Source: Gammaproteobacteria bacterium
GTDB taxonomy: Bacteria > Pseudomonadota > Gammaproteobacteria > Steroidobacterales > Steroidobacteraceae
Length of the DNA: 64,000 nucleotides
Assembly: GCA_005878095.1 (NCBI GenBank)
Contig: VBNH01000072.1
Location: 20,553 to 84,552, forward strand
Reading direction: 5' to 3'
Part shown: one piece after another, positions 1 through 64,000 of the stretch
Numbering within the stretch: the first letter of the stretch is position 1
Layout of the letters: each line of letters opens with the position of its first letter
Program-made: the position numbers and the translations under genes
Notes under the pieces: generated by a model
Told to the model about the DNA's origin: nothing
What the model saw: only the letters and a program-made list of their open reading frames with translations
Databases searched by the model: none

Positions 1-676
1 GTCTTTGAATCGCACTCTGGCTGCCGTTGGACTGCAGGCGACGACGCAGAGCCAGATGTTGATCACGCCGATGGCGCAGTGTCTCTCCGCCCCAGATCCG
101 GCCCGTGCTGGTGGCGGCGAGAGTATTTTCCCCGACATCCACGCCCATCACGGGGCCGGATGTCACCGATTCGCTGTCAGCCGACTCGACGACGAGATTG
201 AAAAACCAGCGTCCTCGGCGAAACAACAGTTCGGCTTCTTTCGGCAGACCGCTCGCCAGGATCTTTCGCTGGTGATCTCCGAGGATCATCGGCATCAGCA
301 GGCGTCCCTGCAGGGTGTTGAGCGAGACCGCCTCGCCCTTGAGCGTATAGGTGCGATGGTCGAAATGGACGCTGGTGCGGTCAAAAGACAGAGGCGGAAC
401 CGGCGTGTCCTGGGGTATACGTCCCAGAGCTCGTTGCGAACGATACGCCTTGCACACCGAGAAGATCGCGTTGCACGCCAGCTGCGCGCCCAAGGAGGTC
501 TCCTGCCGCAAGCTTCGGTACCCGAGCTGATGCAAGGCGACCCGATTCCAACAGCGCGCGGCTTGCACCAGCGGTACGAGCCGATTGCAGGCCTCAGCGT
601 AGGCCGTCCGCAATGCACTCAATCTGGCGACCTGCTCCGGCGTCACCTTCAGTCGAATGCAGGCGGTGCGCATCAT
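1..676 (-). CDS. tnpB: IS200/IS605-family TnpB (OrfB, IS1341-type) RNA-guided endonuclease, N-terminal ~225 aa; the rest lies beyond the window start
   Basis: Absent from the supplied ORF track because it runs off the edge. My minus-strand translation from ATG at 676 reads MMRTACIRLKVTPEQVARLSALRTAYAEACNRLV...FDRTSVHFDHRTYTLKGEAVSLNTLQGRLLMPMILGDHQRKIL...GRWFFNLVVE...VMGVDVGENTLAATSTGRIWGG. The N-terminal layout followed by a GVDxGxxxLA RuvC-I aspartate motif is typical of TnpB/OrfB. The listed + ORF 5..832 is its antisense shadow. Confidence 0.8.
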   Translation of the reverse strand, partial: MMRTACIRLKVTPEQVARLSALRTAYAEACNRLVPLVQAARCWNRVALHQLGYRSLRQETSLGAQLACNAIFSVCKAYRSQRALGRIPQDTPVPPLSFDRTSVHFDHRTYTLKGEAVSLNTLQGRLLMPMILGDHQRKILASGLPKEAELLFRRGRWFFNLVVESADSESVTSGPVMGVDVGENTLAATSTGRIWGGETLRHRRDQHLALRRRLQSNGSQSAIQR

Positions 677-770
677 GCTTTAGCGCCTCTGGGTGACCTG
701 GTAGGCGCAGTTCCGGTTGGTCACCAGATCAACCATGCGGTAGATGGTGACCTGTATGTTCATACAGATC
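1..770 (-). mobile_element. 5' part of an IS1341-like (tnpB-only) insertion element; outer boundary uncertain
   Basis: There is no tnpA between tnpB (start 676) and the next gene (829). The upstream leader has an inverted repeat GGTGACC/GGTCACC (692-698/719-725) and a 16-nt palindrome CTGTATGTTCATACAG (752-767). These could be IS200/IS605-type subterminal hairpins. The element end itself was not identified. Confidence 0.4.
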
Positions 771-828
771 AAGGCTTGCCCGCCATTCCTCCCCTGACTG
801 AAGTTAGGGGCTTCCTTGCGGAGACTTT

Positions 829-1158
829 ATGAACGTCCCTGCCTTGTTGACCATGGCCGTGCTCGTGGGCTGGCTCGCCACCCTGATCACGCATGCCGAG
901 ACCGACGATGTCTCCCTCCCGGATTTCGCCGTCGCGGTCGGTGCTGCGGCACTGGCCGGCGGGCTGCTCGCGCCTTTGCTCGGCATACCGCCGACCGGCG
1001 AGTTCGGGTTCACCCTGTCGGGGACGCTGTTCTCGTGGGCCTGTGCGACGCTTCTGCTGGGCACGGTCAACCTGCTGCGCTTCGGTACCCCACGACGCAA
1101 CCGTCGCGCGGGCGCCAGACCCGTGGGCCCGCTGGCAAACACCGGCCACAAGCTTTGA
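829..1158 (+). CDS. small integral membrane protein, GlsB/YeaQ/YmgE-like (tentative)
   Basis: 109-aa ORF with G/A-rich hydrophobic helices (LLTMAVLVGWLATLI, AVAVGAAALAGGLLAPLLG, LFSWACATLLLGTVNLL) and a basic tail. Family assignment rests on general resemblance only. Confidence 0.45.
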   Translation: MNVPALLTMAVLVGWLATLITHAETDDVSLPDFAVAVGAAALAGGLLAPLLGIPPTGEFGFTLSGTLFSWACATLLLGTVNLLRFGTPRRNRRAGARPVGPLANTGHKL

Positions 1159-1367
1159 GGGCTCTGCTACGGCGCTGGTCGCCGCGCGCAGCGCCCAGCA
1201 CCGCCCCCAGCACCGCCCGTAGCACCTGGGACTGGTGTGCAGTCCCCGCTGCCGGCTCACCGGCTTCCCATCTTGCGCCGCAAGTTCCCTCGCCTACGCG
1301 CGTCATTGATGGTGCCCGAGGCCGGCTGCAGCTTGCCGCTTACTGGTAAACGGTATACACTGCCCGC

Positions 1368-1652
1368 GTGGCGATACGGGGGTTCAGGTGTGCCGACACG
1401 CAAGAGCTTTTCGAGACAGGAAGGTCACAACGGTTCGGGGCCATCCGCAAGCCCGCGACCCGAAAGCTCGGAATGCTCGATGCCGCGACAGTACTGCAGG
1501 ACTTGGCGTCGCCACCGGGAAACCGGCTGGAGCCGCTAACCGGAGATAGAGCAGGACAGCACAGCATAAGGATCAATCGACAGTGGCGCGTCTGCTTTGT
1601 GTGGACCGAGGCGGGTCCGGTAGACGTTGAGATAAGCAACCACTACGACTAG
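1368..1652 (+). CDS. higB: HigB toxin (RelE/ParE superfamily, plasmid maintenance system killer family)
   Basis: 94 aa. The motifs ...ATRKLGMLDAATVLQDLASPPGNRLEPLTGDRAGQHSIRINRQWRVCFVW match the HigB pattern as I recall it. The gene ends 15 nt before its antitoxin gene, in toxin-first HigBA order. Confidence 0.85.
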   Translation: MAIRGFRCADTQELFETGRSQRFGAIRKPATRKLGMLDAATVLQDLASPPGNRLEPLTGDRAGQHSIRINRQWRVCFVWTEAGPVDVEISNHYD

Positions 1653-1667
1653 GACATAGAGAGAGAC

Positions 1668-1982
1668 ATGGCTTTCAAGAACGGAATGCGGCCGGTACAC
1701 CCCGGCGAGGTGCTTCGCGCGGAGTATCTCGAGCCATTGGGTTTGAGCGCGAACGCGCTCGCCAAGGCTTTGCACCTCTCGCCCTCGCGCGTCAATGACA
1801 TCGTTCTGGAGCGTCGCGGAATCACGGCGGACACCGCAGTGAGGCTCGCGCGCTACTTCAACAGCAGCGCGCAGTTCTGGCTCAACCTGCAGTCCGCGTA
1901 TGACCTTCGCGAGGCAGAGCTATCCGCGAAAATGCGCAAGGTTGTGCGTGAAATTGAGCCGCGCGCGGCAGAGGTCGCCTGA
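1668..1982 (+). CDS. higA: HigA antitoxin (XRE-type HTH, VapI family)
   Basis: 104 aa. HPGEVLRAEYLEPLGLSANALAKALHLSPSRVNDIVLERRGITADTAVRLARYFNSSAQFWLNLQSAYDL is the classic HigA/VapI HTH signature. Confidence 0.9.
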   Translation: MAFKNGMRPVHPGEVLRAEYLEPLGLSANALAKALHLSPSRVNDIVLERRGITADTAVRLARYFNSSAQFWLNLQSAYDLREAELSAKMRKVVREIEPRAAEVA

Positions 1983-1995
1983 ACAGGGCTGCCCG

Positions 1996-2793
1996 TTACG
2001 TTCTGACGGCTTCATAGTCGGCGCCGCCTGAACTCGAGACGACGTCCCAAGTCTCGGCGAGGAGCTGCGGCAGAACACTGCCAGATGGGCCCCGAATCGC
2101 AACGCTCACCGACCCATCGAGATCGGTAGGATTAGGGTTGATCTGCAGAGTCGTGGCGCCAGCGGCGATCGCGATCTCCGGCAGCGACGCCGCCGGGTAA
2201 ACCAGCGATGAGGTCCCGGCACAGATGAGCACATCGCAATCCTTGGCTGCTTCACGGGCTGCTGCCCACGTCGGGCCAGGCAGGCTCTCGCCGAACCACA
2301 CGACTCCGGGCCGAATTCTGGCTCCGCACGTATCACAGCGCGGCGGCTCGATTCGCGCGCCGCCTCGCGGCAGCTGCGGGATCCCGTCAGGAAAGACATA
2401 GGGTCGCCTGCACGCTTCGCAATAAGGCCGCGCCAGCTCGCCGTGCAAATGCAGGACCGCCCGGCTCCCGGCCCGCTCATGTAAGTCATCCACATTCTGG
2501 GTAATGAGGGTCAGCCGGGGCACACGGTCTCCCATGGCGGCAATCGCAAGGTGACCGGCATTGGGCTTGGCGGCGCGCACAGCCGCCCGGCGCGATTCGT
2601 ACCAGCCCCACACAAGAGCTGGATCGCGTTCAAACGCAGACGGCGTAGCGAGGTCTTCTGCTTTGAAGGTTTCCCACAGGCCGGTCTGCTTGTCGCGAAA
2701 CGTCGGCAAGCCGCTCTCGGCAGACACCCCGGCACCTGTCAGGACGACGACCCGCTTCGCGTCACGCAGTGATTTGATGATCCTCTCGTCCAC
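1996..2793 (-). CDS. cobB: NAD-dependent protein deacylase, Sir2/CobB family
   Basis: Motifs GAGVSAESGLPTFR, QNVDDLHERAG, a Zn ribbon CEAC...CDTC, and VVWFGE. I set the start at the in-frame GTG at 2793. The ORF-track N-terminus (to 3000) runs through the tRNA-Leu 3' exon and intron and is not credible. Confidence 0.85.
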   Translation of the reverse strand: MDERIIKSLRDAKRVVVLTGAGVSAESGLPTFRDKQTGLWETFKAEDLATPSAFERDPALVWGWYESRRAAVRAAKPNAGHLAIAAMGDRVPRLTLITQNVDDLHERAGSRAVLHLHGELARPYCEACRRPYVFPDGIPQLPRGGARIEPPRCDTCGARIRPGVVWFGESLPGPTWAAAREAAKDCDVLICAGTSSLVYPAASLPEIAIAAGATTLQINPNPTDLDGSVSVAIRGPSGSVLPQLLAETWDVVSSSGGADYEAVRT

Positions 2794-2843
2794 AGTGCTC
2801 GGCTCAGTTACACCGATGACGGGCCGCAGCCGGCTGCGGCGAA

Positions 2844-2879
2844 TTTGTGGTGACCGCGGGCCGCGCGGTTCTCCACAAA
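2844..2879 (-). terminator. imperfect GC-rich hairpin immediately 3' of tRNA-Leu (possible terminator or processing signal)
   Basis: Minus-strand reading: TTTGTGG-AGA-ACCGCG-CGGCC-CGCGGT-CA-CCACAAA, starting 2 nt after the tRNA discriminator base. It is followed by a perfect 18-nt palindrome GCCGCAGCCGGCTGCGGC (2823-2840). There is no clear U-tract. Confidence 0.35.
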
Positions 2880-2880
2880 A

Positions 2881-3202
2881 TGCCCGAGGTCGGAGTCGAA
2901 CCGACACGCTTTTAAGGGCGGCGGATTTTCCTGCCACTTCGGCTTTCGCCGCCCCGGGCAGAGCACCCGCCAGGGTTCGTGGTCTGGAGCACGCCTTCAC
3001 CGTGGCCTTCTAGGCCGTAGGTGCCCGCCGTCTGCTCTCTACACCTTCCCTCGCGCTTGCGAAGGCTTGGCTCGGCATCAGCTCGAAGGCGAACCGCTCA
3101 GGGCCTTCGCCGAGTTTGACGGGCTTCACCTCGGGGATTTCTCCGCGAGGGCTCAAGTCGTTGGTCTGAGTCCGCTGCGTCTACCAATTCCGCCACTCGG
3201 GC
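2881..3202 (-). tRNA. tRNA-Leu(CAA), interrupted by a group I intron
   Basis: Minus-strand 5' exon GCCCGAGTGGCGGAATTGGTAGACGCAGCGGACTC (3202..3168). 3' exon AAAATCCGCCGCCCTTAAAAGCGTGTCGGTTCGACTCCGACCTCGGGCA (2929..2881). Joined exons give an 84-nt tRNA: acceptor GCCCGAG/CTCGGGC, discriminator A73, Leu-type D arm, anticodon stem GCGGA/TCCGC with loop CUCAAAA, long variable arm, and T arm GTCGG-TTCGACT-CCGAC. CCA is not encoded. Confidence 0.8.
2930..3167 (-). ncRNA. group I intron, IC3-like (tRNA-anticodon-loop type), 238 nt, no ORF
   Basis: The minus strand contains blocks close to the Azoarcus tRNA-Ile and cyanobacterial/plastid trnL(UAA) introns as I recall them. These are a UUGAGCC guide region, a P2-like hairpin CCUCGCGGA-GAAA-UCCCCGAGG, GUCAAACUCGGCGAA, GCCGAGCCAAGCC, and GAAGGUGUAGAGAGCAGACGG. 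The 3' hairpin is CGGC-GAAA-GCCG, and a terminal G (2930) precedes the AAAAUCC exon. Confidence 0.8.
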
Positions 3203-3342
3203 GCCGAGTGTTCATTCCCGTTGGAAACCGGGCGCGCAGCAGTATAGGGCCGCGCGCCCGCGAAGGGTATGCGCCCGGCGCAGGTGTCGGCGGCGGCGGG
3301 AGCAGTGCGACCTTTTGCCCCGCTCGCGCATCTAAACAACCC

Positions 3343-3924
3343 GTGACCCGACTGGCGGAAATCACCGTTCCCCACGCGGTGCTGGCGCGAGCGTGCGCGG
3401 GGGATGAGCAGGCGCAGGGGGCGATTTATGCCGCCGTGGCGCCCGCAACCCTCACCCTGATCCGGCGCATCGTGGGGCAGCGAGCGATGTCAGAGGACCT
3501 GTTCCAGGACACGATGATGACCTTCTACGAACGCCTGCCGCAGTTTCGCGGCGAGGCCCCGCTCGGGGCGTGGCTGCGGCAGATCGCGATTTCCCGCTGC
3601 CTGATGTACCTGCGTTCGCCGTGGAGGCGTTTGTGCCTGTCCCTGGACCCGGCTGACTTCGGGATGAGCGCCGCCGCGGCTGCCCTGGTGACGCAGGACT
3701 ACCGGGGCGAATCCATCGACCTCGAGCGCGCCCTCGCCACGCTCGCACCCACGGCACGCGCGGTCGTGTGGATGTACGAAGTGGAGGGTTACTCCCACCA
3801 GGAGATTGCCTGCGCCTTCGGGCGCACCGTGAGCTTTTCCAAGTCGCAGCTCGCGCGCGCGCACCTGCGGCTGCGTGCCTGGCTCGAGCCGCAGGGAAAC
3901 CGCCCGTCATGCACCCTGATCTAG
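3343..3924 (+). CDS. ECF (sigma-70 family, group IV) RNA polymerase sigma factor
   Basis: Region 2-like FQDTMMTFYERLPQFRGEAPLGAWLRQIAISRCLMYLR and region 4 HTH VVWMYEVEGYSHQEIACAFGRTVSFSKSQLARAHLRL. Start placed at the in-frame GTG at 3343, because the ORF-track start at 3067 lies inside the tRNA-Leu gene. Confidence 0.8.
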   Translation: MTRLAEITVPHAVLARACAGDEQAQGAIYAAVAPATLTLIRRIVGQRAMSEDLFQDTMMTFYERLPQFRGEAPLGAWLRQIAISRCLMYLRSPWRRLCLSLDPADFGMSAAAAALVTQDYRGESIDLERALATLAPTARAVVWMYEVEGYSHQEIACAFGRTVSFSKSQLARAHLRLRAWLEPQGNRPSCTLI

Positions 3925-4433
3925 ATCGCGAGCGCTCGCTCGCCCGCCGCCTGCGCGAGTTGCCCGAGGAGGCGGCGCAGCCGTACGGCTGGCGTGAATT
4001 TCAACGCCGTTCGCTCGCGCGTACGCGCCCCGCACAGGGGCTCGCCGGCGGCCGCGCGGTCGCCACCGCCGGTGTGCTCGCGCTCGGCGTCATCGCGGTG
4101 TGGGCGCGCCTGGGCGGTTGGTCCCCGCAGCCCGCGCGCCCGCAGTCCGCGCTCACAGCACCTTTGCCCTCGAGCGCGGCCGGGCACACCGCCGCCATGG
4201 AGCGCTGGTTGGCGAGCCTGCCGAGTGAGCCGGCCGTGGTACACGTGGGTACGCGCGCAGCGGTGACCGGGCTCGAGGATCGCATCGCGCAGGTCGATGA
4301 CCTGCTCAGTGCCGAGCGCCTGGATCAGGCCCATCCGGCGCGGCTGCTGGCCCTGCAGCAGGCGCGCACGCGCCTGGTCGGAGCGCTGGTGCAGGTGCGT
4401 TACGCGGAAACCCTGGCCGATGAGTCGCGCTGA
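3909..4433 (+). CDS. putative anti-sigma factor (single-pass membrane protein)
   Basis: ATG at 3909 overlaps the sigma gene end by 16 nt. One hydrophobic span (AVATAGVLALGVIAVWARLGG) follows a short charged N-terminal segment. The call rests on position and topology only. Confidence 0.55.
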   Translation: MHPDLDRERSLARRLRELPEEAAQPYGWREFQRRSLARTRPAQGLAGGRAVATAGVLALGVIAVWARLGGWSPQPARPQSALTAPLPSSAAGHTAAMERWLASLPSEPAVVHVGTRAAVTGLEDRIAQVDDLLSAERLDQAHPARLLALQQARTRLVGALVQVRYAETLADESR

Positions 4434-4448
4434 AAGCGAGGAGCGAAC

Positions 4449-7651
<3,203 letters not shown>

Positions 7652-7682
7652 TGCCGCCCTTTTCGCCGCCCGGACTGTTTAC

Positions 7683-8012
7683 ATGAATGCCTTGATCCCC
7701 GACGCCTGGGCGCAGGCGACACCCGGCGCGCCCGGCGGGCAGTTCCAGTTCGCGCTGCTGATGGCGGCGTTCATCGCGCTGTTCTATTTCATGCTGATCC
7801 GGCCGCAGCAGAAGCGCGCCAAGGAGCACCAGGCGCTGGTGTCGAAGCTCGCCGCCGGAGACGAGGTGGTGACCACCGGCGGCCTGCTCGGGCGGGTCAC
7901 CGATGTTGGCGACACCTTCGTGACGCTCGAGATCGCCGACGGCGTGCGCGTCAAGGTGCAGAAGGTCCAGATCGCCCAGCTGATGCCCAAGGGCACCCTG
8001 AAGGGCGCCTGA
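7683..8012 (+). CDS. yajC: preprotein translocase subunit YajC
   Basis: FALLMAAFIALFYFMLIRPQQKRAKEHQALVSKLAAGDEVVTTGGLLGRV is the YajC signature. It sits upstream of secDF. Confidence 0.9.
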   Translation: MNALIPDAWAQATPGAPGGQFQFALLMAAFIALFYFMLIRPQQKRAKEHQALVSKLAAGDEVVTTGGLLGRVTDVGDTFVTLEIADGVRVKVQKVQIAQLMPKGTLKGA

Positions 8013-8014
8013 AC

Positions 8015-9886
8015 ATGCTCGAATACGCCCGTTGGAAATACCTGCTGGTTGCGGCCGTGCTGCTGCTCGCCATGCTGTTCGCGCTGCCGAACGTGTTCGG
8101 CGAGGACCCCGCGCTGCAGGTGGAGCGCAAGGACCACAACCCGGTGACCCTCGAGGCCTCGCGCGCGGTGGAGTCGTTTCTCACCCAGCGCCACATCCGC
8201 GTCGACAGGAGCTACATCGACGGCGGGCGCCTGATGGTGCGCTTCGCCAACGTGCCCGACCAGCTGGCGGCGCGCGACGCGGTCAACGAGCAGTACGCCG
8301 ACATCTACCGGACGGCGCTGTCGTTCGCACCCCGCACGCCGGAGCTGCTGCGTACGCTCGGGTTGCGCCCGATGCCGCTCGGGCTCGATCTGCGCGGTGG
8401 CCTGTATCTGCTCTACCAGGTCGACGTGGGCGCCGCGGTCAGCCAGGCGCTGGAGGGCTACGCGCAGGACGCGCGGCGCGCACTCGCCGGCGCCAACGTT
8501 GCGGTGAAGGACGTGACCACGGTCGCGGTGGGGAGTGAGCGGCCCAACGCCGTGCGGGTGGTGTTGCCGCCCGAGGCCGACGTCAATGCCGCGCGCAGCG
8601 CCCTCACTCAACCGCTCGCCGGGCTCACCGTCGCCACGGAGAGTCTGGCCAGCGGCTCGGCCCTCACCGGGGTGCTGACGCCGGCGCAGATCCGCGAGCG
8701 CCAGGACTACGCGATCCAGCAGAACATCACCACGCTGCGCAACCGCGTGAACGAGCTCGGCGTGTCCGAGCCGATCGTGCAGCGCCAGGGGGTCGACCGC
8801 ATCAACGTGCAGCTGCCGGGCGTGCAGAACTCGGCCGAGGTGAAGGACATTCTCGGCCGGGTGGCGACGCTGGAGTTCCGTCTCGAGGACATGCAGAACA
8901 ACGCCTACGAGGCCCAGCAGCTTGGGCGGGCGCCGCTCGGCTCCAAGCTCTACACCCACACGCGCTTCGGTCGCCCGGTGCTGCTGAAGCGCGAAGTGAT
9001 CGCCACCGGGGACCAGCTCACCAACGCCACCACCGGGCAGTCGCAGGAAGGTCCGGCGGTGAACATCAAGCTCGACGCGCGCGCCGGCGAGAGCATGCTG
9101 AAAACCACGCGGGCGAACCTCAACAAACGCATGGCGGTGGTGCTGATCGAGAAGCGGCGCGAGGTGAGCGAGGTCGGCGGCAGGAAGGTGAACCGCGAGG
9201 TGACCGATGAGGAGGTCATCAACGACGCCACCATCCGCGGCATATTCAGCAACAACTTCCAGATCACCGGGCTGGCGGCCGGTGAGGCGCGGGAACTCGC
9301 GCTGCTGCTGCGCTCCGGATCGCTCGCGATCCCTCTCTACCCGATCGAGGAGCGCGCCGTGGGACCCAGCCTCGGCCGCGACAACATCGACAAGGGCGTC
9401 ACGGCGCTGATCGTGGGCATGGCCGGGGTGTTCCTGTTCATGGCGATCTATTACCGCACCTTCGGCCTGGTGGCCGACCTGGTGCTGCTCGCCAATGTCG
9501 TGCTGCTGACGGCGCTGCTGTCGATGATGCGCGCCTCGCTCTCGCTCCCCGGTATCGCCGGCATCATCCTCACCGTCGGCATGGCGGTGGACGCCAACGT
9601 GCTGATCTACGAGCGCATCCGCGAGGAGATCCGCAAGGGCGTGTCGCCGCAGGCGGCGATCCGGGCCGGCTTCGAGAAGGCCTTCTCGGCGATCGCGGAT
9701 TCCAACATCACCACCCTGATCGCAGGCCTCGTGCTGTGGGTGTTCGGCACCGGGCCGATCCGCGGCTTCGCCGTCGTGCTCACCCTCGGCATCGCGACCT
9801 CGATGTTCACCTCGCTCATGGGCAGCCGCGCGCTCCTCACCCTCATGTACGGCGGGCGGCGCAAGATCGCGCGCCTGTCGATCTGA
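8015..9886 (+). CDS. secD: protein translocase subunit SecD
   Basis: 623 aa. N-terminal TM segment, large periplasmic domain, C-terminal 5-TM block (GIAGIILTVGMAVDANVLIYERIREE). Confidence 0.95.
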   Translation: MLEYARWKYLLVAAVLLLAMLFALPNVFGEDPALQVERKDHNPVTLEASRAVESFLTQRHIRVDRSYIDGGRLMVRFANVPDQLAARDAVNEQYADIYRTALSFAPRTPELLRTLGLRPMPLGLDLRGGLYLLYQVDVGAAVSQALEGYAQDARRALAGANVAVKDVTTVAVGSERPNAVRVVLPPEADVNAARSALTQPLAGLTVATESLASGSALTGVLTPAQIRERQDYAIQQNITTLRNRVNELGVSEPIVQRQGVDRINVQLPGVQNSAEVKDILGRVATLEFRLEDMQNNAYEAQQLGRAPLGSKLYTHTRFGRPVLLKREVIATGDQLTNATTGQSQEGPAVNIKLDARAGESMLKTTRANLNKRMAVVLIEKRREVSEVGGRKVNREVTDEEVINDATIRGIFSNNFQITGLAAGEARELALLLRSGSLAIPLYPIEERAVGPSLGRDNIDKGVTALIVGMAGVFLFMAIYYRTFGLVADLVLLANVVLLTALLSMMRASLSLPGIAGIILTVGMAVDANVLIYERIREEIRKGVSPQAAIRAGFEKAFSAIADSNITTLIAGLVLWVFGTGPIRGFAVVLTLGIATSMFTSLMGSRALLTLMYGGRRKIARLSI

Positions 9887-9919
9887 CGTAAGCGCCTCAG
9901 GAAGCCGCAAGGACCACAA

Positions 9920-10855
9920 GTGGAATTTTTCAGCCATCAGACCAGCTATCCCTTCATGGCGACGCGCAAGGTGTGGTACACGCTGTCGGCCGTGCTCATG
10001 ATCGTGTCGCTGGCGTCGTTCTTCACGCGCGGCGTGAATCTGACCATCGATTTCACCGGCGGCGTCAGTGCCGAGGTCAGGTTCACGCACGCCGCCAACG
10101 TCGATGAAGTCCGTACCCGGCTCGCTGGCGCGGGCTTCCACGAGCCGCAGGTACAGAACTTCGGCTCCTCGCGCGACATCGCCATCCGCATGCCCCCGGA
10201 CCCCAAGCAGACGGCCACCGAGATTCGCGCCCGCCTCGAGGCGGCGCTCACCGGCATCGACGCCGCCGCCCAGGTGGCGCAGCTGGATGTGGTCGGCCCG
10301 CAGGTGGGGAGCGAGCTGCGGGTGAGCGCCATGTGGGCGCTGTTCTTCACGCTGGTGCTGATCTTCCTGTATATCGCGTTCCGCTTTCACACCTGGCGGC
10401 TGTCCTCCGGCGCGATCCTCGCAGTTCTGCACGACCCGATCCTGGTGCTCGGGTTCTTCTCGATCACCCAGATGCCGTTCGACCTGGCGGTGGTGGCGGC
10501 GATTCTCGCCGTGATCGGTTACTCGCTGAACGACACGGTGGTGGTGTTCGACCGGATCCGCGAGCGCTTCGAGGGCAACCGCCGTTCGCCGCCGGACGTG
10601 GTGCTCGACCAGTCGATCAATCAGACCCTGTCGCGCACCATCATGACCAAGGTGGTCACCTCCATCGTGGTGGTGGCGCTGCTGTTCCTGGGCGGACCGG
10701 TGCTCAAGGGCTTCTCCGCGGCGCTGTTGATCGGCATCATCGCCGGCACCTACTCCTCGATCTACATCTCCAGCGCCATCGCCCTCGATTTCGGGCTCAC
10801 CGCCGAGCACGTGTTCCCGACGGTGAAGAAGGCGGCGTTCGATCACCTGCCGTAG
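9920..10855 (+). CDS. secF: protein translocase subunit SecF
   Basis: 311 aa. IDFTGG motif and YSLNDTVVVFDRIRE; directly follows secD. Confidence 0.95.
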   Translation: MEFFSHQTSYPFMATRKVWYTLSAVLMIVSLASFFTRGVNLTIDFTGGVSAEVRFTHAANVDEVRTRLAGAGFHEPQVQNFGSSRDIAIRMPPDPKQTATEIRARLEAALTGIDAAAQVAQLDVVGPQVGSELRVSAMWALFFTLVLIFLYIAFRFHTWRLSSGAILAVLHDPILVLGFFSITQMPFDLAVVAAILAVIGYSLNDTVVVFDRIRERFEGNRRSPPDVVLDQSINQTLSRTIMTKVVTSIVVVALLFLGGPVLKGFSAALLIGIIAGTYSSIYISSAIALDFGLTAEHVFPTVKKAAFDHLP

Positions 10856-10894
10856 TGGAGTGCCGGTACGCTGCTCGCCGATCCGCACGTCTGG

Positions 10895-11587
10895 GTGGCG
10901 TTCCTCACGCTCTCGCTCCTCGAGATCGTTCTCGGCATCGACAACATCATCTTCCTCTCCATCCTGGTAGCGCGGCTGCCGGCGCGGCTGCAGCAGCGGG
11001 CGCGCCTCGGCGGGCTCGCGCTGGCGATGGTGACGCGCATCGGCCTGTTGTTCTCGATCGTGTGGCTCACGCGTCTGGTGCAACCCTGGCTGCACGTCGC
11101 GGGTGCGAGCTTCTCGGGGCGGGACGTGGTGTTGCTGCTCGGCGGGCTGTTCCTGCTCGCCAAGAGCGTGCTCGAGATCCACCAGACGCTCGAGGGGGCG
11201 GCCGCGGATGCCGGCCGCGCGCGGCTGCGCGGCCAGCTGCTGGCAGTGATCGCGCAGATCGGGCTCATCGATATCGTGTTCTCGCTCGACTCGGTGTTCA
11301 CGGCGGTGGGGCTGGTGAAGGAGCTGCCCATCATGGTGGCCGCCATCGTGGCGGCGATCCTGGTGATGATGTGGGTGTCGGGTTCGATCAGCGCTTTTCT
11401 CGCGCGCTACCCGACCATCAAGATGCTGGCGCTGGCGTTCCTGCTGCTGATCGGCGTCGCCCTCATCGCCGAGGGCCTGCACTTCGAGATCCCGAAGGGC
11501 TACCTGTATTTCGCCATGGCGTTCGCGGTGGCGGTGGAGATGATCAACGTGCGCCTGCGGCGCCGGCTGGATGATGGCAAGCGCTGA
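10895..11587 (+). CDS. TerC family membrane protein (YoaE N-terminal-like, no CBS/CorC tail)
   Basis: LTLSLLEIVLGIDNIIFLSILVARLP and a second DxxFSLDSV repeat (DIVFSLDSVFTAVG). The homologous N-terminus seems to extend upstream (LLADPHVW), but no canonical start codon exists there. Confidence 0.8.
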   Translation: MAFLTLSLLEIVLGIDNIIFLSILVARLPARLQQRARLGGLALAMVTRIGLLFSIVWLTRLVQPWLHVAGASFSGRDVVLLLGGLFLLAKSVLEIHQTLEGAAADAGRARLRGQLLAVIAQIGLIDIVFSLDSVFTAVGLVKELPIMVAAIVAAILVMMWVSGSISAFLARYPTIKMLALAFLLLIGVALIAEGLHFEIPKGYLYFAMAFAVAVEMINVRLRRRLDDGKR

Positions 11588-11653
11588 GCCGCCCTGCGAG
11601 CTCGCGGGCTTCGGGGTCTGCGAGACAGCAACGTGCCGCGCGACCCGCGCGCG

Positions 11654-13135
11654 TCAGGCGGGGCGCGGGCTCGCGGCGGCGCCGCCGGCGGGCGTGCGCA
11701 GGCAGCTGTGCTGGTAGCCGTACAGTACGTAGACGAGCGCACCGATCACGGTCCACACCACCAGTCGCACCCAGGTCGCGGGCCCGAGCGATACCATCAT
11801 CAAGCCGCACACCAGGGCCCCGGCAATGCAGGTGAACCAGGGCCACGGTGCTCGGAACGGGCGCGGCAGGTCGGGGCGCGTCTGGCGCAGCACCAGCACG
11901 CCGATGCAGACCGTCACGAACGCCGCCAGCGTGCCGATCGACACCAGGTGGCCGAGCAGGCCGACCGGAAACAGCCCGCCGATCACGGCGGCCGACACCC
12001 CCGTCACCACCGTGCCGGTCGAGGGGGTGCGGAAGCGCGGATGCACGCGGCCGAAGAAGGTCGGCAGCAGGCCGTCGCGCGCCATGGCGAAGAAAATGCG
12101 CGCCTGCGCGATGGTCATGACCAGCATCACCGAGGTCATACCGAAGATGGCGCCGAGTTTCACCCATCCCCCCAGCCAGTGCAGCCCCGGGTACTTGTCC
12201 AAAGCGAGGGCCACCGGTGCGGAGACATTCAACTCCTTGTAGCTCACCATGCCGGTGAGCACCGCGGAGACGATCACGTACAGGATAGTGCAGATGATCA
12301 GACTCGCCAGGATGCCGATGGGCAGGTCGCGCTGCGGGTTCTTGGACTCCTGGGCCGCAGTGGAGATGGCATCGAAGCCGATGTAGGCGAAGAAGATGAC
12401 GCCCGCGGCGCCCAGGATGCCGCTGGGACCGTACACGAACCACGTCCCGGTATTAGGCGGCACGAACGGGTGCCAGTTGTCGGTGTTGATGTAGCTCACG
12501 CCGAAGAGGATGAACAGCACGATCACCGTAACCTTGATGGTGACGATCACCGAGTTGAAGACGGCCGATTGCTTGATGCCGATGTAACAGATGGTGGCAA
12601 TGGCCGCGACGATCAGGATGGCGGGCAGGTTAATGATGGCCCCGGTGAAGCGCAGGTGCAGTGCGTCCGCACCCTGGTCGAGCGGTGCGTGCGAGAGCGC
12701 GTCAGGGATGTGCAAGTGCCATTGATCGAGCAGGCTCACCACGTAACCCGACCAGCCGACCGACACGGTCGCGACCGCAAACAGATATTCCAGGATCAGA
12801 TTCCAGCCGATGAACCAGGCGATACCCTCGCCGAGGGTGGCGTAGGAATAGGAGTAGGCGCTGCCCGACACCGGGATCATGGCGGCGAACTCCGCGTAGC
12901 AGAGGCCTGCGAACGTGCAGCCCAGACCTGCGACGATGAACGACAGCGGTAGCGCCGGACCGGCGTTGTTGGCGGCCGCGACCCCGGTGAGCACGAAAAT
13001 GCCGGTGCCGATGATGCCGCCGATGCCGAGCAGCGTCAGCTGCGTGGCGGTGAGCGCGCGGCGCAGCTGGTTGCCGGTGGATTCCTGCTCGTGCAGCTCG
13101 GCGATGGACTTGGTCGCAAGAAGTTGTCGCGCCAT
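11654..13135 (-). CDS. APC-superfamily amino acid permease (cationic amino acid transporter-like)
   Basis: LTLLGIGGIIGTGIFVLTG, AEFAAMIPVSGSAYSYSY, and about 12 or more hydrophobic spans. Start set at ATG 13135 (MARQLLATKS...). Confidence 0.85.
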   Translation of the reverse strand: MARQLLATKSIAELHEQESTGNQLRRALTATQLTLLGIGGIIGTGIFVLTGVAAANNAGPALPLSFIVAGLGCTFAGLCYAEFAAMIPVSGSAYSYSYATLGEGIAWFIGWNLILEYLFAVATVSVGWSGYVVSLLDQWHLHIPDALSHAPLDQGADALHLRFTGAIINLPAILIVAAIATICYIGIKQSAVFNSVIVTIKVTVIVLFILFGVSYINTDNWHPFVPPNTGTWFVYGPSGILGAAGVIFFAYIGFDAISTAAQESKNPQRDLPIGILASLIICTILYVIVSAVLTGMVSYKELNVSAPVALALDKYPGLHWLGGWVKLGAIFGMTSVMLVMTIAQARIFFAMARDGLLPTFFGRVHPRFRTPSTGTVVTGVSAAVIGGLFPVGLLGHLVSIGTLAAFVTVCIGVLVLRQTRPDLPRPFRAPWPWFTCIAGALVCGLMMVSLGPATWVRLVVWTVIGALVYVLYGYQHSCLRTPAGGAAASPRPA

Positions 13136-13237
13136 GTAACCCCCGATTTTTCGCGAGGACTCTACACAAGGGATCCGGGGAAAGCGAGCGAGCACCCGCG
13201 AAGTCAAGCGCGACCCGCTGCGAGCGCGTGGTCACTT

Positions 13238-14038
13238 TCAGGCCGTGCGCAGCTCCTCGGGCACGTGCGGCGCGAGCAGCTCCACGAGCGCTGCGTATAC
13301 CTTGGGACTGCCGGCGACGATGTGCCCCTCCTGGCGGTATTCGGCGCCGCCGAGCGTGCCGATGCGCCCGCCGGCCTCCTGGATGAGGAGTGTCCCGGCG
13401 GCCGTGTCCCAGGGGGAGAGACCGATCTCCCAGAACGCATCGACGCGCCCGGCCGCGACATAGGCCAGATCGAGCGCCGCCGCTCCGGGGCGGCGCACGC
13501 CGGCGACCTGCAGCGTGACCGCTTTCAACATGGCGAGGTACGCATCCAGGTAGCGCGTGTTGGCGCGATAGGGGAAGCCGGTCGCGATGAGCGCGCCCTC
13601 GAGCGTCCGCGCCTTGCTCACGCGCATGCGGTGATTGTCCAGGTGAGCGCCCGCGCCGCGGCTGGCGGTGAACAGCTCGCCACGCATCGGGTCGTAGACC
13701 ACCGCGTGCTCGAGGCGACCCCTCACCTGGCAGGCGATCGACACGGCAAACACCGGGAAGCCGTGCAGGAAGTTGGTGGTGCCATCCAGAGGATCGATGA
13801 TCCACAGCGTCTCGTGCTCGCCGCTGCGGCCGCTTTCTTCGGCAAGAAACGCGTGCTGCGGGTAGAGTCGGCGGATGCTGCCGATGATCTCCTGCTCGGC
13901 GGCGTGGTCGACCTCGGTGACGAAGTCGTTGCGCCCCTTGGAGGAGACGGTCAGCGACTCCAGGCGGTTCAGGCTCCGTACGATGAGCTCGCCGGCGCGG
14001 CGTGCGGCCCGCACGGCGATATTGAGAAGCGGCTGCAC
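13238..14038 (-). CDS. suhB: inositol-1-monophosphatase SuhB
   Basis: MQPLLNIAVRAARRAG, FLAEESG, WIIDPLDGTTNF, and WDTAAG motifs. GTG start. Confidence 0.9.
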   Translation of the reverse strand: MQPLLNIAVRAARRAGELIVRSLNRLESLTVSSKGRNDFVTEVDHAAEQEIIGSIRRLYPQHAFLAEESGRSGEHETLWIIDPLDGTTNFLHGFPVFAVSIACQVRGRLEHAVVYDPMRGELFTASRGAGAHLDNHRMRVSKARTLEGALIATGFPYRANTRYLDAYLAMLKAVTLQVAGVRRPGAAALDLAYVAAGRVDAFWEIGLSPWDTAAGTLLIQEAGGRIGTLGGAEYRQEGHIVAGSPKVYAALVELLAPHVPEELRTA

Positions 14039-14084
14039 GGTCCTTAAGCTCGTGTGTCAATCGGCGGCCAGGCTAGCGTAACAG

Positions 14085-14828
14085 ATGGACTCTCCCGACA
14101 TTCGCATCGTGCTGGTCGCGCCCTCGCACCCGGGCAACATCGGCGCCGTGGCGCGCGCCATGAAGAACATGGCCCTGCACGAGCTGCTGCTGGTGCAGCC
14201 GAAGGAGTTTCCGCATCCGGAAGCGAGCGCGCGCGCCTCCGGCGCGCACGACGTGCTCGGTGCGGCGCGCGTCGTGGCATCGCTCGGCGAGGCGCTCGAG
14301 GGCTGCGGCTTCGTGGCGGCGACCACCTCGCGCGATCGCGATCAGTATTTCCGGGTGATCGATGTGCGCGCTGCGGCCGTGCGCACCCTGGCCGAGTCGC
14401 GCCGCGCGCCCGCGGCGCTCGTGTTCGGGCCCGAGCGCACCGGGCTCACCAACGAGGAACTGGAAACGGCGCATGCGCTGATCCGCATACCGGCCAACCC
14501 CGCCTACCCGTCACTGAATCTCGCCATGGCGGTGCAGCTGGTGGCGTACGAGCTGTTCCGGGCCGGCGCCGGCGATGCGGCGGCGAGCGCACCGGCCGGG
14601 CCGCCGCTCGCGGGCGCGCAGGAATTGGCGCGCCTGTACGCGCACTTCGCGCAGGTGCTGGAGGAGATCGAGTTTCGCGACCGCACCCAGAGCGGCACAC
14701 ACCTGATGGGACGCATCCGGCGCTTCCTGCAGCGCGCGGAGCTCGATCAGAACGAGGTCAACATCCTGCGCGGCATCCTCACGGCGGTACAGAGCCGGCG
14801 CCGCCACGCCGGGGCGGAGCCACCATGA
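14085..14828 (+). CDS. trmJ: tRNA (cytidine/uridine-2'-O-)-methyltransferase TrmJ (SpoU/TrmH family)
   Basis: IRIVLVAPSHPGNIGAVARAMKNMAL, LVFGPERTGLTNEEL, IPANPAYPSLNLAMAV. Divergent from suhB, as in enterobacteria and pseudomonads. Confidence 0.85.
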   Translation: MDSPDIRIVLVAPSHPGNIGAVARAMKNMALHELLLVQPKEFPHPEASARASGAHDVLGAARVVASLGEALEGCGFVAATTSRDRDQYFRVIDVRAAAVRTLAESRRAPAALVFGPERTGLTNEELETAHALIRIPANPAYPSLNLAMAVQLVAYELFRAGAGDAAASAPAGPPLAGAQELARLYAHFAQVLEEIEFRDRTQSGTHLMGRIRRFLQRAELDQNEVNILRGILTAVQSRRRHAGAEPP

Positions 14829-16333
14829 GCGCCGCAAGGCCGCTGTACCTCGACTACGCGGCCACGACGCCGGTCGATCCGGCCGTGGCCGCGGCCATGA
14901 GCGGCTGTCTCACGGCGGGCGGGGACTTCGGCAATCCCTCCTCGGCGCATGCCCTGGGCGCGGTCGCCGCCGCGCGCATCGCTGCCGCGCGCGCGCAGGT
15001 CGCAGCGCTCCTGGGAGCGGCGGCGGAGGAGATCGTGTTCACGTCCGGGGCCACCGAGTCCGACAACTTAGGCGTCCTCGGGGTCGCGCGCGCCAACGCG
15101 GATCGCGGCCGCCACGTGCTGACCGCACGCACCGAGCACAAAGCCGTGCTCGACCCCTGCAAGCGCCTCGAGAAGGAAGGCTTCAGCGTCACCTATCTCA
15201 CGCCCGGACGCTCCGGGCTGATCGAGCCTGAAGCCTTCGCCGCGGCGCTGCGTCCGGACACCGTGCTGGCCTCGATCATGTACGCGAACAACGAGATCGG
15301 TGTGCTGCAGGACTTGGCCGCGATCGGCGCACTGTGCCGCGAACGCGGCGTCGCCTTGCACAGCGATTGCGCACAGGCCGCGGGCAAGGTGCCCCTCGAT
15401 GTGCACTCGCTCCCGGTCGACTTCGTCTCGATCACGGCCCACAAGATCTACGGTCCCAAGGGGGTCGGCGCGCTCTACGTGCGCAAGGGCGCCCGGGGGT
15501 TGCTGCAGCCGCTGATGTATGGTGGGGGGCAGGAGCACTCGTTGCGCCCCGGGACGCTGGCCACTCACCAGATCGTGGGCTTTGGCCTCGCCTGCGAGTT
15601 GGCCGCACGTGAGCTGCCCGCGGAAGGCGTGCGGCTCACGGCGCTGCGCGAGCGGCTGTGGGCCGGACTCGAGGCTCTCGGCGGCACTCATCTGAACGGC
15701 GCCGGCGCGCCGCGCCTGCCGGGCATTCTCAACGTGTCGTTCGAAGGTGTGGAGGGGGAGAGCCTGGTGACGGGCCTCACGGGACTTGCGGTGTCCACCG
15801 GCGCCGCCTGCAACTCGGTCTCCCCGGATCCTTCCTACGTGCTGCGAGCCCTGGGACGCGACACCCAACTCGCGCAGAGCTCCCTGCGCTTCAGCCTGGG
15901 GCGCTTCAGCGTCGCTGCCGACGTCGACCTCGCCCTGAGCGCCGTGCAGGCCGAGGTGCGGCGGCTGCGCGCGCTGTCCCCGGCCGCAGGCGCCTCGGCC
16001 GGGCAGGGCTTCGGGCCGGCGCGCGGGAGCGCCAGCGGCGGCGCTACCGTGAGCGGCGAAGCCGGCGGACCGGGGCAGGAGAGCTGGGTGCGGTTTCACC
16101 TGCACGTGGCAGACGACATTGTGAAGGACGCACGTTTTCAGGCCTTCGGCTGCCCCCATACTATGGACGTGGCCGCCTGGCTGTGTGGCGAGCTGCGCGG
16201 GCGACGGCGCGCTGCGCTGATCCCAGGCACGCCAGCGACCTGGGCCGCCACCCGCGGGGTTCCGGTCGAGAAACTCGCCCGCCTGCTGGTGGTCGAAGAC
16301 GCTCTGCGGGCATGCCTCTCGCGCTGGCCTTGA
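14825..16333 (+). CDS. iscS: cysteine desulfurase (IscS/NifS class) fused to a C-terminal degenerate IscU-like domain
   Basis: PLP-Lys SITAHKIYGPKGVGALYVR and catalytic Cys loop STGAACNSVSPDPSYVLRALG. After a G/A/S linker, GEAGGPGQESWVRFHLHVADDIVKDARFQAFGCPHT...VPVEKLARLLVVEDAL aligns to IscU (GAPACGDVMKLQIKV..IEDARFKTYGCGS...PPVKIHCSILAEDAI), with only the middle Cys kept. ATG 14825 overlaps the trmJ stop (ATGA). Confidence 0.85.
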   Translation: MSAARPLYLDYAATTPVDPAVAAAMSGCLTAGGDFGNPSSAHALGAVAAARIAAARAQVAALLGAAAEEIVFTSGATESDNLGVLGVARANADRGRHVLTARTEHKAVLDPCKRLEKEGFSVTYLTPGRSGLIEPEAFAAALRPDTVLASIMYANNEIGVLQDLAAIGALCRERGVALHSDCAQAAGKVPLDVHSLPVDFVSITAHKIYGPKGVGALYVRKGARGLLQPLMYGGGQEHSLRPGTLATHQIVGFGLACELAARELPAEGVRLTALRERLWAGLEALGGTHLNGAGAPRLPGILNVSFEGVEGESLVTGLTGLAVSTGAACNSVSPDPSYVLRALGRDTQLAQSSLRFSLGRFSVAADVDLALSAVQAEVRRLRALSPAAGASAGQGFGPARGSASGGATVSGEAGGPGQESWVRFHLHVADDIVKDARFQAFGCPHTMDVAAWLCGELRGRRRAALIPGTPATWAATRGVPVEKLARLLVVEDALRACLSRWP

Positions 16334-16354
16334 GGCGCTAGAATACGAGGACCG

Positions 16355-16678
16355 ATGGCTATCTCACTGACTGAATCCGCCGCCCTTCGGGTCAAGACTT
16401 TCCTCGCGGCCCGCGGGCACGGCATCGGCCTGCGGCTCGGTGTGCGCAAGACCGGCTGCTCCGGCTTTGCCTACGTGCTCAACTACGCCGATGGCCCGCA
16501 GCCGGGTGATGCGGTGTTCGAAGACCGCGGCGTGCGGGTGTTCGTGGACGGCGCGAGCCTGGGCCTGCTCGACGGCACGATCGTGGACTTCGTCAAGCAG
16601 GGCCTGAACGAGGCCTTCCGCTTCAGAAACCCGAACGTCAAGGGGGAATGCGGCTGCGGGGAGAGCTTCTCCGTCTGA
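16355..16678 (+). CDS. iscA: iron-sulfur cluster assembly/carrier protein IscA (A-type carrier)
   Basis: 107 aa, nearly colinear with E. coli IscA: ...[18 protein letters not shown]...[16 protein letters not shown]. Confidence 0.9.
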
Positions 16679-16892
16679 GCGCCCGCGGGCGCGGCCGCGC
16701 GCAAGCGCGCCTGCACCGCGCGCCCGCCTCGTCGGCGGCGCAAAAACCCTTACCAAACCGGCACTTCCGTCGCACGCCAAATTGCCGCGGGTGCGTGACC
16801 CAAGGTAAACTTCCGGGCTTGCCCGCGCACCCGCTTCGCATGCCGGTGCGAACACCCGCACCCAGTGAACTTTTCTGAGAGGTCCTTGGCGA

Positions 16893-17321
16893 ATGCCGCT
16901 CGAGCGCACCCTGTCGATCGTCAAGCCCGACGGCGTGAGAGCCAATCTCATCGGCGAGGTCTATCGCCGTTTCGAGAACGCAGGCCTCGCGATCGTCGCC
17001 GCACGCATGCTGCACCTGTCGCAGCGCGAGGCTGAAGCTTTCTACGCCGTGCATCGCGAGCGTCCGTTCTTCAAAGACCTGGTGCGCTACATGACTTCGG
17101 GCCCCGTCATCGTGCAGGTGCTGGAGGGCGAGAGCGCGATCGCCCGCAACCGCGACATCATGGGCGCGACCGATCCGAAGAAGGCGGCCGCGGGCACGAT
17201 CCGCGCCGACCTCGCCACCAGCATCGAGCGGAACGTGGTGCACGGCTCGGATGCGCCCGACACCGCGGCGCGCGAGATCGCCTACTTCTTCAGCACCACC
17301 GAGCTGCATCCGCGCGATTAG
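16893..17321 (+). CDS. ndk: nucleoside diphosphate kinase
   Basis: [12 protein letters not shown], and NVVHGSD with the catalytic His. Confidence 0.95.
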
Positions 17322-17335
17322 GAGCGCGCACCGCC

Positions 17336-18493
17336 ATGACAGCTGCCGCGACACAGCGCACCAACCTGCTGGGGCTGCCGCGTGCGGCACTCGAGAGCTT
17401 CGTGGCGCAGCTCGGCGGCCAGCCCTTCCGCGCGCGCCAGCTGATGAACTGGATGTACAAGCGCGGCGTCGGCTCGTTCGCCGACATGACGGATCTCGCC
17501 AGGGACTTCCGCACGCTTCTTGCCGCGCAGGCCGAGGTGCGCGCACCGCAGATCCTCTCGCAGCAGCGCTCCGGCGACGGCACCCGCAAATGGCTGCTGC
17601 GCGCCGACGCAGCCCAAGCGTTCGAGATGGTGTTCATTCCCGAGCCCGATCGCGGCACGCTGTGCATCTCCTCGCAGGTCGGCTGTGCGCTCGACTGCTC
17701 GTTCTGCGCCACGGCCCAGCAGGGCTTCAATCGCAACCTGAGCACCGCCGAGATGGTGGGGCAGGTGTGGCTGGCGGTGCGCGAGCTCGAGCGCGAGGAA
17801 CAGCAGCGCGCGCTCGCCGCCACGCCGGGCGCGGTGAGCGCACCGGCGGATGAGCGCCGCGTCAGCAACGTCGTGCTGATGGGGATGGGCGAGCCGCTCG
17901 CCAACTTCCGCAACGTGGTGCCCGCGCTGCGCATCCTGCTCGATGACTTCGGCTTCGATCTGTCGCGGCGCCGCGTGACGCTGTCGACCTCGGGGCTGGT
18001 GCCGCAGATCTACAAGCTCGCGCAGGAGACCAACGTGGCGCTGGCCGTGTCGCTGCACGCGCCCGATGATGCGCTGCGCAACGAGCTGGTGCCGATCAAC
18101 CGCAAGCACCCGATCGCGGAGCTGCTGCGGGCGTGCTGGCATTACCTGGATGAACAGAACGGCCGCAGCGTGACCTTCGAATACGTGATGCTCGAGGGCG
18201 TGAACGATTCTGCCGCGCAGGCGCGCGCGCTGGCGCGTCTGCTGCAGGGCCATCCGGCCAAGGTCAATCTGATTCCCTTCAACCCGTTTCCCGGCACGCA
18301 CTACACTCGCTCGCCCGCGTCCGTCATCGAGCGTTTCCGTGACGAGCTGCTGCAGCGGGGAGTGCTGGCGACCATTCGCCGCACCCGCGGCGAGGACATC
18401 GACGCCGCCTGCGGACAGCTGGCCGGGCGCGTCATCGATCGCACCACCGTGCGTCTCGGGAGCAAGGTCATCGGCGTCGCGGTTCAAACATGA
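17336..18493 (+). CDS. rlmN: 23S rRNA/tRNA m2A methyltransferase RlmN (radical SAM)
   Basis: [22 protein letters not shown] (CxxxCxxC) and the C-terminal [11 protein letters not shown]. Confidence 0.95.
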
Positions 18494-19275
18494 GCAACCC
18501 AGTCAACACCACGGCTCACCGCCGCCTGCCGCCGCGCCTCGCGGCCGGCGCGCTGGCGCTGCTGTTCGCCGCCTGCGTAACCGCGGAGCATCCGAGCAAG
18601 GCACGCGATGCGGCCGCCTACAACGTGCAGCTCGGGATCGCCTACCTGCACCAGGGGGATGTCGCGCTGGCGAAGGACAAGCTCGACCGGGCGCTCGCCG
18701 AGGACCCGGGCAGCGCCGACGTTCACAGCGCGCGCGCGATGCTGTTCGAGCGTATGCACAACCCCGACAAGGCGGATGCGGAGTTCCGCACCTCGTTGCG
18801 GCTGGCGCCGCACGACCCGCAGGTGGTGAACAACTACGCCGTGTACCTGTGCCAGAACGGTCGCACCGAGGAGGCCGTGCGGCGCTTCGAGGAGGCGGCG
18901 CACAACGCGCTGTATCGCACCCCCGAGGCGGCCTACACCAACGCCGGGGTGTGCCTGCGCGCGGCGAAGCGCGACGAAGAGGCGCGCGCGGACTTCGGCC
19001 GCGCCCTGCGGATCCGGCCGAACTTTGCCGAGGCGGTGTACCAGCTCACGGAGCTGCAATTCCAGCATGGCGAGCTCGCGCCGGCGCGCGCCGGCATCGA
19101 CGCCTTCATCGGCAGCTACGAGGCGACTGCGGACCTGCTGCTGCTCGGGGTGCGCGTCGCGCGCGCCCAGGGCGACAGGGTCGGCGCGCAACGCTACGCG
19201 CGCCGACTGCAGCTGGACTTCCCCGGGACCGACCAGGCGCGCGCCCTGGCGGAACTCGATCGCAACCCCGGCTGA
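18490..19275 (+). CDS. pilW: type IV pilus biogenesis/stability TPR lipoprotein PilW (PilF)
   Basis: Lipobox-like LLFAAC and TPR repeats ([26 protein letters not shown]...). Conserved position after rlmN. Confidence 0.8.
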
Positions 19276-19280
19276 CGCTC

Positions 19281-20072
19281 ATGGCAAGTGAAGTTGGCGG
19301 CGAGCAACGCTGCGGCACCGGTGCGCGGCTGCGCGCCGCGCGCGAGAAAGCGGGCCTCAGCCTCGCGCAGGCGGCGGAAAGCCTGGCCCTCGATCCGCCG
19401 ACCCTGGAAGCGCTGGAGGCGGAGGACTTCGCGGCCCTGGGCGCGGATGTGTACGTGCGCGGGCACCTGCGGCGCTACGCCGAGCTCATCGGCGAGTCGC
19501 CCGCGCAGCTGCAGGAGCTGTATGCACGCAGCGCGCCGGCGCTGCAGCCGGACCTCACCCGCATCCCGCACCGTGAACCCGGCCTGGGCGCTGCGCCCCT
19601 GGTGGTGCGCTCGCTCCTGGGGCTGGCGGGGGTGGCGCTGCTCGCGCTGCTGTGGTGGCTGCTCACCACGCCGGGCGAGAAACCGCAGCCGCTCGCGGCC
19701 GCTGCGCTGCCAGCGCCCGGCGCTGCCGCGACGCAGGCGAGCGCGGGGGCCGCCGGCGGGCCGGCGCCGGGCGCGGGCCCGACGACGCAGCTGGCGTTGA
19801 GGTTCTCGGGGCTCACCTGGGTGGAGGTCTCGGACGCGAGCGGGCGGCGCCTGTTGCAGGGCCTGTACGCGGCGGGCAGTGCGCCACGCACGCTGAGCGG
19901 CGCGCCCCCGCTGCGCGTGATCCTCGGTAACGCCGCGGCGGTGGGACTGCGTGTCAACGATCAGCCGGTGACGCTGGCGGGGTTGGTGCGCCACGACGGC
20001 AGCGCACGGCTGCTCATCGAGGGCGACGGGCGCACCATACCGGCGCCGCCGCGGCTGGCGCATGGAGATTGA
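19281..20072 (+). CDS. rodZ: cytoskeleton protein RodZ (HTH + TM + DUF4115-like C-terminus)
   Basis: HTH GARLRAAREKAGLSLAQAAESLAL, a TM span LLGLAGVALLALLWWLL, and the C-terminal L.F.G.TWVEV.DA.G..L pattern. Start at ATG 19281, not the ORF-track 18339. Confidence 0.75.
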   Translation: MASEVGGEQRCGTGARLRAAREKAGLSLAQAAESLALDPPTLEALEAEDFAALGADVYVRGHLRRYAELIGESPAQLQELYARSAPALQPDLTRIPHREPGLGAAPLVVRSLLGLAGVALLALLWWLLTTPGEKPQPLAAAALPAPGAAATQASAGAAGGPAPGAGPTTQLALRFSGLTWVEVSDASGRRLLQGLYAAGSAPRTLSGAPPLRVILGNAAAVGLRVNDQPVTLAGLVRHDGSARLLIEGDGRTIPAPPRLAHGD

Positions 20073-21375
20073 GGTGGCGGAGCAGATCCAGCCCATCCGC
20101 GGAATGAACGACGTGTTGCCCGCCGAGATCGGCACCTGGCAGCACTTCGAAGCATGCACGCGCGAGCTGCTCGGCGCGTACGGTTACGAAGAGATTCGCG
20201 TGCCGGTGGTGGAGCACACCGAGCTGTTCGAGCGCGCCATCGGCGAGCACACCGACGTGGTCGGCAAGGAGATGTATACCTTCACCGACCGCGGTGGCGA
20301 CAGCCTCACGCTGCGCCCCGAGGCCACCGCCGGCATCGTGCGCGCGCTGATTTCCAACGGCCTGCTGCGCGGCCAGCGCCACAAGCTGTGGTGTCTGGGG
20401 CCGATGTTCCGCCACGAGACGCCGCAGGCCGGCCGCTACCGGCAGTTCTGGCAGGTGGACGTGGAAGCGGTCGGCTGGCCCGGCCCGGATGTGGATGCGG
20501 AGCTCATCGCGCTCAGCGCGCGGCTGTGGCGGCGTCTGGGGATCACCGGCCTCACGCTGCAGATCAACTCCCTCGGCACCGCGGACAGCCGCCGCGCGTA
20601 TCGCGCCCGGTTGCTGGAGTACCTGCGTGCACACGCCGCGGAACTCGACGCCGACAGCCAGCGGCGCCTCGCCGGCAACCCGCTGCGGGTCCTGGACAGC
20701 AAGCACCCGCAAATGCAGGAGGTGATTCGCGGCGCGCCGCTGCTCACCGAGCATCTGGATCCGGAGTCGCACGCACACTTCGAGGCGTTGTGCAGCATGC
20801 TGCGCGCCGTGGATGTGAGCTACGAGATCAACCCGCGCCTGGTGCGCGGCCTCGATTACTACAACCGCACGGTGTTCGAGTGGATCACCCCGTCCACCGG
20901 CGCGCAGAATGCCGTATGCTCCGGCGGCCGCTACGACGGCCTGATCGCGCAGCTCGGGGGTGACGCGACGCCTGCGATCGGTTTCGCGATGGGCGTCGAG
21001 CGCCTGGTGGCGCTGCTGCAGGCCGCGGGGGGCACGGTGCCCGCGCGCCGCCCTGACGTGTACGTCGTGGTCAGCGGTCCGCAGGCTTGCGCGCAGGCGC
21101 TGGAGCTCGTGGAGCGCTTGCGCAGCGAGCGTCCGCGAGTGCGTTTCGAGCTCAACCTGGGCGCAGGCAACCTCAAGGCGCAGTTCCGTCGCGCGGACAA
21201 GAGCGGCGCGCCGCTGGCGCTGATCATCGGCGACGATGAGCTCGCGCGCGGCGTGGTTGCCGTGAAACCTTTGCGCGAGGAGTCCGGTCAGAGCGAGTGC
21301 CCGATCGTGGGCCTGGCCGCGGGCGTGGATGCGGCGCTGGCCAGGGGGCGCGGGGGCGGGCCGCAAGCGGCGTGA
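20062..21375 (+). CDS. hisS: histidine--tRNA ligase
   Basis: IQPIRGMNDVLP, LRPEATAGIVRA, FRHETPQAGRYRQFWQ, GGGRYDGL. The true start may be a few codons downstream of 20062. Confidence 0.95.
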   Translation: MEIEVAEQIQPIRGMNDVLPAEIGTWQHFEACTRELLGAYGYEEIRVPVVEHTELFERAIGEHTDVVGKEMYTFTDRGGDSLTLRPEATAGIVRALISNGLLRGQRHKLWCLGPMFRHETPQAGRYRQFWQVDVEAVGWPGPDVDAELIALSARLWRRLGITGLTLQINSLGTADSRRAYRARLLEYLRAHAAELDADSQRRLAGNPLRVLDSKHPQMQEVIRGAPLLTEHLDPESHAHFEALCSMLRAVDVSYEINPRLVRGLDYYNRTVFEWITPSTGAQNAVCSGGRYDGLIAQLGGDATPAIGFAMGVERLVALLQAAGGTVPARRPDVYVVVSGPQACAQALELVERLRSERPRVRFELNLGAGNLKAQFRRADKSGAPLALIIGDDELARGVVAVKPLREESGQSECPIVGLAAGVDAALARGRGGGPQAA

Positions 21376-21388
21376 TGCTGGAGGAAGC

Positions 21389-22114
21389 GTGGAAGAGTAC
21401 CTGTCTGAAAAAGAACAGTGGGAATGGATCAAGGCTCAGGTGCGGGAAAACGGCCCGGCCGTGATTCTGGCGGTCGCCGTGGTGGCGGCGGGCGTGTACG
21501 GCTGGCGCTGGTGGCAGGGGCGCCTGGATGCCGGGCGGCTCGAGGCGGGCGCGAAGTACACGCAGATGGTGCAGGCTCTGGACGGCGGTGATCGCGCACG
21601 CGCCCTGGCACTGTCCGGTGAGCTGCAGCGCGGATACGCGGCCTCACCCTATACGGACCAGGCGCGGCTGCTGGCGGCGCGCCTGTACGTGCTCGGCGGC
21701 GAGCTCGATCGGGCGGCGGGGGAGCTCGCCGCGGTGGCGGAGAATTCCAAGGATCGGGACCTCGCCCTGGTGGCGCGGCTGCGGCTGGCGCGGGTGCAGA
21801 TCGCTCAGGGCAAAGCCGACGGCGCGCTCGCCACTCTCAACGCGGCTCAACCCGGAGCCTTCGCTGCGCCATACCACGAGGTGCGCGGCGATGCCTACTA
21901 TGCCAAGGGTGACAAGACCGCGGCGCTGAAGGAGTATCGCAGCGCGCAAACGGGCGGCGCGCAAACGGGCGCCGGCGACTCGCTCCTCACCCTCAAGATT
22001 GCCGATCTCGCAGCCGATGCGCCCGGCGCGGCGCCCGCGGGCAAGGTCACGGCGTCGGCCGCCAAAACCACGGCGTCCGCGGGCAAAGCCGCGGCGCCCG
22101 AATCGGGCAAATGA
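21389..22114 (+). CDS. yfgM: YfgM-family membrane-anchored TPR-like protein (ancillary SecYEG translocon subunit)
   Basis: N-terminus EEYLSEKEQWEWIKAQVRENGPAVILAVAVVAAGVYGW (TM anchor), then an alpha-helical repeat region. Conserved hisS-yfgM-bamB-der order. GTG start chosen at 21389. Confidence 0.7.
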   Translation: MEEYLSEKEQWEWIKAQVRENGPAVILAVAVVAAGVYGWRWWQGRLDAGRLEAGAKYTQMVQALDGGDRARALALSGELQRGYAASPYTDQARLLAARLYVLGGELDRAAGELAAVAENSKDRDLALVARLRLARVQIAQGKADGALATLNAAQPGAFAAPYHEVRGDAYYAKGDKTAALKEYRSAQTGGAQTGAGDSLLTLKIADLAADAPGAAPAGKVTASAAKTTASAGKAAAPESGK

Positions 22115-23337
22115 GCGGCAAATCGACCCATGCCATGGCGGTGGCGGGCGCTGTGGTGGCGCTGGTGCTGCTCGCCGCCTGCTCAAAGGACAAGAGCATC
22201 GACCAGCCGGCGAAGCTCACTCCCTTGACCGCCACCCTGCGCGTGCAGCGTGCGTGGAGCGCCTCGGTTGACGACAAGAAGGCCGTGGCCCTGCGCCTCG
22301 GGCTCGGCCTGTCGGTCGCCGGCAGTCGTGTTTATGCCGCCGGCCACCGCGGCGACATCGTGGCCATCGATGTCCCCTCGGGCCGTATCCTGTGGCGCAC
22401 GCGCACCCGCGCGCCGCTGTCGGGCGGCACGGCCGCGAGCGGGGAGCTGGTGCTGGTGGGCTCGAGCGACGGGCAGTTGTTCGCCCTCAACCCGGCGGAC
22501 GGTGCGATTCGCTGGAAAGTGCGCCTCAACGGGGAGGTGCTGGCGCCGGCGGCCATCTCCGCGCGCCTGATCGCCGTGCGCACGGTCGACGGCAAGTTGC
22601 ATGCGCTCAGCCCCGCGGACGGGCACGAGCTGTGGTTCCAGGAGCAGCAGGTGCCGCGCCTGTCGCTGCGCGGCACCGCACGCCCGGTAATCGCCGGCGA
22701 TCTGGTGCTGTGCGGCTTCGACAACGGCAAGGTACTGGCGGCCAACATGAACGACGGCTCGGTGCAGTGGGAGGCGACCATTACTCCGCCGCACGGCCGC
22801 ACGGAGCTCGAGCGCCTCGCCGACATCGACTCCCCCGTCCGTGTCTCCGGCCAGGACGTGTTCACGGTCGGCTTCCAGGGACGCGTGGCCATGCTGGCGC
22901 TCGAGACCGGGCAGGTCTGGTGGTCGCACGAGGCCTCGAGCTTCCGCGGGCTTACCCTCGATGACGATGCACTGTACGTGGCGACGGCCGACGGCGAGCT
23001 GCTGGCGCTGAAGGCGCGTACCGGAGCGGAGATCTGGCGGCAGAAGGCGCTGCTGCATCGGGGGCTGTCCGCGCCGGCGACCATGGACAATGCGCTCGTC
23101 ACCGCGGACTTCCAGGGCTATGTGCACTGGCTCGACAAGGCGAGCGGTGCGCTCGCGGCGCGCGTGTCGACCGGCAAGGTGCGCATCAGCACGGCGCCGG
23201 TTGTGCTCGGTAACATGGTGCTGGTCATCAACGACCGCGGGCAGATCAGCGCGTTTCGCGTGACGCCGCTCGCGGCCCGCGCCGGCAGGAAGACAGTGCC
23301 ACCGACGCCCGCCCCGCAGCCCACGGAAAGCAAGTAG
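22111..23337 (+). CDS. bamB: outer membrane protein assembly factor BamB (beta-propeller lipoprotein)
   Basis: Lipobox LLAAC and repeated PQQ-like blades (G.v.ALd..tG..lW). Confidence 0.9.
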   Translation: MSGKSTHAMAVAGAVVALVLLAACSKDKSIDQPAKLTPLTATLRVQRAWSASVDDKKAVALRLGLGLSVAGSRVYAAGHRGDIVAIDVPSGRILWRTRTRAPLSGGTAASGELVLVGSSDGQLFALNPADGAIRWKVRLNGEVLAPAAISARLIAVRTVDGKLHALSPADGHELWFQEQQVPRLSLRGTARPVIAGDLVLCGFDNGKVLAANMNDGSVQWEATITPPHGRTELERLADIDSPVRVSGQDVFTVGFQGRVAMLALETGQVWWSHEASSFRGLTLDDDALYVATADGELLALKARTGAEIWRQKALLHRGLSAPATMDNALVTADFQGYVHWLDKASGALAARVSTGKVRISTAPVVLGNMVLVINDRGQISAFRVTPLAARAGRKTVPPTPAPQPTESK

Positions 23338-23367
23338 CGTGGGCGCCCGCCGGGTTGCGCCCAAGCC

Positions 23368-24747
23368 ATGTTGCCCGTCATCGCCCTGGTCGGCCGGCCG
23401 AACGTCGGCAAGTCGACGCTGTTCAATGTGCTCACGGGCACGCGCGACGCCATCGTCGCGGACGTGCCCGGGCTCACGCGCGACCGCCAGTACGGCTTCG
23501 GGCGGCTGGGCCCGGTTCCCTGCATCCTCATCGACACCGGTGGCCTGATCGAGAACCCGACCGGCATCGAGGCGCAGATGCGCGCCCAGACCGAACGCGC
23601 CGTCGCGGAAGCCGACCGCCTCGTATTCCTCGCGGACGCGCGCGCCGGACTCTCGCCGCAGGATCACTTCGTGGCGCGTGAGCTGCGCCGCTCGGGCAAG
23701 CCCGTCACGCTGGCCCTCAACAAGACCGACGGGCTCGACGCCGACATCGCCGGCGCAGACTTCCATGCCCTGGGGCTGGGTGAGCCGCTCGCCATCTCGG
23801 CGAGCCACGCGCGCGGGTGCGAGGAGCTCATGGAGCGGGTGCTTGCCGGCTTCGAGCCGCACGCGGCTGCGGACGCCGACTCCGACGCCATTCGCATTGC
23901 GATCATCGGCCGCCCGAACGTCGGCAAGTCCACGCTGGTGAATCGCCTGCTCGGAGAGGAGCGCGTGATCGCGAGCGAGGAGCCCGGCACCACCCGCGAC
24001 AGTATCCTCGTGCCCTTCGAGCGCGATGGTCGCGCGTTCATGCTGATCGACACCGCCGGGATGCGCCGGCGCGCCAGGATCGAGGACCTCGTCGAGCGGG
24101 CGAGCGTCGCCAAGACGCTGCAGGCCATCGATGAAGCGCACGTGGTCATTCTGGTGCTCGACGCGCACGACACGGTCGCCGAGCAGGACGCGAGCGTGCT
24201 GGGACTGGCGCTCGAGCGCGGGCGCTCGCTCATCATCGCGGTCAACAAGTGGGACGGGATCGCAGCGGAGCAGCGCGAGCAGATCCAGCGCCAGCTGGCC
24301 CTGAAGCTCGACTTCGTGCCCTTTGCGCCGCTGCATTTCATCTCCGCGCGCCATGGGAGCGGAGTGGGCGAGCTCGTGCAGTCCACCGTGCGCGCCTACG
24401 AGGCGGCCGTGCGCGGCATGCCGACGCGCGAGCTGACGCGTACGCTCGAGCAGGCCGTCGGCGTGCACCAGCCGCCGCTGGTGCGCGGCCGGCGCATCAA
24501 GCTGCGTTACGCGCACCAGGGCGGCCGCAACCCGCCGCGCATCGTGATCCACGGCAACCAGACCGCCTCGGTTCCGGAGGCCTACACGCGTTATCTCGCC
24601 AACGTGTTCCGCAAGACTTACGACCTGTTCGCGACCCCGGTGTTCATCGAGTACCGCACCGATGCCAATCCCTACGAGCGCGAGCGGCGCACGCAGCCGC
24701 GCCCCGGCAGATCGCGCCGGCGGGGGCGGACCAAGGCGCGGCGCTGA
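23368..24747 (+). CDS. der: ribosome biogenesis GTPase Der (EngA)
   Basis: Two GTPase domains (GRPNVGKSTLFN and GRPNVGKSTLVN) and a KH-like C-terminus with a basic tail. Confidence 0.95.
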   Translation: MLPVIALVGRPNVGKSTLFNVLTGTRDAIVADVPGLTRDRQYGFGRLGPVPCILIDTGGLIENPTGIEAQMRAQTERAVAEADRLVFLADARAGLSPQDHFVARELRRSGKPVTLALNKTDGLDADIAGADFHALGLGEPLAISASHARGCEELMERVLAGFEPHAAADADSDAIRIAIIGRPNVGKSTLVNRLLGEERVIASEEPGTTRDSILVPFERDGRAFMLIDTAGMRRRARIEDLVERASVAKTLQAIDEAHVVILVLDAHDTVAEQDASVLGLALERGRSLIIAVNKWDGIAAEQREQIQRQLALKLDFVPFAPLHFISARHGSGVGELVQSTVRAYEAAVRGMPTRELTRTLEQAVGVHQPPLVRGRRIKLRYAHQGGRNPPRIVIHGNQTASVPEAYTRYLANVFRKTYDLFATPVFIEYRTDANPYERERRTQPRPGRSRRRGRTKARR

Positions 24748-24794
24748 GCGTGCGCGCCCGCCGGCTGCGCCGGCCCGGGGATTCCTGAGGCGGC

Positions 24795-25112
24795 CTAGAG
24801 GCCGAGAATATAGACCGGGGCCATGGCCGCGAGCGCCGCAAGGATCTGCAGCGCCAACATCGACAGCGCCGCCTTCGGCGCACGCGGCAGCCACTTGACG
24901 AGGAAGAACGCCAGTAGCGGGAGCTGTCCGGCCATGAGGATCTGCCACAGATGCGCAACGGCGCCCTCGTCGGTCTCGCGGACGACGCCGGAGGCGGCAA
25001 TGCTGGCCAGAACCATCAGCAGGGCAGCGACGGACATGGCGATCGGCACGAAAGCGCTCGGTCGCTTACCCAAGGCAATCACGGAGCTGAAGTAGGCGGT
25101 CATGGCGGCCAT
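24795..25112 (-). CDS. hypothetical small membrane protein (~105 aa)
   Basis: Three hydrophobic spans (FVPIAMSVAALLMVLASIAA, LPLLAFFLVKWL, LALQILAALAAMAPVYILGL). No family recognised. Start set at the internal ATG 25112, since the upstream part of the track ORF is low-complexity and unlikely to be coding. Confidence 0.4.
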   Translation of the reverse strand: MAAMTAYFSSVIALGKRPSAFVPIAMSVAALLMVLASIAASGVVRETDEGAVAHLWQILMAGQLPLLAFFLVKWLPRAPKAALSMLALQILAALAAMAPVYILGL

Positions 25113-25175
25113 GAATGATGGTAGGTCCTCGAGCGCCGATTCGCGGTTCCTATGGAGCAGACCCAATCTATAACG

Positions 25176-25209
25176 TGACCAATCTCCGGTGCTGACCAAT
25201 CTCCGGTGC
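25176..25209. repeat. perfect 17-bp tandem duplication (TGACCAATCTCCGGTGC x2)
   Basis: Read directly: units at 25176-25192 and 25193-25209, in the intergenic region downstream of guaA. Confidence 0.95.
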
Positions 25210-25331
25210 TGCACACGCCAAGCCATACCTCGAATATCGAGCGATTGCTGCTCAATATTCAAGGTAGCAGTTACGGCTATATCCAGGATGTCGCGTCGAC
25301 GGATGGCGAGCGACCACAGTGCCAATCCGAC

Positions 25332-26954
25332 TCACTCCCACTCTATCGTCGCCGGCGGCTTGCCCGAGATGTCGTAGACCACGCGCGAGATGCCCGCCAC
25401 CTCGTTGACGATGCGCCGCGAGACGTGGTCGAGGAACTCGTACGGCAGGCGCGCCCAGTGCGCGGTCATGAAGTCCACCGTCTCCACCGCGCGCAGCGCG
25501 ATCACGTAGTCGTAGCGGCGCCCATCGCCCATGACGCCCACCGAGCGCACCGGCAGGAAGACCGCGAACGCCTGGCTCACGCGGTCGTAGAGATCGTGCT
25601 TGCGCAGTTCCTCGATGTAGATGGCATCGGCGCGCCGCAGCAGCTCGGCGTATTCCCTGCGCACCTCGCCGAGGATGCGCACGCCCAGGCCGGGGCCGGG
25701 GAAGGGATGGCGGTAGACCACCTCGCGCGGCAAGCCGAGCTCGATGCCGAGCCGGCGCACCTCGTCCTTGAACAGCTCGCGCAGCGGCTCCAGCAGCTGC
25801 AGATGCATCTTCTCGGGCAGTCCGCCCACGTTGTGATGCGACTTGATGACCTGCGCCTTGCCGGTGCGGGCGCCGGCGGATTCGATGACGTCGGGGTAGA
25901 TCGTCCCCTGGGCGAGGAACTGCACGCCGCTCAAGCGCTGCGCCTGCTCGTCGAACACCTCGACGAAAGTGCGGCCGATGATCTTGCGCTTGGCTTCCGG
26001 ATCGGTCACGCCGGCGAGAGCCGTGAGGAAGCGCGCCTGCGCGTCGATGCGGATGACGCGCACGCCGAGGTGCTGCGCGAAGGTGCTCATCACCTGCTCG
26101 CCTTCGCCCAGGCGCAGCAGGCCGTGGTCGACGAACACGCACACCAGCTGCTCGCCGATGGCGCGCTGCAGGAGGGCGGCGACCACGGAGGAATCGACCC
26201 CGCCGGAGAGTCCGAGCAGCACCTTGCCCCTGCCGACCTGCGTGCGCACTCGGGCGATCGCATCCTCGATGATGTTGCCGACGCTCCACAGCGCATCCGT
26301 GCCGCAGATCTCGCGCACGAAGCGCTCCAGCAGCCGCGCGCCCTGCGGGGTGTGGGTCACTTCGGGATGGAACTGCACGCCGTAGAAGCGGCGCCGCTCG
26401 TCGCTCATGGCGGCGAAGGGAATGCTGGCGGTGGACGCGGTCGGGACGAAGCCTTGCGGCAGCGCGTCCACGCGGTCGCCGTGACTCATCCACACGTCGA
26501 GCACCGCCGCCCCGGCCGGGTTGCGGCGGTCCTGCAGGTGATCGAGCAGGCGCGAGGCGCCGGTCACGGTCACTTCCGCGTAGCCGAACTCGCGTTCGAC
26601 GCCCGGCGCGACCCGCCCGCCCAGCTGCTGCGCCATGGTCTGCATGCCGTAGCAGATCCCCAGCACCGGCACGCCGAGCTCGTACACCGCGGGCGGCGCG
26701 CGGGGCGGGTCTGCGTCGGTCACCGACTCCGGGCCGCCGGAGAGAATCACCCCGTGCGCCCGGAAGGCGCGCACCTCGGCGTCGCTCACATCCCAGGGGC
26801 GGATTTCGCAGTACACGCCCAGCTCGCGTACGCGGCGCGCGATGAGCTGGGTGTATTGCGCACCGAAGTCGAGGATCAGGATGCGGTGCGCATGGATGTC
26901 GGGGTGTGCGCCGCTGGCGTGGGGAGTGCCGGCAGGTCGTGGAACGCTCGCCAT
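25332..26954 (-). CDS. guaA: GMP synthase (glutamine-hydrolysing)
   Basis: [36 protein letters not shown], the ATP-PPase loop [11 protein letters not shown], and the C-terminal KPPATIEWE. Confidence 0.95.
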
Positions 26955-26966
26955 GGGAGGAAGGGT

Positions 26967-28439
26967 TCAGGACACCCGGTAGTTGGGGGCGTCCTTGGTG
27001 ATGCTGACGTCGTGCACGTGACTCTCGCGGATGCCGGCGGCGGTGATGCGCACGAACACCGGGCGCGTGCGCATGTCGGTGATGTTGCGGCTGCCGGTGT
27101 AGCCCATGGCCGCCCGCAGTCCGCCCGACAGCTGGCGCAGGATGGTGACGACGCTGCCCTTGTAGGGCACGCGGCCCTCCACACCCTCCGGCACCAGCTT
27201 CTCGAGCTCGGTGGCCGCGTCCTGGAAATAACGATCCGCCGAGCCGTGGCGTTCGCCCATCGCGCCGAGCGAGCCCATGCCGCGGTAGGACTTGTAGGAA
27301 GCGCCCTGGTACAGCTCGACTTCGCCGGGGGATTCCTCGGTGCCGGCGAACAGGCCGCCGATCATGACCGCATGCGCCCCGGCCGCGATCGCCTTGGCGA
27401 TGTCCCCGGAGAAGCGGATGCCGCCATCGGAGATGACCGGCACGTCCGCATCGTGCAGCGCCTGCGCGACGGCGGCGACCGCGGAGATCTGCGGTACGCC
27501 GACGCCCGCGACGATGCGCGTGGTGCAGATGGAGCCCGGCCCGATGCCGACCTTGACGGCGTCCGCGCCGGCATCGATGAGCGCCCGCGCCGCCTCGGCG
27601 GTCGCGATGTTGCCGGCGATCACCTGGCTGTCCGCCCACCTCGCCTTGATGCGCTTCACCGTGTCGAGCACGCCCCGCGAATGCCCGTGCGCGGTATCCA
27701 CGACCACCACGTCGACACCCGCTTCGGTGAGGGCCGCGACCCGATCGAGGGTGTCAGGGGTGGTGCCGACCGCAGCTCCGACGCGCAGGCGGCCGCCGTC
27801 GTCCTTGCAGGCGCGCGGAAACTCGTTGGCCTTCTGGAAGTCCTTCACGGTGATCATGCCGACCAGCTCGTGCTCGCCGTTCACCACCAGGAGCTTCTCG
27901 ATACGGTGCTTGTGCAGCAGCGCCAGCACCTGGTCCTTGGTCGCGTCCTCGCGCACCGTGACCAGGTGTTCCTTGGGCGTCATGACCGAGGAGACGGGAG
28001 CCTCGAGCTTCTCCTCGAAGCGTAGATCGCGATGCGTGACGATCCCGACCGCTTTCCTGCCGACCACGACCGGCACGCCCGAGATGCCGCGCGAGCGCGT
28101 CAGGTCGAGCACCTCGCGGATCGTCATGGCCGGGGAGACGGTGATCGGGTCCCTGATGATGCCGCTCTCGAACTTCTTCACCCGGCCGACCTCGCGCGCC
28201 TGGGCCTCGATGCCCATGCTCTTGTGGATGATGCCGACACCGCCTTCCTGGGCGATGCTGATGGCGAGGCGGGCCTCGGTGACGGTGTCCATGGCCGCCG
28301 ACATGAGCGGCACATTCAGGCGGATACGGCGCGTGATGCGCGTGGAGAGATCGACCTCGCGTGGCAGAATTTCCGAGTAGGCCGGAACCAGGAGGACGTC
28401 GTCGAAGGTGAGAGCTTCTTCGAGAAGGCGCATGCGCAA
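26967..28439 (-). CDS. guaB: IMP dehydrogenase
   Basis: [15 protein letters not shown], a CBS pair, and the catalytic [11 protein letters not shown]. The start may be the ATG two codons downstream, at 28433. Confidence 0.95.
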
Positions 28440-28471
28440 TTATATGCGCCCGGCCCGGGCCGGTAAACCTC

Positions 28472-29863
28472 GTGCTAAGGTACTTTATGCCCGTAAATCC
28501 TGATGACCGCGCCCGGGCCGCGCCTGCCCGGGAGGTGTACAGCGTCACCCGTGTGAACCGCGAGGTGCGCGCGCTCCTCGAGCGCGGGCTCGGTGTGCTG
28601 TGGGTGGAAGGGGAATTGTCGAACCTCTCGCAACCGGCCTCCGGCCACTGGTACTTCTCCCTCAAGGACCGGGAGGCGCAGCTGCGCTGCGCCATGTTCC
28701 GGATGCAGAACTCGCTCGTCGGCTTCACGCCCCGTGCCGGCACGCAGGTGCTGGTCCGCGGCCGCATCAGCGTCTACGAGGCGCGGGGCGACTACCAGCT
28801 CATCGTCGAGCACCTGGAGGAGGCGGGCATCGGCGCGCTCAAGCGCGAGTTCGAGCGCCTGAAAGCGAAGCTGGCAGCCGAAGGTCTGTTTGCGCTCGAG
28901 CGCAAACGAAGCCTGCCGCGGTTTCCGCAGCGCATCGGCGTGATCACCTCGCCATCGGGGGCCGCGCTGCGCGACATCCTGCACATCCTCGCGCGCCGTT
29001 TCCCGCCCGCAAGGGTCCTCGTCTATCCGACGGCGGTGCAGGGCGCGGCCGCCGCGCCGGCGCTGGTCGCGGCGCTCGAGAGCGCCTCGGCGCGCGCCGA
29101 GTGCCAGGTGCTGATCCTCGCCCGCGGCGGCGGCTCGCTCGAGGATCTGTGGGCGTTCAACGACGAGCGCGTCGCGCGCGCCATAGGCGCCTGCCGCCTG
29201 CCCGTGGTCTCGGGAGTCGGGCACGAGATCGACTTCACCATCGCGGACCTCGTGGCGGATGCGCGCGCCCCCACCCCCTCGGGTGCCGCGGAGCTGGTGG
29301 TGCCGGAGCGCAGCGCGTGCCTCGAGGTGCTGGCGCGCGGCGCGCAACGCCTCTCCGCGGGTATGCACCGCGAGCTGCGCGTGAACGGCGCGCGCCTCGA
29401 GAACACCGCGCGGCGCCTGCAGCTCGCGCATCCGGGAGTGCGCCTGCAGCAGCAGATGCAGCGTCTCGATGAGCTCGGGCAGCGCCTCAGCGGGGCGGCG
29501 CACACCGGCCTGCACCGCGATCAGATGCGCCTCGCGCACAGCATCACGGCACTGGTGCGCCGCTCGCCGGACCGGCTGGTGCGGGAATATCGCGCGCGGC
29601 ACCAGGGAGCCGGGGCACGGCTCGAGCACGCCGCCGGCGAATGCCTGTCGCGCGCGCAGCACCGCCTCGCTCTGGCGCAGCGCGCACTGAACGCGGTCAG
29701 CCCGCTCGCGACGCTCACGCGCGGCTTCGCCATCGTGACGCGCGCCACGGGCGGTAGGCTGCTCACCGACGCCGCCGCGGTCGCCCCCGGGGAGGAGATC
29801 GAGGCGCGTCTCGCCCGCGGGAGCCTGAGCGCGCGGGTCACCGCCCGCCGTCAGGAGAGCTGA
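28472..29863 (+). CDS. xseA: exodeoxyribonuclease VII large subunit
   Basis: [25 protein letters not shown]...GHWYFSLKD, and [15 protein letters not shown]. Confidence 0.9.
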
Positions 29864-29864
29864 C

Positions 29865-30815
29865 GTGCCAGGCGGCGGCACAGCGTTGGCGCTGCGCGCC
29901 CGGCGTGCGCTGCGGGGCGCCGCCCGCTGCGCGGCGGTGCTGCTGGCGGGGGCGGTCGTCACGGGCCTGGCGCAGGCGCCGGACTTGCCCGCCGCAGCGG
30001 ACTCGCCCGCGGCAGCGCTCCTGCCGCAGCAGGAGCTCGTTCCGGGCGGCGTCGCCCTGCTGACCCTCGACGCAGCCGCCGCAAGCGCGCCACGGGCGAG
30101 CTTCGGCGAGCAGCGGGTGTTGGTGCTGCCGGTGCAGGGCAAATGGCTCGCCGTGGTCGGCATCCCTCTGTCACAGGCCCCCGGCCATGCGCAGCTGCGG
30201 GTGCAGGAGGGCACGTCGGCCGATACCACGGTGGGCTTCGAAATCACCGACAAGCAGTACAGTGTGCAGCGCCTCACGGTCGCACCGCGTCAGGTGAATC
30301 TGTCGGTCAAGGATCTGGCGCGCGTCGAGCGCGAGCGGCCGCGCATTCTGCGCGCCATCGGCACGTTCTCGGAAAGCTCGCCGGCGACTCTCAGGCTCCT
30401 GCAGCCGGTTCCCGGCATCCGCTCGAGCTCCTATGGCTCACGCCGGATCTTCAACAACGAGCCGCGCAGTCCGCACACCGGCATGGACATCGCCGCGGCG
30501 GCCGGGACTCCGGTCATGGCCGCAGCGGACGGCCGCGTGCTCGACACGGGGCGTTTTTTCTTCAACGGCAAGACGGTGTTCCTCGATCACGGCGCGGGCC
30601 TCATCTCCATGTACTGTCACCTGCGGGTCATCGCGGTGAAGCCGGGCGAGCGGGTGAAGGCGGGCGCCATCATCGGCAAGGTGGGATCCACCGGGCGCGC
30701 GACCGGGCCGCATCTGCACTTCGGGGTGGCGCTGAATGCCACGTTCGTCGATCCGGCGCTGTTCATGGCGCCGCCCGCCCCGCCCCCGGATGCATCACAT
30801 GACGGGTCCGGCTGA
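29865..30815 (+). CDS. M23 family metallopeptidase (secreted)
   Basis: Signal sequence, HTGMDIAA, and [15 protein letters not shown] (HxH), the LytM-type motifs. Confidence 0.8.
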
Positions 30816-31269
30816 GGGTGCTCGCGACAGCGCTTTCATGCGCATCGCGCTCGGCCACGCGCTCGCCTCCGGCGAGGCGGGCGAGGTGCCGGTGGGAGCC
30901 GTGCTGGTGCGCGGCGAGGACATCATCGCCACCGGCGGCAACCGGCCGATCGCGAGCGACGATCCGACCGCGCACGCGGAAATCCAGGCGCTGCGCGCCG
31001 GGGCTCAGGCGCTCGGGAGCTACCGGCTCAACGACACCACGCTGTACGTGACGCTCGAGCCGTGCGCCATGTGCGCCGGCGCGATCGTGCACGCGCGCGT
31101 TCGCCGGCTGGTGTTCGGCGCGTGGGATGCGCGCGCGGGCGCGGCCGGCAGCATCATCAACGTGTTCACGCTGCCGGGCCTCAACCATCGCGTCGAGCTG
31201 TTCGGCGGGGTGCTCATGGAGGAGTGCGCGCGGCTGCTGCAGGAGTTTTTCCTGCCCCGGCGCGAGTGA
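30799..31269 (+). CDS. tadA: tRNA adenosine(34) deaminase
   Basis: HAEIQALR and [12 protein letters not shown] (the CDA zinc motifs), plus ...GAAGS...NHR. Start at ATG 30799, or at 30790. Confidence 0.9.
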
Positions 31270-31315
31270 GCTGCTTCGGCGCGGCCGCCGCCCCGGGCGC
31301 GTGTGCACTGCAGCC

Positions 31316-32758
31316 TCAGGCTCCGGGAATCGCGCGGCTGAACGCCTCCGGAGCCGGCCCGCCGCGGGGGGCGGGCGCGTGGGTGACCGTCGCGCTGCGG
31401 GCCTCGCCCGGCTGCCATTCCAGCAGCCTGAGATAACGCTGGATGCGATCGACGTACTGCACCGGCTCCCAGCCGCGGGCGTAGCCGCGCCGGGCGCGCG
31501 TGTACCAGCGCTCCTGCGCGAGCAGCGGCAGCCGCGCGCGCACCTCGGTCCAGGAGTCGGGGTTCTTGCCGAGCGCCTGGGTGATGATGCGCGCGTCCTC
31601 CAGATGCCCGAAGCCCACGTTGTAGGCGGCGATGGTGAGCCAGGTGCGGTCGGGCTCGGGAATGCGCCCGGGGAACTTGGCGCGCACCTGGGCGAGATAG
31701 CGCGCGCCCGCGAAGATGCTCTGCTGGGGGTTGCTGCGGTCCTTGATGCCCATGGCGTGGGCCGTGTCGGCGGTGAGCATCATCACCCCGACGGCGCCGT
31801 CGCCGGATTCGGCGCGCGCATCCCATTTCGACTCCTGGTAGCCGATCGCCGCCAGCAGGCGCCAGTCGGTGCCCCACTGCGCGGCCGCCTGCTCGAACCA
31901 GGAACGGTAAGCGGGCAGCCGGTCGCCGACGTGGGTCTGGAACTCGCGCGATTCCACGTAGGCAAAGCGGCGCGTGTCGCCGGAGGACTGCTGTACGAGC
32001 CGCGCCAGTGCGCCCGAGGCCTCCAGGTCATGAAAGAAAGTGTTGACGCTCGAGAGCAGATCCGGCGCCCCGTGCCGCACCAGCCATTGCACCGGGCGCG
32101 TTTCCGGCAGCGCAAAGCCCACCCGCACGTTGGGATACAGATGATGCGCGAAGGAGAATTCACGCGCGTCGGTGATGGCGTAATCCGCGCCGCCGGAGTC
32201 GACGTCCTCCACCGGGTCGGCGGAGCTCGGGGCGGTTTCCACCCACTGCAGGGTGGGCGCGACGGTCTCCTTCAGACGCTGCAGGATGCGCTCCTGCGGA
32301 CTGCCGGCGCGCACCGCGAGTTTCGCCGCTTCCAGTTGCAGCGTCGCCCGCGGCTGCACGCCGCGGCGCTCGTAGAGCACCAGCTGCGGGATGCGCGCGT
32401 AGGGTTGGGCCGCATCGCCTGCGCGGCGCCAGTCGGGCGTGTCGGTGAGCGAGGCCGCGGCGATATCGGCGCGGCCGGCGGCGAGTTCCGCCTGCATCGC
32501 GCCCTCATTGGCGAGCGCGGACATCATGAGGTGCACGCCGAGGCGCGCGGCGTAGGCACGCGCCAGCTCGTACTCCAGCCCCTCGGTGCCCTGCGCGCCC
32601 AGGTAGTAACAGGTCGGCAGATTGAGCGTGACGACGCGCAGCTCGCCGCGCGCGCGGATCGCATCAAGGGCGGGTGCAAGTCTCGCGCAGCCCGCGAGTG
32701 AGCCAAGCAGGGCGACGACGGCGGTGAGGAATGCGCGCACGAACCCTCCCCTGGTCAC
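31316..32758 (-). CDS. mltF: membrane-bound lytic murein transglycosylase F
   Basis: Lipoprotein-like N-terminus, a solute-binding-like domain, then an SLT domain (IGYQESKWD with the catalytic Glu, GVMMLT, AAYNVGFGH). Confidence 0.9.
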   Translation of the reverse strand: MTRGGFVRAFLTAVVALLGSLAGCARLAPALDAIRARGELRVVTLNLPTCYYLGAQGTEGLEYELARAYAARLGVHLMMSALANEGAMQAELAAGRADIAAASLTDTPDWRRAGDAAQPYARIPQLVLYERRGVQPRATLQLEAAKLAVRAGSPQERILQRLKETVAPTLQWVETAPSSADPVEDVDSGGADYAITDAREFSFAHHLYPNVRVGFALPETRPVQWLVRHGAPDLLSSVNTFFHDLEASGALARLVQQSSGDTRRFAYVESREFQTHVGDRLPAYRSWFEQAAAQWGTDWRLLAAIGYQESKWDARAESGDGAVGVMMLTADTAHAMGIKDRSNPQQSIFAGARYLAQVRAKFPGRIPEPDRTWLTIAAYNVGFGHLEDARIITQALGKNPDSWTEVRARLPLLAQERWYTRARRGYARGWEPVQYVDRIQRYLRLLEWQPGEARSATVTHAPAPRGGPAPEAFSRAIPGA

Positions 32759-32805
32759 GCGGGCTTTCCGCTAGAATACCAGCCCCGCGACACCCGTGCG
32801 GAGCC

Positions 32806-32898
32806 GGAGAGGTACCGAAGCGGTCATAACGGCGCCGACTCGAAATCGGATGGTCGGGTAAAACCGGCACGTGGGTTCGAATCCCACCCTCTCCGCCA
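32806..32898 (+). tRNA. tRNA-Ser(CGA), CCA encoded
   Basis: GGAGAGGTACCGAAGCGGTCATAACGGCGCCGACTCGAAATCGGATGGTCGGGTAAAACCGGCACGTGGGTTCGAATCCCACCCTCTCCGCCA. Acceptor GGAGAGG/CCTCTCC, loop CUCGAAA, long variable arm, T loop TTCGAAT. Closely resembles E. coli serU-type tRNA. Confidence 0.9.
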
Positions 32899-32934
32899 TT
32901 CGGTCATGCACAGCTGCAGGCGAAAGTCGCCAAG
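32880..32934 (+). repeat. 55-bp direct repeat, copy 1 (last 19 nt of tRNA-Ser plus 36 nt of downstream flank)
   Basis: AATCCCACCCTCTCCGCCATTCGGTCATGCACAGCTGCAGGCGAAAGTCGCCAAG is identical to 33044-33098. Confidence 0.95.
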
Positions 32935-33043
32935 CCAAAGCGAGAATCTGCGCAGCGGCTCGCGGCTAGAGGGTGGGAGACGACCGCAGTCCTGCGGTCG
33001 GTCCCGAGCGAAGCGAGGGATGAGCGGCCGTCCGGCCGCGAAC

Positions 33044-33098
33044 AATCCCACCCTCTCCGCCATTCGGTCATGCACAGCTGCAGGCGAAAGTCGCCAAG
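33044..33098 (+). repeat. 55-bp direct repeat, copy 2 (orphan tRNA-Ser 3' end plus flank)
   Basis: Perfect copy of 32880-32934, 164 bp downstream. There is no matching tRNA 5' half in front of it. Confidence 0.95.
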
Positions 33099-33134
33099 TC
33101 AAGACTGTTTTCCGCCACGCGTACGGCGTTCCCC

Positions 33135-34397
33135 TCACGCTGCCGGCTTCTTCAACACCTCACGGTAGGCCGCGGCGAACGCCTCGACAAACGTGTGCGG
33201 CAGATGCTCCGCCGGCATCTCGATGAGATTGCGATAGAACGTCGTGAACAGGTCCCAGTACTGCGCCTTGTCGGCGGAGCGGGCTTTGCCACGGCGTGCG
33301 GCGCGCTCGAAGCGCGCCTCCAGCTCCGCCGGGTCGAGCCGGCCGAGGAATTCCACGAACGCCGCGCGCGTCGCCTGCGCGGTGGCCGTCTCGTGCAGCT
33401 TGGCCTCGAGGACCGCCTCGCGCAGCCACTGCACCGAGTCGAGCCGGCGGCCTTCGTGCTGCAGGAACAGCGCGATCAGCAGCTCCTCCACCACCGAGTC
33501 GGCCAGCGCGGGGCGCGGGTCATCGGGCTCCTGCGGCGCGGACTCGATGCGGTAGCGGTTGCGCGTCTCGCACCGGCTGCGCTCCAGATCCTTGAAGCCG
33601 ACCAGCGCCTCGCGAAACAGCCGGCCGGCGAGATGCAGCAGCCGCCCCTGGGCCTCCGCCGGCAGTCGCTCAGGCTCGATGCCCGCGCCACGGCAGAAGG
33701 CGTCCAGTCCGCTACGCATGTCCTCGAGCGCGATCAGACTGACGCCGTTGCGCGGCTCGCGCCCGACCGCCTCGGCGAGGCGCGCCATGCGCTCTCCGAA
33801 CGACGCGTCCGGGGCGTCCGGCGGCAGCAACTCGGGCACCGCCTCCGGTATCTGCTCGGCCTGGTGGGTGCGGGCGAGCGCGCGCACCCGTCCGGAGTCG
33901 ACCGACTGGCCGTAGGCATTGACCGGCAGCACCGGGTCCGTGGCGTTGGCCGGCTGCAGCAGCTCATGCAGATCGAGCGATGCGCCGATGTCATGGTCGG
34001 CCCCGCTCCCGAGGCTGCGCAGCGCGTGAATGCTGGTGGGAACGGCGGCGGCGGGGGCGTCCTGCGCCTGGCGCGCCTCGAGCGCGGCGACGATGTGGTA
34101 CTCGCCCATGCGCAGTAGGTCGCCATCGGCGAGGCGGTAGCCGCTCGAGCCGCGCTTGGCGAGCGGCTGCATGTCGTCGTTGAGGTACACGCCGTTGGTG
34201 CTGACGTCCTGCAGATAGAAGTGGCCTTCGCGGAACTGCACGCGCGCGTGGTGCGCAGAGACGTAACGCAGCGGATCGGGCAGCACCCAGTCGTTGTCGG
34301 CGGAGCGGCCGATGGTGCCGCCTTCCACGGAAAAGGTCGCGCTGCTGCGCTCCGCGAGCGAGCGGCGCTGATCGCTGACGATACGGAGCCTCAGCAT
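33135..34397 (-). CDS. FHA-domain protein with TagH (type VI secretion-associated) C-terminal domain
   Basis: N-terminal FHA: MLRLRIVSD...FSVEGGTIGRSADNDWVLPDP..VSAHHARVQF..GHFYLQDVSTNGVYLN. The C-terminus follows the TagH pattern as I recall it (FCRGAGIEP..., LLHLAGRLFREALVGFKDL, ...YWDLFTTFYRNL...FVEAFAAAYRE). Confidence 0.8.
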   Translation of the reverse strand: MLRLRIVSDQRRSLAERSSATFSVEGGTIGRSADNDWVLPDPLRYVSAHHARVQFREGHFYLQDVSTNGVYLNDDMQPLAKRGSSGYRLADGDLLRMGEYHIVAALEARQAQDAPAAAVPTSIHALRSLGSGADHDIGASLDLHELLQPANATDPVLPVNAYGQSVDSGRVRALARTHQAEQIPEAVPELLPPDAPDASFGERMARLAEAVGREPRNGVSLIALEDMRSGLDAFCRGAGIEPERLPAEAQGRLLHLAGRLFREALVGFKDLERSRCETRNRYRIESAPQEPDDPRPALADSVVEELLIALFLQHEGRRLDSVQWLREAVLEAKLHETATAQATRAAFVEFLGRLDPAELEARFERAARRGKARSADKAQYWDLFTTFYRNLIEMPAEHLPHTFVEAFAAAYREVLKKPAA

Positions 34398-34453
34398 GGT
34401 TCCCCGGACATATAATGCCAGCGTCAAAACTAGCAGCGACCCGCCTTAAGCCC

Positions 34454-34792
34454 ATGGCAACCAGTCACATTTTCCGGATTATGTTCGTGAATCAGGGCAA
34501 GGTTTACGAGGTCTATGCCGGCAAAGTGAGTCATGGAGAGCTGTTCGGATTCATAGAGGTCGAGGAGCTGTTGTTCGGGGAGCGCTCCTCGGTGGTCCTC
34601 GACCCTTCCGAGGAGCGCATCAAGGGCGAATTTTCCGGCGTGAAGCGCACCTTTCTGCCCATGCATTCGATCCTGCGCATCGACGAGGTGAAGAAGCACG
34701 GCGCGGCCAAGATCACGGTGCTGGAGCCCGGCGCCAACGTCGCGCAGTTCCCGCTGCCGATCTATTCGACTCCGCCGGGGGAGAAGAAGTGA
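34454..34792 (+). CDS. DUF1820-family small protein
   Basis: [38 protein letters not shown]...[13 protein letters not shown] recall this small protein as commonly found upstream of purL in gammaproteobacteria. Confidence 0.65.
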
Positions 34793-34806
34793 GGCGCGAT
34801 GAGTCC

Positions 34807-37800
34807 ATGCTGCAGATTCCCGGTCCGCCAGCGCTGTCCGCGTTCCGCATCGCGAAACTCCTGGGTCGTCTGGGCGCGCTCGAGCCGGCCGTCACCGGGC
34901 TCGCTGCACGTTTCATGCACTTCGTCGAGCTCGCGCAACCGCTGTCCGGGCCCGAGCGCGAGGTGCTCGCGCAGCTGCTGACCTACGGGCCGCGCCTGGA
35001 GGCGCCGGCGCCGGCGGGCGCAGGCGAGTGCCTGCTGGTGGTGCCGCGCAGCGGCACGATCTCGCCCTGGTCGAGCAAGGCGACCGACATTGCGCGCGTG
35101 TGCGGCCTTGAGGGCGTGCGGCGGATCGAGCGCGGCATCGAGTACCGCGTCGGCGCCGCCCGGCCCCTGGGGAGCGAGTGCCTCGCGCGCCTCGCGCCGC
35201 TGCTCATCGACCGCATGACGGAGATGGCGCTGCTCGATGGCGCGCAGGCGGCGCGCCTGTTCGAGCACGCGCCGCCGCGGCCGCTCGCGCGGGTGTCGCT
35301 CACCGGCGGCCGCGCGGCGCTCGAGAGCGCCGACCGCGCGCTCGGGCTGGCATTGTCGTCGGAGGAGATCGACTACCTCATGGCGAGCTTCGCGCGCCTC
35401 GCGCGCGATCCGAGCGACGTCGAGCTGATGATGTTCGCGCAGGCCAACTCCGAGCACTGCCGCCACAAGATCTTCAACGCACGCTGGATCATCGACGGGC
35501 AGGCGCGCGCGGAGTCGCTGTTCGCGATGATCCGCTACACCCACGCCCGCAGTCCCGCGGGCGTGCTGTCCGCCTACCGCGACAACGCCGCGGTCATCGC
35601 CGGCACCACGGGAGAGCGCTATTTCCCCGACCCGCACGACGGTGTCTACCGCGCCAGCGCCGAGCCGATCGACATTCTCATGAAGGCGGAGACGCACAAT
35701 CATCCCACCGCCATCTCGCCCTTCCCGGGAGCTGCGACCGGCGCGGGCGGGGAGATCCGCGACGAGGGCGCCACCGGTCGCGGCGCCAAACCCAAGGCGG
35801 GGCTCACCGGCTTCTCGGTGTCGAACCTGCGCATCCCCGGCTACGAGCGCCCCTGGGAGCAGCCGTTCGGCGCGCCGGCGCGCATCGCCTCCGCGCTCGA
35901 GATCATGCTCGAGGGCCCGATCGGCGCCGCCTCGTTCAACAACGAATTCGGCCGCCCGGCGGTGTGCGGCTACTTCCGCACCTTCGAGCAGCGCGCCGCC
36001 GGCGACCCGCCCGAGCGCCTGCGCGGCTACCACAAGCCGATCATGATCGCCGGCGGCCTGGGGAACGTGCGGCGCGCGCACGTGGACAAGGCCGACGTGC
36101 CCGTGGGCGCGCAGCTCGTCGTGCTGGGCGGGCCGGCCATGCTCATCGGGCTCGGCGGCGGCGCCGCCTCCTCGGTCGGCAGCGGCAGCTCGAGTGCCGA
36201 CCTCGACTTCGCCTCCGTACAGCGCGGCAATGCCGAGATGCAGCGCCGCGCGCAGGAAGTCATCGATCGCTGCTGGGCGGCGGGCGAGGACAACCCGATC
36301 GCGCTCATCCACGACGTCGGCGCGGGCGGCCTCGCCAACGCCGTGCCCGAGGCCGTGGCCCACAGCGGCCGCGGCGCGCGCATCGATCTGCGCGCCGTTC
36401 CGAGCGCCGAAGAGGGCATGTCGCCCCTGCAGCTTTGGTGCAACGAGGCGCAGGAGCGCTACCTGCTCGCCATCGCACCGCAGGGGCTGCCGCGGTTTGC
36501 CGCCATCGCCGAGCGCGAGCGCTGCCCGTTCGCGGTGATCGGCGAGATCGAGGCGAGCGGCCAGCTGACGGTGCGCGATCCGCTGTTCGGCGATCAGCCG
36601 GTCGACATGCCGCTCGAGGTGCTGCTCGGCAAGCCGCCGCAGCTGACGCGCGAGGTGCGCAGCGTAGCCGTGCGGCGCCGGCGCTTCGACACCGCCCGCA
36701 TCCAGCTGCGCGAGGCCGCCTACCGCGTGCTGCGCCTGCCGGCGGTCGCCGACAAGACCTTCCTGATCACCATCGGCGATCGCACCGTCGGCGGCCTCAT
36801 CAGCCGCGACCAGCTGGTGGGGCCGTGGCAGGTGCCGGTGAGCGATGTGGCGGTGAGCATCGCCGACTACCACGGCACGGCCGGGGAGGCGATGGCGATG
36901 GGCGAGCGCACGCCGGTCGCGGTGCTGGACGCGCCGGCCTCCGGGCGCCTCGCGGTCGCCGAGGCGATCACCAACATCCTCGCGGCCGATATCGAGTCGC
37001 TCTCGCACGTGCGCCTGTCGGCCAACTGGATGGCCGCCTGCGGCGAAGAGGGCGAGGATGCGGCGCTCTACGAGACCGTGCGCGCGGTGGGCAAGGAGTT
37101 GTGCCCGCAGCTCGGTATCGCGATTCCCGTCGGCAAGGACTCGTTGTCGATGAAGACCGCCTGGAGCGAGGGCGGCGTCGAGAAGAGCGTGGTGGCGCCG
37201 CTGTCGCTGATCGTGTCGGCGTTCGCGCCGGTGAAGGACGTGCGCCGCACGCTCACTCCCACGTTGCAGCTCGATGAGCGCCCGACCTCACTGTGGCTCA
37301 TCGATCTGTCCGGTCATCGCAACCGCCTGGGCGCCTCGGCGCTGGCGCAGGTATACGGGGAGCTCGGCGAGGAACCGGCGGACCTCAACGAGCCGCAGCG
37401 GCTCATACGCTTCGCGGCGGCGCTGGCGGAAGCGCGCGCCGCGGGCATGCTGCGCGCGTATCACGACCGCTCCGACGGCGGACTGCTCGTGACGCTGCTG
37501 GAGATGGCGTTCGCGGGACACTGCGGACTGGACATCGCACTGCCCAGGGAGCGCGGCACGCCGCCGGCGCAGTTGTTCGCCGAGGAACCCGGCGTGGTGG
37601 TGCAGATTCTCGCCGCGGATGAGCCCAGGTTCGCCGAGCTTCTGGCGCGCCACGAGCTCGCCGATGCCGCCCTGTACCTCGGTGCGCCGGTGAGCGCGCT
37701 GCGCGTACAGATCAGGATCGGCGAGACGCAGCTCGATGAGTCCTGGGCGGACCTCAAGCGTGCCTGGTCAGAGACCTCGTGGCGCCTGCGGCGCCTGCGC

Positions 37801-38700
37801 GATGAGCCGCAATGTGCGGACGAGGAGTTCGCCGCGCAGAGCGCGGAATCGGACCCCGGCCTGTCGGTCTCGCTCAGCTTCGATCCCGAGGAGGACATCG
37901 CCGCCCCCTACGTGGCGCGCGGCGCACGCCCGGCGCTCGCCATCCTGCGCGAGCAGGGCGTCAACAGCCACATCGAGACCGCGGCCGTTTGCGAGCGCGC
38001 CGGTTTCACCGCGCACGATGTGCACATGAGCGACCTGCTCGGCGGGCGGCGCTCGCTCGCCGAATTCAAGGGTCTGGTGGCGTGCGGCGGCTTCTCCTAC
38101 GGCGATGTGCTGGGCGCGGGCGAGGGCTGGGCCAAATCGATCCTGTTCCACCAGCGGGTGCGCGAGGAGTTCGAGCGCTTCTTCACACGAGCCGACAGCT
38201 TCGCGCTCGGCATCTGCAACGGCTGCCAGATGTTCGCCGCGCTCAAGCGCATCATCCCGGGCAGCGCGCACTGGCCGCGCTTCGTGCGCAACCGCAGCGA
38301 GCAGTACGAGGCACGCTTCTCGCTGGTCGAGGTGCTGAACTGCCCGTCGGTGCTGCTCGCCGGGATGGCGGGCTCGGTTCTGCCCGTTGCGGTGGCGCAC
38401 GGCGAAGGGCGGGCGGAGTTCGAATCCCCCGCGGCCGCCGCGGCCTGCGCAGCGAGTGGCCTGGTGGGGTTTCGCTACGTCAACCACGACGGCAGCCTCG
38501 CCAGTGCCTATCCCGCCAATCCCAGCGGCACGCCCTTCGGCATCGCGGCGCTCTCGAACCTCGATGGCCGCGTGACCATCACCATGCCGCACCCGGAGCG
38601 CTCGTTCCGCTACCTGCAGAATTCCTGGCGGCCGCGGGATGCCGGCGAGTACAGCGGCTGGATGCGCCTGTTCCGCAATGCGCGCCGCTTCGTGGACTGA
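34807..38700 (+). CDS. purL: phosphoribosylformylglycinamidine synthase (single-chain large PurL)
   Basis: ~1297 aa. [15 protein letters not shown]-terminus, [25 protein letters not shown], and a C-terminal glutaminase domain with GICNGCQM. Confidence 0.95.
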
Positions 38701-38713
38701 AGCCGGCGCAGAA

Positions 38714-39436
38714 TCAGCCCGCTGAGAGTTGGGCGCGCTGATCCATGGGTGGGACGTTGGGATTGGTCTCGTCGAGGAAGAAGCGCCGCACCATGATCGC
38801 CTGCTGCAGCTTGCCCTTGCGCACGTAGGCCTCGTACAGCAGGTCCTTGGCCACCTCGAGCATGATCCCGGCCTCGTAGCCGTCGAGCAGCGGCAGTGCG
38901 GAGCGCGCATCGAGCTCCGCCCCGAACAGCACGCTCTTCAGCTTGGCGAAGACCTCCGGCGCGATGTCGGCGAGCTCGCGCACCGCGTTGAACTCATCGA
39001 ACAGGCGCAGCCGGCCGGCCTCACCGAGGTCGGCAAACATCGCCTGCGTCGTGCGGCGGCACATGGAGGCGAACGCGTTGAACGCGCCCTGCCAGAAGCA
39101 GGTGAGCGCTTCGCGGAACAGCAGCTCCACGTCTTCCGGGACGTAGGCGAAGCTGAACTTCTCGCGCGCCCGCTCGACCTCGGTGAACTGGGGTGACAGC
39201 TCGATGCGCGTCGTGCCATACACCCGCACCGTGAAGCGCAGGAAGATCGGCGCGTGACAGGCGTCGCACAGGTACACCAGGCCGACCTGGTTCGGGCGAT
39301 ACAGCTGCAGGTCCTCGAAGCGCGGCACGGCGCTGGGGGTGATGTGCGCCACCGCCTGGCAATGCGGACAGGTCACGACCAGGTTCTTCTCCTGGTCGTG
39401 GTGCAGATGGCTCGCGGAATCGATGTACAAAGACAT
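38714..39436 (-). CDS. hypothetical protein: N-terminal Cys4 zinc ribbon plus DUF4145-like helical domain
   Basis: CPHC...(31 aa)...CDAC, then FREALTCFWQGAFNAFASMCRRTTQAMF, which resembles the DUF4145 core. Start set at ATG 39436. Confidence 0.55.
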   Translation of the reverse strand: MSLYIDSASHLHHDQEKNLVVTCPHCQAVAHITPSAVPRFEDLQLYRPNQVGLVYLCDACHAPIFLRFTVRVYGTTRIELSPQFTEVERAREKFSFAYVPEDVELLFREALTCFWQGAFNAFASMCRRTTQAMFADLGEAGRLRLFDEFNAVRELADIAPEVFAKLKSVLFGAELDARSALPLLDGYEAGIMLEVAKDLLYEAYVRKGKLQQAIMVRRFFLDETNPNVPPMDQRAQLSAG

Positions 39437-39554
39437 TGCCGTGCGCGGCGGCTCGTGTTGTTGTGTGTGCCGCGTCGAGTCCATGTTACCTCAGCGCGCG
39501 CCCGAGTGCTCGTCCCGTGACCTGCATTGTATTACCCATGGCGGGCGAGTTATG

Positions 39555-41063
39555 TCACAGCTGGGCGCTCCTCGCAAAGGCGAGGATGCGCGCGGCGAGC
39601 GTCGCGTACTCGCCGCTGAAATGATGTCCCTTGCCGACGACCTGCTCGCGCGCGATGCCGGCCCCTGACAACTGCGGGCAGATCGAGTCGCTCTCGCCCT
39701 CGCCGTAGACGCACAGCACCGGCACGTGAGTGAGCGCCGCCAGCTCCGGCCGGGTCGGCGCACCGCCGCCGCCGCTCCCCACCCAGTCACTGATGCGCAC
39801 CTCGAAGGATGCGTCGGCATCGATCCCCAGCAGGCTCAGGCTCGCCACCCGCTCGCGCAGCTCCGGCGGCAGGCGGTTCACCACGAAGGGCAGCACGTCG
39901 GCGCCGAAGGAGTAACCGATGAGCAGCACGCGCCGCTTGTTCCAGGCCGCGAAGTAGTGGCGCAGCACGCGGGCCACGTCGCGCGCGGTCTGCTGCGGTG
40001 TGCGCTCGGTCCAGAAATACTTCAGCGAGTTCAGTCCCACGGTCGGCACGCCGCTCGCTGCCAGGCGCGCGGCGAGCTCCTGATCGAGCCCGGCCCAGCC
40101 GCCGTCCCCGGTCAGCAACAGCGCGAATTCGTCCGACTCACCGCCGGCGTGCACCTCGGTCACCGGCAAGTCGTCGATGTCGGGCGGGGGCTGCGGCGGT
40201 GATTCCGCGCGCGCCGTGAGGCGCGCGTAGGCGTCGCGAAACTGCGGCATCCAGTTGCGCTCCACCCCGAAGCCGTGACCGACGAGCGGCAGCTTCACCA
40301 CCCGTGCGTGCGCCACCTGCGCCGCGAACTCATCGACCGCGTGCACGCTGCACACCTGGTCCTCCTGCCCCTGCAGCGCGATCCACGGCTGCTCGAGGCT
40401 CCGCGCGGGCTCGAACATGAGCTCGTGCCGAGGGTTGCGGCGGTAGTGAAGCCCGGCGCCCGGGCACAGCGCGGCGCCGGCGAAATCCTGATTGGCGCAG
40501 AAGCCGAGACTCAGCGCGCCGGCGAAGGTTCCGGGCGGCGATTGCACCAGCGCCGCGTACACCACGGTGGCGCCGGAGGAGTAGCCGATCAGCACCGGCA
40601 CGTGGTACTCGCTCATGCCGATTTCCTTCTGCACCTGGTGGCTGAGGGCTTCGAAATCCGCCGCGATCATCTGGCAGGGCGCGCCGGGGCGCTGCGCCGC
40701 CTTCTTGAGGCTGCCGAGGTACTGGCGGATGTCGGCACCGATCACCACCGCGCCCAGGTCGGTGAGCGCGCGCGCCATGCCGATCACGCCGAGGTGCCAG
40801 CCGCCGTCGCCGGAGAGGAACAGCGCGACGCTGCGCGGCTGCCCTTCCGGGATGTAGACGGTGACGGTGCCGAAGCGCCCGGCCGGCAGGCGCGTGGCGT
40901 AGCTGCCGTCGGCGGCCCGGGGGTGCGCTCGCGCGCCGACGGCGGGGGCGGGGGCCGCGGGGGTCGCGGCGCGCGCGGCGCCGCAGGCCAGCAGCGCGAG
41001 CAGACCGGCAGACAGTGCGCGCGGACGGCGCGAGCGCGCGATGAGGGACAGCCGCCGGCTCAT
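39555..41063 (-). CDS. AcvB/VirJ-family protein (aminoacyl-phosphatidylglycerol hydrolase-like), two VirJ-type alpha/beta domains, secreted
   Basis: Signal peptide. Duplicated FLSGDGGW / LLTGDGGW motifs with GYSSGA / GYSFGA nucleophile elbows. Start overlaps the mprF stop (41060-41063). Confidence 0.8.
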   Translation of the reverse strand: MSRRLSLIARSRRPRALSAGLLALLACGAARAATPAAPAPAVGARAHPRAADGSYATRLPAGRFGTVTVYIPEGQPRSVALFLSGDGGWHLGVIGMARALTDLGAVVIGADIRQYLGSLKKAAQRPGAPCQMIAADFEALSHQVQKEIGMSEYHVPVLIGYSSGATVVYAALVQSPPGTFAGALSLGFCANQDFAGAALCPGAGLHYRRNPRHELMFEPARSLEQPWIALQGQEDQVCSVHAVDEFAAQVAHARVVKLPLVGHGFGVERNWMPQFRDAYARLTARAESPPQPPPDIDDLPVTEVHAGGESDEFALLLTGDGGWAGLDQELAARLAASGVPTVGLNSLKYFWTERTPQQTARDVARVLRHYFAAWNKRRVLLIGYSFGADVLPFVVNRLPPELRERVASLSLLGIDADASFEVRISDWVGSGGGGAPTRPELAALTHVPVLCVYGEGESDSICPQLSGAGIAREQVVGKGHHFSGEYATLAARILAFARSAQL

Positions 41064-43648
41064 CTGGCGAACAACTCCTTCATGCCACCGGCGATGAGCA
41101 CCGACACATCGACCAGCACCCGTGGCAGGGCGATGCCGCCGCGCGCCACCAGGTAACGCGGTTCCCAGCTCGGCGCGAACTTCGCCTTGTAGCGCCGCAG
41201 CCCTTCGAAGTTATAGAAGTGCTCGCCGTGGCGGAAGATGAAGTTGCCGACCCGGTGCCACGCGGGTGCGAGCGGATGGGCTTCGAGGCCCGACAAGGGC
41301 GCCATACCGAGATTGAATGAGCGATAGCCGGCCGCGCGCCCCCACAGCATCAGCTCGACGAACAGGTAATCCATGGCGCTGCGCGGCGCCTCCGGACCGA
41401 AGCGCATGAGATCCACCGACAGCTCGGCCCGGGTTCCCGTGGTCCACAGGTTGGTGAATGCGGCGGGAGCTCCACCGCAGCGCACCACGGCGAGCGGGAA
41501 CTGCCGCAGGTACTGCGCCGAGAACGCCCCCATGGAAAAGCGCTTCTCGCCGGTCGATTTGCTCGCGAGCCACGTCGTGGATATGCGCTGCAGCGCCGGC
41601 AGCAGCGGCTCGATGCCTTCCGGCGGCACGACCTCGAAGGTGGCGCCGTCGCGCTGCGCGCGGCGGTGCGATTGCCGCAGCTCCGCGCGCGCGGCGCCCT
41701 CGAGCGAGAATTCGGCGAGCGGCACACGCGCCTCCTCGCCGATCTTCAGCGCCGCGAGCCCGAGATCGACGTACAGCGCGAGGCGCTCGGGGCCCACCTG
41801 GTAGAACACGGTCTGGCCGCCGTGGTGATCGGAGATCTCGCGCAGTCGCCACACCAGCTCTTCGGCGCCGTGCTTCGAGCCCACGGGATCCCCGAGCGCG
41901 ATCCAGCTGTGGCCGGCGATCTGATACATCACGAAGGCATCCCCGGCGTCGCTGAACAGCAGCCGCTTGTCGCCGGTCAGCGCGGCGTTCGCCAGCGTGG
42001 CATCCGCGCCGGCGATCAGTGGGCGCGCCCGCGCCAGCTCCTCGGGGCCGGCGACCGCGGGCTCCGGACGCGCCGGCCGCAGCATGTTCAGCAGCACGTA
42101 GGCGCTGCCGAGCACGATCACCGCCAGCGAGGCGCGCAGCATGCGCGGCGCGTTACCGTACAGGGCGAAGGTCCACCACAGCTCATCGGAGTAGCCGACG
42201 TGCCGGTGCGAGACGATGCCGATCCACACCACCATGACGATCACGCCGGCGATGCTCACCACCCACACCGGCGTGAAGCGCTCGGCGAGAATGGCGGTAG
42301 GGCGGTAGAAGGCACGGCGCCCGAGCATGAGCACGCCGAGCACCGGGGCGAGCAGGATCGCTTCCTCGAAATCGAGCCCTTTCAGGAGCGAGGCGAACAT
42401 GCCCGCGAGCAGCAACCACACCGAAATGTGATAGGCCGCCTGCACGCGGCGGAACAGCGCGCGCGACAGCACCAGCAGCCCCAGGCCCACCAGGCTCCCG
42501 CCGAGGTGCGACACCTCCAGCACCGCGAGCGGCAGGAACTGATGCAGGAACGCGAGCCGCTCGTCGATCGCCGGCATGGCACCGGAGAACAGCAGCAGCG
42601 CCCCGGCGAGGAAGGTGAGGGCGCCGGCGATCTGCGGCACCACCGGTGCGATGTACAGGCTCGCCAGCTCCTGCGCCCGGGCGAGCGCCGGGCGCTGCGC
42701 CGACAGTTCCTTGGAGGCGAACAGCAGCGTGCCGCACAGCAGCGGCACCAGGTAGTACACGCCGCGGTAGGCGAGCAGCGAGCCGAGCAGCGCGTCCGCC
42801 GGCACGTCCGGCAGGGCGAACAGCATCACCGCCTCGAAAACGCCCACCCCGCCGGGCACGTGGCTCGCGATGCCGGCGATCACCGCGGCGGCGTACACGC
42901 CGAGGAAGGTGACGAAGCCGACGTGCGTGAGCGGCGGCAGCAGCCACCACAACACCGCCGAGGACAGCGACAGGTCCATGACCGAGAGGGCGATCTGCGT
43001 GAGTCCGAGCGCCGCTCCCGGGGCGCGCAGCGCCCAGCCGCGGATCTCGAGCGTGCCGCGCGCGAGGGACGCCCACAGCGCATAGGCGCTCACCGCAGTC
43101 AGCAGCAGCGTGCCCACCAGCAGCGACCAGGTGTGGTGCAGATGCAGCACCCTGGCGGCGGGCGCGGGCGCGAACAGCAGCGACAGGCCGCCGACCGTCG
43201 CCAGCCCGATACCGAGTGACAGACTGCAGAATGCGGAGATAGTCGCCACCTCGATGGCGGTGATGCCGGCGGTCGCGTACAGCCGGAAGCGGATCGCCGC
43301 CCCGGTGAAGGCGGCGAACCCGAGCGTGTGCCCGAAGGAGTAGGCGATGAAGGAGGTGAACAGGATGCGTGTGTACGGGATCGAGCGCCGCAGGTAGCGC
43401 AGCGCCAGCACCTCGTAAGTGGACAGCAGCCAGTAGCTGAGCGCGGTGAAGGCGAGCGCGGCCAGCACCCGCGTGCGCGCGAGGGCGTGCAGGTGCTGCA
43501 ACACGCTGCGCACGTGCAGCTGCGCCAGCTGGTGATGCAGCACCAGCACCACGCCCGCAAACACCAGCAGCGTCGCGAGCGGTCCCGCCCAGCGCCACAG
43601 CGTCCGCTCCTCGCGTGCTGGGGTCGGCGCTGCGGTCGTGGCAGACAA
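41060..43648 (-). CDS. mprF: bifunctional aminoacyl(lysyl/alanyl)-phosphatidylglycerol flippase/synthase MprF
   Basis: 862 aa. A polytopic N-terminal half of about 14 TM segments, and a C-terminal DUF2156/GNAT-like synthase domain (FSMGAFS..., FNLGMAPLSG, FYNFEGLRRYKAKF). Confidence 0.9.
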   Translation of the reverse strand: MSATTAAPTPAREERTLWRWAGPLATLLVFAGVVLVLHHQLAQLHVRSVLQHLHALARTRVLAALAFTALSYWLLSTYEVLALRYLRRSIPYTRILFTSFIAYSFGHTLGFAAFTGAAIRFRLYATAGITAIEVATISAFCSLSLGIGLATVGGLSLLFAPAPAARVLHLHHTWSLLVGTLLLTAVSAYALWASLARGTLEIRGWALRAPGAALGLTQIALSVMDLSLSSAVLWWLLPPLTHVGFVTFLGVYAAAVIAGIASHVPGGVGVFEAVMLFALPDVPADALLGSLLAYRGVYYLVPLLCGTLLFASKELSAQRPALARAQELASLYIAPVVPQIAGALTFLAGALLLFSGAMPAIDERLAFLHQFLPLAVLEVSHLGGSLVGLGLLVLSRALFRRVQAAYHISVWLLLAGMFASLLKGLDFEEAILLAPVLGVLMLGRRAFYRPTAILAERFTPVWVVSIAGVIVMVVWIGIVSHRHVGYSDELWWTFALYGNAPRMLRASLAVIVLGSAYVLLNMLRPARPEPAVAGPEELARARPLIAGADATLANAALTGDKRLLFSDAGDAFVMYQIAGHSWIALGDPVGSKHGAEELVWRLREISDHHGGQTVFYQVGPERLALYVDLGLAALKIGEEARVPLAEFSLEGAARAELRQSHRRAQRDGATFEVVPPEGIEPLLPALQRISTTWLASKSTGEKRFSMGAFSAQYLRQFPLAVVRCGGAPAAFTNLWTTGTRAELSVDLMRFGPEAPRSAMDYLFVELMLWGRAAGYRSFNLGMAPLSGLEAHPLAPAWHRVGNFIFRHGEHFYNFEGLRRYKAKFAPSWEPRYLVARGGIALPRVLVDVSVLIAGGMKELFAR

Positions 43649-43663
43649 GGCTTGCGGCGTCCT

Positions 43664-45337
<1,674 letters not shown>

Positions 45338-45456
45338 GCGATTGATTATGGTCGAGCCTGGCGTCGCTGGCGATGCCTTGCACGCCGCACGATGCCTTGC
45401 AGGCCGCGGCAAGCGGCGCTGTGTTAGGCTTGCGGACACACCTTTCAGGGAGCCTC

Positions 45457-46401
45457 ATGACCCACATGAGCAGCGTGGCTGTGGTCGTCAGCGAACGCCT
45501 GGCGCGCTACGGATTCGGCGACGGCCATCCATTCGGCCCGGACCGTCTCGCCGCCTTCGTGCGCGAGTTCGACGCGCGCGGCCTCGACAAGCGGGTGCGC
45601 GTACTCGAGCCGCGCACGGCCTCGGACGATGAACTGCGCTCCTTCCACACCCCCGCCTACCTCGAGTTCGTGCGGGAGCGCTCGCAGAGCGGTTGCGGAT
45701 TTCTCGATGCCGGCGATACGCCGGCCTTCCGCGGCGTGTACGAAGCCGCCGCCGGCGTGGTCGGCGCCACCTTGAGCGCCATGGAGGCGATCATGCAGGG
45801 CGAAAGCCGGCGCGCCTTCGTGCCCATCGCGGGACTGCACCACGCGGCGCGCGATCGCGCCGCCGGCTTCTGCGTGTTCAACGACTGCGGCGTGGCCATC
45901 GAGCTGCTCAAGCGCGCGGGACTGAAGCGCGTCGGCTACGTCGACATCGACGCGCATCACGGCGACGGGGTGTTCTACGCCTTCGAGGAGGATGCCGCGG
46001 TGGTGTTCGCCGACCTGCACGAGGATGGGCGCTACCTGTATCCGGGTAGCGGCGCACTCCAGGAACGGGGCCGCGGCGCGGCCGAGGGCACCAAGCTGAA
46101 CGTGCCGCTGCCGCCCGGAGCCGACGACGAGGTGTTCGCCCGCGTCTGGCCGCACGTCATCGCGCACCTGGAGAAGTTCGCGCCGGAATTCATCATCCTG
46201 CAGTGCGGCGCCGACAGTCTCGAGGGCGATCCGATCACCCACCTGCGTTTCTCGCCACGCGTGCACGGACGCGCGGCCAAGGATCTCGGCGCGCTCGCCG
46301 ACCGTCTCGGTCACGGCCGGGTGCTCGCCTTGGGCGGCGGGGGATACAACCGCGACAACCTCGCCCAGGCCTGGACCGCGGTCGTGGAAAATCTGCTGTA
46401 G
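45457..46401 (+). CDS. histone deacetylase-family (AcuC/acetoin-utilisation type) deacetylase
   Basis: HPFGPDR, GLHHAARDRAAGFCVFND, DIDAHHGDG, and GGGGYN motifs. Confidence 0.85.
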   Translation: MTHMSSVAVVVSERLARYGFGDGHPFGPDRLAAFVREFDARGLDKRVRVLEPRTASDDELRSFHTPAYLEFVRERSQSGCGFLDAGDTPAFRGVYEAAAGVVGATLSAMEAIMQGESRRAFVPIAGLHHAARDRAAGFCVFNDCGVAIELLKRAGLKRVGYVDIDAHHGDGVFYAFEEDAAVVFADLHEDGRYLYPGSGALQERGRGAAEGTKLNVPLPPGADDEVFARVWPHVIAHLEKFAPEFIILQCGADSLEGDPITHLRFSPRVHGRAAKDLGALADRLGHGRVLALGGGGYNRDNLAQAWTAVVENLL

Positions 46402-46421
46402 ACAGGGCCTGTAGACAGGGC
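46396..46421. repeat. perfect 13-bp tandem duplication (CTGTAGACAGGGC x2) spanning the stop codon of the deacetylase gene
   Basis: Units at 46396-46408 and 46409-46421. The TAG stop at 46399-46401 lies in unit 1. Confidence 0.95.
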
Positions 46422-46428
46422 GCCGCGC

Positions 46429-47685
46429 ATGTTCCGGACGACCATGACCATCGAAGGCTTCGATCCCGACCTGGCGCGCGCCATACAGGGCGAGCGCCGC
46501 CGCCAGGAGGAGCACGTCGAGCTCATCGCGTCCGAGAACTACGCCAGTCCGCGGGTGCTGGAGGCGCAGGGCTCGGTGCTCACCAACAAGTACGCGGAAG
46601 GCTATCCCGGCAAGCGCTACTACGGCGGTTGCGAGTACGTCGACGCGGTCGAGCAGCTGGCGATCGAGCGCGCCAAGCAGCTCTTCGGCGCCGACTACGC
46701 CAACGTGCAGCCGCATTCCGGATCGCAGGCGAATGCGGCCGCGTACCTCGCGCTGGTGCAGCCGGGCGACGCGATTCTCGGCATGAGCCTCGACCACGGC
46801 GGCCATCTGACGCACGGCGCCAAGGTCAACTTCTCCGGCAAGCTGTTCCGCGCCGCGCAGTACGGCATCCGACCCGACAGCGGCGAGATCGATTACGAGC
46901 AGGTGCAGCGCCTCGCCGAGCAGCATCGCCCGAAGATGATCGTCGCAGGCTTCTCGGCGTACTCGCGCGTCATCGACTGGGCGCGCTTCGCGGCCATCGC
47001 CAGGAGCGTGGACGCGTACTTCGTGGTGGACATGGCGCACGTCGCGGGGCTGGTGGCGGCGGGCCTGTACCCCAACCCCCTGCCGCACGCCGACGTCGTG
47101 ACCACCACGACTCACAAGACGCTGCGCGGGCCGCGCGGCGGATTGATCCTGGCGCGGGCCAACGAGGAGATCACCCGCAAGCTCAACTCGCTGGTGTTCC
47201 CCGGCACCCAGGGGGGTCCCTTGATGCACGTCATCGCCGCCAAGGCGGTGGCGTTGCTCGAGGCTCTGCGGCCCGAGTTCCGCGACTACCAGCGCCAGGT
47301 GCTGATGAACGCACGCGCCCTGGCGGCGCGGCTGGCTGAGCGCGGTTACCAGATCGTCTCGGGCGGCACCGACAATCACCTGTTCCTGCTGAGCCTCGCC
47401 GACCGTAACATCACCGGCAAGGATGCCGACGCGGCCCTGGGCCGCGCCTACATCACGGTGAACAAGAACGCCGTGCCGAACGATCCGCGCCCGCCGATGG
47501 TGGCGAGCGGCCTGCGCATCGGCACGCCCGCGTGCACCACGCGCGGCTTCACGGTGCGCGAGGTGCAGCAGGTGGCGGATTTCATCGCCCAGGTGCTGGA
47601 CGCGGAAGGATCGGCGGCGGTGATCGAGCAGGTGCGGCCCCGGGTGATCGAGCTGTGCGGGCGCTTCCCGGTCTACGGGCCGTAG
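46429..47685 (+). CDS. glyA: serine hydroxymethyltransferase
   Basis: [38 protein letters not shown], and [14 protein letters not shown] with the PLP Lys. Confidence 0.95.
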
Positions 47686-47708
47686 CGAGCGCGCGGAAAC
47701 CAAGCCGC

Positions 47709-48299
47709 ATGCACTGTCCCTTCTGCGGCCACGTCGAGACCAAGGTGACCGACTCGCGCCTCGCAGGCGAAGGCCGGCAGATCCGCCGCCGCCGCGAATG
47801 CCTGAAGTGTGGCGAGCGCTTCACGACCTTCGAAGCGGCGGAACTCCTCATGCCGATGGTGATCAAGGGCGATCGGGGGCGCGAGGCCTTCGATGAGGGG
47901 AAGCTGCGCAGCGGCATGGAGAAAGCGCTGCAGAAGCGCCCGGTGCCGCGCGCCGAGATCGACGAGGCCCTCAGTCGCGTGGTGCACAAGGTGCGCAGCC
48001 TCGGCGACCGGGAAGTGTCCTCGCGCGCGATCGGTGAGCTGGTGATGGAGGAGCTGCGCCACCTGGACGAGGTGGCCTACGTGCGCTTCGCTTCCGTGTA
48101 CCGCCAGTTCGAGGACGTCGAGGCGTTTCACGAGGAGATCCAGCGGCTGCGCAGCGCGCGTCCGCCGGCGGGCGGCGCCGGACAGCCGCGCGCGCGCCAG
48201 CGCGCAACGGCGCGCGCCGCCAATCGCGGTCAGCTGCCGCTGCTGCCGGCGGAGCCGGCGGCGAACGACGCCACTCCCGCCCCCGGCGACAAGAAGTGA
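47709..48299 (+). CDS. nrdR: transcriptional repressor NrdR
   Basis: [18 protein letters not shown]...[17 protein letters not shown] zinc ribbon plus an ATP-cone. Unusually long A/P/R-rich C-terminal tail. Confidence 0.95.
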
Positions 48300-48311
48300 G
48301 CGCTCGCGAGC

Positions 48312-49442
48312 ATGTTCACTGACTTCGACCGCGAGGCCATGCAACGCGCGCTCGAGCTGGCCGCGCGCGGGCTTTCGACCACGGACCCGAACCCGCGTGT
48401 CGGGTGCGTGATCGCACGCGAGGCACGCATCGTCGCCGAAGGCTGGCACGAGCGCGCCGGCGAGGCGCACGCGGAAGTGCTCGCGCTGCGGGCCGCCGCA
48501 GCGCAGGCCGCGGGGGCGACGGTCTACGTGACGCTCGAGCCCTGCAGCCATCAGGGACGCACGCCCCCGTGCGTCGAGGCGCTGCTGGCCGCAGGCGTGG
48601 CGCGCGTGGTGTTCGCGGCGACCGATCCCAACCCGCAGGTCAACGGGCGCGGCGCCGCGGCGCTGCGCGACGGTGGAGTCGCCGTGGAAGGAGGACTCCT
48701 CGAGCGCGAGTCGCTGGAGCTCAACTGCGGATTCGTGAAACGCATGCAGCACGGGCGCCCGTGGGTGCGGGTCAAGCTCGCCATGAGCCTCGACGGCCGT
48801 ACGGCGCTCGGAACCGGTGAGAGCCGCTGGATCAGCGGTGAGGTGGCGCGCGAGGACGTGCAGCAGTGGCGCGCGCGCAGCTCCGCCATCCTCACTGGAA
48901 TCGGAACCGTGCTCGCCGACGACCCCAGGCTCGATGTGCGCCCTGCGGAGGCCGCCGAGCCGGGCGCGCGCCAGCCGTTGCGCGTGGTGCTCGATCGCCA
49001 CCTGCGCACTCCGCCCGGCGCGCGGCTGCTGTCCGCGGGCGGCGAGGTGCTGGTCCTGACGGCGCAGAGCTCGCTCAAGGACGTGCAGTCGGGCATGCGA
49101 CTCACCGCCAAAGGAGTGCGCATCGAGACGGTGCCGGAAGAGAACGAGCGGCTCTCGCTCGGGGCGGTGCTCGACAGGCTTGGGGAGCTCGAGGTCAACG
49201 AGCTGCAGGTCGAGGCGGGTCCGACCCTCGCGGGCGAGCTGGTGCGCCAGTCGCTCGTGGACGAGCTGCTGCTGTACGTGGCCCCGAAGCTGCTCGGTGA
49301 TGAGGCGCGACCGCTGGTGAAGCTGCCCGAGCCGCTTCAGATGAGTGAGGCGCTGGGCTTCGCGCTCATCGAGACGCATCAGCTGGCCGATGACCTGCGG
49401 CTGCGCCTGCGGCCGCGCGTCGCGGCCGCGCGCCCCGAGTGA
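48312..49442 (+). CDS. ribD: bifunctional diaminohydroxyphosphoribosylaminopyrimidine deaminase / 5-amino-6-(5-phosphoribosylamino)uracil reductase
   Basis: DPNPRVGCVI, HAEVLAL, TLEPCSHQGRTPPC, and a C-terminal reductase domain. Confidence 0.95.
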   Translation: MFTDFDREAMQRALELAARGLSTTDPNPRVGCVIAREARIVAEGWHERAGEAHAEVLALRAAAAQAAGATVYVTLEPCSHQGRTPPCVEALLAAGVARVVFAATDPNPQVNGRGAAALRDGGVAVEGGLLERESLELNCGFVKRMQHGRPWVRVKLAMSLDGRTALGTGESRWISGEVAREDVQQWRARSSAILTGIGTVLADDPRLDVRPAEAAEPGARQPLRVVLDRHLRTPPGARLLSAGGEVLVLTAQSSLKDVQSGMRLTAKGVRIETVPEENERLSLGAVLDRLGELEVNELQVEAGPTLAGELVRQSLVDELLLYVAPKLLGDEARPLVKLPEPLQMSEALGFALIETHQLADDLRLRLRPRVAAARPE

Positions 49443-49466
49443 CTTGAAGGCTGCGGGCGCACTGCA

Positions 49467-50063
49467 GTGTTTACCGGAATCGTCCAGGACATCGGCACGG
49501 TGCAGGCGCTCGAGGCGCGCGGCGGCGATGTGCGCCTCGTGATCGCCGCCCCCCACCTCGATCTGGCGCGCGTTCGCGTCGGCGACAGCCTGTGCGTGAG
49601 CGGCTGCTGCCTCACCGCGACCGAGGTGCAACCGCCCACCTTTGCGGCCGACCTCTCGCGCGAGACGCTCGCGCTCACGACGCTCGGAGAGCTCGTGCCT
49701 GGCGCGGCGGTGAATCTCGAGCCGGCGCTGCGCGCCGGGGAGCCGCTCGGCGGGCACCTGCTGTCGGGTCACGTGGACGGCGTCGGCGAGATCCTCAGCC
49801 GGGACGCCGATGCGCGCTCCCTGCGCCTCACCCTCGGCGCGCCCGCACCGCTCGAGCGTTTCCTGGCGGCGAAGGGCTCGGTAGCCGTCGATGGGGTGAG
49901 CCTCACCATCAACGCCGTGCAGCCGGGGAGCTTCGCGGTCAACATCATTCCCCACACTCAGGCGGTTACCACGCTCGGCAGCCTCGCGGTCGGGGCGCGC
50001 GTGAATCTCGAGGTCGACCAGGTGGCGCGCTACCTGGCACGGCTGCTCGAGAGGCCGCAGTGA
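49467..50063 (+). CDS. ribE: riboflavin synthase (alpha chain)
   Basis: MFTGIVQDIGTV, GDSLCVSGCCLT, and the duplicated barrel (VAVDGVSLTI). Confidence 0.95.
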   Translation: MFTGIVQDIGTVQALEARGGDVRLVIAAPHLDLARVRVGDSLCVSGCCLTATEVQPPTFAADLSRETLALTTLGELVPGAAVNLEPALRAGEPLGGHLLSGHVDGVGEILSRDADARSLRLTLGAPAPLERFLAAKGSVAVDGVSLTINAVQPGSFAVNIIPHTQAVTTLGSLAVGARVNLEVDQVARYLARLLERPQ

Positions 50064-50172
50064 GGGCGCAAGCTCGCGGCGGGGCGCAGCCGCCGCCCAG
50101 GGCTTGCCCGGTCGCCGCTAACCCCAGCGGGGTTGCACTTGAACAGTCTGTGATCCCGACAGCGCCATCGGG

Positions 50173-50805
50173 CTAGAGCTGGAGCAGGCCGCGCCTGATG
50201 GCGTAGCGCACCAGCCCGGCGATGTCGTGGATGTCGAGCTTCTTCATGATCCGGTTGCGGTGCGACTCTGCGGTCTTGAAGCTGATGCTGAGAAGACCCG
50301 CGATCGCTTTGGTGGTCTTGCCTTCGGCGATCAGCTGCAGGATCTGGCGTTCGCGCGCCGTAAGCGGGTCCTCGGGCTCATTGCTCTGATGCAGGTACGC
50401 GTCGACCAGCGACGTGGCCACGCCGGGGCTGATATAGATCGCGCCGCCCCTGACCTCCTGGATCGCACGGATCAGGTCGTCGGCCGCCTGCGTCTTCAGC
50501 ACGTAGCCCTTGGCGCCTGCCTGCAGCGCCTGCAGGACGTAGGGCCGATCGGTGTACATCGTCAGGAGAATGGCCCTGGTGTCGGGCGACACGCGATGGA
50601 TCTCGTGTATCGCATCCAGGCCGTTCAACAAAGGCATCGCCAGGTCGAGCACCGCGATGCCGGGCTGGAGACTCTTGGCGAGCTTGCAGGCCTCGTGTCC
50701 GTCGGAGGCCTCGCCGACCACCTCGTGTCCGGACTTCTCCAGCAGCGCGCGCACGCCCTGGCGCATGATCTGGTGGTCTTCGGCAAGCAATACCCGGGAG
50801 CCCAT
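50173..50805 (-). CDS. NarL/FixJ (LuxR-type HTH) response regulator
   Basis: Receiver VLLAEDHQIMRQG...AVLDLAMPLLNG, and HTH LTARERQILQLIAEGKTTKAIAGLLSISFKTAESHRNRIMKKL. ATG 50805 lies 1 nt after the kinase stop (TGAAATG), with a GGAGG ribosome-binding site. Confidence 0.9.
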   Translation of the reverse strand: MGSRVLLAEDHQIMRQGVRALLEKSGHEVVGEASDGHEACKLAKSLQPGIAVLDLAMPLLNGLDAIHEIHRVSPDTRAILLTMYTDRPYVLQALQAGAKGYVLKTQAADDLIRAIQEVRGGAIYISPGVATSLVDAYLHQSNEPEDPLTARERQILQLIAEGKTTKAIAGLLSISFKTAESHRNRIMKKLDIHDIAGLVRYAIRRGLLQL

Positions 50806-50806
50806 T

Positions 50807-51940
50807 TCACCTCCGCAGAGGAATTTCGGCCCGCAGGGTCGTGCCGCCGCCGGGCTGCGAGGCGATGTGCACTGAACCGCCGAGCGCGCCGAGGCGCTCG
50901 CGAATGCCGACCAATCCGAGCCCTGTGCCGCCCTCGAGCCTGTCCGCGGCGAAACCGACGCCGTCATCGCGCACGGTACACGATACGCGCTCGGTGGTCT
51001 GGCGAAGCTCGACGTTCGCCGTGCTCGCGCGGGCGTGCTTGATCACGTTGTTGAGCGCTTCCTGCGCGATCCGATAGAGCGTGATCTCCACGGCGGGCGC
51101 CAGGCGAGCGGCGAGCTTGCCGCTCACCGCGATGGCCACCCCGGCACGCCGGCCGACGTTCTCGGCAAGAAACTGCAGCGCAGGCACGAGCCCGAGCCGA
51201 TCGAGCACCATCGGCCGCAGCTCGTGGGAGAGGTTGCGCAGCTCCGTTTCGATCTTGCCCAGGAGCCACTTCACCTCGTTGAGACGCTCGCGATGACGCG
51301 GCGGCAGTTCGTCCGCGATGTCGGCGATCGCCATGTGCACCGAGGCGAGCAGTTGTCCGGCCTCGTCGTGCAGCGCGTGGGCGATCTTCTTTACCTCGTT
51401 TTCCAGCGTCTCGTTCAGCTCCCGCCACACGCGCGCGTCGCGGATCGCCTTCTGCTGCTCGCGGATGATGCGCTCTCGCTCCTGCACGAAACCGACGGCT
51501 ACGGTGTTGGCGATCCGGTTTGCCGCCGGCTCGTAAGCGTCCAGGATCCGGTTGAGCAGCTTGAAGTCCGATCGATACCTGGCGAAGAACGAGCGCGCGA
51601 GCACGTCGCGCAACAGCAGCACGACGCCCACGACCTCGTCGGTCTGGACCCCGCGCGGGACGATGCGCTCGGAGAGGTTGCGCGCATAGGCTTGCAATGC
51701 CTCGAACGTTCCCGTCTCCAGCGCATCCACGTAGTTGTCGTACACCGAGGTCACCTCGGCGAAGATCTCCTCGTCGGTCATCGTGTTCAGCAGCCTCGCC
51801 ATGATGATCCGGCGGGCCCACTCCTTGCGCAGCTCGGTGCGCTGCTGGCGCAGGTGGGCGACCAGCCCGCGCAGCAGCACAGCGCTCGAGTCGGCGCCCG
51901 TCTCGAGCGAACGCGGCGCTTTTGCCTGAACGTCTGTCAT
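50807..51940 (-). CDS. cytoplasmic sensor histidine kinase (HisKA_3/NarX-DegS type) with a helical N-terminal sensor domain resembling RsbR/RsbU N-terminal modules
   Basis: H-box IAHALHDEAGQLL, N-box AQEALNNVIKHA, G-boxes DDGVGF and GLGLVGIRERL. No hydrophobic TM span. Strong SD (GAGGAGG) before ATG 51940. The N-terminal domain assignment is tentative. Confidence 0.85.
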   Translation of the reverse strand: MTDVQAKAPRSLETGADSSAVLLRGLVAHLRQQRTELRKEWARRIIMARLLNTMTDEEIFAEVTSVYDNYVDALETGTFEALQAYARNLSERIVPRGVQTDEVVGVVLLLRDVLARSFFARYRSDFKLLNRILDAYEPAANRIANTVAVGFVQERERIIREQQKAIRDARVWRELNETLENEVKKIAHALHDEAGQLLASVHMAIADIADELPPRHRERLNEVKWLLGKIETELRNLSHELRPMVLDRLGLVPALQFLAENVGRRAGVAIAVSGKLAARLAPAVEITLYRIAQEALNNVIKHARASTANVELRQTTERVSCTVRDDGVGFAADRLEGGTGLGLVGIRERLGALGGSVHIASQPGGGTTLRAEIPLRR

Positions 51941-52015
51941 GGCTGCCTCCTCGGGGAAAAGCGGGGACGGAACATTTTAAATCCGGGCTTCGGCAGATGC
52001 AGGTTCAGATCCGGT

Positions 52016-53254
52016 TCAGATTCTGCGGAACACCAAACCGCCGTTGGTGCCGCCGAAACCGAATGAATTCGACAACGCGACGTCGATCTTCATCCGGCGC
52101 GCGGTGTGGGGCACGTAGTCCAGGTCGCACTGTGGATCCTGGCGAAAAACATTGATGGTCGGCGGTGCCACCTGGTCGCGCAGCGCCAGCGCGGAAAAAG
52201 CGGCCTCCAAGCCACCCGCGGCGCCGACCAGGTGTCCCGTCATCGATTTCGTCGAGCTCACCGCAATTCTTGCCGCGTGATCGCCGAAGCAGCGCTTGAT
52301 CGCGACCGTTTCGGCGATGTCGCCCAAGGGTGTCGAAGTACCGTGGGCGTTGATGTAGTCGACTTCGTCGCGGTTGACGCCGGCGTTCCTGAGCGCGTTT
52401 GCCATGCAGCGCATCGCTCCATCCCCGTCGTCGCAGGGCGCGGTGACATGGTGAGCATCGGAGCTCATGCCATAGCCCGCGAGCTCGCAGTAGATCTTGG
52501 CGCCGCGCGCCTTGGCGTGCGCGCATTCCTCGAGCACCACCACGCCCGCGCCCTCGCCCAATACGAAACCGTCGCGATCCTTGTCCCAGGGCCGGCTTGC
52601 GGTCTGAGGGTCGTCGTTGCGGCTGGACAATGCCCGCAGCGCGCATAAACCGGCCACGCCCAGCGGCGACAGCGTGCCCTCCGCGCCGCCGCAGATCATC
52701 ACGTCGGCATCACCATACTCGATCAGCCGGCCCGATTCGCCGATGCAGTGGGTGGCGGCGGCGCACGCGGTCGCGCTCGCGAGATTCGGACCCTTGAAAC
52801 CGTACAGGATCGAGAGATTACCCGCGACCATATTGATGATGGTGCCGGGCACGAAATACGGGGAAACCTTGCGCGCGCCGCCGTTATGCAGGCCGTCGTG
52901 GGCATCTTCGATCATGGGCAGGCCGCCGATGCCCGAGCCGATGTTGACTCCGATGCGGTGGGCGTTGTGCGGGCCGACCTGAATGCCGGCGTCCTTGATC
53001 GCTTCGATCGCCGCCGCCAGGCCGTAATGGACGAAGGTATCCATGCGGCGCGCTTCCTTGGGCGGCAAATAGCGGGTGACATCGAAACCCTTCACCTCGC
53101 CCGCGATCTGCGAGCCCAAGCCGGAGGGATCGAAGCGGGTAATGCGGGTGATTCCGGACTTGCCGGCAACGATATTGGACCACGCCTCGGTGACGCCGAT
53201 TCCGACTGGAGCAACGATGCCGAGACCGGTAACGACTACTCTGCGCTTTTCCAT
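52016..53254 (-). CDS. fabF: beta-ketoacyl-ACP synthase II (FabF-type)
   Basis: RVVVTGLGIVAPVG, active-site ATACAAATHCIG, HVTAP, HGTSTPLGD, SFGFGGTNG. It is a full-length canonical FabF but located inside the accessory cluster. Confidence 0.9.
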   Translation of the reverse strand: MEKRRVVVTGLGIVAPVGIGVTEAWSNIVAGKSGITRITRFDPSGLGSQIAGEVKGFDVTRYLPPKEARRMDTFVHYGLAAAIEAIKDAGIQVGPHNAHRIGVNIGSGIGGLPMIEDAHDGLHNGGARKVSPYFVPGTIINMVAGNLSILYGFKGPNLASATACAAATHCIGESGRLIEYGDADVMICGGAEGTLSPLGVAGLCALRALSSRNDDPQTASRPWDKDRDGFVLGEGAGVVVLEECAHAKARGAKIYCELAGYGMSSDAHHVTAPCDDGDGAMRCMANALRNAGVNRDEVDYINAHGTSTPLGDIAETVAIKRCFGDHAARIAVSSTKSMTGHLVGAAGGLEAAFSALALRDQVAPPTINVFRQDPQCDLDYVPHTARRMKIDVALSNSFGFGGTNGGLVFRRI

Positions 53255-53266
53255 AGGGCTTCACTG

Positions 53267-54343
53267 TTATGCCGTGAAATCTCCGCTTCGGTTTTGATCC
53301 GTGAGGCTGATCACGATTTTTCCCAATTGCTGCGCGCGCTCCAGGCGCTCGAAGCCAGAGCGCGCCTGCGCCAGCGGGTAGACCCGGTCGACCACGGGCC
53401 GCAGGGCGCCCGCGGCGAGGGCGCTGACCGCCGCCGCGTATTCCGCCGCATTGCCGAGCGTGGATCCCAGGAGAGCGTACTGATTCCAGAACAGCCGCCG
53501 GAGGTCGGTGACGACGCGGGGGCCAGTCGTGGCGCCGCAGGTCACCAGGCGGCCGCCCTTGGCGAGGACGCTCAACGAGCGTTCCCAGGTGGTCTCGCCG
53601 ACGTTTTCGATCACCACGTCCACGCCGCGGCGACCGGTCAAGGCGAGCACCTCCCTCACCACGTTTTGTTTCGCATGGTCGAGGGTGATATCGGCGCCGA
53701 GCTTGGTCGCCTGGGCGAGCTTCGCCTCGCTCGAGGACGTCGCGATCGTCCGAGCACCGCACAGCTTGGCGACCCGCATCGCGGCCAGGGACACCCCGCC
53801 CCCGATCCCCCAGACGAGGACTGTCTCGCCCGGCCGCACGCCGGCCCGCGTCACCACCATGCGCCATGCGGTGAGGGAGACGAGCGAGAATGCGGCCGCC
53901 TCGTCCCAGTCCAGAGGCGGGTCCAGGGTCGGGAGCCTGGCCAGGTTCTGCTCGGGAATGACCACGTACTCGGCGATCGTGCCCGGTAGGTGTTCCCCGA
54001 GTACCCGGAAATTCACGCACAGCGATTGATCGCCGGCGCGGCAGTACTCGCAGCTCCCATCCCATACGCCCGGATTGATCATCACCGGATCGCCCGGCCG
54101 CACGGCGGTCACCGCTTCCCCCACTTCCTGCACCACCCCCGACCCGTCCGAGCCCAGGATGTGGGGGAACCGGTACTTGACCGCCAGACCGCGGATCACG
54201 AAGACATCCAGACGATTCAGCGCGGCTGCCCGCACCGCCACCCGGACCTGGTGTGGACCCAAGCCCTGGGCCGAAGGGTCGGGAACGTCCGCGATCTCGA
54301 TCCGATCGAGGTCCCCCGTCGCGCTGATGACGCAGGCGCGCAT
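53267..54343 (-). CDS. MDR-superfamily zinc-type dehydrogenase/reductase (quinone oxidoreductase / enoyl reductase-like)
   Basis: MRACVIS..., GSDGSGVV in place of GHE, structural-Zn-like CEYCRAGDQSLC, and Rossmann VWGIGGGVSLAAM. Start at ATG 54343, not the track's 55576. Confidence 0.85.
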   Translation of the reverse strand: MRACVISATGDLDRIEIADVPDPSAQGLGPHQVRVAVRAAALNRLDVFVIRGLAVKYRFPHILGSDGSGVVQEVGEAVTAVRPGDPVMINPGVWDGSCEYCRAGDQSLCVNFRVLGEHLPGTIAEYVVIPEQNLARLPTLDPPLDWDEAAAFSLVSLTAWRMVVTRAGVRPGETVLVWGIGGGVSLAAMRVAKLCGARTIATSSSEAKLAQATKLGADITLDHAKQNVVREVLALTGRRGVDVVIENVGETTWERSLSVLAKGGRLVTCGATTGPRVVTDLRRLFWNQYALLGSTLGNAAEYAAAVSALAAGALRPVVDRVYPLAQARSGFERLERAQQLGKIVISLTDQNRSGDFTA

Positions 54344-54360
54344 GGTTTTTCCTTTCGTCC

Positions 54361-55491
54361 TCAATGGCCTCCTAATCCCCTCGGGCTGAGCACAACCCGA
54401 TTCATGCCGCACTGTCGGTCGTGCACCTCCTCGAAGGTCTCCCGGATCCGGTCCATGGGTCGGGTGGTGACGAGCGGCCGGATGCGGATCCTTTCCCGCA
54501 GCACCTGGTCCAGAACGTACGGGTAATGCTCGGGCGGGCAGCCCCAGGTGCCGCGGACCTCGGCGTCGTAGGCCATCAGTCGCGAGAGGTGGTAGGACAC
54601 CGGCTCCGGGCTGAAACCGACGACCACCACCATGCCGGCATAAGCCAGAAGTTCCAAAGCGGTCTCCTGCCCGGCCTGGGTCCCGCTCATCTCGAAGATC
54701 TTCCAGCCGGATCGGGCGTCGAGGCGGTTCTTCCGGCACAGAGACCGGAATTCCTTGCGGACCTCCCAAGGGCTGCGGCCGGCCGCAGGAAGAGGCAGGT
54801 CGACCCCGAAGGCCTGGCTCTGCGCCAACTTGTCCGGGCTGCGGCCGATGCCGATCACGACCTCGGCGCCCAGAAGCTTGGCCCACTGGGCCATGTAGAT
54901 CCCCAGGCCGCCGGTGACGCCGACGATGATGACCCGGTCGCCCTGCTCGAGACCGCCCCGCAGCGCCGCCTGATACGGTGTAGCCACCGCATCTGCCACC
55001 ACCGCCAGCAGCTCCAGGGGAATTCCGGCTTGCTCCGGGACCTCGCACAGCTCCCGGGTCGGCACCGGGATGTGGCTGGCGAAGCCCCCGTAGGGACCGT
55101 AGCTGTTCCCCGGCATCTTCTGCGACAGGCACCGGTTGGCCCGGCCGGCCCCACACAGCCCGCAACTCCGGCAGGGAAGAATGGTGGGAACAATGACTCT
55201 TTTCCCGACCCAGGAGGCGTCCCCGGCCACCACGGTTCCGCTGATCTCGTGCCCCAGGGTCAGAGGCGGCCTGGACACCGTGGGAATGCCGCCGAAGAAA
55301 TACCCGAGATCGGTCCCGCAGATGCCGCACCCGGCGATCTGGACCAGCGCCTCTCCCGGGGCAAGCGCCGGGAGAGGCAGGAGGCGCTGTTCGAGGTGGA
55401 AAGGCGGAGAGCCCCGCGCGTCTTCCCGCTCCCCGGCAGAAGCCACCATCTGCCAAGCCTGGATGGCCGAAGGCAGCGTCGATGCGGCCAC
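54361..55491 (-). CDS. zinc-dependent alcohol dehydrogenase family oxidoreductase
   Basis: CGICGTD, GHEISGTV, CRSCGLCGAGRANRC, and VGVTGGLGIYMAQ. Start uncertain: GTG 55491, 8 nt after the upstream stop, or ATG 55449. Confidence 0.8.
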   Translation of the reverse strand: MAASTLPSAIQAWQMVASAGEREDARGSPPFHLEQRLLPLPALAPGEALVQIAGCGICGTDLGYFFGGIPTVSRPPLTLGHEISGTVVAGDASWVGKRVIVPTILPCRSCGLCGAGRANRCLSQKMPGNSYGPYGGFASHIPVPTRELCEVPEQAGIPLELLAVVADAVATPYQAALRGGLEQGDRVIIVGVTGGLGIYMAQWAKLLGAEVVIGIGRSPDKLAQSQAFGVDLPLPAAGRSPWEVRKEFRSLCRKNRLDARSGWKIFEMSGTQAGQETALELLAYAGMVVVVGFSPEPVSYHLSRLMAYDAEVRGTWGCPPEHYPYVLDQVLRERIRIRPLVTTRPMDRIRETFEEVHDRQCGMNRVVLSPRGLGGH

Positions 55492-55499
55492 GAGTCCGG

Positions 55500-56273
55500 C
55501 TACCGGGCTTCGGTCCGCCGCAGCCACAGCGCCTCCAGGGCCGCCGCTTCCGCCGTGTGCCACGGCGTCCAGGCATCTGCAGATTCCCGCGGGCCGGCTT
55601 TGAGCGCCCGCAGGTCTGTCGCGTCCCGGGCCCGGAATGTTTCGATTGCCGTGCTCACCTGCCCCGCGAAATCCCGCCCTTCGAAAATCCGACCAACCAG
55701 GCCAACTCTGTAGGCGGCGCGGACGCCGAGGGAGTCCCCGCTGGTGACCAGCGCGAGGGCCTGCTCGGAGGCGAAGTGCCGGTGGAGGAACCGGATTCCC
55801 CCCCAGGCCGGAATCAGTCCCCGCTTGCATTCGGGAAAGCCGAAGACGGCGCGGGCGTGGGCCCACCGCAGATCACAGGCCAGGGCCAGCTCGAACCCGC
55901 CACCCAGGGCGAGGCCATTGATCGCAGCCACGGTCAGCGCATTCAGCCCTTCGAGGCGGCGGATGAGGGTCTGCCCTCGCCTGAAGAAATCCAAGGCTTC
56001 CCGGGGCGGGAGCGCTTCGATGGCCGCCAGATCGACTCCCACGGAGAAGACCTTTCCCTCCCCCCGCAGGACCAGCAGCTTGACGTGCTGCGCCTCGGCC
56101 ACGGCGGCGAGCGCGCCTTCGAGCTCGTCGAGCAACGCGGGCGAGATGGCGTTGCGGCCGTCCTCCCGGCGCAGGACCAGATGCGCGACACCGTGCGCAA
56201 TCGAGAGCCCGATCGACCCGCCGCCGCTCGCAGCGGGTTCAGGCCCGGGCGACACCGAGCAGCGAGACTCCAT
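55500..56273 (-). CDS. enoyl-CoA hydratase/isomerase (crotonase) family protein
   Basis: GVAHLVLRREDGRNAISPALLDEL, LRGEGKVFSVGVDL, and AAINGLALGGGFELALACDLR (oxyanion-hole region). Start uncertain: ATG 56273 overlaps the upstream gene by 35 nt; GTG 56255 is an alternative. Confidence 0.8.
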   Translation of the reverse strand: MESRCSVSPGPEPAASGGGSIGLSIAHGVAHLVLRREDGRNAISPALLDELEGALAAVAEAQHVKLLVLRGEGKVFSVGVDLAAIEALPPREALDFFRRGQTLIRRLEGLNALTVAAINGLALGGGFELALACDLRWAHARAVFGFPECKRGLIPAWGGIRFLHRHFASEQALALVTSGDSLGVRAAYRVGLVGRIFEGRDFAGQVSTAIETFRARDATDLRALKAGPRESADAWTPWHTAEAAALEALWLRRTEAR

Positions 56274-57198
56274 GACGGCTGGAAACGGGTAAGGCGATAT
56301 AGCCGGTTTTCTCCACCCGGAGGCGTTCAGTGGCCTTGATCCTGCCCGCCTGCAGCAGCGGCAGATATTCGGGGCCGATGCCCAACGGGTCGCCGAGATC
56401 GAGGTCAAGGGTTTCGGCCTCCGCCAGCGCCGCCACGGGCAGGGGCTGCGGGATCGCACGCGGCAGCCGGAAAGCCGGCGCGCAAGGGCGCGGCTGCGCA
56501 AGCCCCGGGCTCTCGAGCTCGATCTCGGTCAACACCACGCCTGCGCGCGCCCCCCGCTGCCGCGCCCGCTCGGTCCGTTCCAGGCAGAAAATACAGGACC
56601 ACTCTGAAACAGGCCGCGCCGCTTGCCCGTTCACCAGGCTCTCCGAAAAGCCGGTGAAGACCGTGTGGCAGCGTCCGGTTGCAAGCAGCTGCCGAGCCCG
56701 GCGCAGAAGAAGGAGCGAGAGGTTGGATCGGCCGGCCACGGTGAGATTCGGCCCCTTGATACCGTGGGCCAGGGCTGCCGTCGCCGCGGCGATGTTGTAG
56801 CCGAAGTTGGAGAACAGCGTGCTCGACAGGAGCTTTCCCTGCCGGGCGCGGAGCTGCTCGTAGGCCTTGTTCCGGGTCGCGCCGGGCCCCCGCGTAGCCG
56901 CCAGCAGGATGCCGAAGCCGTAGGGATCCTGCGCCACCGCGTCGGGCGCGATGCCCGCATCCCCCATCGCTTCCTCGAGGGCGACGATGGCGTTCTTCGC
57001 GAGCGGGTCCAGGTAACGGGCGATCTGCAGTTTGGGGCTTTTGATGCCGAGCAGCTCGGTGAGTCCCCCGGGGGGCAGCGAGCCATTCCCGGCGGTCCGG
57101 CACGGCGCCTCGGCTTCGCCCAGCGCGCGGAAAAAGCTCTCCTTGCCGCCCAGAGGGGAGAGGAGACCGATCCCCGTCAGCAGGATGTCGCCAGTCAT
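56239..57198 (-). CDS. beta-ketoacyl synthase-like protein lacking the active-site Cys (chain-length-factor / KS-beta-like partner)
   Basis: KS-like N-terminus ILLTGIGLLSPLGG. Where a KS has T-A-C-x-S/A-G, this protein reads KGPNLTVAGRSNLS, with no Cys. It is only ~320 aa, and I see no HGT or second-His motif. ATG 57198 overlaps the KS stop (ATGA). Confidence 0.75.
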   Translation of the reverse strand: MTGDILLTGIGLLSPLGGKESFFRALGEAEAPCRTAGNGSLPPGGLTELLGIKSPKLQIARYLDPLAKNAIVALEEAMGDAGIAPDAVAQDPYGFGILLAATRGPGATRNKAYEQLRARQGKLLSSTLFSNFGYNIAAATAALAHGIKGPNLTVAGRSNLSLLLLRRARQLLATGRCHTVFTGFSESLVNGQAARPVSEWSCIFCLERTERARQRGARAGVVLTEIELESPGLAQPRPCAPAFRLPRAIPQPLPVAALAEAETLDLDLGDPLGIGPEYLPLLQAGRIKATERLRVEKTGYIALPVSSRHGVSLLGVARA

Positions 57199-58436
57199 GG
57201 ATCGGTCCACTGGTCGGCGTTCACCCGGGAGAAGACGAGGGCGCCGTTGCAGCCGCCGAATCCAAAAGAGTTGCTGAGGGCGTGCTCGAGAGCGGCCACC
57301 CTGGCTTCGCCGCAGACCAGATTCAGGGGCAGTTCGGGGTCGGGCGCCGCCACGTTGAGGGTGGGCGGGATCTTCTGGTCCCGCAAGGAGAGCACCGTCG
57401 CGACCGCTTCGAGGGCGCCGGCGGCGCCCATGACATGGCCGATGGCCGGCTTGATCGAGGTGACCGGGATCCGCGCTGCGGCGGGCCCGAAGAGCTCTCG
57501 GATCGCCGCGTACTCCATGCCGTCATTCAAGGGGGTTCCGGATCCATGCAGGTTGATGTGGTCCACATCCTCCGCCTGGATGCCGGCATCCTCCAGGGCC
57601 TGCCCCATGACCTTGACCGCGCCCGCACCGCTCGGGTCGGGCCCGGTGATGTGATGTGCATCGCAGCTGTAACCGGTGCCGGCGCACGCGGCATAGGTGG
57701 GGAGTTCCTGCGCCAAGCTCTCGCGTTCCAGCACCAGGATCCCAGCCCCTTCGCCGAACAGGGTCCCGTCCCGCTCCGGGGTGAAGGGGCGGATGAGGGT
57801 CGGGGTCAGGGTATTGAGGGCCGAGTGTCCGAGGTATTTCATGCGGTCCAGCGTGTCCACCCCGCCGCACAGCACGACCTCGTAGCCCTCGTGCCGGATC
57901 ATGTCCTTCGCGATGCCGATGGCATTGGTGCCGGCGGCGCAGGCGGTGGTGACGATGAGTGCCTCGCTGCTCACGCGGTAAGCGTCCGCAAGCTCCTCGA
58001 CCAGGCCAGCAAAGTCGTCGTAGGTGTCGACCTGCTCCCCGCCGCACTCATCCAGCTGGTCGATCGACTTCTCCACCAGGGACATGCCCAGCGAGGTGCC
58101 GAGCACCAGCCCGACCTTTTTCTTCTGCAGGTAAGCCCGGGTCCAGCCGGCATCCTTCAGCGCCTCGTCCATCGCCAAGCGGGCAAAGAGAGCGATGCGA
58201 GAGTCCAGCCGGTAGCGCTCCGCGTATTCCCGTTGGGCCGCAGAGAGCCGGATCTCCCCGGCGAGCACATTGCGCAGGTGTTCCTGGCGGAAGTTGGCGA
58301 CCGGCTTGATGCCGGTCCTACCGGCCAGAAGCCCGTCCCACAACTGGGCGGTGTCCTCGCCGAGCGCGCTCACGCTGCCCAGTCCGGCGACCAGGACCCT
58401 GGGCAGGGAGAGGCCTCTTCCAGAAGCGTCAGCCAC
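57195..58436 (-). CDS. beta-ketoacyl-ACP synthase (KS-alpha, FabB/F-like)
   Basis: VLVAGLGSVSALG, active-site VTTACAAGTNAIG, DAHHITGP, LHGSGTPLND, SFGFGGCNG. The GTG start overlaps the ACP stop. Confidence 0.9.
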   Translation of the reverse strand: MADASGRGLSLPRVLVAGLGSVSALGEDTAQLWDGLLAGRTGIKPVANFRQEHLRNVLAGEIRLSAAQREYAERYRLDSRIALFARLAMDEALKDAGWTRAYLQKKKVGLVLGTSLGMSLVEKSIDQLDECGGEQVDTYDDFAGLVEELADAYRVSSEALIVTTACAAGTNAIGIAKDMIRHEGYEVVLCGGVDTLDRMKYLGHSALNTLTPTLIRPFTPERDGTLFGEGAGILVLERESLAQELPTYAACAGTGYSCDAHHITGPDPSGAGAVKVMGQALEDAGIQAEDVDHINLHGSGTPLNDGMEYAAIRELFGPAAARIPVTSIKPAIGHVMGAAGALEAVATVLSLRDQKIPPTLNVAAPDPELPLNLVCGEARVAALEHALSNSFGFGGCNGALVFSRVNADQWTDP

Positions 58437-58758
58437 GGCTTTCCGAGACCACGGGCTCGTCCCCCCGGGCGGCGATCTTGGCGAGGACGAGGCTGCTCAG
58501 CCGGTCCAGGGTCCGCAGATTCTCGCTCGCGGCCTCGTCGCTGCTGATCTCGATCCCGTATTTCTCCTCGAGGATCGTGACGAGCTCGATCAAGCCCACC
58601 GAGTCGACGCCGAGATCGCTGGCTATGGAATCCTCCAGCTTGATCTCGCCCTCGGGGATGGACACAAAAAGATCCTCGACGAGGACCTTCTTCAACTCCT
58701 TTACGATCGTTTCCTTGTCGGTCAAGGCGTGTTCCTCACTCTCGGATTGATGACTCAT
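58429..58758 (-). CDS. acyl carrier protein (dedicated)
   Basis: 109 aa. The phosphopantetheine site is DLGVDSVGLIEL. Its ATG overlaps the ligase stop (ATGA). Confidence 0.9.
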   Translation of the reverse strand: MSHQSESEEHALTDKETIVKELKKVLVEDLFVSIPEGEIKLEDSIASDLGVDSVGLIELVTILEEKYGIEISSDEAASENLRTLDRLSSLVLAKIAARGDEPVVSESRG

Positions 58759-60299
58759 AGGGGTTCAGGCTGCTTCAGGCGGGCGCCGATCTGTTTCGCC
58801 GGCCTCCCCTTGAAGTGGTAGAGCTGCGGGTCATAGAACCGGAACTCGGAGGGAATCAGAAAGGCGGGCAGATGCCTGCGGCACAAGCTCTTCAGTTCCT
58901 GCACCAGGGACTCCTCCGAAGACACCCGGGCCTTGAGGGTGGCGAGAAGGTGTTCCCCTTGGGCGCTTTCCACCCGGGTGACGTGCACTTCCTGCACGTC
59001 GGGATGGGTGAAGATGATCTGTTCGATGTAGCCGGGGTGCACCTTGCGGCCCCGGAACTTGAATTCCCCGTCCCGGCGCCCGAGCAGGTAGAGAAAACCA
59101 TCGGCGTCCAGCCGGCCGAAGTCCCCGGTGAAAAGCCAGCCGTCGCGGACTCTCGCGGCAGTCTGGACTTCATCCCGGAAATATCCGTTCATCAGGGAAG
59201 GGGTCTGCAGCACCACTTCCCCGAGTTCTCCCGGCGGGCAGGGGTGCCCCGCCGGGTCCAGGATGGCGATCTCCACCCCCCGCAAGGCGCGACCCACCGA
59301 CTGGGGCAGCGAGGCGAAGAACTGCGGCGCCAGCGTGGACACCCGGGGGCCGGCTTCACTCAAGCCATAGGTAATGTAGCAACGGGTCCAGGGCAGGCAG
59401 CCCTGTATCAAATTGGCCACGTTCGGCCGGCAGCGGTCGCCACCCACGGTGAGATAGCGCAGCGAGCGCAGGGCCCGGAAGTCGCCGCCACGGTTCTGCA
59501 GCAGGTATTGGAAGATGACCGGGCTTCCCATCAAGAGGTTGGCGCCGTAGCGCTCCACCAGGGTGTGGACGAGTTTCAGCTCGATGACATGGGGTGTCAG
59601 GACGGTCGTGCCATGCAGGCGCAGGGTACTGAGCAGGCAGGCGTTCAGCCCGTAGCTGTAATTCACCGGCAAGACCTGGAGGGAAATGATCTCCCCCTGG
59701 AGGGCCAGGCTTTCCAGGTGCATGTCGATGTTGCGGCGGATCGCCCGGTGGCTGAGCCGGACCGCCTTTGGATGCCCGGTGGTACCCGAGGTCAGTATGA
59801 ACAGCGCATCCTCCTCAGGATCGGCGACCGGGCGAGCATCGGGGACTGACTCGGCGCGGGGCACGTCCCCGCAGAAGGCGACCTGCAGGCCGGTCCCGTC
59901 CACCTCCACGAGGCAGCACGCCGTGCCGCTCAACGCTGCCTTGATCCTGCGCTGCAGGCTCGTGTTGGTAATGATGAGCGCGGGCTTGAGGAAGCCGAGG
60001 ATGACCCGCAGCTCCCTGGGCTTGGTGTAGATGTCAAGGGGAATAGCCACCCCGCCGACCTCGGAGACGGCGAAGAGCGCAACCACGAACTCCGGAGAGC
60101 CCGGCAGGAGGAGGACGATCCGCTGCCGGCGCACGGCGGTCCGTTCCCTGAGGCGAGCCGCCAGAGCCCGGCTGTGCCGGCAGAGCTCGGCGTAGCTCAG
60201 CTCGAGGCCGTCCTCCGGTGATACCAGGGCGACTCTGCTCGAGCCCCGGTGCTGGTATAGCAGCTCGTGGAGGAACCCGGAGTTGTCCGGTGCCGACAT
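58755..60299 (-). CDS. ANL-superfamily acyl-AMP/acyl-ACP(CoA) ligase
   Basis: LTSGTTGHPKAV, ITYGLSEAG, and GDFGRLDADGFLYLLGRRDGEFKFRGRKV. ATG 60299 is preceded by an AGGAGG ribosome-binding site; the track start at 60656 is an artefact. Confidence 0.85.
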   Translation of the reverse strand: MSAPDNSGFLHELLYQHRGSSRVALVSPEDGLELSYAELCRHSRALAARLRERTAVRRQRIVLLLPGSPEFVVALFAVSEVGGVAIPLDIYTKPRELRVILGFLKPALIITNTSLQRRIKAALSGTACCLVEVDGTGLQVAFCGDVPRAESVPDARPVADPEEDALFILTSGTTGHPKAVRLSHRAIRRNIDMHLESLALQGEIISLQVLPVNYSYGLNACLLSTLRLHGTTVLTPHVIELKLVHTLVERYGANLLMGSPVIFQYLLQNRGGDFRALRSLRYLTVGGDRCRPNVANLIQGCLPWTRCYITYGLSEAGPRVSTLAPQFFASLPQSVGRALRGVEIAILDPAGHPCPPGELGEVVLQTPSLMNGYFRDEVQTAARVRDGWLFTGDFGRLDADGFLYLLGRRDGEFKFRGRKVHPGYIEQIIFTHPDVQEVHVTRVESAQGEHLLATLKARVSSEESLVQELKSLCRRHLPAFLIPSEFRFYDPQLYHFKGRPAKQIGARLKQPEPL

Positions 60300-60307
60300 C
60301 GCGCCTC

Positions 60308-60865
60308 CTACCACGGGGCGTCCGCGAAGCGAGCGACGCGGGTCTTGGCCAAGGTCAGCCCGCCCTTGACGACGCTGCGATCGCCGACGGCGGCATCTCC
60401 GACGAAGATACCGATCGCTTCCTCGAGCTTCTTCGGCCTCATCGCCATCTCCAGGGTATCGCCGGGATAGATCGGCGCCAGAAACCGGAATTTCACCGAC
60501 GTGATCAGCGTCATCTCGTCGTCCGTGATCTGGCCCATGGACAGCTTGAAGAAAATGATCGCCAATTGAGCGAAGCCCTGGACGACTTGGGTGGCGGGCA
60601 TGATGGCCCGCTTGGGGAAGTGACCGACCAACTCGGGGGAATTGCCGGTCACGCACTTGATGGCCTCGATGTATTCCCCCTCACGGTAGTCGGTGATCCG
60701 ATCGAGCATGATGAGCGGATATCGGTGCTCCAAGTACTTTTCCTTCATCTCGGAGAAGCCGATGACCCTCTTGCCGTTCTTTTCCACCCTGGGAGCAGGC
60801 TCTCGCAACGCGGCCTCCCGGAAAGATTGAGTCGGGGACGAAACGTATCCTGGCTTTGCAGGCAT
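60308..60865 (-). CDS. FabZ/FabA-like 3-hydroxyacyl-ACP dehydratase (hotdog fold)
   Basis: LEHRYPLIMLDRI (compare LPHRYPFLLVDRV) and GHFPKRAIMPATQ with the catalytic His. Start uncertain: TTG 60919, ATG 60865 or ATG 60751. Confidence 0.8.
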   Translation of the reverse strand: MPAKPGYVSSPTQSFREAALREPAPRVEKNGKRVIGFSEMKEKYLEHRYPLIMLDRITDYREGEYIEAIKCVTGNSPELVGHFPKRAIMPATQVVQGFAQLAIIFFKLSMGQITDDEMTLITSVKFRFLAPIYPGDTLEMAMRPKKLEEAIGIFVGDAAVGDRSVVKGGLTLAKTRVARFADAPW

Positions 60866-60956
60866 CAGAAAAATTCCGAGCTCGTCTACGCGCTCAATTA
60901 GAGACGAGATGGCGATCAAGAAAAATCGGGCAAATGCTGCAAAATATGAGGGGCAA

Positions 60957-61892
60957 CTACCCGATCGAGCCGGTCACCCGATCCCGACGCCTAGTACTCT
61001 CTGCGTCGCCGTACTCTCTGCGTCGCCGCAGGAAGCCCAGCAAGAGCTCGTTGAACACCCGAGGGCGCTCGAGCATCGGCGAGTGTCCGCACTGCGGGAT
61101 CGTCTGGAGGTGGAGGGTGTCGAGCGCGCGCGCCCACAGCTTCCAATATTCGACCGGCGTCACCCGGTCGTTCTCGCCCCAGGCCAAAAGGACCGGACAC
61201 CGTATCTCCGGGAGAATGTCCTCGAGCGGGTACTCGCGGCTTGCTTTGAGGGCGCGCACGGCGTTGGCGAAGTGGTGCCGCTCCGAGAGCACGTCGGCGG
61301 TCCGCCGGATCATGTCCTCGGTCGCGCGGCTGGGATCGTGAAACAGGTTCTCCACGAGCCGCAAGACAAACTCCCGCGATATTTGGCGCGGGGTCCCGAT
61401 CGCCAGGTTGATCTCCGGTTCGAGCCCCGGTGCGCCGCTCACCACCAGCGAGTCCACCCGCTGCGGGTAATGACGGGCAAAATCCAGCGCCACGAGCCCA
61501 CCCAGGGAGTTGCCGCACAGCGTGCAGCGCTCCACCGCGTGTTCGTCCAGCACGGCGCACAGGGCGGGGCGCAGATCTTCGATTCCGCCTGAACGCCAGT
61601 CGAGGACCGCGAGCGGATCGAGCAACCGGATGACGCCGAACCCCTCCGCGCGGAGGCGAGCGCTCGTAGACTCCCAGAGCCACTCGCCGGCGAAGAGCCC
61701 GGGCAACAGCGCGACCGAGGCTTTCGTCCGGGAGGAGGGAGCGTAGTCGTATCGGAACCCCGCAGGCTCGATCCCTGCTGCGGGTAACAAGTCAGGCACG
61801 GTAGATGTGACGTCCGGCTCAAGGTTTGAGTCGGCGCAGGTGTTGTTGGTCACGGAAAAGGCCGCGGTGACCGTGTTGCCAACAGTGGCCAC
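60957..61892 (-). CDS. alpha/beta hydrolase (MhpC/BioH-like fold); C-terminus altered by a 17-bp duplication
   Basis: Nucleophile elbow GNSLGG, VSGAPG, GENDRVTP, and the catalytic His in QCGHSPMLE. The GTG start at 61892 is uncertain. Confidence 0.75.
   Translation of the reverse strand: MATVGNTVTAAFSVTNNTCADSNLEPDVTSTVPDLLPAAGIEPAGFRYDYAPSSRTKASVALLPGLFAGEWLWESTSARLRAEGFGVIRLLDPLAVLDWRSGGIEDLRPALCAVLDEHAVERCTLCGNSLGGLVALDFARHYPQRVDSLVVSGAPGLEPEINLAIGTPRQISREFVLRLVENLFHDPSRATEDMIRRTADVLSERHHFANAVRALKASREYPLEDILPEIRCPVLLAWGENDRVTPVEYWKLWARALDTLHLQTIPQCGHSPMLERPRVFNELLLGFLRRRREYGDAESTRRRDRVTGSIG
60994..61027. repeat. perfect 17-bp tandem duplication (GTACTCTCTGCGTCGCC x2) inside the 3' end of the hydrolase gene
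   Basis: Units at 60994-61010 and 61011-61027. An out-of-frame TAG (60993..60991 on the minus strand) directly follows. Confidence 0.95.
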
Positions 61893-61927
61893 ATCGGGTT
61901 CGGTCGGTTGGAGGTGGAATCAATCTA

Positions 61928-62007
61928 ACGGTTGCGGCACGAGGAGAACATCGGGTGAAAACAGGAACGCACGATCGTCAAATCCCGTAGCGGGCCAGCG
62001 TCAAATG
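61928..62007 (-). promoter_or_regulatory. conserved ~80-nt upstream module, copy 1 (two ATTTGACG direct repeats 23 nt apart)
   Basis: Minus-strand reading: CATTTGACGCTGGCCCGCTACGGGATTTGACGATCGTGCGTTCCTGTTTTCACCCGATGTTCTCCTCGTGCCGCAACCGT. It lies directly upstream of hydrolase gene 60957..61892 and is about three-quarters identical by eye to 63221-63301. Confidence 0.6.
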
Positions 62008-62056
62008 CCTGCCGATATCATCGCAAAGCGATGACACTCGTCCCTACGATGAGATC

Positions 62057-63115
62057 TCATTGGAGTGCGTGTGCGCCTCGTCGCGGGCTCGCACCGCCGG
62101 CGACCGAAGGGCCGATCATGGCGAGGATCTCCTCTACCAGCGTCCTCCCAAAGAGAAATGCCGTTCTGTGTCCCGCCGGGAGCCACCGGATCGGCGGCTG
62201 GCCGTGCGTCTGCCAGAGCTCCTCCGTAAATTTGCGCGGCAGGAGGAGGTCGTACCGGGCATTGAGCATCAGCAGGCGGCGCGCCTGGCTCCGTCCGGCG
62301 TAGGAGGTGGGATTTCCCGCGGCCCACAGGGCGGCGAGCCTGGAGCGCGTCATCCCCCGCGCCTCCATGGCCCGACGGTACGCCTGGGTGAGCGGGCTTT
62401 CCCACACGATCCCCGCGACGTCTCCCCCCGCGATCACGGAAACTCCCAAGTCCAGAGGCTCGAGGGCCATGAGGACGTGGGCGAGAACCCCGCCGAGGCT
62501 GAACCCCACCACACCCACCGGCGCGCCGCGCCCGCGCAGCAAGCTCAGAGCGGCGCGGCTATCGACGACGGCCTGTCGGAAGGCGGCCGCGGTCCAGAGA
62601 GGGTCGCCTGAAAGGAAGCAGCCCCCGCTCGGCGTCCCCCGCAGCGCTCGCTCCCAGTGAAACGGTAGGGACATGAGCGCGGCGCTCACGCCCTGGCCCG
62701 CCAGACCCCGGCAGAACCGGTCTTCGAACCATCGGTCCTGGCGCCAGATTCCGGGCAGGACGAGGAGAGCAAAGCGGGAGCGATGATGATGGGCGGGACG
62801 GTAAAAGCGAACCGCGACCCGGTCATTCGCAGCGATCCCCAAGGGGACCGTGCTCGAGAATGCCAGCTGCTCGATCGCGAGCCCGTCGGCTTCATCGAGT
62901 TTCTCCCGGACTTCGGGACGGACGGGCGGCGGGGGCGGGTAAAAGCGGCTCGGCTCCCTGAGCGCCAGGGGATCCAGGCAGGCCGTCTCGGAGAGAGGGC
63001 TGGCGCCCGGTGCCGCCAGCGCCGGCGAGGGGATCCGGCGAGCCCCGACGCGGTCGCACCACTCGCAGAGCCTGCGCCAAAGCCCGCCGTCCAGCCTGGC
63101 TGCGTTGGGGCACAT
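62057..63115 (-). CDS. alpha/beta hydrolase family protein
   Basis: Nucleophile elbow GFSLGG, a Pro-rich N-terminal segment, and HRTAF near the C-terminus. Start uncertain: ATG 63115, or TTG 63133 as in the track. Confidence 0.7.
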   Translation of the reverse strand: MCPNAARLDGGLWRRLCEWCDRVGARRIPSPALAAPGASPLSETACLDPLALREPSRFYPPPPPVRPEVREKLDEADGLAIEQLAFSSTVPLGIAANDRVAVRFYRPAHHHRSRFALLVLPGIWRQDRWFEDRFCRGLAGQGVSAALMSLPFHWERALRGTPSGGCFLSGDPLWTAAAFRQAVVDSRAALSLLRGRGAPVGVVGFSLGGVLAHVLMALEPLDLGVSVIAGGDVAGIVWESPLTQAYRRAMEARGMTRSRLAALWAAGNPTSYAGRSQARRLLMLNARYDLLLPRKFTEELWQTHGQPPIRWLPAGHRTAFLFGRTLVEEILAMIGPSVAGGASPRRGAHALQ

Positions 63116-63220
63116 CGAATCAATCCGCAGCAAGGCAGATCGTCACTCAACCTGAACGGCGTATCCCGGGGTCGCGATCATCGTCTGCTTTCTTCCGCCA
63201 GTTGCGATTGCGGTGAGCCT

Positions 63221-63301
63221 ACGGTTGCGGCGAGAGGAGAACAATCCGGTAAAAACGCCAAAGCGCGAGCGTCAAATCCCGTAAGTGGCCCACGTCAAAT
63301 T
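63221..63301 (-). promoter_or_regulatory. conserved ~80-nt upstream module, copy 2
   Basis: Minus-strand reading: AATTTGACGTGGGCCACTTACGGGATTTGACGCTCGCGCTTTGGCGTTTTTACCGGATTGTTCTCCTCTCGCCGCAACCGT. It lies about 90-105 nt upstream of hydrolase gene 62057..63115/63133. Confidence 0.6.
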
Positions 63302-63429
63302 CCACAGTTGCGATGAAGAACCTGCGCTCCATCGAAGGTGCACGCGAAGTTGGCTCGAGGACGGTGGCTGCGAGAGCGGCCGGAAATGTTATGTTGCCGT
63401 TTGTTGCCGCGGCAGGCGGCGCCTTGGCG

Positions 63430-63474
63430 CCATATCAGCGGGGCCGCCATATCAGCGGGGCCATATCAGCGGGG
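63430..63474. repeat. three copies of CCATATCAGCGGGG (63430-43, 63447-60, 63461-74)
   Basis: Read directly. Spacing is 17 then 14 nt, ending 73 nt upstream of the ribB start. Confidence 0.9.
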
Positions 63475-63547
63475 AGGGAGTTGGTACGCGCCGTGCGCCG
63501 GCGAGTGCTCGGGTATACTGACGGGCCGTATCACCCGGCCGCGCACC

Positions 63548-64000
63548 ATGTCCAAGATCCTGCCACTGACCGGTAAGGGCGCACCCGCACCCCAGGCGCC
63601 GGCGCTCAATTCCGTCGCGGAGATTCTCGCCGAGCTGCGCGCCGGCCGCCTGGTCGTCATCATGGACGATGAGGATCGCGAGAACGAGGGCGATCTCATC
63701 ATGGCCGCCGAGCGCGTGACGCCCGAAGCGGTCGCCTTCATGATCCGCCACACGAGCGGCATCATCTGCGTGCCGATGGAGGAGCAGCACCTGGCGCGTC
63801 TGGAGCTGCCGCAGATGGTGCCGGTGAACGACCAACAGCAGCGCACCGCCTTCACCGTGTCGGTGGATGTGCGCGCCGGCACCACCACCGGCGTGTCCTC
63901 GGCCGACCGCGCGGCGACCATCCGCGCGCTCGCGGCCGAGGCCTCGGTGGCCGGCGATTTCGCCCGGCCGGGGCACATTTTCCCGCTGCGCTCGCGCCGC
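63548..64000 (+). CDS. ribB: 3,4-dihydroxy-2-butanone-4-phosphate synthase (RibB; probably the N-terminal domain of bifunctional RibBA), partial, runs off the window end
   Basis: Not in the ORF track. My translation from ATG 63548: MSKILPLTGKG...VAEILAELRAGRLVVIMDDEDRENEGDLIMAAERVTPEAVAFMIRHTSGIICVPM...RTAFTVSVD...GTTTGVSSADRA...FARPGHIFPL, the canonical RibB motifs. Confidence 0.9.
   Translation, partial: MSKILPLTGKGAPAPQAPALNSVAEILAELRAGRLVVIMDDEDRENEGDLIMAAERVTPEAVAFMIRHTSGIICVPMEEQHLARLELPQMVPVNDQQQRTAFTVSVDVRAGTTTGVSSADRAATIRALAAEASVAGDFARPGHIFPLRSRR

Follow-up and report, generated by a model that had tools for sequence, protein, structure and literature searches.

Few features of group I introns are as conserved as the U.G wobble pair that marks their 5' splice site, and textbooks list this pair as a determinant of splice-site choice. 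A tRNA-Leu(CAA) gene in the window analysed here (the whole stretch of 64,000 nucleotides, from a gammaproteobacterium of the family Steroidobacteraceae) raises the question of whether a group I intron may do without it, as the P1 helix predicted for the intron that interrupts this gene has a C-G pair in place of the wobble. The first-pass annotation, made from the sequence before any database search, had left three options: an unusual natural splicer with C at position -1 (hereafter C(-1)), a different P1 register, or an impaired gene.

On the minus strand, positions 3202 to 2881 consist of GCCCGAGTGGCGGAATTGGTAGACGCAGCGGACTC, followed by 238 nt and then by AAAATCCGCCGCCCTTAAAAGCGTGTCGGTTCGACTCCGACCTCGGGCA. 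This corresponds to a tRNA-Leu(CAA) gene cut between C34 and A35, with the 238-nt insert at 3167-2930 (minus strand) and C34 (3168, minus strand) as position -1. The first half comprises the acceptor strand GCCCGAG, the D arm GUGGCGGAAUUGGUAGACGC, the anticodon-stem strand GCGGA and C-U-C, while the second half comprises AAAA, UCCGC, the long variable arm, the T arm, CUCGGGC and the discriminator A (2881); no CCA is encoded, and TTTT comes next. The features of the gene are as follows:

3168..3202, minus strand: 5' exon of tRNA-Leu(CAA), with the acceptor 5' strand, the D arm, the 5' strand of the anticodon stem and C32 U33 C34 (from the sequence and ARAGORN)
2881..2929, minus strand: 3' exon, with A35 A36 A37 A38, the 3' strand of the anticodon stem, the long variable arm, the T arm and the acceptor 3' strand
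3241..3246, minus strand: TATACT, a -10-like box upstream of the tRNA, which recurs upstream of related genes

ARAGORN with introns allowed reported tRNA-Leu(caa) with a 238-nt intron flanked by gactc and aaaat, and it also accepted the joined exons as tRNA-Leu(caa), with a cloverleaf, a long variable arm, A73 and intact stems. The two calls agree on the split at 34/35 that had been proposed from the sequence, which is also the insertion point of the cyanobacterial tRNA-Leu(UAA) intron, as had been claimed. Comparison of the joined exons with 5,426 E. coli genomes returned as the best match one tRNA-Leu gene per genome, with the anticodon loop CAA, and the exons are identical to those of a Steroidobacteraceae MAG (L039). 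The TATACT box is regarded here as a putative promoter; a consensus promoter scan found nothing. ARAGORN with default settings missed the gene in the 64-kb window, where the sole call of this program and of Rfam was a tRNA-Ser(CGA) at 32806-32898; a second, uninterrupted tRNA-Leu(CAA) was not among the calls for these 64 kb. The locus is covered by two ORFs, whose extensions had been suspected to be spurious, and the domain assignments bear this out: the Sir2 domain starts only at residue 89 of the ORF 1996-3000 (minus strand) and sigma-70 region 2 at residue 121 of the ORF 3067-3924 (plus strand), so these are a Sir2-family gene and an ECF sigma factor with over-extended N-termini.

The core pattern GAGCCAAGC...GAAGGTGTAGAGA was searched in contigs of one genome per species and found in at least 120 loci, 103 of them with a split tRNA. 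Most of these loci are proteobacterial, so the supposed rarity of group I introns in proteobacterial tRNA genes does not hold. A custom covariance model (R1) was built from 24 introns of tRNA-Leu(UAA), Arg(CCU), Ile2(CAU) and Thr(GGU) with U at position -1 (U(-1)), its seeds including neither a Leu(CAA) intron nor a sister of the Leu(CAA) introns. Searched against the 64-kb window, this model gave a single full-length match at 2930-3171 on the minus strand (129 bits, E ~3e-39). The predicted anatomy of the intron is as follows:

2930..3167, minus strand: group I (IC3-type) intron, Leu.3Cg type, 238 nt, starting with AG and ending with the omega-G 2930
3152..3170, minus strand: P1, with C3170-G3152, U3169-A3153, C3168(-1)-G3154, A3167(+1)-U3155 and G3166(+2).U3156
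3129..3150, minus strand: P2 hairpin, GAAA loop 3141-3138
3118..3123, minus strand: P3 5' strand, pairing with 3029-3024, in a pseudoknot with P7
3072..3113, minus strand: P4-P5 domain, P4 = 3113-3108 with 3077-3072, P5 = 3104-3081
3107-3105 and 3080-3078, minus strand: J4/5 AAG and J5/4 UGA, together the P4/P5 internal loop
3043..3071, minus strand: P6 (3071-3069 with 3045-3043) and P6a (3065-3059 with 3054-3048)
3033..3039, minus strand: P7 5' strand G-A(bulge)-GAGCA, pairing with UGCUCC 2991-2986; guanosine-binding helix
2998..3029, minus strand: P3 3' strand (3029-3024) and P8 (3023-3020 with 3001-2998; inner stem 3016-3013 with 3007-3004)
2991-2986, minus strand: P7 3' strand, followed by P9 (2982-2979 with 2937-2934), the P9a hairpin and the omega-G 2930
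2951-2940, minus strand: P9b, GAAA loop 2947-2944

The conserved cores quoted in the first-pass annotation are all found, namely GTCAAACTCGGCGAA, GCCGAGCCAAGCC and GAAGGTGTAGAGA-GC-AGACGG, as are the GAAA-capped P2 and P9-like hairpins. The last base of the intron is indeed G, as it also is in all 98 introns among the matches listed. P1 consists of CUC^AG (^ marks the splice site) paired with the internal guide sequence UUGAG (3156-3152) across a loop at 3165-3157, so that C34(-1) forms a Watson-Crick pair with G3154 and not the near-universal U.G wobble. The C-G pair claimed for this position thus follows from the sequence itself and from the seven C(-1) introns that were not chosen on P1, in all of which, as well as in a published seed sequence of this type (see below), P1 is identical. 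A candidate extension of P1 into the anticodon stem (G-5 and G-6 with CC) was rejected; it competes with P2 and contains an A.C mismatch. Only 3 bp join the exon to the guide, which is also the case in the cyanobacterial tRNA-Leu(UAA) intron; it is probably the anticodon stem that keeps the exons together.

The type as such is not new, because it was catalogued by Williams (Williams KP, bioRxiv 2020, doi 10.1101/2020.01.27.920355), who counted 72 'Leu.3Cg' introns with a C(-1):G pair in Proteobacteria. The name stands for a tRNA-Leu host, insertion after the third base of the anticodon loop, C at -1 and G at omega (doi 10.1101/2020.01.27.920355). The remark in the first-pass annotation that no Leu(CAA) host was known therefore does not amount to novelty, and the same question about the C-G pair had been raised in that preprint. 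The intron from the window is 87% identical over 231 aligned bases to the Bba346.Leu.3Cg seed, compared with 71-81% identity to Williams' Leu.3Ug and Azoarcus-type seeds. It shares with Leu.3Cg the tRNA-Leu(CAA) host, the 34/35 site, C(-1), the omega-G, the C(-1):G pair, the CUCAG/UUGAG P1 and the P7 variant, and differs in nothing essential; the gene copy in the window only lacks an encoded CCA. Judging from these sequence features, the type catalogued in 2020 gains a new, well-preserved member with this locus. The literature search for natural C(-1) group I introns returned none beyond the Williams preprint, and the searchable literature contained neither a paper citing it nor splicing or RNA data for any Leu.3Cg intron. 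The text of the Azoarcus cryo-EM paper does not mention the wobble.

Further relatives were collected in two ways. The genome sample described above, which was selected on the core and is unbiased with respect to P1, contains at least five more C(-1) introns in Leu(CAA) genes of Proteobacteria (two from the cultured carriers Bordetella tumbae CIP 111921, L015, and Achromobacter sp. F4_2707, L101; three from the Steroidobacteraceae MAGs L039, L044 and L099) and a sixth one from a MAG labelled as Coriobacteriia (L066). A metagenome scan with an exon/P1 pattern reported at least 120 loci, giving at least 99 more Leu(CAA) genes of the form CTC^...g^AAAA. Together with the intron from the window these relatives make up at least 98 distinct introns with 70-99% pairwise identity. 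The 92 metagenome relatives are silent on the conservation of the C-G pair, because the pattern fixes GACTC and TTGAGCC, outside of which they are unconstrained; the P1-unbiased set is limited to seven sequences and Williams' seed. All 97 introns searched with the custom model gave full-length matches with 110-158 bits.

The fold was tested on 97 model-aligned sequences (89 C(-1) introns and 8 U(-1) sisters) against a hand-drawn P2-P9 structure that includes the P3/P7 pseudoknot. Pairing was found in 95.8% of the 5,235 cells, compared with 31-41% when the partners were slid by 1-3 columns, in an alignment that was partly fitted to the model structure (P6, P7, P9 and the outermost pair of the inner P8 stem, 174:213, lie outside the model). 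Changes on both sides occur in 22 pairs, and none of 500 shuffles equalled the observed values. The comparative folding of P1-P9 that had been suggested as a check thus supports the architecture, pseudoknot included. The covarying helices are P2 (both-sided changes in 8 of its 9 pairs in the 97 sequences), P6a (compensatory changes at 5 of 6 pairs), P8 and P9. P3 is paired in 99.8% of the cells, with five of its six pairs never varying, and P7 is unvarying in the 97 sequences; within the clade this is evidence of constraint rather than of covariation. Two compensatory pair changes, from ACUA/UAGU to AGCA/UGCU, set P7 apart from that of other tRNA introns. In the other 96 sequences, 144 columns reach a conservation of 95% or more, and the window copy conforms to all of them.

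The tRNA halves on the two sides of the intron are maintained as well. Both the acceptor stem and the anticodon stem show covariation between the two exons. The anticodon-stem pair 28:42, whose two bases flank the intron and which the search pattern did not constrain, is C:G in 61, G:C in 20, U:A in 10 and A:U in 4 of the matches listed, among which the anticodon stem is perfect in 97 of 98 and the acceptor stem in 92 of 98. Analysis of the genomic neighborhood revealed an ECF sigma-factor gene next to the tRNA in at least 51 loci and tgt in at least 41; the sigma-factor neighbour is common to the three Steroidobacteraceae MAGs, and tgt is also present in L099, a synteny that points to a related gammaproteobacterium as the host of the window copy. 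All these comparisons speak strongly for a use of the ribozyme as well as of the tRNA. They indicate purifying selection on both in many beta- and gammaproteobacteria from soil, and the intron is very probably functional.

Given such selection, the gene most likely yields a working tRNA, and we assign a probability of about 0.8 to the reading that the locus is a tRNA-Leu(CAA) gene with an IC3 group I intron of the Leu.3Cg type at C34/A35 that does so. In the pathway predicted from the family, the pre-tRNA would first fold the P3-P8 core, and C32 U33 C34 would then pair with GAG of the guide in P1. In the third step a free guanosine, bound in P7, would attack the bond after C34; in the fourth the omega-G (2930) would replace this guanosine and the 3'-OH of C34 would attack the bond before A35, and the product would have the anticodon loop CUCAAAA. 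Both self-splicing and the exact ligation junction are inferred here by analogy. Among the three options, the natural C(-1) splicer is the best supported by the sequence comparisons, with the fold and the tRNA stems kept by compensatory changes and no deviation of the window copy at the conserved columns, while a different P1 register finds no conserved alternative in the 98 introns among the matches listed.

The third option is that the gene is impaired or a pseudogene, with a C-G pair that prevents the first step of splicing, so that the precursor stays immature and the decoding of UUG falls to tRNA-Leu(UAA) or to a further tRNA-Leu(CAA) gene. A U-to-C change at -1 inactivates the Tetrahymena intron according to Williams, who concluded that the splicing of Leu.3Cg introns 'needs testing' (doi 10.1101/2020.01.27.920355). 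The lack of an encoded CCA in the window copy points in the same direction, and redundancy does occur: on one related contig (L231), a tRNA-Leu(CAA) gene with an intron and another without one lie 2.2 kb apart. As leuX is non-essential in E. coli, a cell in which tRNA-Leu(UAA) reads UUG may not need tRNA-Leu(CAA), and in that case inefficient or slow splicing might do little harm. Against impairment stand the at least 98 distinct introns that keep every helix with compensatory changes despite identities as low as 70%, the full-length model matches of all 97 introns searched, the covariation of both tRNA stems across the intron, the conserved synteny, and the window copy itself, which matches all 144 conserved columns. 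A dead gene would not be so kept, and we therefore regard impairment as improbable.

The C34/A35 junction is not dictated by the window sequence alone, as the first-pass annotation had assumed in stating that only one register restores a 7-nt anticodon loop. Splicing at the neighbouring CU^C...CAG^GAAAA would also leave a 7-nt loop, with U at -1 and a G at the end of the intron, and ARAGORN takes the product, a Leu-type tRNA with anticodon GAA, as a tRNA (gaa). This register gains no wobble, however, because U33 pairs with A3153 and not with G, and the tRNA produced would put Leu at Phe codons. The comparison with the relatives decides the matter: in the 98 introns among the matches listed, the base that would have to serve as omega varies (40 with A, 26 with G, 21 with C and 11 with U), so that the GAA register was rejected and can be considered very improbable. 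The splice call at C34/A35 itself holds, being the only register conserved among the relatives.

The assignment to group I is not borne out by Rfam RF00028 (Intron_gpI), which gave no match at the gathering score in the window, nor any with E<=10 on the 701 bases of 2700-3400. In a control with 14 loci at the gathering score, RF00028 detected Arg, Ile2 and cyanobacterial introns (L002, L007, L013 and L086, of which L002 and L007 are also seeds of our model), but it missed every intron of the clade to which the intron from the window belongs, U(-1) members included, as well as one further U(-1) tRNA-Leu(UAA) intron and one tRNA-Ile2 intron tested. None of the 12 RF00028 seeds is bacterial (Williams, doi 10.1101/2020.01.27.920355). 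As the U(-1) sister introns are missed too and the seed contains no bacteria, the Rfam check, although negative on the locus, is read as a failure of sensitivity. The MFE fold has a z-score of only -0.42, which is uninformative for an RNA this rich in G+C, and it nevertheless recovers P1, P2, P6a and P9b. The possibility that the insert is not a group I intron at all, for which the silence of Rfam and the low z-score could be quoted, is negligible, having been refuted by the match to the custom model (E ~3e-39) and by the pairing test with the P1-P9 architecture and its P3/P7 pseudoknot.

The model match, the pairing test and the identities to the seeds (71% to Sel1, a Leu intron, and 77% to Aol6, an Ile2 intron, both from Williams' set) uphold the earlier assignment of the intron to the IC3 type, akin to the tRNA-Leu(UAA) and Azoarcus introns. 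With the cyanobacterial and plastid tRNA-Leu(UAA) introns and the Azoarcus tRNA-Ile(CAU) intron it shares the P1-P9 architecture, the GAAA loops of P2 and P9 and the cores; these introns differ from it in the U(-1).G pair and in P7 (ACUA/UAGU), and the Azoarcus intron is inserted after position 36. The cyanobacterial and Azoarcus introns reportedly self-splice, as Xu et al. in 1990, Reinhold-Hurek and Shub in 1992 and Zaug et al. in 1993 are said to have found. Closer relatives are the Leu.3Ug introns with the same P7 variant (AGCA/UGCU), eight of which are found among the matches listed (L020, L025, L031, L045, L050, L064, L092 and L104), all of them U(-1) introns of tRNA-Leu(UAA) from beta- and gammaproteobacteria. 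They have in common with the C(-1) introns the insertion site, the UUGAG guide and the core, and outside P1 they are 81-87% identical to the nearest C(-1) introns among the matches listed; unlike the latter, they have the U34(-1).G wobble, and their first two bases are GA (or AA) instead of AG.

A rough neighbour-joining tree places these U(-1) sisters among the C(-1) introns; one of them, L092 from Variovorax, lies nearest to the C(-1) introns of the Bordetella group. The Leu(CAA) exons of Bordetella and Achromobacter are 91% identical to the Leu(UAA) exons of Cupriavidus, with the same variable and T arms. On these comparisons the Leu(CAA) intron lineage is placed with the beta- and gammaproteobacterial tRNA-Leu(UAA) introns. 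Its probable source is a U34-to-C change in an intron-bearing tRNA-Leu(UAA) gene that had been duplicated, or else a transfer between tRNA-Leu paralogues, and either event would turn U.G into C-G in one step.

In group I introns, the 3x3 internal loop that separates P4 from P5 contains the receptor for the P1 wobble pair (PMC2219692). Within the P7-variant clade the two kinds of introns differ in this loop:

Proteobacterial C(-1) introns, 89 of 89 among the matches listed: J4/5 (A/G)AG, J5/4 U-N-A with the middle base A in 42, G in 34 and C in 13
Sister U(-1) introns, 8 of 8 among the matches listed: J4/5 AA(A/C), J5/4 CAA

The independent C(-1) intron from the Coriobacteriia-labelled MAG (L066) has AAG/UCA, as opposed to AA(A/C)/C(A/G)A in most of the introns nearest to it. 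Among the matches listed, G at the third position of J4/5 is present in only 3 of 39 tRNA-Leu(UAA) introns. The combination of (A/G)AG with U-N-A could possibly allow an extra closing G.U pair. AAG/UAA was rejected as a signature unique to C(-1), because about 22 of the 86 other U(-1) tRNA introns among the matches listed carry it, mainly those of the fMet type, and the contrast holds only within the tRNA-Leu introns; the number of independent origins of the association between J4/5 and C(-1) is also small. We therefore put forward only tentatively, and on balance with more doubt than confidence, the idea that the C(-1) introns are efficient natural splicers through a re-tuned wobble receptor, with a causal coupling between the two.

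For annotation, the locus carries the lesson that such a gene can be missed by default tRNA finders and by Rfam while false N-terminal extensions of ORFs cover it. To the type described by Williams it adds an intact example, evidence of spread and selection in soil beta- and gammaproteobacteria, and specific receptor positions for mutation. A large maintained family with C-G at this position poses the question of how the ribozyme finds and activates its 5' splice site without the wobble. If the coupling to the receptor is causal, these introns would be a natural example of a group I ribozyme whose 5' splice site is recognised through a Watson-Crick pair.

The group I intron-bearing tRNA-Leu(CAA) gene of the window (3202-2881, minus strand) does not encode the CCA end, with TTTT following directly after A73 (2877-2881, minus strand), and a CCA-adding enzyme would therefore be required for its maturation. 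Its two closest relatives among the matches listed, L164 and L225, likewise have no encoded CCA. CCA is encoded in 76 of the 98 distinct Leu(CAA) C(-1) intron loci (among the matches listed; the window copy is counted in), as well as in the window's own tRNA-Ser(CGA), and from this sequence comparison the CCA of the tRNA-Leu(CAA) gene looks to have been lost recently. A conserved (C)CTATACT box, likely a -10 element, is found 5' of the tRNA in the window (3241-3246, minus strand) and in the loci L039, L044, L099, L137, L155 and L205; its spacing to the tRNA varies, from 38 nt in the window to between 10 and 17 nt in several relatives, and a consensus promoter scan did not flag the window box. 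The neighbouring genes are as follows:

1996-2793, minus strand, Sir2-family deacetylase gene (flanks the region)
3921-6461, minus strand, 846-aa ORF between an ECF sigma-factor gene and tgt
6530-7651, plus strand, tgt, queuine tRNA-ribosyltransferase (flanks the region)

The listed ORFs 1996-3000 and 5039-7651 extend past the real N termini of the Sir2-family and tgt products, respectively. The 846-aa ORF has no match in Pfam and its exact sequence is absent from the protein collection; homologues with 35-90% identity occupy the same position in many related contigs.

The metagenome contig L231 carries two copies of tRNA-Leu(CAA), separated by 2.2 kb:

1446-1760, plus strand, intron-bearing tRNA-Leu(CAA)
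2699-3808, minus strand, phage-type integrase gene
3911-3995, minus strand, intronless tRNA-Leu(CAA)

The intronless copy has the integrase gene directly at its 3' end; the intron-bearing copy may therefore belong to an island whose integration site is the resident tRNA-Leu(CAA).

One C(-1) intron comes from a Coriobacteriia-labelled MAG (L066), a non-proteobacterial host provided that the binning is correct:

2412-2723, tRNA-Leu(CAA) with C(-1) group I intron, junctions CTC|at...g|AAAC

Its P7 is of the standard form, its guide sequence stands in a different context (TTGAGTG) and its J4/5 reads AAG/UCA; the intron seems to represent an independent C(-1) lineage. The group I core pattern was also matched in L079, a MAG with an archaeal label (Methanosarcinaceae), where despite the match a split tRNA was not called; a passage in Williams (bioRxiv 2020, doi 10.1101/2020.01.27.920355) suspects mis-binning for archaeal matches. 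L024 contains two core-pattern matches on opposite strands, less than 600 bases apart (5632-5663, plus; 6137-6167, minus).

Rfam RF00028 at its gathering score reported no match in the window, in the Bordetella tumbae (L015) and Achromobacter (L101) loci, in three Steroidobacteraceae MAGs (L039, L044, L099) or in the U(-1) Leu(UAA) sisters L020 and L025. This blind spot extends to all members, U(-1) and C(-1) alike, of the beta/gammaproteobacterial tRNA-Leu intron clade that shares P7 AGCA/UGCU, and the tRNA genes of this clade will be missing from standard annotations.

Follow-up and report, generated by a model that had tools for sequence, protein, structure and literature searches.

In the window, the whole 64,000-nt stretch of DNA analysed here, glyA, nrdR, ribD and ribE follow one another on the plus strand up to position 50063, and ribBA begins on the same strand at 63548. 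GC3-guided ORF calling combined with Pfam searches placed 13 genes between them, all on the minus strand (50173–63133), in agreement with the preliminary description of a co-directional, opposite-strand block at this point. Read from 50173, they encode a response regulator, a histidine kinase, FabF, two MDR dehydrogenases, a crotonase, a ketosynthase (KS) partner, the KS, an acyl carrier protein (ACP), an AMP-ligase, a FabA/Z-like hot-dog protein and two alpha/beta-hydrolases. The identical set was obtained in independent calls on near-identical metagenome contigs. The window end cuts ribBA, and the complete ribBA-ribH-nusB-thiL run is present in L103 and L104. The features of the locus are listed below.

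46429–47685, plus: glyA
47709–48299, plus: nrdR
48312–49442, plus: ribD
49467–50063, plus: ribE, riboflavin synthase, last gene ahead of the insert (Pfam Lum_binding twice, E 2e-48)
50064–50172, no strand: spacer at the left junction, where the ribE and response-regulator genes converge
50173–50805, minus: NarL/LuxR-type response regulator, 210 aa (Pfam Response_reg and GerE; near-native codon usage)
50807–51940, minus: HisKA_3 sensor histidine kinase, 377 aa (Pfam HATPase_c and HisKA_3)
52016–53254, minus: FabF, beta-ketoacyl-ACP synthase II (TIGR03150, 643 bits, cutoff 493.75)
53267–54343, minus: ADH1, MDR oxidoreductase, enoyl-thioester-reductase-like (Pfam ADH_N, ADH_zinc_N, ADH_zinc_N_2)
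54361–55449, minus: ADH2, Had-like Zn-dependent dehydrogenase (TIGR03201, 393.8 bits, cutoff 338.65)
55500–56273, minus: crotonase/enoyl-CoA hydratase family protein (Pfam ECH_1, E 9e-35)
56239–57210, minus: KS-beta, putative non-catalytic KS partner, ~320 aa (partial Pfam ketoacyl-synt N-terminal domain, E 3e-13)
57195–58436, minus: KS-alpha, predicted catalytic ketosynthase, start at 58436 or 58373 (Pfam ketoacyl-synt N and C domains)
58429–58758, minus: acyl carrier protein (Pfam PP-binding)
58755–60299, minus: adenylate-forming ligase (Pfam AMP-binding)
60308–60865, minus: AmcE/Cfa2-type hot-dog protein (NF058663 AmcE, 142.1 bits, cutoff 140)
60957–61892, minus: alpha/beta-hydrolase 1 (Pfam Abhydrolase_6 and Hydrolase_4)
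61928–62009, minus: ~85-nt conserved segment, copy 1, containing two ATTTGACG boxes, upstream of the hydrolase 1 gene
62057–63133, minus: alpha/beta-hydrolase 2, 352–358 aa (GC3 frame support)
63221–63303, minus: ~85-nt conserved segment, copy 2, containing two ATTTGACG boxes, upstream of the hydrolase 2 gene
63393–63547, plus: retained ancestral ribE-ribBA spacer (homology with the L001 spacer)
63428–63475: three-copy CCATATCAGCGGGG tandem repeat in the retained spacer
63512–63519: clade-conserved -10-like element GGTATACT in the retained spacer
63548–64000, plus: ribBA, 5' part, cut by the window end (Pfam DHBP_synthase, E 6e-55)

Gene content of the block

The preliminary description had recognised a lipid- or polyketide-type cluster together with a two-component system. 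This assignment can be refined: judged by profile and pairwise comparisons, the cargo appears to be a regulated biosynthetic cluster with type II PKS-like machinery of the CFA type, resembling the Amc and Cfa1–5 systems. The class definitions, including the CFA type, and the biochemistry of AmcH, AmcF-AmcG and AmcE are from Hibi et al. 2023 (PMC10698177), and the coronafacic acid genes compared were cfa1–cfa5 of Pseudomonas syringae (plasmid pB13-200A, NZ_CP019872).

The KS carries Cys-His-His and shares 35% identity with Cfa3 (E 8e-54); it scored 300 bits against the AmcF model, just under the cutoff of 325, and 318–323 bits against generic FabF models. The ligase is 31% identical to Cfa5 (E 2e-21) and reached 155 bits with the AmcH model (cutoff 370), outscored by generic fatty-acyl-CoA ligase models, with long-chain acyl-CoA ligases as its closest likeness. 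The KS partner, whose gene overlaps the KS gene, lacks Cys-His-His. Its match to the AmcG model was weak (14–21 bits, cutoff 80), neither blastp nor hhalign found similarity to Cfa4, and FabF and the Iga12 chain-length factor 6kxd_B (E 1.9e-5) were matched better than AmcG. Searches recovered 22 homologues from 5.8e9 proteins and, in a set of 1.84e9 representatives, 23 clusters at E<=1e-30. The partner is not a detectable AmcG/Cfa4 homologue and belongs to a rare, longer, apparently non-catalytic family; its AlphaFold model (pLDDT 38.6) was unusable.

These affinities of the KS pair and the ligase would also suit a cassette that forms no ring, namely a type II PKS of the highly reducing kind or a specialised pathway similar to fatty-acid synthesis, in which the ligase primes a linear chain (acyl or polyene) destined for a lipid or signal molecule. 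That possibility is doubtful but deserves consideration, as the partner keeps a KS N-terminal domain, the KS scores no lower on FabF models than on AmcF, the block holds FabF and an enoyl-reductase-like MDR protein, and in related contigs ApeI-like is among the precomputed Pfam assignments for the hot-dog protein. The hot-dog protein itself, however, clears the AmcE equivalog cutoff and falls below the NCBIfam FabZ cutoffs; it is 37% identical to Cfa2 over its full length, and its nine best plasmid matches are all from Pseudomonas and annotated as coronafacic acid dehydratase. In other assemblies it is called as 166 aa (60308–60808). AmcB is by a wide margin the best NCBIfam model of the ACP (73 bits, just under the cutoff of 80; 30% identity to Cfa1), which again speaks against a linear chain. 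Furthermore, the block has no SDR ketoreductase, an enzyme present in aryl-polyene systems and in highly reducing type II PKS, and ADH2 instead clears the model for an alicyclic beta-hydroxyacyl-thioester dehydrogenase (TIGR03201, 6-hydroxycyclohex-1-ene-1-carbonyl-CoA dehydrogenase).

Among the remaining enzymes, FabF has the Cys-His-His triad. The best NCBIfam models of ADH1, all below cutoff, were crotonyl-CoA carboxylase/reductase, PIG3 quinone oxidoreductase and acryloyl-CoA reductase, and the crotonase matched generic models only, also below cutoff. Alpha/beta-hydrolase 2 contains no Pfam domain and showed a weak match to the NCBIfam RcgR-family lactone hydrolase (62 bits, cutoff 182). 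The N-terminus of the histidine kinase is weakly RsbRD_N-like. The four ATTTGACG sites in the two conserved segments are the only ones in the 64 kb.

The block is a derived insertion between ribE and ribBA

At ~90% nucleotide identity, L001 appears to be the closest sampled relative of the window species. It is collinear with the window on both sides of the block (86–92% nucleotide identity) and has 59 nt in place of the window's 13,430 nt. Its ribE-ribBA spacer of 118 nt is intact, colinear with the spacers of other relatives, and aligns with 63393–63547. By this homology, the ~155 nt ahead of ribBA are the old spacer and lie outside the insert; the insertion proposed earlier for 50064–63547 thus stands, except for this last stretch. 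On the ribE side, homology to L001 reaches 50047, 50064–50139 is common to neither L001 nor L115, and hairpins in the left junction spacer were no more stable than in shuffled sequence. On the other side, homology of the block copy of L113 to the window stops at 63392. Compared with the empty site, the inserted DNA would span about 50048/50064 to about 63392/63477. An island of ~13.3–13.4 kb therefore entered the spacer between ribE and ribBA, practically at the stop codon of ribE, after the split from L001, in the lineage of the window species, an uncultured Steroidobacteraceae-like gammaproteobacterium from soil.

The retained spacer contains the -10-like element GGTATACT ~30 nt before the ribBA start. 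It occurs once in the 64 kb, and once each upstream of ribBA in L001–L004, L007, L011 and L016, regardless of cargo; this comparison indicates that the putative element predates the insertion. A generic sigma-70 scan found no promoter, and GGTATACT is a consensus-like motif that may act as a promoter element. As the insert landed upstream of it, the old spacer remained joined to ribBA, consistent with the earlier proposal that this gene keeps its own promoter. Probably ribBA-ribH-nusB was already an independent transcription unit before the insertion, so insertions at the junction may be readily tolerated, in line with the varied cargo, small unrelated cargo included, that relatives in the clade repeatedly carry there.

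The block is also compositionally atypical. As had been noted for parts of it, GC content is lower (0.664 in 50064–63390 versus 0.697 in 1–50063), with 0.60 in the ACP and hot-dog genes. GC3 (0.838 versus 0.893 in the flank, p=5e-6) and synonymous-codon likelihood (p=1.5e-6) differ as well, and tetranucleotide and dinucleotide signatures of 4-kb windows inside 52–63 kb deviate at z=4.7–8.1, compared with at most z=3.8 in the flank. Low expression could account for some of the atypical codon usage. Copies of the block with 92–96% nucleotide identity are found elsewhere on the chromosome in related lineages. The L111 and L112 copies lack the ADH1 gene and are flanked by SixA/CHAD genes and tig-clpP-clpX-lon. 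The core order of hot-dog protein, ligase, ACP, KS, partner, crotonase and ADH2 is kept in copies down to 44–66% amino-acid identity.

The deviation is uneven. Every biosynthetic gene is deviant in codon usage (z(LL)=-2.0 to -5.0), whereas codon usage and GC3 of the response-regulator and histidine-kinase genes are near-native (z=-0.5 to -1.3), and the k-mer deviation begins only at ~51–52 kb. The island may therefore not have come as a single unit: the two-component system could have been resident at the junction, or have arrived separately, before the 11-gene biosynthetic segment landed beside it. The behaviour of 50156–51986 as a separate module, inverted in L111, L112 and L089, and the small unrelated cargo at the junction in relatives are in line with such a two-step origin. 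It is nevertheless rather unlikely. Among the close copies examined, all those extending to that cluster end have the same two-component system (84–97% amino-acid identity), including copies off the rib site among those of L089, L111, L112 and L115, which suggests that the whole moves as one functional unit. In none of the 80 related loci does the two-component system stand alone at the junction.

An ancestral block precisely deleted in L001 and other relatives is very improbable. The L115 copy adjoins ribBA, with a different far side, and L115 appears nearer to the window than L001 (RibBA N-terminus 97% versus 93%), so the arrangement is older than the species. However, block genes are absent from the site in 80 of 80 RibE-anchored related loci, where the synteny comparison suggested earlier might have found them in all relatives with native composition. 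ribE and ribBA lie within 200 nt of each other in 61 of the 72 related loci having both genes, and they are adjacent in 51 of 53 distant loci (pseudomonads and most gammaproteobacteria), as expected from the preliminary description; gammaproteobacterial outgroups share this adjacency. The intact L001 spacer, the foreign composition and the copies at unrelated loci also contradict a deletion. A chimera of a biosynthetic-cluster contig and rib-operon contigs, conceivable since all sequences are metagenome-derived, is negligible, as the left junction (ribE to response regulator) is present in at least 10 contigs and the right one (hydrolase 2 to ribBA, followed by ribH-nusB on longer contigs) in at least six, from different soil samples and assemblers (ENA, JGI, NCBI). 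With both junctions confirmed by independent assemblies, the insertion appears fixed in the species.

Pfam and NCBIfam searches of the block revealed no integrase or transposase domain, matching the earlier reading. No tRNA was found near it, nor direct or inverted repeats of at least 8 nt common to both junctions, nor an att-like repeat or target-site duplication. The DNA probably came from a related bacterium or from another locus, and its integration left no trace.

Proposed pathway and comparison with known systems

Taken as a whole, a derived island insertion with a regulated CFA-type cargo of Amc/Cfa1–5 type II PKS-like machinery is the probable explanation. In such a pathway, the ligase would load a carboxylic acid starter (2-oxoglutarate in characterised systems) onto the ACP, the KS and its non-catalytic partner would extend it with malonyl-ACP and possibly cyclise it, and the hot-dog protein would then decarboxylate or dehydrate the product. 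The Had-like Zn-dehydrogenase, crotonase and enoyl-reductase-like MDR protein may carry out keto-reduction, dehydration and enoyl-reduction of the cyclic beta-keto thioester, although the usual substrates of Had-type dehydrogenases and crotonases are CoA thioesters, not ACP thioesters. FabF could extend the product, and the two hydrolases could release or transfer it. Expression would be governed by the HisKA_3 kinase and LuxR-type regulator, possibly via the ATTTGACG boxes, a pair of which precedes each hydrolase gene.

The block shares five roles with cfa1–cfa5: ACP, hot-dog protein, Cys-His-His KS, an adjoining non-catalytic partner gene and an adenylate-forming ligase. The partner here has ~320 aa and a recognisable KS N-terminal domain, whereas Cfa4 has 177 aa, and the order (hot-dog, ligase, ACP, KS, partner) differs from that of the cfa cassette (ACP, hot-dog, KS, Cfa4, ligase). 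The type I PKS (Cfa6/7) and coronafacate ligase of the coronafacic acid system are missing; crotonase, Had-like dehydrogenase, MDR reductase, FabF, two hydrolases and two-component system are found in the block and not in the cfa cassette.

In the cispentacin amcB-amcH system of Streptomyces (PMC10698177), too, a ligase loads an acid on an ACP and a KS with a non-catalytic partner adds C2; AmcB and AmcE are the best NCBIfam models of the ACP and hot-dog protein, and the KS scores on AmcF near its generic FabF scores. Unlike that system, the block lacks homologues of the AmcC aminotransferase and AmcD thioesterase and does not reach the AmcG and AmcH models (14 versus 80 bits; 155 versus 370 bits). 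Cispentacin biosynthesis borrows FabI (PMC10698177), whereas the block has reductase candidates of its own.

With the highly reducing type II PKS of ishigamide (Iga11/Iga12, PDB 6KXD) and with aryl-polyene systems it shares KS, non-catalytic thiolase-fold partner, ACP and FabA/Z-like hot-dog protein, and KS and partner match 6kxd_A and 6kxd_B. Unlike them, it has neither an SDR ketoreductase nor a second dehydratase. It also lacks the genes for membrane, export and glycosyl/acyl-transfer functions that aryl-polyene clusters carry, and compared with a chain-length factor its partner is truncated. ADH2, passing TIGR03201 next to a crotonase, recalls anaerobic benzoyl-CoA degradation, where Had acts with the Dch/Oah crotonases; here, no benzoyl-CoA reductase genes lie near the block, the crotonase reaches generic models only, and the context (ACP, KS, ligase) is biosynthetic.

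Like genomic islands that carry biosynthetic clusters, the block is variably present when close relatives are compared, deviates in composition and recurs in differing contexts. Unlike these, it lacks an integrase, a transposase, a tRNA target and direct repeats, and it interrupts a conserved biosynthetic operon at a probable boundary between transcription units. The island is real but fairly ordinary as genomic islands go; its cargo appears to be a rare small-molecule pathway resembling those of coronafacic acid and cispentacin.

Gene organization between ribE and ribBA

Open reading frames of the window were filtered by third-position GC, because its GC content is ~68-70%, and were then checked against Pfam. 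The resulting annotation of the riboflavin genes, the intervening block and the neighbouring features is listed below.

Features of the ribE-ribBA region of the window
+ strand: histone-deacetylase-family gene, on the same side as glyA-nrdR-ribD-ribE
46429-47685, + strand: glyA
47709-48299, + strand: nrdR
48312-49442, + strand: ribD
49467-50063, + strand: ribE
50173-50805, - strand: LuxR-type response regulator
50807-51940, - strand: HisKA_3 histidine kinase
52016-53254, - strand: FabF
53267-54343, - strand: MDR oxidoreductase ADH1
54361-55449, - strand: MDR oxidoreductase ADH2
55500-56273, - strand: crotonase
56239-57210, - strand: ketosynthase (KS)-like partner, 320 aa
57195-58436, - strand: KS
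58429-58758, - strand: acyl carrier protein (ACP)
58755-60299, - strand: adenylate-forming ligase
60308-60865, - strand: FabA/Z-like hot-dog protein
60957-61892, - strand: alpha/beta-hydrolase 1
62057-63133, - strand: alpha/beta-hydrolase 2
61928-62009 and 63221-63303, - strand: conserved ~85-nt segments before the hydrolase genes
63548 (start), + strand: ribBA

The gene calls matched those of near-identical public contigs, and the preliminary description of the block, including its count of 13 genes, proved correct. The longest nrdR frame opens at 47532, inside the end of glyA; NrdR as conserved elsewhere (196 aa, with a zinc ribbon and an ATP-cone) begins at 47709, the start also called in other assemblies.

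The block is an insertion in the riboflavin operon

The nrdR-ribD-ribE-ribBA-ribH-nusB order of the riboflavin operon was intact in the window lineage except for the ribE/ribBA adjacency, the two genes lying 13,484 nt apart. A RibE-anchored scan with one genome per species yielded 80 loci, with uncultured Steroidobacteraceae-like gammaproteobacterial MAGs as the top matches, which places the window in that lineage. When all window proteins were searched by tblastn, block genes were found beside ribE in none of these 80 loci. The closest locus (L001), with identities of 94% for GlyA, 93% for the RibBA N-terminus and 83% for RibE, was collinear with the window (91.9% over 39611-46404, 86.2% over 46416-50047 and 91.0% over 63478-64000) and carried 59 nt at the site that spans 13,430 nt in the window. 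Its entire ribE-ribBA spacer corresponded, by alignment and visual inspection, to window 63393-63547, indicating that the break lies essentially at the ribE stop codon and that the old spacer was left attached to ribBA. The two genes were at most 200 nt apart in 51 of the 53 loci from more distant lineages, Pseudomonas and Halieaceae among them, and in 10 of 19 close-clade loci, giving 61 of 72 overall; the polarity of the change is fixed by the outgroups with adjacent ribE and ribBA. These results support the block as a derived insertion at an internal boundary of the operon. The preliminary description had proposed exactly this, an insertion between the normally adjacent ribE and ribB, and both the empty site with its block-free relatives and the short spacer in most related loci agree with it. 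A literature search for insertions in riboflavin operons returned nothing relevant.

The insertion is not an artefact, as both junctions recur in other contigs. Fourteen contigs encode the identical RibE, and among the matches listed, which derive from various soil metagenomes and from two NCBI assemblies, the response regulator gene lay 110 nt downstream of the RibE gene in 10 of 10. On the other side, the exact 352-aa hydrolase 2 had no database record and the identical hydrolase 1 was used as the query instead; at least 6 of the 15 contigs encoding it reached the ribBA-side junction. In the two longest of those listed (L103 and L104), hydrolase 2 was divergent from ribBA-ribH, and nusB-thiL followed in L104. 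The insertion appears to be fixed in the species. A tandem repeat, CGCCATATCAGCGGGG, was also observed at 63428-63475, immediately before the -10-like element of ribBA. L001 lacked the repeat, the window and most same-species contigs carried three copies, and another contig (L107) four; this difference in copy number identifies it as a small VNTR.

Compositional signature and movement of the block

The block differed from its flanks in GC content (0.664 vs 0.697), mean GC3 (0.838 vs 0.893; Mann-Whitney p=5e-6) and synonymous-codon log-likelihood under the flank model (-1.02 vs -0.80; p=1.5e-6). Tetranucleotide and dinucleotide deviation in 4-kb windows reached z=4.7-8.1 in 52-63 kb, compared with a flank maximum of 3.8. 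All 11 biosynthetic genes (52016-63133) deviated in composition, whereas the two-component genes (50173-51940) were near-native in GC3, codon usage and k-mer signature. The preliminary description had noted that parts of the block look less GC-rich than the flanks; an atypical composition was seen for the biosynthetic genes by GC, GC3, codons and k-mers, and did not extend to the two-component genes. Two other stretches of the window, 1-4000 and 9001-13000, were moderate k-mer outliers against the remaining flank (tetranucleotide z=3.8 and 2.7, GC 0.65-0.66).

No integrase, transposase or conjugation gene was found in the block: all 13 products received non-mobility Pfam or NCBIfam assignments, and the spacers are too short to encode mobility genes. 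The junctions shared no att-like or target-site repeat of at least 8 nt, direct or inverted. The absence of integrase, transposase and flanking repeats reported earlier was thereby borne out. There was also no tRNA target nearby, the sole tRNA of the window lying at 32806.

Copies were sought by a metagenome scan with the KS-partner profile, followed by blastn, tblastn and flank annotation. The block has clearly moved between sites, since copies at 92-96% nucleotide identity were recovered in other genomic settings. On contig L115 the ribBA-side junction was exactly as in the window, homology ended at window 50140, and the place of ribE was taken by genes for a cytochrome-c-peroxidase-like protein, an SCO4226-like protein and a TPR regulator. 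On L113 homology ended at window 63392, the inferred right end of the island, and an extra 1.2-kb gene for an 'NPELAQ'-repeat protein separated the two hydrolase genes. The ends at 50140 and 63392 point to a unit of ~50140-63392. The flanks of L110 and L113 and the far side of L115 differed from those of the window. In L111 and L112, the block was located between SixA/CHAD genes and tig-clpP-clpX-lon, and ADH1 was deleted. The two-component module (window 50156-51986) was inverted relative to the cluster in both of these contigs and in L089, a copy with 84-94% amino-acid identity to the window that carried a fatty-acid desaturase gene inserted after FabF. The RibBA N-terminus of L115 was 97% identical to that of the window, compared with 93% for L001; as L115 is nearer to the window than L001, the insertion beside ribBA predates the window species and postdates the L001 split. 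Taken together, the data support a genomic island without mobility genes, probably acquired horizontally.

Mobile-DNA-type remnants absent from the window were observed beside other cluster copies: a nucleotidyltransferase-like small ORF in L110 (154-495, by eye) and, by precomputed Pfam assignment, a TacA1 antitoxin in L088 (1085-1420) and a DUF772 transposase fragment in L087 (1278-1523). A 110-aa ORF adjoining the L113 copy was considered as an IS91-type transposase fragment and dropped, having no Pfam match.

A possibly permissive junction with a promoter-like element

The ribE-ribBA distance exceeded 200 nt in 9 of 19 close-clade loci but in only 2 of 53 distant loci. The clade loci with cargo that were surveyed (L002, L003, L004, L005, L006, L007, L009, L011, L016 and L018) were annotated by eye, and the cargo differed among relatives. 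It comprised an outer-membrane beta-barrel-like protein with TlpA-like thioredoxins (L002, L009, L011 and L016), a 200-aa CxxCH protein (L004 and L007), a small GNAT-like protein (L006), and cupredoxin, cytochrome and sensor-kinase genes (L018); an MFS transporter and a TonB-receptor-like gene also occurred. Junctions this wide and varied would fit a permissive site.

In the window, an element (C/G)TCGGGTATACTGA precedes the ribBA start codon by ~30 nt, and it aligned in L001, L002, L003, L004, L007, L009 (one mismatch), L011 and L016, with or without cargo. The form GGTATACT (63512-63519) occurred once in the 64-kb window, and GGTATAMT once in each 20-kb locus with the aligned element, except L009. 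We interpret it as a putative -10-like promoter element. If so, ribBA-ribH-nusB would already have been a separate transcription unit, and the junction would tolerate insertion. A generic sigma-70 promoter and terminator scan gave no enrichment and found no promoter. Of the suggestion that ribB has its own promoter, what stands is the retention upstream of a clade-conserved, putative -10-like element, while the generic scan offered no match. The same GGTATACT was also seen upstream of the histidine-kinase gene in L089 (9561-9568), possibly representing a -10-type element that is common among these bacteria. An FMN riboswitch or other RNA upstream of ribBA was considered and rejected, as Rfam at the gathering threshold returned only the tRNA at 32806. 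Neither junction spacer folded more stably than shuffled sequence.

An insertion of this kind is ordinary biology, both biosynthetic islands and insertions within operons being common, and it does not overturn current understanding. The locus shows, cleanly and in a datable way, how a biosynthetic island can settle in a highly conserved vitamin operon and leave it undisrupted. The landing point is a putative pre-existing internal promoter boundary, at a junction that repeatedly takes different cargo in the clade. It is useful for the study of permissive insertion sites and for the detection of islands without classic mobility signatures.

The cargo resembles the Amc/Cfa machinery

In the published Amc system, the ACP is charged with 2-oxoglutarate by AmcH, AmcF and the motif-less AmcG together add one C2 unit and close a five-membered ring, and AmcE decarboxylates the AmcF-AmcG product; clusters with B, E, F, G and H homologues are termed 'CFA-type' (Hibi et al., PMC10698177). 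The polyketide-type cluster plus two-component system recognized in the preliminary description can be refined: the cargo is probably a novel form of the type II PKS-like systems of the Amc/Cfa class. The hot-dog protein passed the NCBIfam model for AmcE, the cispentacin cyclizing decarboxylase (NF058663; 142.1 bits, cutoff 140), and was 37% identical over its full length to Cfa2 of the Pseudomonas syringae cfa locus. Its best nine plasmid matches were all from Pseudomonas and annotated 'coronafacic acid dehydratase'. For the ACP, the best model was AmcB (73 bits, just under the cutoff of 80; generic ACP models at most 45), with 30% identity to Cfa1 (E 3e-11). The KS retained Cys-His-His and scored 300 bits with AmcF (NF058662), just under the cutoff of 325 and similar to its scores with FabF models; it was 35% identical to Cfa3, and its plasmid matches were only non-specific Streptomyces KSs. 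The ligase was 31% identical to Cfa5 and scored 155 bits with AmcH (2-oxoglutaryl-ACP ligase, NF058661; cutoff 370), below generic acyl-CoA ligase models.

Among the remaining enzymes, FabF passed TIGR03150 (643 bits, cutoff 493.75) and ADH2 passed TIGR03201 (Had, 6-hydroxycyclohex-1-ene-1-carbonyl-CoA dehydrogenase; 393.8 bits, cutoff 338.65). The neighbours of the Had-like ADH2 were PKS/FAS-type genes, and the benzoyl-CoA degradation context (Bcr/Bam reductase, Dch, Oah) was not found among them. ADH1 resembled crotonyl-CoA and acryloyl-CoA reductases at scores under the cutoffs of those models, and the crotonase matched generic models only. In distant clusters (44-66% amino-acid identity, GC 0.60-0.62), the order FabF, hot-dog, ligase, ACP, KS, partner, crotonase, ADH2 was kept, indicating that the core is a conserved unit.

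Proposed pathway and regulation

Based on these assignments, the ligase would load a carboxylic acid, possibly 2-oxoglutarate, onto the ACP, and the KS with its partner would carry out an extension with malonyl-ACP and may cyclise the product, which the hot-dog protein would decarboxylate. A resulting cyclic beta-keto thioester could be processed by the Had-type dehydrogenase as ketoreductase, the crotonase as dehydratase and the MDR enoyl reductase as reductase. FabF could extend the alicyclic acyl-ACP, and the hydrolases might serve in product release or transfer.

The main alternative, possible though doubtful, is a highly reducing type II PKS or a fatty-acid-like pathway with a linear product. 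It is favoured by the partner being nearer to FabF/chain-length factors than to AmcG and by the ligase being nearer to fatty-acyl-ligase proteins than to AmcH; the 13 products include no dedicated SDR ketoreductase of the highly reducing type II PKS or aryl-polyene type. The most far-reaching reading is speculative and, as a whole, improbable: the island would represent an undescribed branch of five-membered-ring-forming type II PKS-like machinery, in which a longer non-catalytic KS partner family replaces AmcG/Cfa4. Its Had-like dehydrogenase/crotonase/enoyl-reductase set, with FabF, would make a cyclopentyl- or cyclopentenyl-primed fatty acid, or a signalling lipid resembling jasmonate or prostaglandin, from a cyclopentenone-carboxyl-ACP under cognate two-component control, and the 13-kb unit would move among chromosomal sites of related soil bacteria without a recognisable mobility gene.

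As to regulation, the ~85-nt segment before the hydrolase genes is duplicated and looks regulatory, each copy containing two ATTTGACG boxes, 23 nt apart (61976-62006 and 63270-63300). No box besides these four occurred in the 64 kb, where chance would give 0.87, and the boxes may be candidate operators for the LuxR-type regulator of the cluster.

Comparison with known systems

The KS partner occupies the position equivalent to AmcG/Cfa4 but is ~320 aa long, compared with 157-177 aa. It scored 14.3 bits with the AmcG model (NF058659; 11-21 across family members, cutoff 80), and neither blastp nor hhalign matched it to Cfa4, hhalign being uninformative against single sequences, as it also was for the partner family against the KS. 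The protein has a recognisable KS N-terminal domain but is non-catalytic, lacking the entire Cys-His-His triad; in the window protein the Cys is replaced by Ser, at a position that is variable within the family. The KS and partner genes are adjacent and overlap, and the partner matched 6kxd_B weakly (E 1.9e-5). An AlphaFold2 model from a 16-sequence alignment was unusable (pLDDT 38.6). Judged by sequence matches, the family is rare, with 22 matches among 5.8 billion proteins, 23 clusters at E<=1e-30 and 80 at E<=1e-10 among 1.84 billion representatives, and no tblastn match in plasmid records.

The published Amc/Cfa classes lack a crotonase, a Had-like dehydrogenase, an MDR reductase, FabF, two hydrolases and a two-component system, all of which are present here. 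The supplementary lists of PMC10698177 contained no entry for enoyl-CoA hydratase, 6-hydroxycyclohex, alcohol dehydrogenase or the window lineage. The island takes the recently defined Amc/Cfa (cispentacin/coronafacic acid) class into uncultured soil gammaproteobacteria, and its rare, distinct KS partner family and unusual tailoring set make it a concrete candidate for heterologous expression.

Follow-up and report, generated by a model that had tools for sequence, protein, structure and literature searches.

The eleven-gene block described here, which lies in a 64,000-nucleotide stretch of DNA (the window), is a conserved operon of biosynthetic genes, so far uncharacterised, from uncultured soil bacteria; most likely a small carbon ring is formed on a carrier protein, then reduced, and finally extended to an unusual lipid-like acid. 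We hypothesize, with a probability of roughly 45%, that the core of the operon (a hotdog protein, a ligase, an ACP, a ketosynthase (KS), and the partner of that KS) is a distant, undescribed branch of the carbocycle-forming cassette of coronafacic acid and cispentacin, joined to a ring-reduction set drawn from families otherwise known in alicyclic thioester metabolism. The described cassette (Cfa1-5/AmcB,E,F,G,H) is type II PKS-like and characterizes the 'CFA-type' BGC (Hibi et al. 2023, PMC10698177): AmcH loads 2-oxoglutarate, AmcF-AmcG perform a single extension and cyclisation, and decarboxylation by AmcE gives 5-oxocyclopent-1-ene-1-carboxyl-ACP, the ring of which is then saturated by an enoyl reductase.

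Gene models were set by inspecting start codons, ribosome-binding sites and homologues. Eleven co-directional minus-strand genes were confirmed at 52016-63133, all with Pfam domains agreeing with the labels of an earlier sequence-only reading of this DNA, and a kinase/regulator pair lies beside them on the same strand at 50173-51940:

62057-63115, minus strand: ABH2, alpha/beta hydrolase 2 (weak Pfam ABHD18)
60957-61892, minus strand: ABH1, alpha/beta hydrolase 1 (Pfam Abhydrolase_6/1; start codon uncertain)
60308-60787, minus strand: hotdog protein, AmcE/Cfa2-type (NCBIfam AmcE equivalog)
58755-60299, minus strand: acyl-AMP/ACP ligase (Pfam AMP-binding and AMP-binding_C)
58429-58758, minus strand: ACP (Pfam PP-binding; LGVDS motif)
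57195-58436, minus strand: KS (Pfam ketoacyl-synt N and C domains; GTG start)
56239-57198, minus strand: Cys-less KS partner, 319 aa (KS N-terminal domain only)
55500-56273, minus strand: crotonase (Pfam ECH_1 and ECH_2)
54361-55491, minus strand: MDR2, Zn-dependent, Had-family (NCBIfam TIGR03201)
53267-54343, minus strand: MDR1, without catalytic zinc ligands (NCBIfam matches below cutoff)
52016-53254, minus strand: FabF (KAS II; NCBIfam fabF equivalog)
50807-51940, minus strand: HK, cytoplasmic NarL-class sensor histidine kinase (Pfam RsbRD_N-like N-terminus, HisKA_3, HATPase_c)
50173-50805, minus strand: RR, LuxR/NarL-type response regulator (Pfam Response_reg and GerE)

The earlier reading took the block for one type II PKS/FAS-like pathway, tightly coupled and uncharacterised, and the present analysis supports that view. 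Of the three 4-nt overlaps it reported, those at the ligase/ACP and KS/partner junctions are indeed ATGA in the sequence, whereas the ACP/KS junction, GTGGCTGA, is an 8-nt overlap in which the KS starts with GTG; the partner and crotonase genes overlap by ~35 nt, and the remaining intergenic gaps measure 8-75 nt. Pfam and NCBIfam domain searches of the block confirmed that it encodes no SDR, malonyl transferase, PPTase, cyclase, desaturase or exporter.

Conservation was assessed among ~30 related metagenome/MAG loci. The KS-partner-crotonase-MDR2 genes are syntenic across them wherever the contig reaches far enough, so the gene arrangement is not a product of chance, and the order hotdog-ligase-ACP-KS-partner-crotonase-(OYE)-Had-like MDR is kept across hosts of 52-67% GC, an OYE ene-reductase or a FabF-like KS being a frequent companion. 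MDR2 occurs in all related loci of sufficient length, with the exception of L030/L031, in which the call is limited to a 141-aa ADH_N fragment. The eleven genes do not form one invariant unit: MDR1 is a cleanly polymorphic accessory gene, present or absent (the alignment with L005, L012 and L013 lacks positions 53268-54336) and replaced by an OYE ene-reductase in L008, L032 and L034; both hydrolases are accessory and confined to the close lineage; and MDR1, the hydrolases and the kinase/regulator pair are all lineage-specific. Like MDR1, FabF is a non-universal member of the cluster, which counts against the ring-forming reading: it is 93-98% conserved downstream of the cluster in close relatives, a FabF-like KS (46-49%) lies upstream of the hotdog gene in L003, L019, L020 and L022 and is also called there in L032, and none was found in the distant loci L008, L030 and L034. 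Close and distant groups alike nevertheless keep a FabF-type KS with the core, at differing positions; this and the shared gene order speak for the ring-forming reading. Among the neighbours of the cluster in relatives are lipid-type genes, namely those for patatin-like lipases, for a MaoC dehydratase and, in L001, for a fatty-acid desaturase; one distant locus contains an acyl-CoA dehydrogenase. The kinase and regulator adjoin the cluster in L001, L005, L012, L013 and L016 and probably control its expression; being inverted in four of these five (all but L016), they do not generally close the operon as the earlier reading had it.

Evidence for ring formation begins with the hotdog protein, which passes the NCBIfam AmcE equivalog ("cyclizing decarboxylase"; 141.8-142.9 bits, cutoff 140), fails FabZ (99 bits, cutoff 113), and in a plasmid-database search returns Cfa2 on top, at 37-39% identity, ahead of every FabZ. 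This protein, 21 relatives and Cfa2 all carry Gln where FabZ has its catalytic Glu68, and an ERAIxP motif and a C-terminal Trp are common to Cfa2 and 22 members of the hotdog family. From these features the protein is predicted to be a decarboxylase of a carboxylated ring intermediate rather than a FabZ dehydratase. The latter assignment was rejected on the score and the Glu-to-Gln replacement, and the label "dehydratase" in the earlier reading is probably wrong, since the protein is of AmcE/Cfa2 type and lacks the FabZ Glu. Against ring formation, this is the only protein of the operon to reach an Amc cutoff, by a margin of just 2-3 bits, whereas the scores of genuine Cfa1-5 proteins lie at 1.4-2.6 times the Amc cutoffs.

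The other core proteins fall below those cutoffs. The ACP has AmcB as its top NCBIfam model (73 bits, cutoff 80), in favour of the ring-forming reading, and is 32% identical to Cfa1. The KS, with an intact Cys-His-His triad (motifs TACAAG, HGSGT and GHVMGAAG), scores about equally on AmcF (300 bits, cutoff 325) and fabF (318 bits, cutoff 494), which is again compatible with ring formation; by pairwise identity, on the other side, it is no nearer to Cfa3 (35%) than to the FabF of the cluster itself (38%). The ligase is generic by NCBIfam and PDB (best structure 4-coumarate-CoA ligase, 158 bits) and was ruled out as an AmcH orthologue (154 bits, cutoff 370); we infer that it loads a starter acid onto the dedicated ACP. 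The partner, in which Gly replaces the Cys and Pfam finds no Ketoacyl-synt_C domain, was likewise ruled out as an AmcG orthologue (14 bits, cutoff 80; hhalign probability 0.2% against Cfa4); both results count against ring formation. Among 1.84 billion representatives the partner matches just 23 clusters at E<=1e-30. It is translationally coupled with the KS and has a confident AlphaFold model (pLDDT 85, pTM 0.89) whose best Foldseek match is the ishigamide chain-length factor 6kxf_B (Iga12), and it is predicted to be the partner subunit of the KS, CLF- or CYF-like in role. The model cuts both ways: a chain-length-factor fold beside the KS would suit ring formation, yet the protein, at ~320 aa, resembles the CLF of an iterative highly reducing type II PKS and not the 160-180-aa CYF.

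The operon thus resembles Cfa/Amc in uniting five roles in one coupled unit (a ligase that loads an ACP, the ACP, a Cys-containing KS followed immediately by a Cys-less partner, and an AmcE/Cfa2-type hotdog), in the Gln that replaces the FabZ Glu, in the lack of a malonyl transferase or PPTase within the cluster, and in its need for an enoyl/ene reductase after decarboxylation. It differs in that its ligase, partner, KS and ACP lie under the Amc cutoffs; in the partner, which is ~320 aa long and has a KS N-domain, whereas AmcG/Cfa4 measure 160-180 aa and have no recognisable motifs; in gene order; and in gene content, the aminotransferase and thioesterase (AmcC/D) and the type I PKS (Cfa6/7) being missing and their place taken by FabF, a crotonase, an ER/OYE and a Had-type MDR. 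The earlier statement that the cluster fits no family is right as regards aryl-polyene, ole, polyyne, DAR and DSF clusters, none of which it is, but passed over Cfa1-5/AmcB,E-H (PMC10698177) as the closest, if distant, system. Given the scores of its partner against AmcG and Cfa4, an AmcG-based search would be unlikely to find this operon, which is therefore probably absent from the published survey.

The ring-reduction set centres on MDR2, which passes NCBIfam TIGR03201 (6-hydroxycyclohex-1-ene-1-carbonyl-CoA dehydrogenase; 393.5 bits, cutoff 338.65), retains the catalytic zinc-ligand motifs GICGTD and GHE, and matches the solved Had structures 7quy/7qul at 266 bits (45% identity over 317 residues for 7quy), the next PDB match scoring 85 bits. 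By its sequence it is a true Had-family enzyme, and it is predicted to act as a ring beta-keto/beta-hydroxy oxidoreductase. The Had product, 6-oxocyclohex-1-ene-1-carbonyl-CoA, has a five-membered analogue in the 5-oxocyclopent-1-ene-1-carboxyl-ACP of the Amc pathway. Had enzymes act on CoA rather than ACP thioesters, a point against our reading. The crotonase, in which the catalytic Glu pair (GGGFELA, FGFPE) is invariant in nine orthologues, is judged by these residues a crotonase-fold (de)hydratase of hydratase type; its PDB matches are generic and assign it to neither Dch nor Oah. The retained Glu pair and the Had-family match would both fit ring reduction. MDR1 has AALNRLD and GSDGSG in place of the zinc-ligand motifs, falls under the cutoffs of its best NCBIfam families (crotonyl-CoA carboxylase/reductase, PIG3 quinone oxidoreductase and acryloyl-CoA reductase), and has 2eih as its top PDB match; it is predicted to be an enoyl/ene reductase. 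The suggestion that the MDRs replace KR/ER steps is upheld, and a passing one that they build an alicyclic starter accords with MDR2 as a Had-family alicyclic beta-hydroxyacyl-thioester dehydrogenase. FabF passes its equivalog (643 bits, cutoff 494) with Cys-His-His intact, as in type II FAS elongation (FabF/KAS II), and is predicted to extend the ACP-bound product; unlike in type II FAS, its gene belongs to a specialised cluster that lacks acpP, fabD, fabG, fabZ and fabI, and its predicted primer is unusual and ACP-bound.

Close to the earlier view is a non-canonical iterative reducing type II PKS/FAS, in which a monocarboxylic starter (fatty, aryl or other) undergoes several KS-partner extensions to a linear alkyl/polyene lipid or signal, with MDR2, crotonase and MDR1/OYE serving as KR, DH and ER. 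We regard this as doubtful. The operon shares with highly reducing type II PKSs (ishigamide Iga11/Iga12; aryl-polyene ApeO/ApeC) a KS with a Cys-less partner, a discrete ACP and starter loading by an AMP-ligase, and relatives of the hotdog protein also match the Pfam ApeI-like family; the partner's structural match to Iga12, the full-length FabF-like KS, the likeness of the ligase to generic fatty-acyl or aryl-CoA ligases, and the presence of KR-, DH- and ER-type activities all favour it. Yet a linear pathway would have no need of an AmcE/Cfa2-family decarboxylase lacking the dehydratase Glu, no SDR ketoreductase, LolA/MMPL export genes or glycosyl-/acyl-transferases are present, and the reductive enzymes are of MDR, crotonase and OYE types. 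MDR2 is far nearer to Had, known to act on a cyclic beta-hydroxy-enoyl thioester, than to any other solved MDR, and OYE enzymes, found in the relatives, prefer enones to simple enoyl thioesters.

Somewhat less probable again is that the same ring chemistry yields a small free alicyclic acid or signal (a hydroxy-/oxo-cycloalkane carboxylate or a jasmonate/coronafacate-like compound) rather than a membrane fatty acid, with the adjacent two-component system sensing the product and FabF adding at most 1-2 units. Coronafacic acid and cispentacin are themselves small bioactive molecules, the kinase/regulator pair is conserved beside the cluster in close relatives, FabF is missing from some distant loci, and ABH2 bears a weak likeness to a putative family of quorum-lactone hydrolases. 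Against this reading, that likeness, to the NCBIfam RcgR-family lactone hydrolase, is far under cutoff (62 bits, cutoff 182), a FabF-type KS is kept with the core in both groups, and other loci have lipid-type genes next to the cluster. A catabolic module for an alicyclic/aromatic acid activated by the ligase is very improbable: the Had-family MDR2 paired with a crotonase-fold enzyme recalls the lower benzoyl-CoA pathway, where Had dehydrogenase is paired with Dch hydratase and Oah hydrolase, and the ligase of the set and an acyl-CoA dehydrogenase in one distant locus would also suit it, but an ACP, two to three ketosynthase-family proteins and the AmcE-type hotdog are coupled to the ligase and always co-conserved, the crotonase is generic with hydratase-type Glu residues, the block has no benzoyl-CoA reductase, recognisable ring-opening Oah-type hydrolase or beta-oxidation thiolase, and MDR2 is predicted to work reductively on a probably ACP-bound substrate.

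For the ring-forming operon we propose the following route, in which the starter acid, the size of the ring, the sequence of reductions and the final product are all inferred. The ligase would adenylate a keto-dicarboxylic acid, either 2-oxoglutarate (as AmcH does) or a homologue such as 2-oxoadipate, and load it onto the ACP; the KS-partner heterodimer would add one malonyl unit and close the ring by intramolecular aldol reaction to an oxo-cycloalkene-dicarboxyl-ACP; and the hotdog protein would remove the extra carboxyl, giving an oxocycloalk-1-ene-1-carboxyl-ACP, a 5-/6-membered analogue of the natural product of Had. An ene-reductase (MDR1 or housekeeping FabI here, OYE in distant relatives) would then saturate the enone, MDR2 would reduce the ring beta-keto group to a hydroxyl, the crotonase would dehydrate it, and an enoyl reductase would yield a cycloalkane- or cycloalkene-carboxyl-ACP. 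Release or transfer may fall to the alpha/beta hydrolases, or to patatin-like enzymes in other lineages. ABH1 (motif GNSLGG; all NCBIfam matches under cutoff; best PDB matches the metagenomic esterase 5jd6 and the C-C hydrolases BphD/MhpC) is a candidate for this role; ABH2 (nucleophile elbow GFSLGG; only PDB match the uncharacterised protein 4z8z) is found in L007, L011, L012, L015 and L016 and was not seen upstream of the hotdog gene in L002, L003, L030, L032 and L034. The primer itself would be extended by FabF and the host FAS, so that these soil bacteria may make an omega-alicyclic fatty acid or a short alicyclic acid.

Thirteen co-directional minus-strand genes occupy positions 50173-63115 of the window, as delimited by ORF listing, GC3 framing and inspection of start sites, and they constitute a genuine, conserved and uncharacterised cluster:

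62057-63115, minus strand, alpha/beta hydrolase (ABH2)
60957-61892, minus strand, alpha/beta hydrolase (ABH1)
60308-60787, minus strand, hotdog protein of the FabA/FabZ fold
58755-60299, minus strand, AMP-binding ligase
58429-58758, minus strand, acyl carrier protein (ACP) with a PP-binding domain
57195-58436, minus strand, full ketosynthase (KS)
56239-57198, minus strand, Cys-less KS homologue with the KS N-terminal domain only ("partner")
55500-56273, minus strand, crotonase
54361-55491, minus strand, MDR dehydrogenase (MDR2)
53267-54343, minus strand, MDR dehydrogenase (MDR1)
52016-53254, minus strand, full FabF
50807-51940, minus strand, HisKA_3 histidine kinase (HK)
50173-50805, minus strand, LuxR-type response regulator (RR)

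These are the labels assigned in the sequence-only reading, and Pfam bore out all of them; its observation is confirmed and its description accurate, with minor corrections. The 4-nt ATGA overlaps that it placed at ligase/ACP, ACP/KS and KS/partner are present at the first and last of these junctions, while ACP and KS share an 8-nt overlap, GTGGCTGA. Partner and crotonase genes overlap by about 35 nt, and the other intergenic gaps measure 8-75 nt (start-site inspection). Of the functions it had listed as missing, an SDR, a malonyl transferase, a PPTase, a cyclase, a desaturase and an exporter are indeed absent from the block by Pfam and NCBIfam. Scans for promoters and terminators gave signals at or below shuffle expectation and are uninformative for this organism, and an Rfam search for riboswitches around ribBA and the cluster came back empty. 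On the plus strand, 56608-57654 carries a 349-codon open frame of high GC3 that runs antisense to KS and partner; it is most likely a high-GC shadow ORF, to which we give no weight.

The window has a GC content of about 70%, with 66.4% in the block against 69.7% in the remainder, which consists of housekeeping genes (secDF, hisS, bamB, der, guaBA, xseA, purL, mprF-virJ, glyA, ribD and ribE). ribE and ribBA are normally adjacent; here the block (50140-63300) lies between ribE (49443-50063) and ribBA (from about 63317, to 64000) in an otherwise standard glyA-ribD-ribE...ribBA arrangement. Homology with a near-identical metagenomic locus (L016) stops at 50140, and in other relatives, at 92-96% identity, the block is found between unrelated flanks. 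Together with the lower GC content, these two observations suggest that the block was acquired or is mobile as an island; a search for an integrase, a tRNA and boundary repeats found none of them. The following features lie elsewhere in the window:

41060-43663, minus strand, MprF-type lysyl-phosphatidylglycerol synthase
39555-41210, minus strand, VirJ-domain protein, following the synthase gene
33135-34445, minus strand, type VI secretion FHA-domain (TagH-like) protein, alone among housekeeping genes
32806-32898, plus strand, tRNA-Ser(CGA), the window's only tRNA

The MprF and VirJ genes (39555-43663) form a lipid-modification pair unrelated to the block.

The closest described chemistry was established in the cispentacin and coronafacic-acid systems by Hibi et al. 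2023 (PMC10698177), whose term "CFA-type" covers any cluster carrying amcB, E, F, G and H homologues. In these systems AmcH puts 2-oxoglutarate on the carrier protein AmcB; the AmcF-AmcG heterodimer (a KS and a "cyclization factor", CYF) performs one malonyl extension and a cyclisation to give 3-oxocyclopent-1-ene-1,2-dicarboxyl-ACP; the hotdog protein AmcE decarboxylates this to 5-oxocyclopent-1-ene-1-carboxyl-ACP; and FabI then reduces the ring double bond (PMC10698177). The hotdog protein of the block has as its best NCBIfam model the AmcE "cyclizing decarboxylase" (NF058663), which it passes narrowly at 141.8-142.9 bits against a cutoff of 140, and on the FabZ model it scores 99 bits, under the cutoff. 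All of its top matches in a tblastn search of 72,556 plasmids were Cfa2, the coronafacic-acid counterpart of AmcE, at 37-39% identity and above every FabZ. In alignments, the position of the FabZ catalytic Glu68 is occupied by Gln in this protein, as it is in each of the 21 further family members sampled and in the two proteins of Cfa2 type; among the aligned sequences a Glu is found there only in E. coli FabZ, for which the reference sequence used is assumed to be correct. The hotdog family also shares with Cfa2 an HFPERAIxP motif and a C-terminal Trp, and 24 of 25 aligned sequences match the AmcE model at E<=1e-30.

The other core components score below their Amc cutoffs. The ACP finds its best NCBIfam match in AmcB at 73 bits (cutoff 80) and is 32% identical to Cfa1. 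The KS scores 300 bits on AmcF (cutoff 325) and 318 on fabF (cutoff 494), and it is 35% identical to Cfa3 and 38% identical to the FabF of the same cluster; Cys-His-His is kept in both KS and FabF. The ligase was tried as an AmcH/Cfa5 2-oxoglutaryl-ACP ligase and rejected, since it reaches only 154 bits on AmcH against a cutoff of 370 and scores higher on generic acyl-CoA ligase models. Its substrate is not inferable from NCBIfam or PDB matches, and the sole pointer to a role in loading the ACP is the ATGA coupling of the two genes. The reference Cfa1-5, taken from a Pseudomonas tremae plasmid, clear the corresponding Amc cutoffs widely (116/80, 264/140, 539/325, 207/80 and 569/370 bits), and the window proteins are therefore a distant branch rather than orthologues. 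Nevertheless, the link of the hotdog protein to AmcE and Cfa2 is specific.

The weak point of the link to the Amc/Cfa cassette is the partner, whose gene comes next after that of the KS and overlaps it by ATGA; the protein carries a Gly at the KS Cys position and is 319 residues long, against 177 in Cfa4. Identity with the AmcG/Cfa4 cyclization factor was rejected: the partner scores 14 bits on the AmcG model (cutoff 80), and hhalign against Cfa4 gives a probability of 0.2%. A two-sequence Cfa4 HMM likewise found nothing significant among all collected partner-like proteins, and we do not claim orthology to CYF. An AlphaFold model built on a 36-sequence alignment (pLDDT 85, pTM 0.89; a 16-sequence alignment gave an unusable pLDDT of 49) has as its best PDB match the chain-length factor (CLF) Iga12 of the ishigamide highly reducing type II PKS (6kxf_B, TM 0.61/0.55), with FabFs close behind. 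The family is small, as an exhaustive profile search of 1.84 billion representatives returned only 23 clusters at E<=1e-30. Its profile also matches two shorter KS-N-domain-like proteins, P0059 (221 aa, E 1e-15) and P0116 (230 aa, 2.5e-10), whose sole NCBIfam match is the AmcG model (33 and 28 bits); such proteins, matched by both profiles, connect the partner with AmcG indirectly, and no other connection was found. These proteins of about 220 residues hint at, without proving, a continuum from KS to CYF, and may be evolutionary intermediates between KS-like partners and motif-less cyclization factors.

Among the tailoring enzymes, MDR2 belongs to the equivalog TIGR03201 of Had (6-hydroxycyclohex-1-ene-1-carbonyl-CoA dehydrogenase), with 393.5 bits against an NCBIfam cutoff of 338.65. 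In the PDB, only the two solved Had structures match it strongly (266 bits; the next match has 85), it is 45% identical to 7quy over 317 residues, and it keeps the catalytic zinc motifs GICGTD and GHE. MDR1 is without those zinc ligands, and its best matches (crotonyl-CoA carboxylase/reductase, quinone oxidoreductase and acryloyl-CoA reductase models) suggest a C=C reductase. The crotonase keeps the two canonical hydratase Glu residues, which do not vary among nine orthologues; it was tried as Dch, Oah or BadK and could not be placed, its PDB matches and the best 25 of 73 NCBIfam matches being generic. FabF is a KAS II enzyme (TIGR03150, 643 bits against 493.75) with the triad motifs present. 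The product of Had is 6-oxocyclohex-1-ene-1-carbonyl-CoA, of which the AmcE product is a ring-contracted analogue, and we infer that a Had-type enzyme beside an AmcE-type cassette would be chemically coherent. The alicyclic starter mentioned in passing in the earlier reading fits the evidence.

The chief competing explanation is a reducing type II system of the highly reducing PKS or aryl-polyene type that works iteratively on a linear chain, which the CLF-like partner and the generic ligase would suit. The pairing of a KS with a Cys-less CLF has its likeness there in the predicted structure of the partner, whereas an SDR ketoreductase is absent (0 of 13 genes), the hotdog protein has Gln at the dehydratase Glu position in 22 of 22 family members, and MDR2 is specifically Had-like. 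The linear system is therefore disfavoured, and membership in the aryl-polyene or highly reducing type II PKS families is rejected on the missing SDR and the hotdog protein without Glu; nor do the block and the related loci examined contain the LolA/MMPL export genes and glycosyl- or acyl-transferases of aryl-polyene clusters. A catabolic module, which the Had-type dehydrogenase might recall, is unlikely given the coupling to ACP and KS. The block has no reductase genes (BCR) and only a generic crotonase, so that the context of anaerobic benzoyl-CoA degradation (BCR, Dch, Oah) is not found, and MDR2 lies in an ACP/KS biosynthetic context in all loci compared. Relative to the Amc/Cfa cassette, then, the block has the AmcE/Cfa2-type hotdog protein without the AmcG/Cfa4 CYF or the AmcH/Cfa5 ligase. 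The claim that it fits no known family was partly wrong: the cluster belongs to the recently discovered KS-CYF carbocycle-forming kind, as a variant with a distinctive partner subunit. The literature on cispentacin-type clusters that we searched does not describe this architecture, nor a Had/crotonase/ene-reductase tailoring set, which is new for the KS-CYF kind within that literature.

Contigs with homologues of the partner (about 20 close ones, all metagenomic) and of the hotdog protein (about 97 clusters), as well as 4 MAG and 19 metagenome loci, were compared by tblastn and blastn; host GC runs from 52% to 67%. The four loci from a species-representative genome collection belong to three MAGs: one labelled "Bacillati bacterium ANGP1" holds two of them, while an unclassified MAG and a Deltaproteobacteria MAG hold one each. 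KS, partner, crotonase and Had-like MDR occur in every locus long enough, except L030/L031, where a 141-aa ADH_N fragment stands at the MDR position, and hotdog, ligase and ACP genes lie upstream of this set wherever the contig reaches. Within the close lineage (88-98% identity to the window), MDR1 is a clean presence/absence polymorphism: 53268-54336, approximately the whole gene, is missing from blastn alignments with L005, L012 and L013 and present in the window, L001, L015, L016 and L017. Both hydrolases are confined to the close lineage. In L001, L005, L012 and L013 the HK-RR module (50154-51986) has the opposite orientation to the biosynthetic genes, and only in the window and L016 is it co-directional with them; as no inverted repeats flank the module, the difference looks like an evolutionary inversion rather than an invertible switch. 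More distant loci and other relatives carry further genes:

L008, 11242-12411, Old Yellow Enzyme (OYE)-family ene-reductase between crotonase and Had-like MDR
L032 (L032/33), 15397-16503, the same
L034, 15533-16675, the same
L003, L019, L020, L022 and L032 (some of the distant loci), FabF-like KS upstream of hotdog
L019, 12788-13729, patatin-like lipase directly 3' of MDR
L022, 10638-11597, the same
L030, 15919-16833, the same
L001, 6453-7637, accessory gene
L008, 4149-5693, accessory gene
L034, 18067-19473 and 8778-9962, accessory genes

By its position the OYE corresponds to a step that may fall to MDR1 or FabI in the lineage of the window, and its presence agrees with an enone intermediate. 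Accessory genes encode a fatty-acid desaturase (L001), B12-binding radical SAM proteins (L008, L034), MaoC dehydratases (L008, L030) and an acyl-CoA dehydrogenase (L034), and point to lipid-type or further ring-modified products. From this pattern the conserved functional unit comprises seven genes, to which a FabF-type KS and an ene-reductase are usually added; MDR1, both hydrolases and the regulators therefore count as accessory.

A stepwise ring-forming pathway is the best-supported account, with each step drawn from family membership and published Amc chemistry; function is thus read at the family level, and the key, putative Amc-type assignment is the one that passes its threshold narrowly. 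The ligase would put a keto-dicarboxylate on the ACP, the KS-partner pair would carry out one extension and then a cyclisation, and the AmcE-type hotdog protein would decarboxylate the ring intermediate. An ene-reductase (MDR1, FabI or OYE) would saturate the enone, the Had-type MDR2 would reduce the ring keto group, the crotonase would dehydrate the resulting hydroxyl, and an enoyl reductase would yield a cycloalkane- or cycloalkene-carboxyl-ACP, to be extended by FabF and released or transferred by a hydrolase or patatin-like enzyme. Because ligase and partner are not AmcH and AmcG orthologues, an acid other than 2-oxoglutarate may serve as starter; with 2-oxoadipate the ring would have the exact six-membered skeleton of the Had substrate, and decarboxylation would lead to the natural product of Had in its ACP form. 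In its full form we hypothesize, with a probability of roughly one in five, that uncultured soil bacteria make alicyclic primers de novo by an undescribed route that draws on neither shikimate nor phenylacetate. In this route the KS and its partner would close a keto-diacid on the ACP into a ring, a decarboxylase and the lower benzoyl-CoA pathway run in reverse (Had-type reductase, crotonase dehydratase and ene/enoyl reductases) would produce cyclopentane- or cyclohexane-carboxyl-ACP, and FabF would lead on to omega-alicyclic membrane fatty acids.

The architecture is unusual and the hypothesis specific and testable: the pathway predicts a series of carrier-protein mass shifts (load, +C2 with cyclisation, -44, +2, +2, -18) and can thus be tested directly with 7-8 recombinant proteins. 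If true, the KS-plus-partner ring chemistry described in 2023 for coronatine and cispentacin would extend to a far more divergent and structurally less reduced branch, which AmcG-based searches would probably miss, and the partner of about 320 residues may show how a motif-less cyclization factor evolved from a ketosynthase. Ring formation would also be linked to enzymes known only from anaerobic aromatic degradation, here working in the biosynthetic direction, and the cluster would be a candidate for the genes behind alicyclic acids or omega-alicyclic lipids of soil lineages that are uncultured.
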